A stretch of DNA of 64,000 nucleotides from Styela clava (Eukaryota): assembly GCF_964204865.1 (NCBI RefSeq), contig NC_135263.1, positions 14,322,001 to 14,386,000 of the forward strand, in the 5' to 3' direction. Position 1 is the first letter of the stretch. Each line of letters opens with the position of its first letter. The translations under genes were made by a program, and so were the position numbers. Shown here one piece after another: positions 1 through 64,000 of the stretch. The notes beneath the pieces are model-generated. The model saw nothing but the letters and a program-made list of their open reading frames with translations, did not search any database and was not told where the DNA came from.

Positions 1-3000
1 ATCACTAGTAATTATGAAAAACAATCCAATATCTTGCGACTGCATGCAGAAAGAAGTTTGGAAATTTCTCCAGACTCACGACCAATCAATAATATCCCTA
101 GATGATCTTGTGTGTTCTTATCCATACTGGTCATTCGGATCAAGGCTGGCTGATTTAGAAATTGAAGATTTGACATGCTATAATGTCACAATGCAAAAAC
201 CAAAAAATGTAACCTGTAATGAATATGATAATTGCAAAATTTCATGCATTTTCGATGGATTACCACACCCAGAAACACAGTGGATATCACCAGGTGGGAA
301 AGAAATTTCCATGGAATCATTATTGCATGATGGACAACTGAGAAGTTTGTATTCTCTCAGCAGCGATGGTCATGTTCTCACAATAAATGATCTTCGTCTT
401 TCTAAAACTGGGATTTATAAGTAAGTTTTTTTTTCAATGACTTTCAACATTCTAATTAGACAAATTTTTAATCAGCAATTCTAGTTTTAGTATAAAATAT
501 TATGAGATCAGGATGTTTTGAAAATTTTAGTCGTGCAGCGTCTCAAATAACTTTGACTCGAAATCTGACTCTGAAGCTATATGAATCCACCTAGCTCGCT
601 AGGCTACAACAGTTCATTTAGTTCATGCCATATTGTTCATGGATTACCGGTATTACTAAGCTCATTGTTCTATCTGATTGAGTTTATACCAATTTTATAA
701 AATGTGCTTTATGCATTTATTGTATGTGAATAAAAAATTTAGTATGTCATCCATTAGCCCTTTGGTAGAAAAAGAGTTAGTATGAAGACTTCTAACACAG
801 TTAATTATTGAAAGTCGAATAAAACTCATGAAAAATTTTTGAAGTCTTAGCAAGGCACCTTGTTTTGCATTTGGTATACCATAGTTTTTTTTTCGTTGAT
901 TGATGTGATTTCTTATGTTCTTTGATTAATAGTCATCCACAGTTTCAATCTTAAATAATTACTTAGTATGTCGTGCTTCTAAAGCAAACCCTAAGGCAGT
1001 GTGTAGTAGATCATTACATCATATAAATAGTGGATGTCTGTTCTAAATTTATATTCTTACATGAGTACGCTTGGACCTTTAAATGTAATTGATTATGACT
1101 GAGAAATTATATTGTTCAAATTACATCCTGTAACATAGGGTATATATGCTAGTTTAATTCACATTGGAGATTCAATGAATTATGATTTGTTTTATATATT
1201 TCTAATTTTCGTTTATGTACAAGGCCCGGACAAACATTCGGTAATATCTAACGATATGTAAGGGGATATTATTTTAGGAGCGACCCTAATCTTTCTCGTT
1301 CGGCATTGCCTATCCAATTTATTACACACTGAGTGAGGTAGTGGGTAAAGAATTCGAACCCAAGATGGGTAACCTGCAATCCCTACATCAAGCATTTCAA
1401 TTAACCGCGATATTAGTTCTTCGTATATCATCAAGTATAGGAGTACAATTCCTGACAATATAATCTCTCAGAATTACTATACCTGAGAGGGATATTAATA
1501 AATCAAAAATTACCAGTACTGCAAATTCAAATTTTGTAAATGCATTTAGATGTGTTGGCAACAACAGCATCAGCTCAGTCACTGGTTTTGTGCAAGTGGG
1601 TGTAATTCTTGCTCCTGTTGGATCTATTGTTGCAATCGTTGTTTCCGCTGTCTCATTCATGGTTGCTATTGTACTGAATAGCGTCAACCTATTACAGTAA
1701 GTACATTTGAATTTTGATTTATCGGGAAGTAAAGAATAGTCTAAACAAATTAAATATTATATTGAAATGGAAAAGTTATAGATGGTCGAAAATGAAATAT
1801 TCACTATTCCGATTATAGTCCATAAATTTACGATGAATTGCATAAATTGTTCATCGCGTAGGAGCCAAATTAATTCCAAATTCTCTGTTAAAGAGGCGCT
1901 GAGTTTGCCTTACTGATTGATATGTTTCTTGCAAAAACAGCAATTTTTCACCTCATTTCTTGGTTAATTTCCTTGTCATTCTGAGGGTTGATGAAAAATA
2001 CAAACAATACCTAAATTTTACTACTTATCCATATTATTCTTACTGAGAAAATGAACGATCTATGATGAGTACCTGAAAAGCAAATCAAAATTAAAAGTGT
2101 ACACTTTTGAGACACCCTTTATATTGAATACATATGGGAAAAGTATTATGGGTCACTTCATACATCTCAGCGATTTTGATTTTAGGGGAAGTTTCAATCT
2201 TTTAATGTTGTATTTTTGTTATAGTATTATGCAAATATTAACACTAAATGTAACAAAATTTATTTTCAATATATTTTAATATAAGTTTTATGGGTCACTC
2301 GATACAAAATACTCAATTTTGATTATAAAGTAATTTTAATCTTTTAAGCAAATATTAATTTCCTGTAGAAATGACTGGTTTCAGTTATTGATTTGTTAAT
2401 TACAAAACAGTAATTTTTGATATGTGCTTGCCGCTTGGCTCATCAAGCTTCATTCATTTTAGTTTCTATTATAGGTTAAATGTCATCAGTTGTTATAACA
2501 TGCTCTACTATTTATATCTTGTCTTGAGGTGTACGATCAATAAACTTTTATATTCAGCTATTATTGTCAACACCTTCGTGATCAAAGAGCTAAAAGGGTG
2601 CAAGAGGCGATGTCATTCAAGACAGAATCTCCTATCAAATCTAAACGTAAAGGATTACATGAGTCGGAAGCTTCACTCAATGCAAACAAGTACTTATATC
2701 ATTATATTTTTAAATTTCTTGAAATTCCAATCAATTCAATTTAGAATACAGTAGTTTAATATTTGTAGGCCCCAAACAATTGATTTCTCATTTTTGAAAA
2801 AAAATTATTTTAAGTTTTGTAAACGTATATTATTTCTTGATTTTTATCAACATATTGTCTTAACTTACTCAAACAAGTCTAGGAGTTGGTGAATGATCTA
2901 TCTCCACCATCAAGTGAATCCACAATCATGGACTTGTAACCGGACGAGAGCCCATGGTTCGTTGTATAGTTAAGCCGTCTCAATGGCTTTCTTTTCTCCT

Positions 3001-6000
3001 GGGATAAATATGTGAATCCTATCCTTTTATTGTTATATGTAGAGAATTTTTTTTTAAAAATTGTTGTTTTTGTAATTCACAGATATTACAGAAAGTATGA
3101 CTTCACATGTCAGCAGGTATTCTTAGATACTGTTATTAAAGGTGCTCACACAGTCAAAAGAACATTGTATGATGCAAGGAATTCTGAATTTTCTACAAAT
3201 GTATGGGAATATGCTTCACACTTGAGGTGAGATAATACAAAAATGGGCGACTCATCGTGGATTTTGATCTGCTTTAAAAAAGTAGGCCGTGTTAAGAAGT
3301 TAGGGTGCATACTTTGGGTTAAACTGATTGTTTTATATGAAAAATAGGTATATTTGTCAGTCTTCAATAGCCTATAACATTTCTTCTTATGTGTTCTGCG
3401 ATTGTGTGTACGATTACTGACTAAATCAAAACTACCGTATATTGCACAAAGCAATGGATGAACGAGTCACGACAAAGATGTCACAATTTGCTTAGAGAGA
3501 ATGTAAAAATAAAACCATAGACCAGGTGAATGCAATGCCTATATTCTTCGTAATAGAATTCAGAAAACAATTTCTATCAACTTTTTCTCAAAACAGAGAC
3601 CGTCTACACATTGAATTACCTTCTTCGGTACAATTCCCTCGTGTTTCTATGCCGAGTATATCAATGCCTACAATCAGCATGCCCAACATCACTATGCCGA
3701 GTATGCCAAACTTTCAGGTATGAAGAATGTTTAATATATTTCAAACCTGAAGCAGATTTGTAGCTTAATCCAACCCAATGTTGCGATGCTGGGTGGTTTA
3801 CTGGTTAAAATTTTTTCTACCATCAAGTCCATGCATTTAAAACAAATAACTAGTCAATCATTCCCATAACGAACATGGAATGTAACCCGCGTGAGAGACC
3901 GTGGTTCGCCACGCTTAGCCATATTATCGGCTTTCTTCTCTCCTGGTTTAAATATGAAAATCCAATCCTAAGTTATAACTTTAAATTTACGGAGAATAGA
4001 ATCAAGATTTCTCAAATGGATCAAACATTTGAAAAAGATTACTTTATAGAATCGACTGACTTAGGCTTGCACGTAATTGACAAAAATCAATTCCGTAATT
4101 ACGGCAAAATCAATTACGTAATGACCCCGTAATTGCGATATTTTCCCACGCATTTAAACCTATCATACCAACCAATTGAATCCACTTCTTTTCCGAATAA
4201 GAAATTGAAGTTGGGTTTTCATATAGTACTACACGCCGGCGGCAGATGTTAAAGACAACTATCAAGGAGTGAATTCAAATTAATCTTGATCTTTTGTGTT
4301 AGCTTTGGTTTTCCTTTATCGCCTTCGCAAATTAACCGTCCCATTTTTATGCGATCAATTTTATTTTATCATTACCGACACTGGTATACGGATATTTATG
4401 AAAATGATAGTTTTTTAAAACCACCTTAGTACTGAATAAAAATTACGGGTTTCTAATTTATTAACCAACGACGAGCGTATTCTCTGGTTTGATTATACTT
4501 GAGATTTCCTCGCGACGAAGACTTGTTTTTGCAGCGTCTTCTGCATTATCCGACATTACTGCCTTGTTAGCATTTTATAATAATAATTATTGATGTCGAC
4601 TTATTGACGATATTCCGATTACCATGCTTCATTTTACATTTAATCATTTTGCGTAGTGAATGTTTATAACATAAATTAGAATTAAATAAATAGAATATAC
4701 TAAAATAGAATAAATTAACGATAAATTCAGATCAAATATTATTTATTTGCGTATAATGTGAATATCGAACTTATATGATATGCCTTCTCCAAAAATACAA
4801 AGTTATATCGCAAAACAATGCATTTTGTGACATTTATTTTACACTCACGACATTTATTTGCTGACTCAAGTCGGCGATCCTATCGGCCAAGATTGACACA
4901 AATTTGGTCGAGTGCCGGTGGTATTCAAGTCGACGATAAATCAAAATAAGTTGCCGCATTTGGTAAGACAGTTAATCATATATGGCCGAAATATTGGGAG
5001 GAATTGTGAAAAACATCATGAGCAAGGCCAAGTCCGAACTGATATATAACGATAAAACCGTTAACAGAACATCAAGATTTTGTAATAGAAAATGGATCTC
5101 GCACAGAATAAACACACTGGCTCATATTTGATAGCAGTTAAATTTTTAGTGGTCCGCGAGGAATCCGTCGTTTTGTTGTTTCTCTGCGGTCTCAATCGCT
5201 TTACCGATGCCGAGAAGACGAAGTTGCGTTGGTTCATTACGCAATCTCTCTTTTGTCGTCATATTACTATTTGATAAGCGCGACATTAATTATCACGGCG
5301 AGGTATTGGCGCGAGTGATCAATCGCTCTTTTCGCTTATTTGGTTCCAATTCGTCGCCAAAGCTCTTCGCTAAATTTCACAAGATCGTCGTATTGAAAGG
5401 TTATGGATGTTTTCCTGTTTATACCCCAAGTCTGAAATAAAACAGCCAAAAACAGTATGATATTCCATGTTCATATATCAAGTGTTGATATTAACAATAA
5501 AGAATGGTTAAGCATTGCTAATCAACACTTGGTGGGGAATTGCCACTATTTAAACGCGTGACTATAAAATAGAAACGGAACATATATACCATAAGGAACG
5601 GAAAACTGGAACAAGTAAATAATAAATAAAAGTAAAATGGATACAAATGTTTGATAGATTGATCTCCTGCGTTCATTAGTCATTTCACCCGAAGAAGTTG
5701 AAACCGGGCGTGTTAGCGTCCATCGGTCTTTACACAATTCTTCCCCCTATCTACGGTTATTATGTACATTGGCCATGGCCATGCTAGATAAGATGCGAGA
5801 GAAGTTGAAACCAGGTGTGTTGGCGTCAAACGGCCCTACTCAGTTCTTCCCCCTTAACTACGTTAATAATTTACATTGGCCATGCCAGATAGGTTGATAA
5901 TAGGTTAGTAAATGGCAACGCGTCATGCCTTCCTTCACCTACGTATCAAGAGAGAGAAAAGAGAGAAAAACGGCTGCGAATACCGGAACTCTAACTTCTT

Positions 6001-7511
6001 CTACTTGTTGAGCTTTCATTTTTCGCAATCGACGAAATTGACTGCTTTGAAGAAAGCTCGTTTCAATGCAATAATTACGACTTTACGTAATTCGTAACTT
6101 CCCTTCCGTAACTCCAAATAATTATGTAATTCCGTAAATCCGTAAATTACGTGCAAGCCGATACGACTGTATTCCATTTCCATATTGTATTCTTGGATTC
6201 AGAATATTTTCGCTCCAAAATTGTCATTCTGTGCAACATTCAACCCCTGAAACTGTAGAAAATCATACAATATATAGTTTAGTTCAACTTTTTATATTAT
6301 GAAATTAAATTTCTATGGGATGGTAGACGGTTTTGGTTACTTTTGGATATAAGAATATTGTTTCAAAAGACTTTCATATTGGTTTACAAGTTTTTGTTAA
6401 GTACCGTATGTTATTTTAGTAAATGAAGTCAAAGTCAACAGTTCACCTCTATGTTCATCTTATAGTATTTTAATTTGTTTCAGTCGATAAACACAAATAT
6501 AGAGAAACTGGGAACAAGTGTGATGAATCGCAGTCACAATCTTGCGACATCTGTTGGATCTGTCTTCACTTTGAGATGGCTGAGAAATGCAAACAGTGAT
6601 AATGACAGTGATTCAGGTGTGTGTTCTGCTTTTAAGTTACAAAAAAATGCCTTAAGTATCCTCAAGTCGCCTGAACTGGAATCTAGTCTAGCTGGGTGCA
6701 TCAGTGATTGTTTTCGACTCTTTAATCAGTACTCTCATTTTTTTTGAGAGTTTCTTGCAATGAGAGTGTGCTCTTAATACCCTGCTTGGATTCGCAGGTT
6801 TGAACCCTGTGGAGGATAGTTGTATGCGAGAGCATTGCTGTACTCCTACTCGTCTTAGGGTGGTTGTCCCAACCGCTGGTCGTTATGGCTTTCTCCACTA
6901 TTAAGTCCATGCATCTGAAATGAATAACTGGCTAACTATTCCCAAAGAAAGTTAGGTGTTAGAAAAACGTGACAAAAGTCTGACCCATGTCCATAAACCC
7001 TGCATATCCCAGTTTTAATAAATGAGAGATAGTAAAAAAATATTTGACACAGTTTTGTACCTTTTACCAAAGTTCATTTCGTTATTCAGATCTGGAATCT
7101 GCAGGTGTATCCCAAGTTCATGTTCACGTTCATAAAACCATGGATGGATCCACTCCTGGTTTACAATCAAGTTCGGAAAATTCACCCGTCAATCATCCTA
7201 AGTTTCCTAAACTAGAAGGATCAAGTTGGTTGAAAAGAAAGATGACTAGGCAACCAAATGCGTCTCGGGATGACTCAGCAGTTCCAAGAAGAACAAAATC
7301 AGTTCGTTTCTCTGAAGCGCAAAGACCTGATCCTGGCACATCTCATCTGAGACGAAGCGCTAGCTATTCTAATATTACATCCATATCAAGTTCCGATTTA
7401 CCCGCTTGTGTGGACGCATCAAGTCCACCAGATGATATAATACAAGAAGATAGAATAAGAGTAGTATGCATCAATGTTCCAGAAACATATCAGTTTGAAA
7501 CAACCGTGTGA
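1..7511 (+). CDS. LRR + Ig-domain single-pass membrane protein (LIG superfamily, NGL/LRRC4/LINGO/AMIGO-like architecture), 5'-partial. Exons <1-420, 1550-1696, 3083-3226, 3597-3717, 6484-6616, 7090-7511
   Basis: NNPISCDC...LVCSYP...LTC is an LRRCT cap, followed by an I-set Ig domain (ISCIFDGLPHPETQW...LTINDLRLSKTGIYK|CVGNN). The second Ig Cys appears only after splicing 420/1550. A hydrophobic TM segment follows (VILAPVGSIVAIVVSAVSFMVAIVL). All GT-AG junctions keep frame to the stop at 7511; the C-terminus is ETTV. Confidence 0.88.
2125..2350. repeat. Diverged ~150-bp tandem duplication in an intron
   Basis: The block 'ttatgggtcact...attttgatt...aatcttttaa' occurs at ~2145 and again at ~2288. 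Confidence 0.5.
2930..3025 (+). mobile_element. 3' fragment of tRNA-derived SINE family A
   Basis: gtaaccggacgagagcccatggttcg...gggataaatatgtgaatcctatcct matches the 3' end of the copy at 17910-18180. Confidence 0.75.
3780..3970 (+). mobile_element. SINE family A, partial copy
   Basis: Shares aagtccatgcat, gtaacccgcgtgagagaccgtggttcgcc and tcggctttcttctctcctgg...aatccta with the other copies. Confidence 0.7.
4062..6161. mobile_element. ~2.1-kb non-autonomous DNA transposon (hAT-like ends) in an intron of the LRR-Ig gene
   Basis: Terminal inverted repeats taggcttgcacgtaatt (4062) and aattacgtgcaagccga (to 6161), with clustered subterminal cgtaatt/aattacg repeats at both ends. No transposase ORF; TSD not cleanly recoverable. 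Confidence 0.7.
5690..5895. repeat. ~110-bp diverged tandem duplication inside the 4062-6161 element
   Basis: Two copies of agaagttgaaacc(g/a)gg(c/t)gtgtt(a/g)gcgtc...ttcttcccc...tacattggccatg. Confidence 0.7.
6765..6943 (+). mobile_element. SINE family A, 5'/central part
   Basis: B-box-like caggtttgaaccc followed by the family core aaccgctggtcgttatggctttctccactattaagtccatgcatctgaaa. Confidence 0.7.
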
Positions 7512-7738
7512 GAATTTCCACACTTGGAGGATATTGGTTTAACTAACGTTTAGTATTTGTCAAGCATTATTCGATGGCGGCGTTTTTGGGACCATACGGC
7601 AACTTATTGCGAGAAAACTAAGTTGATCAGTCAGTTTTATTAACCTTTATTGATTAATTACATTTTTAATAATTTGTATTATATATTATTAAGGTATACT
7701 CTTTCTTCTGCTGTGTATTCTCAAATGATGGTGTAATC

Positions 7739-7977
7739 TAGGGTTTCCCAAACTTTTGAGCTTTCAACCCTTCCAATATATAAAAATTTTCTGTGACGCC
7801 TGTAAAATCGACATTGTTATGCAATCGCGCCGCTTCTCTGATCTTATGTATTTTCTCGAAATCGTGAGATTTATGTTTTGTACAATTCTAAAAATGTACA
7901 TAAGATATAGTGCTTTGTGTGAAATTGGTATACACTTTGTGACCCCTGAAGTTTGTTTCCCAGTTCGCGAAGCCCTG
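7739..7977. mobile_element. hAT-type MITE
   Basis: Imperfect TIRs tagggtttcccaaac / gttcgcgaagccctg, flanked by a perfect 8-bp TSD gtgtaatc (7731-7738 and 7978-7985). Confidence 0.8.
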
Positions 7978-8727
7978 GTGTAATCTACCATTAAGCACTG
8001 TATTTTCACAGCAATTACTTTTGTTATTTATATAGTTTCCCTTTTAGCGAGTCTTTGGACAGGCAGTTACATGTACAGCAACTACTATACTAAGCAGTAA
8101 ATTATATTCAAACACTTCAAAACAGAATTCAAAATAAAATTTTGTGTCCATCAGACAATCAGTATTATATTTGAATTGATTTGAACAATATTCTTACATA
8201 ATTCTTCACAACCTTTTGATAACAGTATTAATACATTACATAATCATTATATGGATTTATTTTACTTTATATAATTAGATGAAAAGCATTATACTATTGA
8301 CTAAAGCTATTCAAAAGATATGTCTGAATTAAATTTTGAAAAAGTATCATTTTCCGAATACAGACAATTGAAATTACCGCTTTCAATATATTCAACTTCA
8401 ATATTAACGTATATGATAAGACCATAATTTATCTTGTGGAAGAGAATCTTGATAAGATATCATGATAAGACATGACGTTCTGATTTAAAAAGGTTTGGTA
8501 TATTGATCCATGTATTGATTAAATATATCGAAGCAAAATCCGTTTTTCGAGTTTCTCTGTTATGTTCTAAATAAATATTTTCTTCGTATATTTACAATGA
8601 AATTGTTATGATGCATATTTCTAATATCTGGTATATTCACCAGAACATACTATTCTTCTTGTTCAGAGCGAATGGTCTGTATTCCTCTCTATTATGTTGT
8701 TTTCTTGGATTTCTTCGATCTATGTTT

Positions 8728-8837
8728 GGACCTCCTGAAGTATGCGCACCAAAATGGCGCACAACCTGAACTCGGGTTGTGTACCAGGTTAGGGTTCAGG
8801 TTATGAGACATCTTGGTGCGCATACTCCAGGAGTACC
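8728..8837. mobile_element. 110-bp fold-back MITE (GG...CC ends, 8-bp TSD; Merlin- or hAT-like)
   Basis: Long imperfect TIRs ggacctcctgaagtatgcgcaccaa / ttggtgcgcatactccaggagtacc; perfect TSD ctatgttt on both sides; a second copy lies at 15854-15963. Confidence 0.82.
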
Positions 8838-10877
8838 CTATGTTTTGTCTATCTCCTAACTTGGATTATATTAGTAAATATTTATTGAAATTTTAAATGG
8901 TTTTGTCCAAGTGTTCGGAGAAACTGAGAGACATAATAAATAGCATTCTAAGTAGTGACATAATCATTTAATTAATTTGAAACTCATAACTCGTACCTGG
9001 ATGCCATCTATCCGGCATATTACTTCGCTGTATGCAGGTGCTTACTTTATTTACAACAAATTACAAACATTTTATTATTCATTCAGTTTATTCCATTACA
9101 TAAAATTTGAATAAAATTAGTAGATTTTATCAGCATCAATCATTTGAGCATATCAGTTAGGGTAATCACTTCAAAAGCTGGTTTGAACTGGTTGATACCA
9201 GTGTTGACAGGGTATTATGAAAATATACAAGGGGTATAATATGTGATATGCAAATATGGATAGATGCCATGCAGTAGATTGCAAGGAGGACTGAATACTA
9301 ATATTAAGGAAATGTATTCATATTAAACCTTCTACTTTCTGTTGAGTGCTGGTTATTTGCAATATTGCATTTCATGGACCTGAATTCTTGTAGCAGAGAT
9401 AATAGAAAATTTGCATGTCATGTATTTTTTTCACATTGTGATTATTCTATCATTTCGTCTTTTTCACTTTATTCCTGATGGCAATTCTTGCTTTGAATGA
9501 GTTGTTTATCAAATTTTTATTATGCAAGAGTTTGCAAACACCAGACGCTCTGAACCAAGATACTTCCTGTCTTGATTATTTCATTTTTTTGGTCAAATAT
9601 TAGGATGCAATGTCTGTTTACCCGTTGACATGGATTGGTCGTGGATTTTACGCTTTAATAGGACTTTTCACTCCCCAGATGGTAATTTCGTGCTTTGTAC
9701 AAAAATTGAGAAATTAAAAAATATTGTTTTGCTTCTAGAAAAATCTTTTTGTGATGTTTCATCTGAACATGTTAAGGTTGTTTTTGGGCAATAATTCAAT
9801 GATATAAAAGAAAAAGGAATTTTCAACTTTGAGTCAATAAATATACATCATAAAGTAGGAGGTAAAAGATTTTTCCTCAATTAAACTCTGTAAATAACTT
9901 GTTCTAAATGTGGATTGTAGTTAAAATCTTTCATCTGGGAACATCTGACCATATTAAAAGTCCAAGTTACAGAAATTAATTTTCTCAGATGTATGGGGAT
10001 ACACTAAAATGCGGCCATTTGTTTTACTCTGATGTTGAAATATTTCTGTGTATTGAATTGCTGGCGATTCCAATACACATATAGTAGTGTTGTTGACTGA
10101 TGTTGTCAAATCTGAAATTATCAAATGTGAAATTGCTATTTTCTGCTAGTTATTTGGTAATGGAAATTTAAATATATGCTCTATCATACTCATTTCACTC
10201 CCGCAATCTATAAAGCTTTAAGAAGTATTCGAGTTTTTGTGGTATATGTGTACCAAAGTTAAGCTGCACTATTATTTTTCCAATTTATGTTTTTTTTTCT
10301 TGATTTTTGATGACATAGTTATTGTTAATATAAAACATATTTGTCTTGAAACACAATCTCAAAATTAAGTTGAATAAATTGATTGCTGCAAATATGGATG
10401 ACTTCATAGCTCGTTTTGCTGCCTATCTGCGACTGTCGGAAGTATCACACTACATGATATGCAAAGTTGATACCGACAATCAGGGTATGATTAAGACAAT
10501 GGCTAGGCTATTTGTGTGGTTTCGTTTCAACAATGACGCCATACCGGTAGTAAACTATTATTACGCCATAGTAAGCTTTTCGCGTTTGTGTAAAAATGTG
10601 GTATGGTGTCATGAATAAAATTTTAAATTGCGTGAAGTACGAATAGACTACCTGTTCATGGTAGCGAGAGGTGGGAAGGCATGGCAAAAATCGCTTTTAT
10701 GACATTTTAAACCGGTCTTATTCTATCAATAACAAGCCTTTACAATTTGAAAACGATTTAAAAATGATTAATGTTTCCCCCTACGCTTCAGCTTACCTTG
10801 TCTAATGATAAATACGACACTGCCGATAATGCATTGATAGTAGATAATTTAACAATAAGGTATTGCAATAGGCAGAA

Positions 10878-11120
10878 AACAAGAGAGCTATGCTCAAATA
10901 TATGGACACGTAGCGCCACCTAATGGCAATAATTTTGATGACGTCATAGCAACAACAAAAAAGTAATAGCCTTCTGAAGAAAATATTTATCTTTAACCAC
11001 TGAAAATTTCAAAGCAATTGGTCCAGTAATCAAAGAGAAAAGCGACTTTTTAAAAACGTGTCAAAGAACAAGAACAGCAACATGATATTGAAACAATCGC
11101 TATGTCCACTAAGTGTCCAA
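10878..11120 (-). mobile_element. Helentron-associated (HINE/DINE-1-like) non-autonomous element
   Basis: aacaag end with a small hairpin gagc-tat-gctc, subterminal inverted repeat tggacacgtag / ctaagtgtcca, and a core aaatttcaaagcaattggtccagtaatcaaagagaa resembling such elements. Confidence 0.5.
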
Positions 11121-13081
11121 AAAGGCAGAAGTTTGCAATATTTATAGACAAACAGTACATATGAAGCTTTACCTAATGATATTCCAGCTCGACGAGCTTG
11201 GTAGGCGTCCGAAAATGTCATGTTTTGCGCCCTGTTTTATACAATACCCATAGAAAGTGGACTATTTTCCTGACACCGTGTTATGGTAACATGAATAGGT
11301 CAGTAATGGAAAATCATAACCATAAGTAAACTGAACTAAACTCTCTAGATAGACCTCGTTCACTTTTTAATAGAAAATGATATATATGCCGAAACACATA
11401 AAATTTCTAACAATGGAAATGGATGTGAATAAAAAAAATTACAACACGGTGAATTTAACTCTTTTATCAAGCGTCGCCAGACTTGCACAGATATTGGATA
11501 AATGGGTTGCAACAGGGTTAAACGTAACACTCTGCTTTGTTATGGTCAACTTAGCATATATGAGAAAGTACATGTACAATAAGATATTACATATATCCTA
11601 CATATATTGGAAGCTAAAAACAAAAACTTTCCGTATTTTCGTTTCATAACTGCACCCGATAGCAGTTTAAATTTTGAAACAGTCAGAATGCTTGTTCAAA
11701 AAGTTGATAGTTCATCCGCAATTTCGCTTCTGGTGGACCAAGCAAGAGCAGCTGATTCGGAATGGAGATTGTATCAGAAGAAACTGGAGCAAACACTTTT
11801 TCGTTTGCGGTAAGTCCACATAGTAGCTATTACCCAGTTATCAACATAAAAAATGAAATAAATAAATTTATATCCTTTGCACGAGGCCACAGCATCTAAT
11901 GTGTATGTACAGAACAAAACTTATAATATATATATATAATATACAACAAATTGAAACAAGACAGGGCGCGAGTGCAGATATCATCCTTGCACGGAATGTA
12001 TTTTCTGTTGCGCTTTTCCCAGTTGCAAAAATAGCATCTGACTCTTCTGGAACTTGAAGTGAAATTAGATTCTGGCCGGTTCTATCATAATCATGATGCT
12101 TACATACAAATTTAAAGTGAAGACGTAAAAAAGTCGGATGGTTATTAATGAAATTCTGTGGGTATTGTAAAATGAAAACTAATCCTCTGAAAAAATTCAT
12201 GTTGAATAAAATTCCATTATGATTCAAGGGCACAGTAACTCTTCACAGTAAATTCTTCTTTCCTTAGCCGCGAAATAAAACAAATAGTTCAGATAAGGAT
12301 TGTCTGTGATTTTAGTGAGCATATTAAGATGTATCGCCGCACCGGGACCTTTACATAAAAGTCTTTGACTGTATTCGCCTACTGCAATTAATTCGGCCGA
12401 TGTAGCCTATGCCCTATGTGACAATGATTATATTGACTTGTAGGTGATAAAATAAGCTAAGATCAATATCGTCTTATCAAAAACGGAAATACAAATATTC
12501 GTAACATTCTCTGACCATGTTATTGTAAAAATAATGTGGCTCAAAACGAAATCACGTAATCGAATTTTAAGCTGGACATTTAAAACGACGATCTTAATTA
12601 AATGTGAAAAAGTGAACACAAAATGATCAACACGAGCCGAAGACCAAAGCGAAATAATTGAATAATAGGCATTCGATCTTGTATTACCGAGGAACAAGCT
12701 GTTTAGTTTGTATATTCTATCAACATACCTTGATACGCGATACCACCATTCCGTGTTATGACATTGTTTAATATCAGTGAGACGCTTTAGCGAAGTGTTG
12801 ACATATCCTTGTTAAGATTAGCTGAACCAGTGTAAGTACATGAGTATTTTTAGATTAACGAAGAAAAAACAAAAACGAGATTTAGTTTAAGTAATTAGTA
12901 GTTTCCTAGTAATTACTTTAATCAATGTTGGCATATTTTAGATTGAGCATCGCACAATATAACCATTAGATTATTTTGCAGTATGCTCACGAAACGGAGA
13001 AGTGAATGTCCTTCTTTGCATTGATCCATAATATGAATATTTATAGTTACATTTAGTTGAAATATTTACTTCATTAAGATC

Positions 13082-15467
13082 ATGTCGCTTATGCAGGTTT
13101 CCATACGGTGAGTTGATAAATAATATTTGCAAGTTATATAGCTTGCCCTCTCGTTATATTCGTGTTTTGGACGTAAATTTACGCCAATTTTAAGACGGAT
13201 TTTTCATTTAGAGGTTGACACAGCTACTCAGGTGCATGCATCTGAAACAAATAACTGACCGACTAATACAACATCCGGAATGAACTGGTAATCGGACGAG
13301 AGGACGTGATACGGCATATGATTGAGCCGTCTCATCAGATTTCCCATCCCCAGAAATAAAATAATTTCCTATTCTTACTTCATGAGTTTAAAACTAATTG
13401 CGGAATAAATGATAAATAACGAAACAGTTTTGCGTTAAAACCATAGATTAGTTAAAAATAAACGGGAAAACAATAAAAAATTGGAGAGATTAAATATATA
13501 TACGAAAGATTTGAGCTGCCGTTGAAATCCAATACAAAAAAATTAAATTAGAGCAACACGTAATCAACAAAGTAGGCATTTCTATTTGAAATTCCAATGA
13601 AAACCTTATTATTTTAGGTGGAATCAAAATCAATCTCTAGCGCAACAATTGCCAAGATTCATTCAGACTGAGGGCTCACCATTTAAACCTTTACAAAGCA
13701 GGAGAGCTGCAAGGAGTTATCCTGGAATAACATCAGGATTCGTTTCAGCAAGAGATTCTGATCCACGAGCTCCATCGACAGCATATAGACTACCAAGACT
13801 TCCTCTTGAACGACATCTGAGAAGTCGGTTGCAAAGAGATTATGTATACAAGGAACCTCTGAGTGAATCGCATTTTCTTATACACAAAGATCCAAGGTAC
13901 ATAATACAGATTGTATTTATGATATAGATTCTACTAGAATCAGTTTTAGTATATATATCGCGAAGAAGTATAAAAAATAAAACTATATTTCCATTGGCTT
14001 GGCAAAAAAGTCTTTGTCCAGAACAGATTCAAATGAATTGAATGTCAGCAATGACTCCATATTAAAACTAGGCATGAAATAACATTATATTTAAAATAAA
14101 ACTATTTTACAGAACTGGGACTCCGGCTGGACCAGGTATATCACCTGATCTGCGGATAAAACCAAGAAGCACAAAATGCCGTCGCCCACCGCAAACTGCT
14201 GCTGCGCTTACAACAACTATAGAAAACCATTCATTTCCTACAGGTATGCATCGTCAGATTATCGGAGCTGAGAATTTCAGGGAAACACTTTAACCGTTAA
14301 CCGGGTAAAATTACCCGGTAAACCATCACGTGACGTTTGCTCGTTGCGTCCCGATGATTACCCGGTTAACCATTCCCAGCCCTACTAATTAGGTCCGCCT
14401 GATGGCTTAAACGTAAAATTCAGGCGATAAATTATATAGCTATAAACGAAAATAGTTTTTATGACTTGGATGTTCTTTTATATCGGCTAGTACCAGAAAA
14501 TATTAATCTCATTGATTCACAGGTCTGAAGGCACACAGATTAATTCCTCATTGGAAACATGCGATTTCAAACGCTCCGAATTTGCCTATAATACATCTTC
14601 AACGAAATAAACCTAGAGATCCTGGAACTCCTCCTCAATCAGAAATAGACTACAGCCATCACCTGCCAACGTAAAGTATTTAGTTTTATCAATTATTACT
14701 GCGTTCTCCAGGGTTTAAAATTATTTTAAGTACAACTTAAATTTAAAAACCTAGGTCGAGTAACAGATTTCGCTCGTATTTTTTGGTCTGTGTTAGGTCA
14801 TTTTTTTTTTATCAGGAGTGACTTTATTGATAACCACTGTATAAATCACTTCTTTTTATTGCCCCATAATCACAAGGGCGAATAAAAATTCTATAAAAAA
14901 ATTCGTTCACATTTAGTTTCCTCAAACCTACTTTCAGTCGCCTAATATACTTTTTGAAAGTTCGAAACCGCTTAATAGATTGTGTTGTTTATGGCTTTGT
15001 CGACATTTGTATTAAAACTAACTGTAAATCTGAAAATAATTGCCTAACGCCTTGCCGTTTTTCCTACCGTAGCACTTTGTTGCCTTCGCATTTATATATT
15101 GTCCTATGCGCAGTCAGATATTTTGCCTCGTCTGTTTGGAACTTAACCTATTTTAAATATTTTCAGACTGCATATACATACACAAACACCTACACCAAGT
15201 CCGCCACCTACAACAGCACGACAACCACAAGAGAATTTTCCTCTTCCACCATCAGTGCATACTTCAGATGAAGAACGAAAATTAACTTGGCAACTTTCGC
15301 CATACGACAACAAAAACTTTGACAAACAAGGACTTGGTCCAAATCAGGGGCCATTCTCGCGGGAACTGCCAAGAAAGTGCATGCCACCAGCTAACTGGTT
15401 GCGTATGAAATTGCGAACTAGAATTCAAATGAGAAAACGGCAACAACTAAGCGCGACGGTGAAATAA
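13082..15467 (+). CDS. Uncharacterised 294-aa Pro/Arg-rich, probably disordered protein. Exons 13082-13107, 13618-13896, 14113-14243, 14523-14670, 15167-15467
   Basis: Five exons with GT-AG junctions sum to 885 nt in one open frame (MSLMQVSIRWNQNQSLAQQLPRFIQ...PGTPPQSEIDY...KRQQLSATVK). They link ORF-track fragments 13649 and 15255. No recognisable domain. Confidence 0.78.
13228..13375 (+). mobile_element. SINE family A, 3' half
   Basis: catgcatctgaaacaaataactgacc...ggtaatcggacgagaggacgtg...gagccgtctcatcagatttccc matches the family. Confidence 0.7.
14275..14385. mobile_element. Degraded hAT-like MITE remnant
   Basis: Repeated aaccggg/ttacccggt(t/a)aacc palindromic units; the right end reads ccattcccagcccta; the left end is unclear. 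Confidence 0.35.
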
Positions 15468-15853
15468 AAATGAGCCAGCCGTGTTTACATCCTCAGCACC
15501 CGGCGGCAAGAGTGACAAATAATCTTTGCCCAGAGAGCCCTCCACAAAAAAAATGTTTCATTTATGCTTGTTTACGGATACCAATCGGTTGGCACAAAAA
15601 GCTTGAAATATTTGCCAGCCCGAATTTTCTCTGGGAATCAGCGCTGAGCCCCATTTGCATGAATGAAACTCATTACGTGAATACCCCAACATCCTGCCAC
15701 CAAATTAACTATCCTGACCCAGAACATAGTCGTGATTGAATCCAACTTCATATGCTAACTCTAACCACTTGCCCTGAAAGTATGTCTACCAAAACTCAGA
15801 AGTGTGTTGAAACGGGAAAAGACATTTTCGTGACACCGTTTCCAAATCACAAG

Positions 15854-15963
15854 AGTGCTCCAGAAGTATGTATACCAAGATGGCGCACAACCTGAACCCT
15901 AACCTGGTACACATACTATTTTCAGGTTGTGCACCATCTTGGTGCACATACTTCCGGAGGTCC
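15854..15963. mobile_element. Second, inverted copy of the 110-bp fold-back MITE
   Basis: gtgctccagaagtatgtataccaagatggcgcacaacctgaa...ttcaggttgtgcaccatcttggtgcacatacttccggaggtcc; degenerate TSD atcacaag / gtcaaaag. Confidence 0.78.
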
Positions 15964-16405
15964 GTCAAAAGGACTAGGTCTTTCGTAATCACTGAACACC
16001 AACATTTTTGGAGCAGACCAGAACCCTAAACAAGCGATTTCGAGGATATCCTAAGATTCAGAGTGTGCAATTCTTTAAGAAATTTCTAGTTAACGGTACA
16101 TTTGATTTTAATATAAATTGAATATTACGAACCTTATCATGAAGAATATTTTTTATCCATGGCCAGATAAGACTACCTCGAGAAAAATATGAATTTACCT
16201 TGACTTACTATATTGTTACAGAATTGTAGAGGTGGACATTTTTTAACCCATTCCCAGCATACTACAACTGCCAATGGTAAATAGAATGAGCAGAACTATT
16301 AACTGCTATCAATTATATAACAAAGTAAATTTTCTTTATTGGCGAAAGCGACACGAAAGTGCTATGACTTATTACAAAATACTGCAACACATATGGAAGC
16401 AGTAA

Positions 16406-19400
16406 CTACAGAGTTTTAATAAATTTCCTGAAAGTTCTGACATCTTGTCCATGTTTCTCACAAAAAATTTCATCTGTACCACGAAACACATCATCTAATG
16501 ATATATAACCTGGTTTATCTCTTTTATATTGTGCTTTCTTCAAATGTTTCAAAAAATAATGGCGCTCCATTACAATCTGTGAAATAAAAAAATAAATGGG
16601 AGAAATACAGAAAAATTACGGTGGATTTTATATAGGAGATTACTCTATCAAGTTATCCAGTAAACTAGATTGTGTCCGGGGTTGCCCTTTACAATGGATC
16701 ACCATTGGATATGGGAAAAAAACATTATCTCAATCCCTCAGCATTATCTGATTTCATACAAGAGAGTATACATCAGCTTCTTTTTGTATTTCACATTCAA
16801 TAATGGTGCTCAGAATGCACTTGAAATCATAAATTATCAGTTTTGGCTAACACTACAGTCCCACCACCTGAAAAGCTAATGTTCAGTACAAAAACACAAT
16901 GCCTCAACAATATGAAGCCATGATAATTTCCTTTGGGACTTTGGGCCATATCGAACAATATTAATATATATTGTTGATTCATGTACGAAAGTGTTATGTT
17001 TATGCAATATTTACCCCTATTCTTGAACCGAATGCCATTGGAAAATCAACAAGTTCTTCATTTGAATATCCCATCTCACGATTATAGAATTTGTATAAAA
17101 GATCAAGTTGCTTAGCATCTGTAAATATCAATATAAAATTCAGAGAAAAAGCTGACCGATGATCTCTGTGAAATGGTGCTTTCTAAGCACTCTAGGTAAA
17201 AACTTTGAGAAATGATGCAGAAATTGATATATTATTAGACCAAAATCTATACTGGAACTGGAATGGCAAACTCAAACTATTAATTAAAGATGAAACAATG
17301 CAACTGACAACATGAAACTCCTCGCAATAAAAATTTACAGAATGAAATGAGAAATAATAAGTTGAAAGTGACCACCTATGCCGGAAATGCTGCAAATGCC
17401 TACAATAGAATCATCCTTGCAACATAGATCCTAGGGCAGCCTTGGCTGAAGTTTCAAAAAATAAAATCTAATTCTAAACCGGGGTTTCCATTATATACCC
17501 AATGTGACTAACCTTTGATAAGTATGTGGGGAAATCCCAAAATTAACTTTCTTATTTGTAATAATGTGAATTCACAAGAAAGTTCCAAAGTTCTGACTTG
17601 TTCATATACTCCATATAGATTGCTTAAAATAAGTATTGGACACCTGTAAATATAAGTGAAAATTTTTAGCAATTTAGGATAGAAGAGAACCTATTTATTC
17701 TTGAATTAATTGTAATTTTTCAAAGTACCGGTAATGCTTATTTGAAATTGAAATATATATACAAATTGTCATGAATCATAAATTACAGTCTTAACTTTCG
17801 ATTTATGACAATTCCAGAGTCTATGAGAATGACCATGTCTCTTTCAGAGCATGTTTTAATCTTTTGCCTTATTCTCAACATTTATTACAAAATAAATTAT
17901 CTTCACCTTTAGGCGTGGGTTTACAGGTTCGAATCCAGTGGGGGATAATTATGTGGGCGAGAATTGCTTTCCACCTCGTCGCCGTAACGTGGTTCACGTA
18001 ACCGTTTGTCGGTTATGGCTTCCTTCACCATAAAGTCCATGCATCTGAAACAATTAACTGACCAACCAATCCCATACCAGACATGAACTGGTAACCAGAC
18101 AAGAGGCTATGGTTCGCCATATAATTAAGCCATATTATCGGCTTTCATCTCCCCCGAGATAAATATGTGAATCCTATCCTAAGCATATCCCACTATATTT
18201 ATATTATCCCACATATCCCAAGTATTTCAATGAAAATAAAAAATATACCTTATACTCATTTTCTCAAAACAGCTTTTTCAACTTTGCCCTATGATTACTA
18301 AATTCCTCCTAAAATGTCCAAATAAATTACATCCCTCCTTTCATTTTGAATGAGCTTTTGGCAAAAAAAAATACCCATCCAAGAATTGAAATTCACCTTA
18401 GTAGTTTTAGTGTCTTCTTCCTACCTTCATAAAGCAGACCAAGCATGTTGTGAAAATTATGTCATAAATTGAGAACAGACCTGATTATTATAATTTTCAG
18501 TTCTTTATTTGTGAATTGAATTTTTCGTTCTGATCTGTTTGTAGCAAGCTTTTGGTAAAATCCCAAAATCCCGTCCAACTCAAGCACAGGATTAGATAGC
18601 ACAGCTGGACATCTAACTATCAAGGACAACATTTCTTCTTTTGTAAACTTTTTTTCAGAGAGATAGTCAACTCTGTGGATAGAAAAAGATGTATAAGTAT
18701 ACGTAGGGCTGTTTAATCGGAGTTTGTGGTACACTTTCATTGAGTTGAAATTTTGAGTTCCTCAAGTAGAGATTTGGAATTTTTGGCTTTGTTATGTGTT
18801 ACTTGTTATGGCATGCGTATGGTGTTAAAGTATAATGAAGTAGAACATACTGGTAGACAAATACTCAAAATAGATCTTGTTTGAACTATTCTCCTCTTAG
18901 ATTACTCTGATATTAAATTTGGCCCATGCTCGAGCAAGTTTTCCTAAACATATCAAATAAAAAATAGAAGGATATACCTCTTCTCATCAACTTACACTTC
19001 TTTCATATTCTGTATGTCCAATTTAGGATCCAAGATAAGAGGATTCTTTGTAATAATTCGGCTTACTTCTTCATGTAATATTCCGAGATCTATTAAAAAT
19101 TCAACTTTTGGCTTCATGTCATTAATTAAGTCTAGAGTTGCCAAGAAATCTAGTGCTTTGGGGTGTGTTCTTTCAATTGAATGAAGCTCAACACCCATTG
19201 TTATCAGTGCTTTCAAACTTTTTGAATAATTGGCAAAATCCGCAAATGATTGTGAATGATCTGGTGTTGCAGGAAAATTGATATCAATTGTTTCAAGACA
19301 ATGCTTATTAAAGTCTTTCCAGTCCATTTTTTTGATTTCAACCTCAGTTCCATCCTCCCGTTTTAAAGTGTGAATCGTTGAAAATTTAAAATTGGAATTG

Positions 19401-19570
19401 TTAATTCTTCGATGTTTATTCTGAAGAATATTATTCCCCATATTGGAAGAAATAATATTACATATTGTTCTTGAGTAACCACTAAATGAATCAGTGTAAT
19501 TTGAAACACACATAATCCTTTTACAAGCCATAGAACACCGAAAACATTGTATGGGAATTGAAGAATACAT
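16406..19570 (-). CDS. MTERF3: Mitochondrial transcription termination factor 3 (~390 aa). Exons 19570-18996, 18672-18481, 17643-17513, 17118-17015, 16576-16406
   Basis: mTERF repeats (MKPKVEFLIDLGI...IITKNPLIL; VDYLSEKKFTKEEMLSLIVRCPAVL) and the MTERF3-type C-terminus ERHYFLKHLKKAQYKRDKPGYISLDDVFRGTDEIFC...FIKTL. The exons sum to 1173 nt in frame. Confidence 0.92.
17910..18180 (+). mobile_element. tRNA-derived SINE family A, most complete copy (MTERF3 intron)
   Basis: Pol III B-box ggttcgaatcc near the 5' end, a conserved core and a 3' tail aatcctatcct; at least 6 dispersed copies in the window. Confidence 0.8.
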
Positions 19571-19675
19571 AACAGTTTTCTGGTTTTGAGTTTTTAAGCT
19601 AAAACTGAAAAAAATAAATCACATTATTTATATTCTGTGCTAAAGTTCGTTCACTAATATTCAACCAATACTGCA

Positions 19676-19905
19676 ATAGGATAGGATTTACATATTTATT
19701 CCGAGGGAGAGGAAAGCCGATAAGACAGCTTAATCATATGGCGAACCACGGGCTCTCGTCCGGTTACTGGTCCAGGTCGGGTATGCAGGTATGGGTTTAG
19801 TTAGTCAGTTATTTGTTTTTTTTCGTACGCATGGACTTGATGGTGGAGGAAGCCGTGAACGACCAGCGGTTACGTTAACCACCGTAAGGCGGCGAGGAGT
19901 CCAGC
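19676..19905 (-). mobile_element. SINE family A, minus-strand copy
   Basis: ataggataggatttacatattta...gaaagccgataagacagcttaatcatatggcgaaccacgggctctcgtccggttac is the reverse complement of the family 3' end. Confidence 0.78.
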
Positions 19906-20339
19906 TACCGTATGAATCCATTCCTATCTGTACAGGAACTCAATTATCACAAATCAAACATTAACAGACAATCAGCGAATGAAACAAATCCAATCTCGTG
20001 AGCTAAATACAGAAATATCAGAGTATAATACCTGTGCACCCAAGTTCAGAAGTTTGAACAGGCTTGCAATATTGCAAGCAAACTCTGCAAAGTCTACGGT
20101 ATCATCTAACAATACAATATACTGATATTTATATATTCCAGGATCCAGATCGTACTCTAGCACTCCACAGCTCTAATTCCCAAATTTTGAACGCAATAGT
20201 TGCGCTAACACAAATGGCTAGCATGATACCAAACCTCCACCAACCAAACGATACAAGGGGTTTGCAATATAGGCTACTTTAGAAAGTGGAACGCACAGAA
20301 CACATTTGAAATGTTTCCTTGGCCCTTGACCCCGATACC

Positions 20340-20520
20340 GAGAGAGAGAGAGAGAGATTTATTGTTTTGTCAACCGTAAACGAACAATGGTACACAAAAT
20401 AATATATACAATATACACAAAGTTAATTCGGTATAGACTGGGGGGAGCGATACGACCATAAGGTCATCGGAGTCAGCTCCCCCCAAGTTCACTAGGCTAT
20501 TAGGATTCACAGTTAAATGT
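20340..20520 (-). mobile_element. Probable 3' end of a non-LTR retroelement (stem-loop, AATAAA, (TC)n tail)
   Basis: On the minus strand a GC-rich hairpin (ggggggagc...gctcccccc) is followed by caataaa and then directly a (TC)n microsatellite. Confidence 0.5.
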
Positions 20521-22254
20521 ATATAAATAAGAAATAAAATAAAAAAGATACTCATTGGAGAGTTGACCAGAACTCTTACAGAATATTTTTGGGATTAGGC
20601 TATAAGATGGTTTGATCAATGGCATTTTCAGCTTTTAGGGGTGGGGTTTGACTCCTAGTAGGTCCATTTCATAACATTTTTTTGTTTTGCATGCAATGTA
20701 GGAGACTATCTAATAAATACAATACTTATGTATTAAGCTGGTTGAATATTGTTCGTCACATCAAAAATTTCTACTGAAAGATAGAAGCCAGAACATACCA
20801 GTGGATACGGTAACTGCCTGAGGCTTGAAATAAGCGATAATTGGAGTGATATAACAGTACCGGTATTCTTCCTATACTTAATCACCGAGATGCTAATTTT
20901 GAGAATGTTTCTTGGGTTCGTGTGTAAAAAAGATTTACATTTTTAAAATCATTACTTTCTGGTTTGCTCCCAAATATTCTGAATATTCGAGAAACTGCCA
21001 TTATGCAGTAAAAGACAATGACAAGGATACTACCAGTATCATACCGGTACCGAAACCAAATATCCCTCAAAACGAAAGCACCGATGAGTTTTATGACATG
21101 AGGCTAAATTTTAGAAATATGGTTGAAAAAGAGCAAAAGATATCCAAAACTACGAAAACGAGCCCATATTTACAACCATGAACCATGCTTGGCACAAGTC
21201 AGCTCTAATTTGTTCCATCACTGTCGACTTGTCGCTTTTCAACATTGAAGTCCTATTCGGGGAAACATCCTATCCGAACCGGATTTTCAGAAAAAGATTT
21301 TATTTTCGAATCCTTATAAATCAAATTCAATTTGCAAAAAAAACTTGGGTTAAAAAAAAATTTAGTACGGAAATTTAAAAATATCCTTTCTTAGTGAATT
21401 ACGGACTTTCAAACGAACCATCGGAGCGTGACGGCTGCTGCCAGACACTGTTTTTATCTCACTCTTGGGGGACGCGGCGGTTTCGCTTTTCATTAGCGAG
21501 TTTGAGCTGTTGCTTCAGGGCCAATGTTGCACCTGGAGTGTACTGGATCAGGTGGAACTCGTAATATCTTTTTCCAAGGTATAAAATACGGTACCGTACT
21601 ATATATACTATGCTGACTATATTAGATAGGATGTCCGGCTACCAGTACTGCAGTACCTGGTAGCACTGAAGTCCGGTACCTGCCATACAGTTCTTCAAGT
21701 TGTGTCAATGCCACTGCTTACTACCGCGTTTCCCCAAAAATGAAACCTTGTCCGAATTATGAAAATTATTGTAATATAAGCCCTTTAAAATGATAGTCCA
21801 TACCTAAATTTGAAGAAATTGTAACTTGATGGCAAATTTGTGGAGCGAAATCACAGGCTGAAAGACGTCTGTTTGCTGTTGCTGACTTGACTACATAAGG
21901 TGAATATAAGTTGTAATCGGAAACCTCACAAAAATACAGTATGACAAACCTTTCAAATATAGCATTGGGCCAAAAAACTCCAATCATGAAATAACAAAAC
22001 ATGTTGATTCCAAACAATCATATATTATAGTATATATTTCGATACAAGGTGAAATGACACAAAGTTTCAAACACCGATATGACATTACTGTTTAACATAT
22101 ATAATATGTGTTGCCTTTTTGGTTTTATATATTAGAATCTGAACCTATATATTATTTTCATTAAAAACATGAACTATGACAATAGACAATACGTTTATTT
22201 CGTCGTGCCATAAATCACAACACAAGTTCACAACAGATAAAAAATTATGCATTA

Positions 22255-22750
22255 CAGTAACAGATTTCATTGCAATTGACAGGAAATCGCGAAGGGCCAG
22301 AAATGGTCATCATAAGTCAGCGACACCTAGATTTATGACGAGTCAAAAGTAAAAATTGCAATTAAAGAAAGCAATGGATACAAAGAGAAACTTAGCCTTC
22401 AAAAAATTACCAACAAAACAGGGAGTGATATAAATATTCATATACGGTAGCATTTGAGAGAGAGAGAAAAAACATAAGGCGGGAAAATTCAGTGATTAAT
22501 TTTTTTTTATCTTCGTTCATTTCGTCATGCAGGAAATAATACACAAATTCAAGGCACAGCTTATACAATACAGAAACGGATTTAGTCGCAATTTTAAAAG
22601 CAGGTGGCTTTCATCGCAAGAAACAGAAGGGGTCATCATAAGTCTGCGACACCAACATTTGAAATGAGTCAAAAATTGAAATATTAAAAAAAGGTCACGG
22701 TAGAGAATATTAGTCATTCGAAAAAATTGTCCAACAAGGGGAGGGAGGGT
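22255..22750. repeat. Diverged ~330-bp-period tandem duplication
   Basis: ggtcatcataagtc(a/t)gcgacacc...gagtcaaaa...ttag(c/t)c..tc.aaaaaatt..ccaacaa at ~22305 and ~22632. Confidence 0.65.
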
Positions 22751-24692
22751 AAAGATTCCTGTGAAACATCACATATAATTTTAGAATGAGATAAAAAAAA
22801 GTCTGCGAAATACAATAAGACAGAGTAGTTTTGAGAAAAAAAAACGGTTTAGCATATCAATTTGCTGAACTTCTGTATAATGGCAACTATTAAATATTGT
22901 CACTTGCAACATCAAATCGAGCTATATTTTTTTATTTGCAGAAGAATAAATAAATAAAAATTACATAACTTTTAGGTATGAATGCGAAAGCAGAATTCAT
23001 ACTCCATGTACATCCAACATATGAGATTTGAAAGTGAGAAGAGAAAATGATGCAGTTTAAATCTGACTGTGAAATAGGAAAAACAGTCTCGGTGAACTTA
23101 TTGCCACCAACTAACAAATGTCAGCCGGGCCATCAAAAATCCTGAGAACAGAAACATATTCAAGTCTTATAAGTCTAAAGGTGATTGCATGAGTAATAGA
23201 AAATTTAGAATGAAGTGATTGAGGTATGTCATATTTGATAAAGCAAAATCAATTCATCGCGACTGTAAAAGCTATCATTTTCATTCCCAAAATCACCATC
23301 ATTTTATACAATTCATGATTCGTTCGCTGTTCTACATAGGTAATATATTCAAAAATTTGCATTGCACCTTATTCATCATGTATGTTTTTCTCAATATATT
23401 TCAGATGCAGATTATACAATCACAAAAAGAGCTGTGGTGAAGTTTGAACAAAGTGTACCCTTGCTAAGCATTCTTGGTTGGGAAAGTTGAATTGTGTTCT
23501 CATGTTGTTGCAATATATTTTGAACCTACTTATCTTGGGAATTCTAAATTAAGCAAAATATTATTGTGTTCAAATTTGAATAAAGAAATTTTTTTTTTTT
23601 TAATGCTGATGCAACCAAAGCCAGTGTAATAAGACCAGATCCCAATTTATTGTAAATTTGAGACATAACTTTCTTCAAAAAATTAAGTCTACCTTAAATT
23701 TCAAATGCCATTCACTTATTAATTTCTTGCATATCACCATTATTGCAATTTATACAAATCAACTTATGTAAAATTTCATTTTTAATAAAAAATATCATAA
23801 TTATTGTTGAGTGTTCGAGGGGTGCGAGTTTGACATCCTCTGGTCTACCATGCTGAGAAGGCATCCAAATGATATCCAGGCTTCAGCCCCGATCATCTAT
23901 TAAACAGATTCCACATCCAGTAGGGCATTTATGCAGAGTCCCAACAACTTGGGGGATCATTCCTTTTCCTAATTTTCAATTGTAATCTTCTTATTAAAAC
24001 ATGATTGGTACCTAATCAAGGGTGAAATTTCCTTTCTTGATAGCTGCTTTCTCACTCGATATAGTTACATTCTTTTGCAGTTCATTACAATATACAATAC
24101 AATTTTATTTCGATTACTCTTACTTTGCAAAGTACGTCCTTTCATAGATAGCTCTTAGGTATGTAATCCTTTTCCTCTGGAAAGTTTAGCTCCCAAATAT
24201 CAGGTAAATCCTGCTCGGTGTATTCCAGTGCAATGACTGAATGAGAAAATCCAGTCTGCCAGTACCATCACTTTTGAAGTAGATCCGTCTGATTTGTGTG
24301 ACTGTGTAACAGAGCAGCTCAAATTCATAACAGATATACAAGCTAGTCTGTATTCAATCTATAAATGAGAAAAAGGCTGTTGAAAAAACGCTAACACACA
24401 GCGATATATTTAAACAAGTCAAAGCAACGCACAAGTATAAACCTGACGAAACGTGCTACGCAACGAGTGTCCCCCTAAACAGCACAAAAAACGGAGCTGG
24501 CAGCATCGGTCAAAGGTCATGAAAGTTGGTAATGCCAGATAAAAAACAAAAGTTTTTAATTACGCATGATTACTCAAGCAGAATAACCATTGTGATGTAA
24601 CAATTTCCCCAGCCTACCAACCAGTTACCACGAGACTGTTGCTAACGTTACGAACTTGGACTAAAATTCATTCTTGGGTAAATTTTTGTGGA

Positions 24693-26724
24693 ATGGCGTA
24701 CCATTTTCACACTACAAGAAAAAAAGAATTCGGTTGGATATCTCGTGTTGTCCTGACTTTGACATTGGTATATATGATCACTATTTGTACAACAAATGGT
24801 CTCGAAGTCAAAAGACTCAACTTCAGTGACAGTTTATGTGAAACCGACGGAGACCAAAACGAACTTCGTGAAGGCATCAGGATAACCAGGTTGAAACACC
24901 GTGTTTATCATACTGGCAGATATCGTAGTCTAAGTTCGAGTGTTTATTATCGTTTGAGGAGTGTTGTTCGTGAAAACCAGAAAGACCTCGTTATTGTCGT
25001 AGCGACTGGATTTTTTGCTGTTCTTGGTCTAGCTTTTTGTCAAATCTTCAGAATTATGTTCAAGAAATGTCTTTTTGACACTGCGGACGCAGGAAAGAGT
25101 TTTGAAGTGGCTAGTACATTAGTTTTTGACGAAAAATTTGGGTCGAAAAAAACGACCGAAGATACATGTCTTCAAGATATTGATGTTCAAAGATTACTGG
25201 ATGAGTTCAATTCGTCCGGGTATATTACAGGAAGTCCAGGATTCAAGAAAAGACAATTATCAAAAGATAGTGCAGGGGAAGAAATTGCCAAAAATGTTGC
25301 GCCACTAGAAGATACTGAGAGTACATATCCATACGATACAGACACCAGTAATAACAGTGTCGTATCGAATCAAAGTCATTTGTGCACCTTAACGGATGAA
25401 TATACCAGCACTCCAAAATCATCTCTTCTTGTGAGCGGGAAGAAATCTAACGGAAATGCAAGTTTTTCAAGTTTATCTACGCCACAGCATCATTTCTATG
25501 ATAAAAGAGAAACTCAAACATCTATGACTACTGGCGCCGTTACATTTGCGTCGTCTGTCAAAACTATAACCAATGTTGGATCCCCAGTAGTTGTCGGGTT
25601 TAATGTAGAATCCACAGACTCCGAAAGTCGTGGAAATGTTTTAGCAAAGGAAAATAATTTTTCTGTTTCGGAAGCTCAGCTTTACAACAAGTTGAATGAA
25701 ATGAAGCAATTCCATGACGAAAACAGAAAAGAAAAAGTCCTGAAAACCAAACAAACGGTACAGTATTGATGATAATTACTTACACGGCTAGCGTAGTAGT
25801 TTATTATTGTTTAAATTTATTCCTACTAAAGAAGGTTCAAATCATCGTTACGAACAATAATTTTTGTGAGTCATTTCAATTGATTAAGTACAAAACTACG
25901 TTTCAAGTATCATAAATTTTTATGTTTTGTATTGTGTATCCGAGGTGATGTGGTGATATTCAAATCTTAGATCTTTAACGTATAATGTCAACGTACTTTG
26001 GTATTGTGATTGTACTTCATTTTTATATAAATACTCGTATTTTTAGGTTCTGAAAGACATTTCAAAAATGACCAATGTTCCATTGAGCAAAATGCACAAA
26101 AACAACCAATCACCACAAAATAAAAAAGACTCTCTTGAGGAAATGTACCAACGTCTTCAGTCAAGGCGACTCACTTTAAATAAACTAAATAGCCAGATTG
26201 TTGCGATTAAAAGTAGAACAGAGCAATCAAAATTGCGCGAGTCATACTGGCGAGAAAAATTGTACGAAGCAAGTAAGAATGATCACGAACAGGAACAGAG
26301 AAAACTTCTAGCAAAGTTGAAGCTCATTCAAGAATATAAACGTTCTATCATTAAATGCACTGACAAAGCAATGGCATTGCGTAGTCAATTTTGTGGCAGG
26401 AATAGTCGCCACAGCGGCGAACCTCGCTGTTATGATTGTCGCATTGGGCGGCACCCTGCGGATGTCGCAGTTAGACCAGCTCTAATTATGCCCTTTCACG
26501 ATGATATTGTTATGAGCGAACCTGGCCCGATTCTCTGTCGATCTGACGGATTTTGGCCTGGTTGCCCGATAGTTAAAAATATAAATGAACGTTATGATGC
26601 ACTGAAAATGGGTCAATATGTATCCCTTGATGTAAAACTTGAACGTATTTCTAAAATGCAAAAGCAATTACAGTGGGAAATGTTTAATAAAAGGTATTTG
26701 AACAATGGCCTTCTGAAAATGTGA
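24693..26724 (+). CDS. Uncharacterised ~580-aa membrane protein with Ser/Thr-rich and coiled-coil regions. Exons 24693-25757, 26047-26724
   Basis: Two long ORFs join in phase 0 (caaacg|gtacag ... ttttag|gttctg). N-terminal hydrophobic segment VVLTLTLVYMITICTT, TM segment LVIVVATGFFAVLGLAFCQIF, heptad-like segment LEEMYQRLQ...KLLAKLKLIQEY, and a Cys/Pro C-terminal part. Confidence 0.8.
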
Positions 26725-27182
26725 ATATATATTTCATCTTATCGTATTATATCTTTTATGTCCGCACTTAAAATTTCCCAATTAATTGCTTTTACTTTTA
26801 TTTTTACGCTTCTTTCTTTCTTTTCATATTTTGGATAAAAAAATATATGGTTTTCATACTATAAACACATTGTATTTTTAATTGAATATAACGGACATTA
26901 TCTATCTCTGGGGCGAAAGACAAAATAAGCTACAGAAATGAAGAGTTGACCAGTCTGAATGCCTGAAATTCGATTTTCGAGGAAATCTTGAGTAAGCGGA
27001 ATTTATGTCAACCATTCGAACGGCTACAATTTTTTTCACTTAATTGTCTCTTGTGAGATTCGAACCTGTGGAAGAATTGGTATACAGTAATGGCGAGTAA
27101 TTGAATATTCGTTGGAAAGAATAGCGGGTGGAGTGCTCAGATTTCAAAAATTAAATTCGAACGGGATATGTTTGTTTTCTTA

Positions 27183-27253
27183 GCACCAACTGTTAATAAA
27201 CCGCTTGTACCGAAGCCGTCTGCAAAGAATGAGTTGTCAAAAAAACCTAGCAA
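27183..27253 (+). pseudogene. Orphan ~70-bp fragment of exon 3 of the array gene
   Basis: ccaactgttaataaaccgcttgtaccgaagccgtctgcaaagaatgagttgtcaaaaaaacctagcaaa translates as PTVNKPLVPKPSAKNELSKKPSK, in the opposite orientation to the adjacent minus gene. Confidence 0.85.
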
Positions 27254-27643
27254 ATTATTGAGTCTCCTGTTTAGGTGAATGTTTTAACAAACACAATACT
27301 ATTACGAAATAACCAGTTTTTTAAAATAGTCAAAAGCTCTATTCAGGATTGCATAAACCCCATGACATCTACACAGCAAGCATTGCTATTTTGATTGGAA
27401 TCTATGACAAAATACCCAATAAGAAACTCTACAGACGAATAAAATAACAATTAATAATTTGTATTGATATTTATCACAAAATATGATTAATACCGCAAGT
27501 GAAATCTTGCTCTATATTCACACATATTGAGATCATTTTTGATCATTTCAAAAAACACTATACAAAATATCAAAATAACCATAATTCATGAAATAAATAA
27601 AAGAAACAAGTAATTGCGTTGTTACAATTCTGCTGCGTGCAAA

Positions 27644-28819
27644 TCAAGCACATGGATCATTTTTCACAACGTTGGAGTTAAATCCAATTTGATCCATCAT
27701 AAAAGAAAGGCGAGAAAAGAATCCAAAAGAAAATGAAGGTTTTGTTGTTTTCTTAACACAAGGCTTCTTCGTTGGCTTCACGTGAGAAGCAGTTGGTTTC
27801 TGGTCCGTTGATATTTCTTTGCTAGGCTTCGTTGACAACTCATTCTTTGCAGACGACTTCGGTACAAGCGGTTTATTAACACTAGGTCTATGACGATTTT
27901 TGTTTGATTCTTTCTTGTTATAAGATTTCGTAGTCGGTTTTTTCGAGACGGACTTTTTATTTTGAATTTTCTCATGCTTTTTCTGTTCTACTGATGACTT
28001 CAATTTTTTGATGACGTTATTTTTTGTTGGGTTCTTGCTAGTAATTTTTTTCGTGGATGACTCAGTTGGCGAAGAGTCTGATAAACAATTTTCGAGCGGT
28101 CGTGCTTGTTTCTGAATTTTCTTTTTCGATGAAACTATTTTTGATAATTTATATTCTTCTGGAATGATACCTTGTGAGGTTCCGGCTAAAATATATAAAA
28201 AATACAATATAAGTGAATAAATAAACATACGAAGCCTATTATTGCACTCAAACAATAAAAGCAGACAAACTATTTCATTGTTTAACTAGCGAAAATTAAT
28301 AAGCACAAAAAAAATAAATAAAACAAACCTCCTTTAACTATGCAAGAACATTTATAGATACAACAGTGAGAGTACGCTTTGTTTCCACAATCTTTTGGAT
28401 CGACGAGTTTCTTGTTACGGAAATCATAGCAAGGAATCGTTTTTCTTTCAAATCCTTTTACTGTATACAGAAATACCAAATGTTATAAATAGCAATACCT
28501 ATTACAAAAAAATCTTCTGATTGTTCGTCAAAGCAAAGCAAGAAAGACGAAGGTATTATGAGATAATATTATATAAAATTAAATAAAAATGCTTTTTATA
28601 ATTTTATACGAATTTTCAATATTTTGAATTGATACAAGAAAGGAATATGTGCTGGCATCGTAATAAAATCTAAAATATATATCAGATAAGATGCAATAAA
28701 ATCTTGAACTTACCAGGAGCGCATTGTGTTTTGCTGATTTTATATCTGAGCTGAAAAGGGGTCAGTGATGCTGAAATATCGCAAATCCCGACGACCACGA
28801 CAAACAGTAATAATTTCAT
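27644..28819 (-). CDS. Secreted Cys-head / Lys-rich-stalk protein, minus paralogue, unit 1 (259 aa). Exons 28819-28714, 28460-28329, 28185-27644
   Basis: Signal peptide MKLLLFVVVVGICDISAS; two phase-1 GT-AG introns; 106+132+542 = 780 nt open frame; ends NDPCA. Confidence 0.9.
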
Positions 28820-29026
28820 TTTGTTAGAAAGTAATTCTGCAAAAATATAACAGGTTTTATTTTACTCTTATGATTAACCAACTTTGAGATGGAAATAGTA
28901 GTTGAAACTGTACAATATTCATTTGTATCATGACTAGAGCAAGCACTTGAATATTTCAGTAACTCTGAACATACTTGTTCGAAATACAATAATCGAATCT
29001 ATGTTGCGACAAGAAATTGTTTGTAG

Positions 29027-29167
29027 CTTTTATAGTTTCAGATTGACATTTGTGTTTATTGCCTTGAGCAACGATTGCCCTACATTACTATGTAAATTTG
29101 CATGCTTGTTACGTTTCTTAGCCACAAATCGTAATTTCATTTACTTTGGTAGCGTCACAGTGACGCA
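29027..29167 (-). promoter_or_regulatory. Candidate promoter of the minus gene: TATAAAAG plus palindrome GCGTCA-cag-TGACGC (repeated in every unit)
   Basis: TATA-like box ~210 bp upstream of the ATG, conserved at the equivalent position in the opposite arm; perfect palindrome at 29152-29166. Confidence 0.5.
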
Positions 29168-31605
29168 TTTTCTGTAAACCTAAACAAAGTGCTCTTGAAC
29201 ACATACTATTAGTAGACTCAAAGAATCCGTAGACTTGAATATTGCTATCGCCGCGATAAATACGTCATATTGAGTTTAAAAATAGTACAAGATTAAATCG
29301 TTGGATTAAGCTTTTCATGTAAAAATCAGGCTGTAATGGATTAACAAAGATGAAATGAGTCATGAAATTTTGTAAAAGTTTCAAATAACGTCAAGGAGAC
29401 TTTATTTGCTAGTATTTTTCTGTCTTTAATCAAATGTAATAAAATAAATTGTCATTAGTTAATGACATCATGCGATATAGCACGACATGGAATATCATTT
29501 AAATTAGGATTAGACGTTTGACGGTCGGGATCAAACAAAACCTAAAAATTCATTTAATTGAGCACTAGTTTCTCTGCATAATAAATCATATGAATATAAA
29601 CCGCTTTATAGTTATATTAAAGTTACATTGTTTATTATTCAAAAAAATCGATTATGGATTAGTAGATGGATTATCCTGGTTCTATGTCGTAATTTTTCTA
29701 AATTGATCCACAGTTTTTGTTTTAAAGTTGCAGTTTAACAATTATATAAAATTTAAAGATCTATTCTAACCGAGATATTAAAAATATATAGAAGTTTAAA
29801 TTTTTTATATTCAGCATTTCAACCGAGTATATTTAATAAAATAATTATTGCAGAATTTGTTAGATTCTTGTAAATCAAATTCCAAAAAAATGGTTTCCCA
29901 TAAACAAAATGTTTATCAGACTCAAAAGTGAATGTAATTAAAGCTTCGCAGCATTAATAAAATCTAAACTAATATTTCAGCAAAATATGAAACTTTCATT
30001 TGTGAGTTTCATTGTGAGAATACACAATATATTTATTCATACAATTAAAATATAAAACAACAATTTAAAGAAAAAATACAGAAAACTGAAAGGTGGAAAT
30101 AGGCTGAATTCACTACTGTCATGAATATTAAAGTTAAACACGTATATGCATAAGCCCAACACATTCTCTGCGAAAGCTTGATAAAAATTACGCATTTTTA
30201 TGACAAAGTGATCAGTATAACTACAACGTAAGTTACTTCTATTTTAAACAATTTATACCGCGGTTATTAAGCGATTAAGCGTTATGTTTCAATATATCCA
30301 TAGTTTAAATAGAAAATGAAAAAGTAATTGATTTAAAATATAATTCATCATTTGTATGATTATAATATTTATTACGTCAAGAAGTCTTACTTTTCGTGTT
30401 CGAATTTTGTTTGCAATTTGCTTCAAAAATGCGTCGGTCAAAAATCAATTTGTGGGCAATAAATCTGCTTACGATAAATGCGACAAATGTCATTCTATCA
30501 CCTTGGATTAAATAAAGTAATTATATGTGTGAACTTCACATATATAATTATTGCACATGTGTAAATGTAATCGAATATGTGAATTTATATTTATCCTGAG
30601 CCATAAGTTCAACACAGTACATTTCTGCCTATTTCCGAAATTCATTTTTCTTTTTCTTTTTCCCCAACATTATTCTTTTATATTTTAATTGTATAAATAT
30701 ATTGTGTATTATTGGAAAGTCACAAATAAAAGTACCATGTTTTGCTATGATATTAGTTTTAAATTTTAGTGATGCTGTAAAGCTTTAATGACATTTACTT
30801 TCAGGTGTGATACACATTTATTTATGGAGAATCATAGTTAAAGCGGTATATCTTTATAAGAATATTCTTACAAAGACTAGTGCCGAATTAGTTTCATCCC
30901 GACCGTCAAACCTGTAAACCTCTTTAAAATTATTATACCTAATTGCACTAAAATGCATGATGTCAATAACTTACTAATGATAAAAAAATATGCTAATCAC
31001 AATTGAATTGAGAAAGTAAAACGCATTTAAGTAAAGTCTTCCCGGCGTTATTTGGGTATTTTACAAAAATCCTAATCTCATTCTATCTCTATGTTTCGTT
31101 AAACATAAATGTTAATCCATAACACCCCAGACATTACCATCCACTATAGCTTAATTTTTACCTAAAAAGATTAATCCAATTCAAGACAATGTAGTTATGG
31201 GGAACGTCTGTACCCAAATATGAAATAACCATTCTAAATAGTGTGATCAAGTCAAAATATTTCTGACTAATCCAACTTGCAAAAATAATCTTTCCACTTA
31301 TCTACAGAGAGACTCCAAAATAGAGAACTTATAAATTTTATGATTACTTGTTAATTTTCTTATCAACCGACCTTCTGTTTTAGTAAGATTGTACCCAAAA
31401 GTTTCACGTTGTGCATGAAAGTTATGTTCTCTTTGGAACATGTTCCAAATGGCCATTTTGGCGTTGAAGACACACTTGCATACGTTGCAGCCTTGAGTTT
31501 ACCAGTCGAATAATGATTGCCTTGACCAACTATTGTTTTACAATTCAAATTATGTTTGCATTTCACCAATAGTTTTAAACACAATTTGTAATTGTATTAA
31601 CATCA

Positions 31606-31773
31606 GTTGCGTCATAATGACGTATTTTCAGTAATCACAAACACACCACATACAAATAAATATCATTAATTAATGCTCCTAAAGAAACACCACACTCGGT
31701 GGCGTCATGGTGACGTATTTTCAATAATCCCAAACAAATCACACTCAAATAAATATCATTAAATAATGCTCTC
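31606..31773. repeat. 93-bp-period tandem duplicate in the centre of the divergent spacer; each copy carries GCGTCA-N3-TGACGT
   Basis: gcgtcataatgacgtattttca..aatc...aaataaatatcatt..taatgctc occurs twice (31609 and 31702). Confidence 0.85.
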
Positions 31774-33404
31774 AAATAATCGACAGACTTGTCTATTGCT
31801 ATTGTCGGGATTAAACGTCATAGCGAGTTTAAAAATAGATCTGAATAAATCCGATAGACTAAGTTTTTTACGTAGAAACTACGCGACAACACAGATAAAA
31901 TGTGACATGAAAATACATTGCAAAACTTTTGGATTTAGTCCATCATTTTATCCTTCTTTGACAATGAATGATTGTTAGATTAACTTTAAAAAAATATTGT
32001 TGAGGTGATAATGATATGTTTAATATGTATTGCCTATTAAGGGACCTATATTTTTTCTTGTATAAAAGAATTATTTTTATAAAGTTTATTTCAATTAGGT
32101 AGCAAATCAGAAATTAAGCTTTTTTGTGATAAAAAAAAATTCTGACAAATTTATTCATATACCTAAATTTAATTATTACACAATAGCGCATGAGATCCTT
32201 TTTTTTATAAACATATTATAACAGAAATCTACTGTGTAGAACGTATGGCTCAGGATAAATATAAATTCTCATATTCGATTACATTTACACACGTGCAATA
32301 AATATATAGGTGTATAAGTTCACACGTATAAATACAGTTTTAATCCAAGACGATAGAATGACATTTGTCGTATTTATTGTTAAACAGATTTATTGCCCAC
32401 AGATTGATGACGCATTTTTGAAGCAAATTGCAAATAAAGTTCGAACACGAAAATTACGAATTTTTGACGTCATAAATATTATAATTATACAAATATTGCA
32501 TTATATTTTATTAAATTATCCTTTTTTTCAGTTTTTATTAAAACCATTTATTTACTGAAAGTTATAACTGCGTCATAAATTGTTTAAAAATAGAAGTTAC
32601 TCCTAATGTACTTATCACATTGTCATAAACATTCGTGGTTTTTACTAATGTGCAGGACTAATGCATCAACATGCATCAGATGTTGATGTTCAATTTTGGT
32701 TTAATATTTATGATATTGGTGATTTCAGCCTATTTCCACATTTCCTGTATTTTTTCCTAAGGTTGCTTTTTTGTATTTTAGTTGTATAGATATTTGGGAT
32801 TTCTGGAAATTCAGAACAATCTTAGTTTTAGATTTTGATGATGTGGTAAAGCTTTAATGACATTCTAATATCTCGATGTAAATTCTTCATAAATTCATAC
32901 ATTTTAAAACTGCAACTCTAAAATATAAAATTGTGGATGAACAAGAGTATCTTTTAATGGATACAGGTATATCAATTCCTAATATTCTGAATTAATTTAT
33001 TTTAAATAATAAACAATGTAACTTTGGGTATAACTATAAATTTGTATATGATAATAAAATTCGTTATAATGCATTTAAAAGGCATGATGTCATTAACTTA
33101 CTAATGATAAACACTATGTTAATCACGATTGAATAAAGACAGAAAAATACTACCTAATAAAGTCTTCTTGACGTTATTAGGGAATTTTACTAAAATTCAT
33201 GTCACATTTTATGTTTTTACATCTTTGTTAATCCATTGCAACCTGATTTTCACGTGAGAAGCTCAATCTAACTTTTTAATCTTGTTCTATTTTTAAACTC
33301 ACTATGACGTTTTAATCGTGACAATAGCAATAATTAAATCTACGGATTCTTTGAGTCTACTAGTAGTATTTATTCAAGAGGTCTTCGTTTGGGTTTACAG
33401 AAAA

Positions 33405-33553
33405 TGCGTCACTATGACGATACCAAGGTAAATGAAATTACGATTAGTGGCTAGGAAACGTTACAAGAGTGCAAATTTACAAAGTAATATGGGGCAATTG
33501 TTGCCCGAGGCCAGAAACACAAATGTCAATCTGAAACTTTGCATCTATAAAAG
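33405..33553 (+). promoter_or_regulatory. Candidate promoter of the plus gene: GCGTCA-cta-TGACGA plus TATAAAAG (repeated in every unit)
   Basis: Mirror image of the minus-gene upstream region; TATA-like box at 33546-33553. Confidence 0.5.
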
Positions 33554-33775
33554 CTACAAACATTTTCTTGTTACAACATAATTCGATTATTGTATTTCGA
33601 AAAAATATGTTCAGAGCGACTGAAATATCTAAGTGCTTGTACTAGCCGTAAATGATAAATTGCACAAATGGGTATTTATAAAGTATTATTCCAATTCTAT
33701 TTCAACCTTAAATTTGGTTAATCACAGCATCAAAATAAAATCTAGTTTATTTTTGCAGAATTACTTTCTAACAAA

Positions 33776-35011
33776 ATGAAATTATTATTCTTTGTCGTGG
33801 TCGTCGGGATTTGCGATATTGCAGCATCATTGACCCCTTTTCAGCTCAGATATAAAATCAGCAAAACACAATGTGCTCCAGGTAGGTTCAAGATTTTATT
33901 GTCTCATATCTGATATATGTTTTAGACTATATAAAGATTCCAGCACATATCCTATTCTTTAATTCCCTAAAAAAAAATGCGTTCAAAATTACAAATAGCA
34001 TTTTTATTTAATTTCATTTAATATTATCTTACAATATCACAATGTTTTTTGCTTTGCTTTAACGAATAATCAAGAGAATTCTCGGAAATAGTTATTGTTA
34101 TTTATAACATATGGTATTTCTGTATACAGTTAGAGGATTTGAAAGAAAAACGATTCCTTGCTATGATTTCCGTAACAAGAAACTCGTCGATCCAAAAGAT
34201 TGTGGAAACAAAGCGTACTCTCACTGTTGTATTTATAAATGTTCTTGCATAGTTAAAGGAGGTTTGTTTTATTTTTTTTGTGTTTATTAATTTTCGCTTT
34301 TCAAACAATTAAATAGTTTGCCTGGTTTTATTGTAGCCAAAACACAAGAAAATTCCTCAGTTGGTTTATCAGGACATTTTTGAAATTTTATAGGCACAAC
34401 ACTTGTGATACGTTTGAGTGCGATAATACTCTTTGTAACTTTTACTTATTCACTTTTATTTTTTTTTAGCCGGAACCTCACTAGGTATCATTCCAGAAGA
34501 ATATAAATTATCAAAAATAGTTTCATCAAAAAAGAATGTTCAGAAACAAGCAAGACTGCTAGAAAATTGTTTACCAGACGCTTCAACAAGCGAGTCATAT
34601 CCGAAAAAGATAACCAGCAAGAATCCAACAGAAAATATTGTCATCAAAAAATTAAAGTCATCAGTAGAACAGAAAAAGCATGAGAAAATGCAAAATAAAA
34701 AGACTGTCGGTAAAAAGCCGAAAACGAAGTCTGTTAATAAAAAAGAATTAAACAAAAATCGTCAAAGACCAAGTGTTAATGAACCGCTTGTACCGAAGTC
34801 GTCTGCAAATAATAAGATTTCAAAGAAGACCGACAAAGGAAAATCAACAAACCAGAAACCAACTTTTTCTCACGTGAAGCCAACGAAAAAACCATGTGTT
34901 ACGAAAACAACAAAACCTTCATTTTCTTTTGGATTCTTTTCTCGACTTTCTTTTATGATGGATCAATTTGGTTTTAACTCCAACGTTGTGAAAAATGATT
35001 CCTGTTCTTGA
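33776..35011 (+). CDS. Secreted Cys-head / Lys-rich-stalk protein, plus paralogue, unit 1 (259 aa, intact). Exons 33776-33881, 34130-34261, 34470-35011
   Basis: MKLLFFVVVVGICDIAASLTPFQLRYKISKTQCAP|VRGFERKTIPCYDFRNKKLVDPKDCGNKAYSHCCIYKCSCIVKG|AGTSLGIIPEEYK...NDSCS; exon sizes identical to the minus copy. Confidence 0.9.
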
Positions 35012-35629
35012 TTAGCATGCAGCAGAATTTAAATTTTTTTTATAATATTAAATTATTACAACAACAATTACCCTTAAACTTATTTTCACGCTTCTCTGCA
35101 TTTTTTTTTGTCTTTTGGATAAAAATATAGTGCTTTTATACTATAACCACTTTCTATTGGATATGTCGGGGTTCATCATCAATCACTGCGGGCTAGATAA
35201 AAATCAATATTCAGAAGAGAATAGTTGACCGGTCTGAATGCATGAAATTCGATGGTCAAAAAATAAGCGGAAGTTATGTGAGCCATTCTGCGGCGACAAT
35301 TTTTTTCACATAATTGTCTCTTGTGGAATTCGAATCTCAATAAGCAATATTGATACGATTGCGAGTAAATGAATAGTCTGATGACTCTCCGGAAATCTTG
35401 AATATTGCTGAACAAATAGTGTTGCAGTTTCTGGTTTCGAAATAAAACCCACCGGTTCTTGCTATAATTTCAGAAGCAAGAAAATCGTTGATTTAAAAAC
35501 AGAACAAAGAAAGCGTACTTTTGTAGTTGAAAACCCGCAGTTTGCATCTGCAAAGCCTTGTGTTAAAATCGGCAAAATGGACTCTCGTAGATCAGTTTGA
35601 TTACCACTCTCAAGTAATTTGAAGGATAA

Positions 35630-35932
35630 TTACTTATGGATTTTAATCGGTAAGTATGTTGATAGGTATTTGTCTGTCTTTAAGTCTGTCTGTCTGTTAG
35701 ATGCACGCGATATCTCACGAAAACGAGATTGAATCTGCTCCAGATTTTGCATGTGCATTCGTCATATTTCGGACCAGGAGTCTATTGATTTTGGGCGAAA
35801 TATGTCGTATAATTAGCGAGTTATTAATTAATTAGTGATGGGACACAAGGTCACTATGGAATAAGAGCGCTGTTTTGGGGATCCCCCAACTTTCGATCGA
35901 TAAGTCTTCGGTCTCTGACCGATATTTTCGTT
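35630..35932 (+). mobile_element. HINE/DINE-1-like non-autonomous Helentron element, amplified with the array (also ~44782-45083, ~53933-54234, ~63116-63417)
   Basis: 5' imperfect palindrome tacttatggat...atcggtaagta, (GTCT)n microsatellite followed by gttag..gatatctc, related subterminal atcgataagtc, and 3' hairpin cggtc-tct-gaccg. Confidence 0.6.
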
Positions 35933-36827
35933 ATAGTAGTTATTGCCTCTTGCGTCTATGCTTTTGAATAAGCATTAAACACGTGATTTTCACGTTCTTT
36001 TGGCGACAGTGATGGTTTCAAAAATCGGGAATCGTTGAGAATTGACTTCACATTGTACAATATAATTCTGATCAAACCATTATTGAAACTACTTTCTATA
36101 TCTTGATAACAAAATGTTTCCAAAACTGTGGTATTTAATTGGGACTGTTTCATATCTGAAATAAATTTTAGTTAATAAAAATTTGAACCTTTAGTTCATT
36201 GTTTAATTGTCTAATACTAACATTTAAATTAACAAATTTAGCGGGTAAATTAGTAGTAATTCTAACAACAACTTTCTACGTTTACCACCTTATTCAATAC
36301 GAAAAACACATTGAAAATCACAGAGTCTAAAATACCAAGATTAGTCTAACTACCAACAATCTATGCATTTTTTCGGGTAGCCTACAAAACATTCCCACCT
36401 TGATTTCAAATATTCATTCAGACTCAGGCTAATAATTAAATTATTGAGTCTTATTTCCTGATTTAATATTTTAACCATACACCAGACGACGTAAAACAAA
36501 ATAACCAATTTTGGAATGTTCTAAAGCTCTATTCTGAATTGTATAAACACCATGACATCTACACAGTATTGCTATTTTGATTAAAATCTAAGACAAAATA
36601 TCCAATAAAAAAAGCTGGAAATGATTAAAATCACAAAAAATAATTTCTATTAATATTTATTATATTGATTGCCGCAAGTGTTTATTGTTCTATAATCACG
36701 CATATGGAGAGCATTGTTGATCAATTCAAAAAACACTATTTAAAATATCAAAATAACAATTATATTTAAAATAAAAAATAAATAAAACAACAAATAATTG
36801 CGTCGTTATAATTCTGTTTCGTGCAAA

Positions 36828-37972
36828 TCAGGCACAGGCCTCATTTTTCACAACGTTGGAGTTAAACCCAAATTTATCCATCATAAAAGAAAGTCGAGAA
36901 AAGAATCCAAAAGAAAATGAAGGTTTTGTTGTTTTCGTAACACAAGGCTTCTCTGTTGGATTTACGTGAGGAGCTGTTGGTTTCTGGTTCGTTGATATTT
37001 CTTTGCTAGGTTTCTTTGAAAACTCATTCTTTGCAGACGACTTCGGTACAAGCGGGTTATTAACAATTGGTCTTTGACGACTTTTGTTTGATTCTTTCTT
37101 GTCAAAAGACTTCGTAGTCGTTTTTTTAGAGACTGTCCTCTTATTTTGCATTTTCTCATGCTTTTTCTGTTCTACTGATGACTTCAATTTTTTGATGACG
37201 TTATTTTTTGTTGGGTTCTTGCTAGTAATTTTTTTCGTGGATGACTCACTTGGCGAAGTGTCTGGAAAACAATTTTCGAGCAGTCGTGCTTGTTTCTGAA
37301 TTTTCTTTTTCGATGAAACTATTTTTGATAATTTGTATTCTTCTGGAATGATACCTTGTGAGGTTCCGGCTAAAATATTTAAAAAATACAATATAAGTGA
37401 ATAAATAAACATACGAAGCCTATTATTGCACTCAAACAATAAAAGCAGACAAACTATTTCATTGTTTAACAAGCGAAAATTAATAAACACAAAGAAAAAT
37501 AAAACAAACCTCCTTTAACTATGCAAGAACATTTATAGATACAACAGTGAGAGTACGCTTTGTTTCCACAATCTTTTGGATCGACGAGTTTCTTGTTACG
37601 GAAATCATAGCAAGGAATCGTTTTTCTTTCAAATCCTTTTACTGTATACAGAAATACCAAATGTTATAAATAGCAATACCTATTACAAAAAAATCTTCTG
37701 ATTATTTGTTGAAACAAAGCAAGAAAGACGAAGGTATTATAAGATAATATTATATGAAATTGAATAAAAATGCTTTTTATAATTTATATACGAATAATAC
37801 ACGAATTTTTAATATTTTGAATTGATACGAGAATGAAATATGTGCTGGCATCGTTATTGAACTTACCTGGAGCACATTGTGTTTTGCTGATTTTATATCT
37901 GAGCTGAAAAGGGGTGAGTGATGCAGCAATATTGCAAATCCCAATGACAACGACAAAAAGTAATAATTTCAT
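36828..37972 (-). CDS. Array gene, minus paralogue, unit 2 (259 aa). Exons 37972-37867, 37641-37510, 37369-36828
   Basis: Same structure; signal peptide MKLLLFVVVIGICNIAAS; ends NEACA; intron 1 is 225 nt versus 253 nt in units 1 and 4. Confidence 0.9.
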
Positions 37973-40900
37973 TTTGTTAGGAAGTAATTCTGCAAAAATA
38001 TACCAGATTTTATTTTACTCTTATGATTAACCAACTTTGAGATGGGAATAGTAGTTGAAACTGTACAATATTCATTTGTATCATGACTAGAGCAAGCACT
38101 TGAATATTTCAGTAGCTCTGAACATACTTGTTCGAAATACAATAATCGAATCTATGTTGCAACAAGAAATTGTTTGTAGCTTTTATAGTTTCAGATTGAC
38201 ATTTGTGTTTATTGCCTTGAGCAACGATTGCCCTACATTACTATGTAAATTTGCATGCTTGTTACGTTTCTTAGCCACAAATCGTAATTTCATTTACTTT
38301 GGTAGCGTCACAGTGACGCATTTTCTGTAAACCTAAACAAAGTGCTCTTGAACACATACTATTAGTAGACTCAAAGAATCCGTAGACTTGAATATTGCTA
38401 TCGCCACGATAAATACGTCATATTGAGTTTAAAAATAGAACAAGATTAAATCGTTGGATTAAGCTTTTCATGTAAAAATCAGGCTGTAATGGATTAACAA
38501 AGATGAAATGAGTCATGAAATTTTGTAAAAGTTTCAAATAACGTCAAGGAGACTTTATTTGCTAGTATTTTTCTGTCTTTAATCAAATGTAATAAAATAA
38601 ATTGTCATTAGTTAATGACATCATGCGATATAGCACGACATGGAATATCATTTAAATTAGGATTAGACGTTTGACGGTCGGGATCAAACAAAACCTAAAA
38701 ATTCATTTAATTGAGCACTAGTTTCTCTGCACAATAAATCATATGAATATAAACCGCTTTATAGTTATATTAAAGTTACATTGTTTATTATTCAAAAAAA
38801 ATCGATTATGGATTAGTAGATGGATTATCCTGGTTCTATGTCGTAATTTTTTTAAATTGATCCACAGTTTTTGTTTTAAAGTTGCAGTTTAACAATTATA
38901 TAAAATTTAAAGATCTATTCTAACCGAGATATTAAAAATATATAAAAGTTTAAATTTTTTATATTCAGCATTTCAACCGAGTATATTTAATAAAATAATT
39001 ATTGCAGAATTTGTTAGATTCTTGTAAATCAAATTCCAAAAAAATGGTTTCCCATAAACAAAATGTTTATCAGACTCAAAAGTGAATGTAATTAAAGCTT
39101 CGCAGCATTAATAAAATCTAAACTAATATTTTAGCAAAATATGAAACTTTCATTTGTGAGTTTCATTGTGAGAATACACAATATATTTCTTCATACAATT
39201 AAAATATAAAACAACAATTTAAAGAAAAAATACAGAAAACGGAAAGGTGGAAATAGGCTGAATTCACTACTGTCATGAATATTAAAGTTAAACACGTATA
39301 TGCATAAGCCCAACACATTCTCTGCGAAAGCTTGATAAAAATTACGCATTTTTATGACAAAGTGATCAGTATAACTACATCGTAAGTTACTTCTATTTTA
39401 AACAATTTATACCGCGGTTATTAAGCGATTAAACGTTATGTTTCAATATATCCATAGTTTAAATAGAAAATGAAAAAGTAATTGATTTAAAATATAATTC
39501 ATCATTTGTATGATTATAATATTTATTACGTCAAGAAGTCTTACTTTTCGTGTTCGAATTTTGTTTGCAATTTGCTTCAAAAATGCGTCGGTCAAAAATC
39601 AATTTGTGGGCAATAAATCTGCTTACGATAAATGCGACAAATGTCATTCTATCACCTTGGATTAAATAAAGTATTTATACGTGTGAACTTCACATATATA
39701 ATTATTGAACATGTGTAAATGTAATCGAATATGTGAATTTATATTTATCCTGAGCCATAAGTTCAACAGAGTACATTTCTGCCTATTTCCGAAATTCATT
39801 TTTCTTTTTCTTTTTCCCTAACATTATTCTTTTATATTTTAATTGTATAAATATATTGTGTATTATTGGAAAGTCACAAATAAAAGTACCATGTTTTGCT
39901 ATGATATTAGTTTTAAATTTTAGTGATGCTGTAAAGCTTTAATGACATTTACTTTCAGGTGTGATACACATTTATTTATGGAGAATCATAGTTAAAGCGG
40001 TATATCTTTATAAGAATATTCTTACAAAGACTAGTGCCGAATTAGTTTCATCCCGACCGTCAAACCTGTAAACCTCTTTAAAATTATTATACCTCATTGC
40101 ACTAAAATGCATGATGTCAATAACTTACTAATGATAAAAAAATATGCTAATCACAATTGAATTGAGAAAGTAAAACGCATTTAAGTAAAGTCTTCCCGGC
40201 GTTATTTGGGTATTTTACAAAAATCCCAATCTCATTCTATCTCTATGTTTCGTTAAACATAAATGTTAATCCATAACACCCCAGACATTACCATCCACTA
40301 TAGCTTAATTTTTACCTAAAAAGATTAATCCAATTCAAGACAATGTAGTTATGGGGAACGTCTGTACCCAAATATGAAATAACCATTCTAAATAGTGTGA
40401 TCAAGTCAAAATATTTCTGACTAATCGAACTTGCAAAAATAATCTTTCCACTTATCTACAGAGAGACTCCAAAATAGAGAACTTATAAATTTTATGATTA
40501 CTTGTTAATTTTCTTATCAACCGACCTTCTGTTTTAGTAAGATTGTACCCAAAAGTTTCACGTTGTGCATGAAAGTTATGTTCTCTTTGGAACATGTTCC
40601 AAATGGCCATTTTGGCGTTGAAGACACACTTGCATACGTTGCAGCCTTGAGTTTACCAGTCGAATAATGATTGCCTTGACCAACTATTGTTTTACAATTC
40701 AAATTATGTTTGCATTTCACCAATAGTTTTAAACACAATTTGTAATTGTATTAACATCAGTTGCGTCATAATGACGTATTTTCAGTAATCACAAACACAC
40801 CACATACAAATAAATATCATTAATTAATGCTCCTAAAGAAACACCACACTCGGTGGCGTCATGGTGACGTATTTTCAATAATCCCAAACAAATCACACTC

Positions 40901-42930
40901 AAATAAATATCATTAAATAATGCTCTCAAATAATCGACAGACTTGTCTATTGCTATTGTCGGGATTAAACGTCATAGCGAGTTTAAAAATAGATCTGAAT
41001 AAATCCGATAGACTAAGTTTTTTACGTTGGAAATACGCGACAACACAGATAAAATGTGACATGAAAATACATTGCAAAACTTTTGGATTTAGTCCATCAT
41101 TTTATCCTTCTTTGACAATGAATGATTGTTAGATTAACTTTAAAAAAATATTGTTGAGGTGATAATGATATGTTTAATATGTATTGCCTATTAAGGGACC
41201 TATATTTTTTCTTGTATAAAAGAATTATTTTTATAAAGTTTATTTCAATTAGGTAGCAAATCAGAAATTAAGCTTTTTTGTGATAAAAAAAAATTCTGAC
41301 AAATTTATTCATATACCTAAATTTAATTATTACACAATAGCGCATGAGATCCTTTTTTTTTATAAACATATTATAACAGAAATCTACTGTGTAGAACGTA
41401 TGGCTCAGGATAAATATAAATTCTCATATTCGATTACATTTACACACGTGCAATAAATATATAGGTGTATAAGTTCACACGTATAAATACAGTTTTAATC
41501 CAGGACGATAGAATGACATTTGTCGTATTTATTGTTAAACAGATTTATTGCCCACAGATTGATGACGCATTTTTGAAGCAAATTGCAAATAAAGTTCGAA
41601 CACGAAAATTACGAATTTTTGACGTCATAAATATTATAATTATACAAATATTGCATTATATTTTATTAAATTATCCTTTTTTTCAGTTTTTATTAAAACT
41701 ATTTATTTACTGAAAGTTATAACTGCGTCATAAATTGTTTAAAAATAGAAGTTACTCCTAATGTACTTATCACATTGTCATAAACATTCGTGGTTTTTAC
41801 TAATGTGCAGGACTAATGCATCAACATGCATCAGATGTTGATGTTCAATTTTGGTTTAATATTTATGATATTGGTGATTTCAGCCTATTTCCACTTTTCC
41901 TGTATTTTTTCCTAAGGTTGCTTTTTTGTATTTTAGGTGTATAGATATTTGGGATTTCTGGAAACTCAGAATAATCTTAGTTTTAGATTTTGATGATGTG
42001 GTAAAGCTTTAATGACATTCTAATATCTCGATGTAAATTCTTCATAAATTCATACATTTTAAAACTGCAACTCTAAAATATAAAATTGTGGATGAACAAG
42101 AGTATCTTTTAATGGATACAGGTATATCAATTCCTAATATTCTGAATTAATTTATTTTAAATAATAAACAATGTAACTTTGGGTATAACTATAAATTTGT
42201 ATATGATAATAAAATTCGTTATAATGCATTTAAAAGGCATGATGTCATTAACTTACTAATGATAAACACTATGTTAATCACGATTGAATAAAGACAGAAA
42301 AATACTACCTAATAAAGTCTTCTTGACGTTATTAGGGAATTTTACTAAAATTCATGTCACATTTTATGTTTTTACATCTTTGTTAATCCATTGCAACCTG
42401 ATTTTCACGTGAGAAGCTCAATCTAACTTTTTAATCTTGTTTTATTTTTAAACTCACTATGACGTATTAATCGTGACAATAGCAATAATTAAATCTACGG
42501 ATTCTTTGAGTCTACTAGTAGTATTTATTCAAGAGGTCTTCGTTTGGGTTTACAGAAAATGCGTCACTATGACGATACCAAGGTAAATGAAATTACGATT
42601 AGTGGCTAAGAAACGTTACAAGAGTGCAAATTTACAAAGTAATATGGGGCAATTGTTGCCCGAGGCCAGAAACACAAATGTCAATCTGAAACTTTGCATC
42701 TATAAAAGCTACAAACATTTTCTTGTTACAACATAATTCGATTATTGTATTTCGAAAAAATATGTTCAGAGCGACTGAAATATCTAAGTGCTTGTACTAG
42801 CCGTAAATGATAAATTGCACAAATGGGTATTTATACAGTATTATTCCAATGCTATTTCAACCTTAAATTTGGTTAATCACAGCATCAAAATAAAATCTAG
42901 TTTATTTTTACAGAATTACTTTCTAACAAA

Positions 42931-44163
42931 ATGAAATTATTATTCTTTGTCGTGGTCGTCGGGATTTGCGATATTGCAGCATCATTGACCCCTTTTCAGC
43001 TCAGATATAAAATCAGCAAAACACAATGTGCTCCAGGTAGGTTCAAGATTTTATTGTCTCATATCTGATATATGTTTTAGACTATATAAAGATTCCAGCA
43101 CATATCCTATTCTTTAATTCCCTAAAAAAAAAAATGCGTTCAAAATTACAAATAGCATTTTTATTTAATTTCATTTAATATTATCTTACAATATCACAAT
43201 GTTTTTTGCTTTGCTTTAACGAATAATCAAGAGAATTCTCGGAAATAGTTATTGTTATTTATAACATATGGTATTTCTGTATACAGTTAGAGGATTTGAA
43301 AGAAAAACGATTCCTTGCTATGATTTCCGTAACAAGAAACTCGTCGATCCAAAAGATTGTGGAAACAAAGCGTACTCTCACTGTTGTATTTATAAATGTT
43401 CTTGCATAGTTAAAGGAGGTTTGTTTTATTTTTTTTGTGTTTATTAATTTTCGCTTTTTAAACAATTAAATAGTTTGCCTGGTTTTATTGTAGCCAAAAC
43501 ACAAGAAAATTCCTCAGTTGGTTTATCAGGACATTTTTGAAATTTTATAGGCACAACACTTGTGATACGTTTGAGTGCGATAATACTCTTTGTAACTTTT
43601 ACTTATTCACTTTTATTTTTTTTTAGCCGGAACCTCACTAGGTATCATTCCAGAAGAATATAAATTATCAAAAATAGTTTCATCAAAAAAGAATGCTCAG
43701 AAACAAGCAAGACTGCTAGAAAATTGTTTACCAGACGCTTCAACAAGCGAGTCATATCTGAAAAAGATAACCAGCAAGAATCCAACAGAAAATATTGTCA
43801 TCAAAAAATTAAAGTCATCAGTAGAACAGAAAAAGCATGAGAAAATGCAAAATAAAAAGACTGTCGGTAAAAAGCCGAAAACGAAGTAATAAAAAAGAAT
43901 TAAACAAAAATCGTCAAAGACCAAGTGTTAATGAACCGCTTGTACCGAAGTCGTCTGCAAATAATAAGATTTCAAAGAAGACCGACAAAGGAAAATCAAC
44001 AAACCAGAAACCAACTTTTTCTCACGTGAAGCCAACGAAAAAACCATGTGTTACGAAAACAACAAAACCTTCATTTTCTTTTGGATTCTTTTCTCGACTT
44101 TCTTTTATGATGGATCAATTTGGTTTTAACTCCAACGTTGTGAAAAATGATTCCTGTTCTTGA
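42931..44163 (+). pseudogene. Array gene, plus paralogue, unit 2, truncated (stop at 43887-43889, 166 aa). Exons 42931-43036, 43287-43418, 43627-
   Basis: A 5-bp deletion changes acg aag tct gtt aat to acg aag taa t. The downstream sequence is otherwise intact to the homologous stop at 44163. Confidence 0.85.
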
Positions 44164-45978
44164 TTAGCATGCAGCAGAATTTAAATTTTTTTTATAATAT
44201 TAAATTATTACAACAACAATTACCCTTAAACTTATTTTCACGCTTCTCTGCATTTTTTTTGTCTTTTGGATAAAAATATAGTGCTTTTATACTGTAACCA
44301 CTTTCTATTGGATATGTCGGGGTTCATCATCAATCACTGCGGGCTAGATAAAAATCAATATTCAGAAGAGAATAGTTGACCGGTCTGAATGCATGAAATT
44401 CGATGGTCAAAAAATAAGCGGAAGTTATGTGAGCCATTCTGCGGCGACAATTTTTTTCACATAATTGTCTCTTGTGGAATTCGAATCTCAATAAGCAATA
44501 TTGATACGATTGCGAGTAAATGAATAGTCTGATGACTCTCCGGAAATCTTGAATATAGCTGAACAAATAGTGTTGCAGTTTCTGGTTTCGAAATAAAACC
44601 CACCGGTTCTTGCTATAATTTCAGAAGCAAGAAAATCGTTGATTTAAAAACAGAACAAAGAAAGCGTACTTTTGTAGTTGAAAACCCGCAGTTTGCATCT
44701 GCAAAGCCTTGTGTTAAAATCGGCAAAATGGACTCTCGTAGATCAGTTTGATTACCACTCTCAAGTAATTTGAAGGATAATTACTTATGGATTTTAATCG
44801 GTAAGTATGTTGATAGGTATTTGTCTGTCTTTAAGTCTGTCTGTCTGTTAGATGCACGCGATATCTCACGAAAACGAGATTGAATCTGCTCCAGATTTTG
44901 CATGTGCATTCGTCATATCTCGGACCAAGAGTCTATTGATTTTGGGCGAAATATGTCGTATAATTAGCGAGTTATTAATTAATTAGTGATGGGACACAAG
45001 GTCACTATGGAATAAGAGCGCTGTTTTGGGGATCCCCCAACTTTCGATCGATAAGTCTTCGGTCTCTGACCGATATTTTCGTTATAGTAGTTATTGCCTC
45101 TTGCGTTTATGCTTTTGAATAAGCATTAAACACGTGATTTTCACGTTCTTTTGGCGACAGTGATGGTTTCAAAAATCGGGAATCGTTGAGAATTGACTTC
45201 ACATTGTACAATATAATTCTGATCAAACCATTATTGAAACTACTTTCTATATCTTGATAACAAAATGTTTCCAAAACTGTGGTATTTAATTGGGACTGTT
45301 TCATATCTGAAATAAATTTTAGTTAATAAAAATTTGAACCTTTAGTTCATTGTTTAATTGTCTAATACTAACATTTAAATTAACAAATTTAGCGGGTAAA
45401 TTAGTAGTAATTCTAACAACAACTTTCTACGTTTACCACCTTATTCAATACGAAAAACACATTGAAAATCACAGAGTCTAAAATACCAAGATTAGTCTAA
45501 CTACCAACAATCTATGCATTTTTTCGGGTAGCCTACAAAACATTCCCACCTTGATTTCAAATATTCATTCAGACTCAGGCTAATAATTAAATTATTGAGT
45601 CTTATTTCCTGATTTAATATTTTAACCATACACCAGACAACGTAAAACAAAATAACCAATTTTGGAATGTTCTAAAGCTCTATTCTGAATTGTATAAACA
45701 CCATGACATCTACACAGTATTGCTATTTTGATTAAAATCTAAGACAAAATATCCAATAAAAAAAGCTGGAAATGATTAAAATCACAAAAAATAATTTCTA
45801 TTAATATTTATTATATTGATTGCCGCAAGTGTTTATTGTTCTATAATCACGCATATGGAGAGCATTGTTGATCAATTCAAAAAACACTATTTAAAATATC
45901 AAAATAACAATTATATTTAAAATAAAAAATAAATAAAACAACAAATAATTGCGTCGTTATAATTCTGTTTCGTGCAAA

Positions 45979-47123
45979 TCAGGCACAGGCCTCATTTTTC
46001 ACAACGTTGGAGTTAAACCCAAATTTATCCATCATAAAAGAAAGTCGAGAAAAGAATCCAAAAGAAAATGAAGGTTTTGTTGTTTTCGTAACACAAGGCT
46101 TCTCTGTTGGATTTACGTGAGGAGCTGTTGGTTTCTGGTTCGTTGATATTTCTTTGCTAGGTTTCTTTGAAAACTCATTCTTTGCAGACGACTTCGGTAC
46201 AAGCGGGTTATTAACAATTGGTCTTTGACGACTTTTGTTTGATTCTTTCTTGTCAAAAGACTTCGTAGTCGTTTTTTTAGAGACTGTCCTCTTATTTTGC
46301 ATTTTTTCATGCTTTTTCTGTTCTACTGATGACTTCAATTTTTTGATGACGTTATTTTTTGTTGGGTTCTTGCTAGTAATTTTTTTCGTGGATGACTCAC
46401 TTGGCGAAGTGTCTGGAAAACAATTTTCGAGCAGTCGTGCTTGTTTCTGAATTTTCTTTTTCGATGAAACTATTTTTGATAATTTGTATTCTTCTGGAAT
46501 GATACCTTGTGAGGTTCCGGCTAAAATATTTAAAAAATACAATATAAGTGAATAAATAAACATACGAAGCCTATTATTGCACTCAAACAATAAAAGCAGA
46601 CAAACTATTTCATTGTTTAACAAGCGAAAATTAATAAACACAAAGAAAAATAAAACAAACCTCCTTTAACTATGCAAGAACATTTATAGATACAACAGTG
46701 AGAGTACGCTTTGTTTCCACAATCTTTTGGATCGACGAGTTTCTTGTTACGGAAATCATAGCAAGGAATCGTTTTTCTTTCAAATCCTTTTACTGTATAC
46801 AGAAATACCAAATGTTATAAATAGCAATACCTATTACAAAAAAATCTTCTGATTATTTGTTGAAACAAAGCAAGAAAGACGAAGGTATTATAAGATAATA
46901 TTATATGAAATTGAATAAAAATGCTTTTTATAATTTATATACGAATAATACACGAATTTTTAATATTTTGAATTGATACGAGAATGAAATATGTGCTGGC
47001 ATCGTTATTGAACTTACCTGGAGCACATTGTGTTTTGCTGATTTTATATCTGAGCTGAAAAGGGGTGAGTGATGCAGCAATATTGCAAATCCCAATGACA
47101 ACGACAAAAAGTAATAATTTCAT
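45979..47123 (-). CDS. Array gene, minus paralogue, unit 3 (259 aa). Exons 47123-47018, 46792-46661, 46520-45979
   Basis: Protein apparently identical to the unit 2 minus copy. Confidence 0.9.
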
Positions 47124-50100
47124 TTTGTTAGGAAGTAATTCTGCAAAAATATACCAGATTTTATTTTACTCTTATGATTAACCAACTTTGAGATGGGAAT
47201 AGTAGTTGAAACTGTACAATATTCATTTGTATCATGACTAGAGCAAGCACTTGAATATTTCAGTAGCTCTGAACATACTTGTTCGAAATACAATAATCGA
47301 ATCTATGTTGCAACAAGAAATTGTTTGTAGCTTTTATAGTTTCAGATTGACATTTGTGTTTATTGCCTTGAGCAACGATTGCCCTACATTACTATGTAAA
47401 TTTGCATGCTTGTTACGTTTCTTAGCCACAAATCGTAATTTCATTTACTTTGGTAGCGTCACAGTGACGCATTTTCTGTAAACCTAAACAAAGTGCTCTT
47501 GAACACATACTATTAGTAGACTCAAAGAATCCGTAGACTTGAATATTGCTATCGCCACGATAAATACGTCATATTGAGTTTAAAAATAGAACAAGATTAA
47601 ATCGTTGGATTAAGCTTTTCATGTAAAAATCAGGCTGTAATGGATTAACAAAGATGAAATGAGTCATGAAATTTTGTAAAAGTTTCAAATAACGTCAAGG
47701 AGACTTTATTTGCTAGTATTTTTCTGTCTTTAATCAAATGTAATAAAATAAATTGTCATTAGTTAATGACATCATGCGATATAGCACGACATGGAATATC
47801 ATTTAAATTAGGATTAGACGTTTGACGGTCGGGATCAAACAAAACCTAAAAATTCATTTAATTGAGCACTAGTTTCTCTGCACAATAAATCATATGAATA
47901 TAAACCGCTTTATAGTTATATTAAAGTTACATTGTTTATTATTCAAAAAAAATCGATTATGGATTAGTAGATGGATTATCCTGGTTCTATGTCGTAATTT
48001 TTTTAAATTGATCCACAGTTTTTGTTTTAAAGTTGCAGTTTAACAATTATATAAAATTTAAAGATCTATTCTAACCGAGATATTAAAAATATATAGAAGT
48101 TTAAATTTTTTATATTCAGCATTTCAACCGAGTATATTTAATAAAATAATTATTGCAGAATTTGTTAGATTCTTGTAAATCAAATTCCAAAAAAATGGTT
48201 TCCCATAAACAAAATGTTTATCAGACTCAAAAGTGAATGTAATTAAAGCTTCGCAGCATTAATAAAATCTAAACTAATATTTTAGCAAAATATGAAACTT
48301 TCATTTGTGAGTTTCATTGTGAGAATACACAATATATTTATTCATACAATTAAAATATAAAACAACAATTTAAAGAAAAAATACAGAAAACGGAAAGGTG
48401 GAAATAGGCTGAATTCACTACTGTCATGAATATTAAAGTTAAACACGTATATGCATAAGCCCAACACATTCTCTGCGAAAGCTTGATAAAAATTACGCAT
48501 TTTTATGACAAAGTGATCAGTATAACTACATCGTAAGTTACTTCTATTTTAAACAATTTATACCGCGGTTATTAAGCGATTAAACGTTATGTTTCAATAT
48601 ATCCATAGTTTAAATAGAAAATGAAAAAGTAATTGATTTAAAATATAATTCATCATTTGTATGATTATAATATTTATTACGTCAAGAAGTCTTACTTTTC
48701 GTGTTCGAATTTTGTTTGCAATTTGCTTCAAAAATGCGTCGGTCAAAAATCAATTTGTGGGCAATAAATCTGCTTACGATAAATGCGACAAATGTCATTC
48801 TATCACCTTGGATTAAATAAAGTATTTATACGTGTGAACTTCACATATATAATTATTGAACATGTGTAAATGTAATCGAATATGTGAATTTATATTTATC
48901 CTGAGCCATAAGTTCAACAGAGTACATTTCTGCCTATTTCCGAAATTCATTTTTCTTTTTCTTTTTCCCTAACATTATTCTTTTATATTTTAATTGTATA
49001 AATATATTGTGTATTATTGGAAAGTCACAAATAAAAGTACCATGTTTTGCTATGATATTAGTTTTAAATTTTAGTGATGCTGTAAAGCTTTAATGACATT
49101 TACTTTCAGGTGTGATACACATTTATTTATGGAGAATCATAGTTAAAGCGGTATATCTTTATAAGAATATTCTTACAAAGACTAGTGCCGAATTAGTTTC
49201 ATCCCGACCGTCAAACCTGTAAACCTCTTTAAAATTATTATACCTCATTGCACTAAAATGCATGATGTCAATAACTTACTAATGATAAAAAAATATGCTA
49301 ATCACAATTGAATTGAGAAAGTAAAACGCATTTAAGTAAAGTCTTCCCGGCGTTATTTGGGTATTTTACAAAAATCCCAATCTCATTCTATCTCTATGTT
49401 TCGTTAAACATAAATGTTAATCCATAACACCCCAGACATTACCATCCACTATAGCTTAATTTTTACCTAAAAAGATTAATCCAATTCAAGACAATGTAGT
49501 TATGGGGAACGTCTGTACCCAAATATGAAATAACCATTCTAAATAGTGTGATCAAGTCAAAATATTTCTGACTAATCGAACTTGCAAAAATAATCTTTCC
49601 ACTTATCTACAGAGAGACTCCAAAATAGAGAACTTATAAATTTTATGATTACTTGTTAATTTTCTTATCAACCGACCTTCTGTTTTAGTAAGATTGTACC
49701 CAAAAGTTTCACGTTGTGCATGAAAGTTATGTTCTCTTTGGAACATGTTCCAAATGGCCATTTTGGCGTTGAAGACACACTTGCATACGTTGCAGCCTTG
49801 AGTTTACCAGTCGAATAATGATTGCCTTGACCAACTATTGTTTTACAATTCAAATTATGTTTGCATTTCACCAATAGTTTTAAACACAATTTGTAATTGT
49901 ATTAACATCAGTTGCGTCATAATGACGTATTTTCAGTAATCACAAACACACCACATACAAATAAATATCATTAATTAATGCTCCTAAAGAAACACCACAC
50001 TCGGTGGCGTCATGGTGACGTATTTTCAATAATCCCAAACAAATCACACTCAAATAAATATCATTAAATAATGCTCTCAAATAATCGACAGACTTGTCTA

Positions 50101-52081
50101 TTGCTATTGTCGGGATTAAACGTCATAGCGAGTTTAAAAATAGATCTGAATAAATCCGATAGACTAAGTTTTTTACGTTGGAAATACGCGACAACACAGA
50201 TAAAATGTGACATGAAAATACATTGCAAAACTTTTGGATTTAGTCCATCATTTTATCCTTCTTTGACAATGAATGATTGTTAGATTAACTTTAAAAAAAT
50301 ATTGTTGAGGTGATAATGATATGTTTAATATGTATTGCCTATTAAGGGACCTATATTTTTTCTTGTATAAAAGAATTATTTTTATAAAGTTTATTTCAAT
50401 TAGGTAGCAAATCAGAAATTAAGCTTTTTTGTGATAAAAAAAAATTCTGACAAATTTATTCATATACCTAAATTTAATTATTACACAATAGCGCATGAGA
50501 TCCTTTTTTTTTATAAACATATTATAACAGAAATCTACTGTGTAGAACGTATGGCTCAGGATAAATATAAATTCTCATATTCGATTACATTTACACACGT
50601 GCAATAAATATATAGGTGTATAAGTTCACACGTATAAATACAGTTTTAATCCAGGACGATAGAATGACATTTGTCGTATTTATTGTTAAACAGATTTATT
50701 GCCCACAGATTGATGACGCATTTTTGAAGCAAATTGCAAATAAAGTTCGAACACGAAAATTACGAATTTTTGACGTCATAAATATTATAATTATACAAAT
50801 ATTGCATTATATTTTATTAAATTATCCTTTTTTTCAGTTTTTATTAAAACTATTTATTTACTGAAAGTTATAACTGCGTCATAAATTGTTTAAAAATAGA
50901 AGTTACTCCTAATGTACTTATCACATTGTCATAAACATTCGTGGTTTTTACTAATGTGCAGGACTAATGCATCAACATGCATCAGATGTTGATGTTCAAT
51001 TTTGGTTTAATATTTATGATATTGGTGATTTCAGCCTATTTCCACATTTCCTGTATTTTTTCCTAAGGTTGCTTTTTTGTATTTTAGTTGTATAGATATT
51101 TGGGATTTCTGGAAACTCAGAATAATCTTAGTTTTAGATTTTGATGATGTGGTAAAGCTTTAATGACATTCTAATATCTCGATGTAAATTCTTCATAAAT
51201 TCATACATTTTAAAACTGCAACTCTAAAATATAAAATTGTGGATGAACAAGAGTATCTTTTAATGGATACAGGTATATCAATTCCTAATATTCTGAATTA
51301 ATTTATTTTAAATAATAAACAATGTAACTTTGGGTATAACTATAAATTTGTATATGATAATAAAATTCGTTATAATGCATTTAAAAGGCATGATGTCATT
51401 AACTTACTAATGATAAACACTATGTTAATCACGATTGAATAAAGACAGAAAAATACTACCTAATAAAGTCTTCTTGACGTTATTAGGGAATTTTACTAAA
51501 ATTCATGTCACATTTTATGTTTTTACATCTTTGTTAATCCATTGCAACCTGATTTTCACGTGAGAAGCTCAATCTAACTTTTTAATCTTGTTTTATTTTT
51601 AAACTCACTATGACGTATTAATCGTGACAATAGCAATAATTAAATCTACGGATTCTTTGAGTCTACTAGTAGTATTTATTCAAGAGGTCTTCGTTTGGGT
51701 TTACAGAAAATGCGTCACTATGACGATACCAAGGTAAATGAAATTACGATTAGTGGCTAAGAAACGTTACAAGAGTGCAAATTTACAAAGTAATATGGGG
51801 CAATTGTTGCCCGAGGCCAGAAACACAAATGTCAATCTGAAACTTTGCATCTATAAAAGCTACAAACATTTTCTTGTTACAACATAATTCGATTATTGTA
51901 TTTCGAAAAAATATGTTCAGAGCGACTGAAATATCTAAGTGCTTGTACTAGCCGTAAATGATAAATTGCACAAATGGGTATTTATACAGTATTATTCCAA
52001 TGCTATTTCAACCTTAAATTTGGTTAATCACAGCATCAAAATAAAATCTAGTTTATTTTTACAGAATTACTTTCTAACAAA

Positions 52082-53313
52082 ATGAAATTATTATTCTTTG
52101 TCGTGGTCGTCGGGATTTGCGATATTGCAGCATCATTGACCCCTTTTCAGCTCAGATATAAAATCAGCAAAACACAATGTGCTCCAGGTAGGTTCAAGAT
52201 TTTATTGTCTCATATCTGATATATGTTTTAGACTATATAAAGATTCCAGCACATATCCTATTCTTTAATTCCCTAAAAAAAAAATGCGTTCAAAATTACA
52301 AATAGCATTTTTATTTAATTTCATTTAATATTATCTTACAATATCACAATGTTTTTTGCTTTGCTTTAACGAATAATCAAGAGAATTCTCGGAAATAGTT
52401 ATTGTTATTTATAACATATGGTATTTCTGTATACAGTTAGAGGATTTGAAAGAAAAACGATTCCTTGCTATGATTTCCGTAACAAGAAACTCGTCGATCC
52501 AAAAGATTGTGGAAACAAAGCGTACTCTCACTGTTGTATTTATAAATGTTCTTGCATAGTTAAAGGAGGTTTGTTTTATTTTTTTTGTGTTTATTAATTT
52601 TCGCTTTTTAAACAATTAAATAGTTTGCCTGGTTTTATTGTAGCCAAAACACAAGAAAATTCCTCAGTTGGTTTATCAGGACATTTTTGAAATTTTATAG
52701 GCACAACACTTGTGATACGTTTGAGTGCGATAATACTCTTTGTAACTTTTACTTATTCACTTTTATTTTTTTTTAGCCGGAACCTCACTAGGTATCATTC
52801 CAGAAGAATATAAATTATCAAAAATAGTTTCATCAAAAAAGAATGCTCAGAAACAAGCAAGACTGCTAGAAAATTGTTTACCAGACGCTTCAACAAGCGA
52901 GTCATATCTGAAAAAGATAACCAGCAAGAATCCAACAGAAAATATTGTCATCAAAAAATTAAAGTCATCAGTAGAACAGAAAAAGCATGAGAAAATGCAA
53001 AATAAAAAGACTGTCGGTAAAAAGCCGAAAACGAAGTAATAAAAAAGAATTAAACAAAAATCGTCAAAGACCAAGTGTTAATGAACCGCTTGTACCGAAG
53101 TCGTCTGCAAATAATAAGATTTCAAAGAAGACCAACAAAGGAAAATCAACAAACCAGAAACCAACTTTTTCTCACGTGAAGCCAACGAAAAAACCATGTG
53201 TTACGAAAACAACAAAACCTTCATTTTCTTTTGGATTCTTTTCTCGACTTTCTTTTATGATGGATCAATTTGGTTTTAACTCCAACGTTGTGAAAAATGA
53301 TTCCTGTTCTTGA
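52082..53313 (+). pseudogene. Array gene, plus paralogue, unit 3, truncated (stop at 53037-53039, 166 aa). Exons 52082-52187, 52437-52568, 52777-
   Basis: Same 5-bp deletion as unit 2 (aaaacgaagtaataaaaaag). Confidence 0.85.
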
Positions 53314-55128
53314 TTAGCATGCAGCAGAATTTAAAATTTTTTTATAATATTAAATTATTACAACAACAATTACCCTTAAACTTATTTTCACGCTTCTCTG
53401 CATTTTTTTTTGTCTTTTGGATAAAAATATAGTGCTTTTATACTATAACCACTTTCTATTGGATATGTCGGGGTTCATCATCAATCACTGCGGGCGAGAT
53501 AAAAATCAATATTCAGAAGAGAATAGTTGACCGGTCTGAATGCATGAAATTCGATGGTCAAAAAATAAGCGGAAGTTATGTGAGCCATTCTGCGGCGACA
53601 ATTTTTTTCACATAATTGTCTCTTGTGGAATTCGAATCTCAATAAGCAATATTGATACGATTGCGAGTAAATGAATAGTCTGATGACTCTCCGGAAATCT
53701 TGAATATTGCTGAACAAATAGTGTTGCAGTTTCTGGTTTCGAAATAAAACCCACCGGTTCTTGCTATAATTTCAGTAGCAAGAAAATCGTTGATTTAAAA
53801 ACAGAACAAAGAAAGCGTACTTTTGTAGTTGAAAACCCGCAGTTTGCATCTGCAAAGCCTTGTGTTAAAATCGGCAAAATGGACTCTCGTAGATCAGTTT
53901 GACTACCACTCTCAAGTAATTTGAAGGTTAATTACTTATGGATTTTAATCGGTAAGTATGTTGATAGGTATTTGTCTGTCTTTAAGTCTGTCTGTCTGTT
54001 AGATGCACGCGATATCTCACGAAAACGAGATTGAATCTGCTCCAGATTTTGCATGTGCATTCGTCATATCTCGGACCAGGAGTCTATTGATTTTGGGCGA
54101 AATATGTCGTATAATTAGCGAGTTATCAATTAATTAGTGATGGGACACAAGGTCACTATGGAATAAGAGCGCTGTTTTGGGGATCCCCCAACTTTCGATC
54201 GATAAGTCTTCGGTCTCTGACCGATATTTTCGTTATAGTAGTTATTGCCTCTTGCGTTTATGCTTTTGAATAAGCATTAAACACGTGATTTTCACGTTTT
54301 TTGGCGACAGTGATGGTTTCAAAAATCGGGAATCGTTGAGAATTGACTTCACATGGTACAATATAATTCTGATCAAACCTTTATTGAAACTACTTTCTAT
54401 ATCTTGATAACAAAATGTTTCCAAAACTGTGGTATTTAATTGGGACTGTTTCACATCTAAAATAAATTTTAGTTAATAAAAATTTGAACCTTTAGTACAT
54501 TGTTTAATTGTCTAATACTAACATTTAAATTAACAAATTTAGCGGGTAAATTAGTAGTAATTCTAACAACAACTTTCTACGTTTACCACCTTATTCAATA
54601 CGAAAAACACATTGAAAATCACAGAGTCTAAAATACCAAGATTAGTCTAACTACCAACAATCTATGCATTTTTTCGGGTAGCCTACAAAACATTCCCACC
54701 TTGTTTTCAAATATTCATTCAGACTCAAGCTAATAATTAAATTATTGAGTCTTATTTCCTGATTTAATATTTTAACCATACACCAGACGACGTAAAACAA
54801 AATAACCAATTTTGGAATGTTCTAAAGCTCTATTCTGAATTGTATAAACACCATGACATCTACACAGTATTGCTATTTTGATTAAAATCTAAGACAAAAT
54901 ATCCAATAAAAAAAGCTGGAAATGATTAAAATCACAAAAAATAATTTCTATTAATATTTATTATATTGATTGCCACAAGTGTTTATTGTTCTATAATCAC
55001 GCATATGGAGAGCATTGTTGATCAATTCAAAAAACACTATTTAAAATATCAAAATAACAATTATATTTAAAATAAAAAATAAATAAAACAACAAATAATT
55101 GCGTTGTTATAATTCTGTTTCGTGCAAA

Positions 55129-56301
55129 TCAGGCACAGGCCTCATTTTTCACAACGTTGGAGTTAAACCCAAATTTATCCATCATAAAAGAAAGTCGAGA
55201 AAAGAATCCAAAAGAAAATGAAGGTTTTGTTGTTTTCGTAACACAAGGCTTCTTTGTTGGATTTACGTGAGGAGCTGTTGGTTTCTGGTTCGTTGATATT
55301 TCTTTGCTAGGTTTCTTTGAAAACTCATTCTTTGCAGACGACTTCGGTACAAGCGGGTTATTAACAATTGGTCTTTGACGACTTTTGTTTGATTCTTTCT
55401 TGTCAAAAGCCTTCGTAGTCGTTTTTTTAGAGACTGTCCTCTTATTTTGCATTTTCTCATGCTTTTTCTGTTCTACTGATGACTTCAATTTTTTGATGAC
55501 GTTATTTTTTGTTGGGTTCTTGCTAGTAATTTTTTTCGTGGATGACTCACTTGGTGAAGTGTCTGGAAAACAATTTTCGAGCAGTCGTGCTTGTTTCTGA
55601 ATTTTCTTTTTTGATGAAACTATTTTTGATAATTTGTATTCTTCTGGAATGATACCTTGTGAGGTTCCGGCTAAAATATATAAAAAATACAATATAAGTG
55701 AATAAATAAACATACGAAGCCTATTATTGCACTCAAACAATAAAAGCAGACAAACTATTTCATTGTTTAACAAGCGAAAATTAATAAACACAAAGAAAAA
55801 TAAAACAAACCTCCTTTAACTATGCAAGAACATTTATAGATACAACAGTGAGAGTACGCTTTGTTTCCACAATCTTTTGGATCGACGAGTTTCTTGTTAC
55901 GGAAATCATAGCAAGGAATCGTTTTTCTTTCAAATCCTTTTACTGTATACAGAAATACCAAATGTTATAAATAGCAATACCTATTACAAAAAAATCTTCT
56001 GATTATTTGTTGAAACAAAGCAAGAAAGACGGTGGTATTATAAGATAATATTATATGAAATTAAATAAAAATTCTTTTTATAATTTTATACGAATTTTTA
56101 ATATTTTGAATTAATACAAGAATGAAATATGTGCTGGCATCGTAATAAAATCTAAAATATATATCATATATGAGGCAATAAAATTTTGAACTTACCAGGA
56201 GCACATTGTGTTTTGCTGATTTTATATCTGAGCTGAAAAGGGGTCAGTGATGCTGCAATATCGCAAATACCGACGACCACGACAAAATGTAATAATTTCA
56301 T
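55129..56301 (-). CDS. Array gene, minus paralogue, unit 4 (259 aa). Exons 56301-56196, 55942-55811, 55670-55129
   Basis: Signal peptide MKLLHFVVVVGICDIAAS; 253-nt intron 1 like unit 1, but exon 3 like units 2/3 (ends NEACA). Confidence 0.9.
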
Positions 56302-59300
56302 TTTGTTAGAAAGTAATTCTGCAAAAATATAACAGGTTTTATTTTACTCTTATGATTAACCAAATTTGAGATGGAAATAGTAGTTGAAACTGTACAATAT
56401 TCATTTGTATCATGACTAGAGCAAGCACTTGAATATTTCCATAACTCTGAACATACTTGTTCGAAATACATTAATCGAATCTATGTTGCAACAAGAAATT
56501 GTTTGTAGCTTTTATAGTTTCAGATTGACATTTGTGTTTATTGCCTTGAGCAACGATTGCCCTACATTACTATGTAAATTTGCATGCTTGTTACGTTTCT
56601 TAGCCACAAATCGTAATTTCATTTACTTTGGTAGCGTCACAGTGACGCATTTTCTGTAAACCTAAACAAAGTGCTCTTGAACACATACTATTAGTAGACT
56701 CAAAGAATCCGTAGACTTGAATATTGCTATCGACACGATAAATACGTCATATTGAGTTTAAAAATAGAACAAGATTAAATCGTTGGATTAAGCTTTTCAT
56801 GTAAAAATCAGGCTGTAATGGATTAACAAAGATGAAATGAGTCATGAAATTTTGTAAAAGTTTCAAATAACGTCAAGGAGACTTTATTTGCTAGTATTTT
56901 TCTGTCTTTAATCAAATGTAATAAAATAAATTGTCATTAGTTAATGACATCATGCGATATAGCACGACATGGAATATCATTTAAATTAGGATTAGACGTT
57001 TGACGGTCGGGATCAAACAAAACCTAAAAATTCATTTAATTGAGCACTAGTTTCTCTGCATAATAAATCATATGAATATAAACCGCTTTATAGTTATATT
57101 AAAGTTACATTGTTTATTATTCAAAAAAAATCGATTATGGATTAGTAGATGGATTATCCTGGTTCTATGTCGTAATTTTTCTAAATTGATCCACAGTTTT
57201 TGTTTTAAAGTTGCAGTTTAACAATTATATAAAATTTAAAGATCTATTCTAACCGAGATATTAAAAATATATAGAAGTTTAAATTTTTTATATTCAGCAT
57301 TTCAACCGAGTATATTTAATAAAATAATTATTGCAGAATTTGTTAGATTCTTGTAAATCAAATTCCAAAAAAATGGTTTCCCATAAACAAAATGTTTATC
57401 AGACTCAAAAGTGAATGTAATTAAAGCTTCGCAGCATTAATAAAATCTAAACTAATATTTCAGCAAAATATGAAACTTTCATTTGTGAGTTTCATTGTGA
57501 GAATACACAATATATTTATTCATACAATTAAAATATAAAACAACAATTTAAAGAAAAAATACAGAAAACTGAAAGGTGGAAATAGGCTGAATTCACTACT
57601 GTCATGAATATTAAAGTTAAACACGTATATGCATAAGCCCAACACATTCTCTGCGAAAGCTTGATAAAAATTACGCATTTTTATGACAAAGTGATCAGTA
57701 TAACTACATCGTAAGTTACTTCTATTTTAAACAATTTATACCGCGGTTATTAAGCGATTAAGCGTTATGTTTCAATATATCCATAGTTTAAATAGAAAGT
57801 GAAAAAGTAATTGATTTAAAATATAATTCATCATTTGTATGATTATAATATTTATTACGTCAAGAAGTCTTACTTTTCGTGTTCGAATTTTGTTTGCAAT
57901 TTGCTTCAAAAATGCGTCGGTCAAAAATCAATTTGTGGGCAATAAATCTGCTTACGATAAATGCGACAAATGTCATTCTATCACCTTGGATTAAATAAAG
58001 TAATTATATGTGTGAACTTCACATATATAATTATTGCACATGTGTAAATGTAATCGAATATGTGAATTTATATTTATCCTGAGCCATAAGTTCAACACAG
58101 TACATTTCTGCCTATTTCCGAAATTCATTTTTCTTTTTCTTTTTCCCCAACATTATTCTTTTATATTTTAATTGTATAAATATATTGTGTATTATTGGAA
58201 AGTCACAAATAAAAGTACCATGTTTTGCTATGATATTAGTTTTAAATTTTAGTGATGCTGTAAAGCTTTAATGACATTTACTTTCAGGTGTGATACACAT
58301 TTATTTATGGAGAATCATAGTTAAAGCGGTATATCTTTATAAGAATATTCTTACAAAGACTAGTGCCGAATTAGTTTCATCCCGACCGTCAAACCTGTAA
58401 ACCTCTTTAAAATTATTATACCTAATTGCACTAAAATGCATGATGTCAATAACTTACTAATGATAAAAAAAATATGCTAATCACAATTGAATTGAGAAAG
58501 TAAAACGCATTTAAGTAAAGTCTTCCCGGCGTTATTTGGGTATTTTACAAAAATCCTAATCTCATTCTATCTCTATGTTTCGTTAAACATAAATGTTAAT
58601 CCATAACACCCCAGACATTACCATCCACTATAGCTTAATTTTTACCTAAAAAGATTAATCCAATTCAAGACAATGTAGTTATGGGGAACGTCTGTACCCA
58701 AATATGAAATAACCATTCTAAATAGTGTGATCAAGTCAAAATATTTCTGACTAATCCAACTTGCAAAAATAATCTTTCCACTTATCTACAGAGAGACTCC
58801 AAAATAGAGAACTTATAAATTTTATGATTACTTGTTAATTTTCTTATCAACCGACCTTCTGTTTTAGTAAGATTGTACCCAAAAGTTTCACGTTGTGCAT
58901 GAAAGTTATGTTCTCTTTGGAACATGTTCCAAATGGCCATTTTGGCGTTGAAGACACACTTGCATACGTTGCAGCCTTGAGTTTACCAGTCGAATAATGA
59001 TTGCCTTGACCAACTATTGTTTTACAATTCAAATTATGTTTGCATTTCACCAATAGTTTTAAACACAATTTGTAATTGTATTAACATCAGTTGCGTCATA
59101 ATGACGTATTTTCAGTAATCACAAACACACCACATACAAATAAATATCATTAATTAATGCTCCTAAAGAAACACCACACTCGGTGGCGTCATGGTGACGT
59201 ATTTTCAATAATCCCAAACAAATCACACTCAAATAAATATCATTAAATAATGCTCTCAAATAATCGACAGACTTGTCTATTGCTATTGTCGGGATTAAAC

Positions 59301-61260
59301 GTCATAGCGAGTTTAAAAATAGATCTGAATAAATCCGATAGACTAAGTTTTTTACGTAGAAACTACGCGACAACACAGATAAAATGTGACATGAAAATAC
59401 ATTGCAAAACTTTTGGATTTAGTCCATCATTTTATCCTTCTTTGACAATGAATGATTGTTAGATTAACTTTAAAAAAATATTGTTGAGGTGATAATGATA
59501 TGTTTAATATGTATTGCCTATTAAGGGACCTATATTTTTTCTTGTATAAAAGAATTATTTTTATAAAGTTTATTTCAATTAGGTAGCAAATCAGAAATTA
59601 AGCTTTTTTGTGATAAAAAAAAATTCTGACAAATTTATTCATATACCTAAATTTAATTATTACACAATAGCGCATGAGATCCTTTTTTTTTATAAACATA
59701 TTATAACAGAAATCTACTGTGTAGAACGTATGGCTCAGGATAAATATAAATTCTCATATTCGATTACATTTACACACGTGCAATAAATATATAGGTGTAT
59801 AAGTTCACACGTATAAATACAGTTTTAATCCAAGACGATAGAATGACATTTGTCGTATTTATTGTTAAACAGATTTATTGCCCACAGATTGATGACGCAT
59901 TTTTGAAGCAAATTGCAAATAAAGTTCGAACACGTAAATTACGAATTTTTGACGTCATAAATATTATAATTATACAAATATTGCATTATATTTTATTAAA
60001 TTATCCTTTTTTTCAGTTTTTATTAAAACCATTTATTTACTGAAAGTTATAACTGCGTCATAAATTGTTTAAAAATAGAAGTTACTCCTAATGTACTTAT
60101 CACATTGTCATAAACATTCGTGGTTTTTACTAATGTGCAGGACTAATGCATCAACATGCATCAGATGTTGATGTTCAATTTTGGTTTAATATTTATGATA
60201 TTGGTGATTTCAGCCTATTTCCACATTTCCTGTATTTTTTCCTAAGGTTGCTTTTTTGTATTTTAGTTGTATAGATATTTGGGATTTCTGGAAATTCAGA
60301 ACAATCTTAGTTTTAGATTTTGATGATGTGGTAAAGCTTTAATGACATTCTAATATCTCGATGTAAATTCTTCATAAATTCATACATTTTAAAACTGCAA
60401 CTCTAAAATATAAAATTGTGGATGAACAAGAGTATCTTTTAATGGATACAGGTATATCAATTCCTAATATTCTGAATTAATTTATTTTAAATAATAAACA
60501 ATGTAACTTTGGGTATAACTATAAATTTGTATATGATAATAAAATTCGTTATAATGCATTTAAAAGGCATGATGTCATTAACTTACTAATGATAAACACT
60601 ATGTTAATCACGATTGAATAAAGACAGAAAAATACTACCTAATAAAGTCTTCTTGACGTTATTAGGGAATTTTACTAAAATTCATGTCACATTTTATGTT
60701 TTTACATCTTTGTTAATCCATTGCAACCTGATTTTCACGTGAGAAGCTCAATCTAACTTTTTAATCTTGTTCTATTTTTAAACTCACTATGACGTTTTAA
60801 TCGTGACAATAGCAATAATTAAATCTACGGATTCTTTGAGTCTACTAGTAGTATTTATTCAAGAGGTCTTCGTTTGGGTTTACAGAAAATGCGTCACTAT
60901 GACGATACCAAGGTAAATGAAATTACGATTAGTGGCTAGGAAACGTTACAAGAGTGCAAATTTACAAAGTAATATGGGGCAATTGTTGCCCGAGGCCAGA
61001 AACACAAATGTCAATCTGAAACTTTGCATCTATAAAAGCTACAAACATTTTCTTGTTACAACATAATTCGATTATTGTATTTCGAAAAAATATGTTCAGA
61101 GCGACTGAAATATCTAAGTGCTTGTACTAGCCGTAAATGATAAATTGCACAAATGGGTATTTATAAAGTATTATTCCAATTCTATTTCAACCTTAAATTT
61201 GGTTAATCACAGCATCAAAATAAAATCTAGTTTATTTTTGCAGAATTACTTTCTAACAAA

Positions 61261-62497
61261 ATGAAATTATTATTCTTTGTCGTGGTCGTCGGGATTTGCG
61301 ATATTGCAGCATCATTGACCCCTTTTCAGCTCAGATATAAAATCAGCAAAACACAATGTGCTCCAGGTAGGTTCAAGATTTTATTGTCTCATATCTGATA
61401 TATGTTTTAGACTATATAAAGATTCCAGCACATATCCTATTCTTTAATTCCCTAAAAAAAAAATGCGTTCAAAATTACAAATAGCATTTTTATTTAATTT
61501 CATTTAATATTATCTTACAATATCACAATGTTTTTTGCTTTGCTTTAACGAATAATCAAGAGAATTCTCGGAAATAGTTATTGTTATTTATAACATATGG
61601 TATTTCTGTATACAGTTAGAGGATTTGAAAGAAAAACGATTCCTTGCTATGATTTCCGTAACAAGAAACTCGTCGATCCAAAAGATTGTGGAAACAAAGC
61701 GTACTCTCACTGTTGTATTTATAAATGTTCTTGCATAGTTAAAGGAGGTTTGTTTTATTTTTTTTGTGTTTATTAATTTTCGCTTTTCAAACAATTAAAT
61801 AGTTTGCCTGGTTTTATTGTAGCCAAAACACAAGAAAATTCCTCAGTTGGTTTATCAGGACATTTTTGAAATTTTATAGGCACAACACTTGTGATACGTT
61901 TGAGTGCGATAATACTCTTTGTAACTTTTACTTATTCACTTTTATTTTTTTTTAGCCGGAACCTCACTAGGTATCATTCCAGAAGAATATAAATTATCAA
62001 AAATAGTTTCATCAAAAAAGAATGTTCAGAAACAAGCAAGACTGCTAGAAAATTGTTTACCAGACGCTTCAACAAGCGAGTCATATCCGAAAAAGATAAC
62101 CAGCAAGAATCCAACAGAAAATATTGTCATCAAAAAATTAAAGTCATCAGTAGAACAGAAAAAGCATGAGAAAATGCAAAATAAAAAGACTGTCGGTAAA
62201 AAGCCGAAAACGAAGTCTGTTAATAAAAAAGAATTAAACAAAAATCGTCAAAGACCAAGTGTTAATGAACCGCTTGTACCGAAGTCGTCTGCAAATAATA
62301 AGATTTCAAAGAAGACCGACAAAGGAAAATCAACAAACCAGAAACCAACTTTTTCTCACGTGAAGCCAACGAAAAAACCATGTGTTACGAAAACAACAAA
62401 ACCTTCATTTTCTTTTGGATTCTTTTCTCGACTTTCTTTTATGATGGATCAATTTGGTTTTAACTCCAACGTTGTGAAAAATGATTCCTGTTCTTGA
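61261..62497 (+). CDS. Array gene, plus paralogue, unit 4 (259 aa, intact). Exons 61261-61366, 61616-61747, 61956-62497
   Basis: Retains acgaagtctgttaat; the protein matches the unit 1 plus copy. Confidence 0.9.
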
Positions 62498-64000
62498 TTA
62501 GCATGCAGCAGAATTTAAATTTTTTTTATAATATTAAATTATTACAACAACAATTACCCTTAAACTTATTTTCACGCTTCTCTGCATTTTTTTTGTCTTT
62601 TGGATAAAAATATAGTGCTTTTATACTATAACCACTTTCTATTGGATATGTCGGGGTTCATCATCAATCACTGCGGGCTAGATAAAAATCAATATTCAGA
62701 AGAGAATAGTTGACCGGTCTGAATGCATGAAATTCGATGGTCAAAAAATAAGCGGAAGTTATGTGAGCCATTCTGCGGCGACAATTTTTTTCACATAATT
62801 GTCTCTTGTGGAATTCGAATCTCAATAAGCAATATTGATACGATTGCGAGTAAATGAATAGTCTGATGACTCTCCGGAAATCTTGAATATAGCTGAACAA
62901 ATAGTGTTGCAGTTTCTGGTTTCGAAATAAAACCCACCGGTTCTTGCTATAATTTCAGAAGCAAGAAAATCGTTGATTTAAAAACAGAACAAAGAAAGCG
63001 TACTTTTGTAGTTGAAAACCCGCAGTTTGCATCTGCAAAGCCTTGTGTTAAAATCGGCAAAATGGACTCTCGTAGATCAGTTTGATTACCACTCTCAAGT
63101 AATTTGAAGGATAATTACTTATGGATTTTAATCGGTAAGTATGTTGATAGGTATTTGTCTGTCTTTAAGTCTGTCTGTCTGTTAGATGCACGCGATATCT
63201 CACGAAAACGAGATTGAATCTGCTCCAGATTTTGCATGTGCATTCGTCATATCTCGGACCAAGAGTCTATTGATTTTGGGCGAAATATGTCGTATAATTA
63301 GCGAGTTATTAATTAATTAGTGATGGGACACAAGGTCACTATGGAATAAGAGCGCTGTTTTGGGGATCCCCCAACTTTCGATCGATAAGTCTTCGGTCTC
63401 TGACCGATATTTTCGTTATAGTAGTTATTGCCTCTTGCGTTTATGCTTTTGAATAAGCATTAAACACGTGATTTTCACGTTCTTTTGGCGACAGTGATGG
63501 TTTCAAAAATCGGGAATCGTTGAGAATTGACTTCACATTGTACAATATAATTCTGATCAAACCATTATTGAAACTACTTTCTATATCTTGATAACAAAAT
63601 GTTTCCAAAACTGTGGTATTTAATTGGGACTGTTTCATATCTGAAATAAATTTTAGTTAATAAAAATTTGAACCTTTAGTTCATTGTTTAATTGTCTAAT
63701 ACTAACATTTAAATTAACAAATTTAGCGGGTAAATTAGTAGTAATTCTAACAACAACTTTCTACGTTTACCACCTTATTCAATACGAAAAACACATTGAA
63801 AATCACAGAGTCTAAAATACCAAGATTAGTCTAACTACCAACAATCTATGCATTTTTTCGGGTAGCCTACAAAACATTCCCACCTTGATTTCAAATATTC
63901 ATTCAGACTCAGGCTAATAATTAAATTATTGAGTCTTATTTCCTGATTTAATATTTTAACCATACACCAGACAACGTAAAACAAAATAACCAATTTTGGA

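What the first reader, a model, noticed from the sequence alone, without database searches (positions are those of the whole stretch)
27644..62497. Amplified family of a secreted Cys-head / polycationic-stalk / Phe-tail protein (8 copies)
Seen in sequence: a 3-exon gene, fragmented in the ORF track, splices cleanly to 259 aa. It has a signal peptide, a ~50-aa head with 7 Cys, a stalk exon with 36 Lys in ~180 aa (my count, plus copy), then FSFGFFSRLSFMMDQFGFNSNVV and a conserved penultimate Cys (DPCA/EACA/DSCS). I recognise no family for the whole protein. Inference: recent high-dosage amplification of a secreted polycation suggests a bulk effector, such as an antimicrobial, an adhesive/matrix (tunic, mucus) protein or a gamete-surface protein. 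The penultimate Cys and aromatic tail could drive oligomerisation or membrane binding.
Basis: partly seen in the sequence, partly recalled or inferred. Interest (0 to 1): 0.85.

Follow-up and report, generated by a model that had tools for sequence, protein, structure and literature searches.

The report
Sea-squirt secreted polycationic three-module gene family
The window holds eight copies (six intact) of a sea-squirt (Styela clava) gene for a secreted, strongly positively charged protein with a cysteine-rich head, a lysine-rich stalk and a phenylalanine-rich tail; it belongs to an uncharacterised family of about 27 genes with no known relatives, and its job, most likely a bulk matrix, mucus or defence protein, is untested.

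Summary
All eight copies have three exons with GT-AG borders, and the spliced product is the 259-aa RefSeq "uncharacterized protein" of Styela clava. Six copies are intact. Two (p2, p3) share a 5-bp deletion that truncates the protein to 166 aa.

The array is a ~9.15-kb unit holding a divergent, inverted gene pair. Five units are 99-100% identical and two are older. It runs past the window to 14 genes, 11 of them intact.

Exons are conserved far above introns (exon 2 97.7% against 73-78%), and dN/dS is 0.2-0.35, so these are working genes.

An exhaustive HMMER search of 1.84 billion proteins and a whole-genome scan show about 27 genes at four loci on three chromosomes, plus four fragments from another, unidentified species. 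No other annotated organism has a relative, and there is no Pfam or PDB match.

Head and tail are conserved and the mature Cys count is always even. The stalk varies freely, from a net charge of about 0 to +62.

The most likely role is a secreted polyanion-binding matrix or mucus protein. Host defence is the main rival. This is an orphan family of moderate interest.

The parts
27185..27254 (+). 70-nt relic of the middle of exon 3, a decayed partner copy at the left edge of the array
   Evidence: blastn 93% to exon 3; inverted match to 27818-27887; translation
27644..28819 (-). gene m1, intact, 259 aa (= P0002, LOC120341269). Exons 28819-28714, 28460-28329, 28185-27644. Ends DPCA. The most divergent m copy.
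28820..33775 (.). 4.96-kb spacer between the divergent genes. It is itself an imperfect palindrome (arms 75-92% complementary), is specific to the array, and holds one ~120-nt dispersed repeat.
33776..35011 (+). gene p1, intact, 259 aa (= P0010). Exons 33776-33881, 34130-34261, 34470-35011. Ends DSCS. Identical to p4.
36828..37972 (-). gene m2, intact, 259 aa (= P0001, LOC144432183). Exon 1 37972-37867 encodes the signal peptide, the conserved N-terminal peptide and Cys33. Exon 2 37641-37510 is the six-Cys module, phase 1-1. Exon 3 37369-36828 encodes the linker, Lys-rich stalk and Phe tail.
42931..44163 (+). gene p2, broken. A 5-bp deletion between 43886 and 43887 puts TAA TAA in frame. The predicted product is 166 aa (P0009) with head and half the stalk but no tail.
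45979..47123 (-). gene m3, intact. Its protein is identical to m2, with 1 nt difference in exon 3.
52082..53313 (+). gene p3, broken by the same 5-bp deletion as p2 (between 53036 and 53037)
55129..56301 (-). gene m4, intact, 259 aa (= P0006)
61261..62497 (+). gene p4, intact, identical to p1
27626..64000 (.). tandem array of a ~9.15-kb unit (start-to-start spacing 9150-9184 nt). Four units lie in the window, and the array continues to C18:14409155 outside it.

Best explanation
SHOWN. This is a real, protein-coding, taxon-restricted gene family of Styela clava. Each gene has three exons that map onto modules:
- Exon 1: signal peptide plus a conserved N-terminal peptide (S-L-T-P-F-Q-L-R-Y-K) and one Cys.
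- Exon 2 (phase 1-1): a six-Cys module, C-x13-C-x7/8-CC-x3-C-x-C.
- Exon 3: a short conserved linker with one Cys, then a compositionally biased stalk of variable length, then a tail in which two invariant Cys 34-40 residues apart bracket a Phe-rich segment (F-F-S-R-L-S-F-M-M ... G-F-N-S).

In the array genes the mature protein has 44-45 Lys, a net charge of about +34 to +36 and pI ~10.

The locus arose by an inverted duplication giving the m and p types. The pair was then amplified in tandem, very recently for five of the units.

INFERRED. The protein is secreted in bulk and works outside the cell as a polyanion-binding matrix, coat or mucus component. The extended stalk is rich in Ser, Thr, Pro and Lys and is probably O-glycosylated. 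It would bind sulfated glycans or other polyanions electrostatically and offer many Lys side chains for cross-linking. The disulfide-stabilised head and the disulfide-closed aromatic tail loop would be the specific docking ends, so each molecule acts as a two-ended linker. High gene dosage would serve output.
For: Gene reality:
- GT-AG borders and phases are kept in all 14 array copies and in paralogues only 30-50% identical.
- Exons carry no indels while introns carry many. m2 against p1 identity is 97.7% for exon 2, 87% for exon 3 and 73-78% for introns.
- dN/dS is 0.2-0.35 in every module.
- RefSeq models match the hand model exactly.

Secretion: the N-terminus is the only hydrophobic segment.

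Modularity:
- Head and tail are conserved in all paralogues, while the stalk runs from 65 to 198 aa and from net charge 0 to +62.
- One paralogue's stalk is a 24-nt repeat x13 encoding K-P-M-K-P-T-P-K.
- The mature Cys count is always 10 or 12.
- The two extra Cys of P0019, P0020 and P0021 appear together.

Dosage: five 9.15-kb units are 99-100% identical.

History: the m and p types are reciprocally monophyletic with 100% support.

Background knowledge, not tested here: Styela tunic and mucosal layers are rich in sulfated polysaccharides, and Lys-rich secreted proteins serve as cross-linking substrates in other marine cements (review PMC12817120).
Against: - There is no expression, localisation or biochemical datum.
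- The C14 subfamily (P0021-like) has a neutral stalk and pI 6.2, so polyanion binding cannot be the function of the whole family.
- The array genes' stalk has no tandem repeats and only about 35% Ser, Thr and Pro, so a mucin-type stalk is not established.
- AlphaFold models are of low confidence (pLDDT 39.7 and 55.9), so neither the fold of the head nor the disulfide map is known.
- Recent amplification, polycationic charge and taxon restriction fit an immune effector equally well.
Confidence: 0.4

Rival explanations
1. Host-defence effector. The secreted polycation, or peptides cut from it at its many basic sites, binds and damages or agglutinates microbes. The aromatic tail would insert into membranes. 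Amplification would reflect an arms race or a demand for dose.
For: The mature protein has net charge +34 to +36 and pI ~10. The tail has moderate amphipathicity, with hydrophobic moment ~0.5. The family is taxon-restricted, tandemly amplified and carries pseudogenes, as is usual for immune gene families. S. clava is known, from my own knowledge, for Phe-rich cationic styelins and for clavanins. Other orphan cationic secreted families were noted elsewhere in this genome.
Against: dN/dS is 0.2-0.35, with no sign of diversifying selection in any module. The protein is 259 aa with 10 Cys and a long low-complexity stalk, unlike known ascidian antimicrobial precursors. One subfamily is not cationic. 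The Phe tail itself is nearly uncharged and is flanked by Cys.
Confidence: 0.25
2. Stage- or sex-specific coat or adhesive protein, for example of the egg or follicle coat, larval papilla glue or adult holdfast cement. Lys-aromatic (cation-pi) contacts between stalk and tail would drive self-coacervation and curing.
For: Lys-rich and Phe-rich segments sit in one chain. The family has basic and neutral members that could pair. Dosage amplification is like that of cement and eggshell genes. Known ascidian adhesive proteins come only from Ciona and are unrelated, so the Styela components are unknown.
Against: There are no DOPA-type Tyr-rich motifs and no EGF, vWA or TSP1 domains typical of described marine adhesives. 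Nothing links the genes to gonad, papillae or holdfast.
Confidence: 0.12
3. The copy number is partly an assembly artefact: a smaller array over-expanded in a long-read assembly, so that 'eight copies' overstates the dosage.
For: Units are 99-100% identical, and p1 = p4 and m2 = m3 = m5 exactly. The older RefSeq annotation listed only about four loci of this type (LOC1203... names), while the newer one adds the LOC1444... loci.
Against: Units are distinguishable. Spacings are 9150 to 9184 nt. A 5-bp deletion is private to p2 and p3. An exon 1/intron 1 variant is private to m2, m3 and m5. m1, p6 and p7 are clearly diverged. There are no N gaps in the window. Even a collapse would leave several distinct m and p genes.
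Confidence: 0.08
4. Precursor of a small disulfide-rich signalling or toxin-like peptide. The exon 2 six-Cys module would be the active product, and the stalk and tail a carrier or propiece.
For: Exon 2 has the C-C-CC-C-C framework of inhibitor cystine knots, is a symmetrical phase 1-1 exon and is the most conserved part, invariant across 11 of the 14 array copies at the protein level. The Atlas gave weak ShKT-like leads of 0.77-0.81.
Against: The tail is as conserved as the head across the family. No dibasic cleavage site is conserved at the head/stalk border. Loop lengths of 13, 7, 0, 3 and 1 are atypical for knottins. Pfam toxin and ShK models give no hit even at E 10. Atlas scores of this size occur in a third of shuffled proteins.
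Confidence: 0.07

Closest known systems
Lubricin / proteoglycan 4 and other mucin-like linker proteins
   Same: The layout is alike: signal peptide, small Cys-rich N-terminal domain, long extended Lys/Pro/Thr-rich stalk (repeats of K-P-x-K-P-T-P-K in paralogue P0017) and a distinct C-terminal module. An earlier automatic RefSeq name for two paralogues was 'proteoglycan 4-like'.
   Different: There is no somatomedin-B and no hemopexin domain. The stalk of the array genes is not repetitive. The protein is far shorter. The likeness is one of composition only, with no homology.
Lys-rich cement and adhesive proteins of marine invertebrates (mussel foot proteins, sandcastle-worm Pc proteins, barnacle cp19k and lcp2-57k)
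   Same: All are secreted, strongly basic, low-complexity and encoded by multi-copy genes. Lys serves for electrostatic binding and cross-linking (review read).
   Different: There is no sequence similarity, no Tyr/DOPA-rich motifs and no evidence of expression in an adhesive gland. The conserved Cys head and Cys-bracketed Phe tail have no counterpart.
Styela clava host-defence peptides (styelins, clavanins; from my own knowledge)
   Same: Same species, secreted, cationic, Phe-rich stretches.
   Different: Those are short Cys-free peptides from small prepropeptides. Here the protein is 259 aa with 10 Cys, and the Phe-rich part is the least charged segment.
Six-Cys mini-domains (inhibitor cystine knot, ShKT, WAP)
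   Same: Exon 2 carries six invariant Cys in the order C-C-CC-C-C. The Atlas gave weak feature-based leads to ShKT clusters.
   Different: No Pfam model matches even at E 10. Spacing differs from ShKT (which has no adjacent CC) and from WAP (eight Cys). The fold could not be modelled with confidence, and Foldseek found nothing.

Membership tests
ShKT domain (Pfam PF01549) | Match to the ShK profile; six Cys ending C-x3-C-x2-C with no adjacent CC | tested here: not met
   No ShK hit for whole proteins or for 15 exon 2 modules at E up to 10. The observed pattern is C-x13-C-x7/8-CC-x3-C-x-C. Atlas scores of 0.77-0.81 are within chance.
Proteoglycan 4 / lubricin | N-terminal somatomedin-B domains and C-terminal hemopexin domain flanking a mucin repeat | tested here: not met
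   A Pfam scan of 14 family members finds neither domain, only composition-driven HC2 and extensin hits in stalks.
Inhibitor cystine knot (knottin) | C-C-CC-C-C framework with the knotted 1-4, 2-5, 3-6 disulfide topology | tested here: inconclusive
   The framework is present in exon 2. Loop lengths are atypical. The AlphaFold2 model has pLDDT 55.9, below 50 over the CC-x3-C-x-C part. Foldseek found no match. Disulfide topology cannot be tested in silico here.
WAP four-disulfide core (Pfam PF00095) | Eight Cys with the C-x5-C-x5-CC-x3-C-x3/4-C core; match to the profile | tested here: not met
   There is no Pfam hit, and only six Cys in the module with a different spacing.
Mucin-type secreted protein | Tandem Pro/Thr/Ser-rich repeats carrying dense O-glycans | tested here: inconclusive
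   Paralogue P0017 has a 24-nt x13 repeat. The array genes have no tandem repeat, and Ser, Thr and Pro make up 38 of 108 stalk residues. Glycosylation cannot be tested with these tools.
Ascidian antimicrobial prepropeptides (styelin/clavanin type) | Short precursor (<100 aa), Cys-free cationic core, acidic propiece (features recalled from memory) | tested here: not met
   The protein is 259 aa with 10 mature Cys and no acidic propiece, and the tail has net charge +2 to +3. No reference sequences were available for a direct alignment.
The family itself (Styela head-stalk-tail proteins, unnamed) | Three exons in phases 1-1; N-terminal L-x-P-F-Q-L-R-Y-K peptide; six-Cys exon 2; G-C linker Cys; K-K-P-C ... 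F-F-S-R ... G-F ... C tail loop | tested here: met
   All eight window copies meet it at the gene level. The features are shared with P0015-P0021.

The most novel reading that the evidence does not exclude
The family is a previously unrecognised protein component of the leathery stolidobranch tunic or holdfast. The polycationic stalk would condense with sulfated tunic glycans and, through Lys-Phe cation-pi contacts and Lys cross-linking by tunichrome-type quinones or lysyl oxidase, cure into a tough matrix. The novel six-Cys head and the disulfide-closed Phe loop would be new cellulose- or matrix-docking domains. That would be a new class of chordate biomaterial protein with two new domains.
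Probability: 0.12. Interest if true: 0.75.

Novelty: new variant of a known kind. Interest (0 to 1): 0.45.

Why it matters
[quoted passage not shown] Little is known about the proteins of its tunic, mucus net and holdfast, and its innate effectors are only partly known.

This family has about 27 genes with two conserved modules that match nothing known, and its dosage was recently amplified. That makes it a concrete candidate for one of those bulk secretions.

If expression places it in the tunic or holdfast, it offers a handle on ascidian adhesion and tunic toughness. If expression places it in haemocytes or mucosa, it is a new kind of large cationic defence protein. Otherwise it is one more taxon-restricted secreted family in a genome that has many.

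Tried and rejected
- Structure. AlphaFold2 gave pLDDT 39.7 for the whole protein with 8 sequences and 55.9 for the exon 2 module with 15 paralogues. Foldseek on the latter gave nothing (best E 3.2). VIA searches were not run on such weak models.
- Sequence families. Pfam on exons, whole proteins and 15 head modules and PDB sequence profiles gave only chance or composition hits (BORCS8, HC2, extensin).
- The Atlas gave only sub-threshold ShKT leads.
- JGI metagenome contigs held no relative. One search failed because the alignment was too divergent.
- Literature. No paper holds the LOC or XP identifiers or the family motifs. Styela endostyle and tunic papers and a marine-adhesive review mention nothing alike. 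The sc-SPLASH preprint describes unrelated secreted repeat proteins.
- A GPI anchor or a second membrane segment is rejected. The C-terminus is polar, and no segment outside the signal peptide exceeds KD 1.2.
- The spacer is not a transposon. It is array-specific apart from one ~120-nt dispersed repeat.
- No promoter motif is shared across paralogues.
- Spliced models. Searches used exon references or the RefSeq protein ids that the tools returned, and P0001 equals the spliced model.
Full report
ORGANISM AND OBSERVATION

The window is Styela clava chromosome piece C18:14322001-14386000. It is AT-rich (28-33% GC over the array) and has no N.

I read one - copy and one + copy by hand and projected the model onto all copies by alignment. 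All eight copies have three exons of 106, 132 and 542 nt (537 nt in two copies), AG/GT borders and intron phases 1 and 1.

The product is 35+1+43+1+179 = 259 aa. A protein search with exon 3 alone returned RefSeq proteins of 259-260 aa named "uncharacterized protein LOC... [Styela clava]". The first of these, P0001, is residue-for-residue my hand model.

Searches used exon references or the protein ids that the tools returned.

The head has 7 Cys. Exon 3 has 34-37 Lys in 179 residues, 36 in p1 and p4. The endings are DPCA, EACA and DSCS.

ARE THEY WORKING GENES?

No RNA data could be obtained. The DNA itself argues strongly that they are.

- Between the two gene types (m2 against p1), exon 2 is 97.7% identical and exon 3 is 87%. 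Neither has an indel.
- The introns are 73-78% identical with 57-70 gapped columns. The 3' flank is unalignable.
- Nei-Gojobori dN/dS is 0.20, 0.23 and 0.31 for exons 1 to 3, and about 0.3 even in the stalk.
- The exon structure, phases and splice dinucleotides persist in paralogues that share only 27-53% of residues.

Two window copies are broken. p2 and p3 share a 5-bp deletion (TCTGT, present at 34730-34734 in p1) that brings TAA TAA into frame. RefSeq models them as 166 aa. Outside the window, m7 has an in-frame TAA.

ANATOMY AND HISTORY OF THE ARRAY

The repeat unit is ~9.15 kb, with spacings of 9150-9184 nt. Its layout is:
- an m gene on the - strand;
- a 4.96-kb spacer;
- a p gene on the + strand;
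- a 1.8-kb tail-to-tail spacer.

The m and p genes and much of the spacer between them form an imperfect palindrome. Its arms are 75-92% complementary. This agrees with an earlier scan note.

The spacer is specific to the array apart from one ~120-nt dispersed repeat, so it is not a transposon.

The whole array spans C18:14349644-14409155 and holds 14 genes, 11 of them intact. There are five near-identical units and two older, rearranged ones.

In a maximum-likelihood tree of the 14 genes, the m and p types are reciprocally monophyletic with 100/100 support. The inverted duplication therefore came first and the pair was amplified afterwards.

Identities do not follow simple unit order. p1 = p4 and m2 = m3 = m5, while m1, p6 and p7 are the outliers. 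This points to higher-order duplication and conversion.

A 70-nt relic of exon 3 lies at 27185-27254, left of the first gene.

THE WIDER FAMILY

I ran a profile of eight proteins against 1.84 billion representative proteins with HMMER, without a word index. It found twelve true relatives and one spurious hit, P0026.
- Eight of the twelve are Styela clava RefSeq proteins: P0001 itself and the paralogues P0015-P0021. Two of them were earlier auto-named "proteoglycan 4-like".
- Four (P0022-P0025) are gene fragments from Logan assemblies. They match the S. clava genome at only 30-50% identity, so they come from another species, which I could not identify.

A profile scan of the whole genome and tBLASTn on fetched loci give four loci:
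- this array, with 14 genes;
- a 29-kb cluster 1.5 Mb upstream on C18, with five divergent genes (P0018, P0015, P0017, P0020, P0016) and a tail fragment;
- a 110-kb cluster on C14, with about seven P0021-like genes;
- a single gene on C19 (P0019).

That is roughly 27 genes. A word-based profile search of 5.8 billion proteins again returned only S. clava entries. JGI metagenome contigs held none.

PROTEIN ARCHITECTURE

1. Signal peptide. It is the only segment with membrane-like hydropathy (KD19 = 2.3). Nothing else exceeds 1.2.

2. Head, residues ~18-113.
   - A near-invariant N-terminal peptide (S-L-T-P-F-Q-L-R-Y-K-I-S-K) with Cys33.
   - The exon 2 module, with six invariant Cys (C-x13-C-x7/8-CC-x3-C-x-C). 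Being a phase 1-1 exon, it is a self-contained unit.
   - A conserved G-A-G-T..I-P..Y-K-L stretch and a further invariant Cys (..G-C).

3. Stalk. It runs from 65 to 198 residues and from a net charge of 0 to +62.
   - It is non-repetitive and rich in Lys, Ser, Thr and Asn in the array genes (+18 to +22).
   - It is a 24-nt tandem repeat x13 in P0017.
   - It is neutral in the C14 subfamily (P0021, pI 6.2).

4. Tail. An invariant Cys in K-K-P-C is followed, 34-40 residues later, by the last or penultimate Cys. Between them lies F-S-F-x-F-F-S-R-L-S-F-M-M..G-F-N-S..V-V.

Every full-length member has 10 or 12 Cys after the signal peptide. The two extra Cys of P0019, P0020 and P0021 occur together, one in the N-terminal peptide and one in the exon 2 hairpin. 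This suggests that those two segments pack against each other.

This is inference. No disulfide was mapped.

COMPARISON WITH KNOWN FAMILIES

- Pfam gives nothing for the exons, for 14 whole proteins or for 15 head modules, even at E 10. The only hits are composition-driven (HC2, extensin, BORCS8).
- PDB sequence profiles give only E of 1 or more.
- AlphaFold2 models are of low confidence (39.7 and 55.9). They show only a short hairpin at C-Y-D/K-L-V and a short helix in the tail.
- Foldseek finds nothing.
- The Atlas offers ShKT clusters at 0.77-0.81, a level reached by a third of shuffled proteins. The Cys spacing does not fit ShKT or WAP.
- The C-C-CC-C-C order is that of knottins, but the loop lengths are unusual and the topology is untested.
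- In layout, though not in ancestry, the nearest things are lubricin-type linker proteins and the Lys-rich cement proteins of other marine animals.
- No paper mentions these genes or their motifs.

HOW IT MOST LIKELY WORKS

Shown: the protein is secreted, disulfide-rich at both ends and strongly cationic in the array genes. The genes are under purifying selection and dosage was amplified very recently.

Inferred (about 0.4): it is a bulk extracellular linker or coat protein.
- The extended cationic stalk would bind polyanions. Sulfated glycans are abundant in Styela tunic and mucosal layers, from my own knowledge.
- The stalk would also supply Lys for cross-linking.
- Head and tail would be the specific docking ends.

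Main rival (about 0.25): a large cationic host-defence protein.

Lesser rivals:
- a stage- or sex-specific coat or adhesive protein (about 0.12);
- partial assembly inflation of the copy number (about 0.08);
- a carrier for a small six-Cys peptide (about 0.07).

The neutral C14 subfamily shows that charge is a property of subfamilies. The family-wide function must lie in the head and tail.

VERDICT

The genes are already annotated, as "uncharacterized". Even so, the family, its two orphan modules and its architecture have not been described in anything I could search.

This is a taxon-restricted secreted family of moderate interest. A tissue-resolved RNA-seq mapping would settle most of the open points.

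Noticed in passing
window 27185-27254 (+): A 70-nt relic of the middle of exon 3 (reads ..N-K-P-L-V-P-K-P-S-A-K-N-E-L..), left of the first gene. It is a decayed partner copy marking the array's left edge.
   Followed up: partly
window 37989-37997 (-), 33751-33759 (+) and the equivalent sites of the paralogues in L053-L066: A pyrimidine tract plus AG (TTTTTGCAG, its G at -18 from the ATG in the m and p genes) lies 3-30 nt upstream of the start codon in almost every family member. It could be the acceptor of a 5'-UTR intron or of spliced-leader trans-splicing. Untested.
   Followed up: partly
window ~31350-31490: A ~120-nt element inside the divergent spacer has dozens of 70-83% identical copies on many chromosomes. 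It looks like a MITE or SINE.
   Followed up: no
window 37867-37972 and intron 1 (m2, m3; also m5 outside the window): Exon 1 and intron 1 of m2, m3 and m5 differ by 6-9% from m4, m6 and m7, while the flanks are 97-100% identical. This looks like a short gene-conversion tract. Exon 2 also has an unusually low synonymous divergence between the m and p types, 0.04 against 0.3-0.45 in exon 3.
   Followed up: partly
window 24639-25769 (+) and 26068-26724 (+): Two long single-exon ORFs of 376 and 218 aa lie just left of the array and have no Pfam match. The first has one hydrophobic segment and a Ser/Thr-rich tail.
   Followed up: no
window 14-424 (+) and 18992-19570 (-): Ordinary neighbours: an exon with an Ig domain (E 3.8e-7) and an mTERF-like exon (E 5e-5, just under the Pfam cut-off).
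   Followed up: no
L054:2419-2777 (C18:12832419-12832777): The stalk of paralogue P0017 is a 24-nt tandem repeat x13 encoding K-P-M-K-P-T-P-K, with higher-order 48- and 72-nt periods. This shows that stalks grow by slippage.
   Followed up: partly
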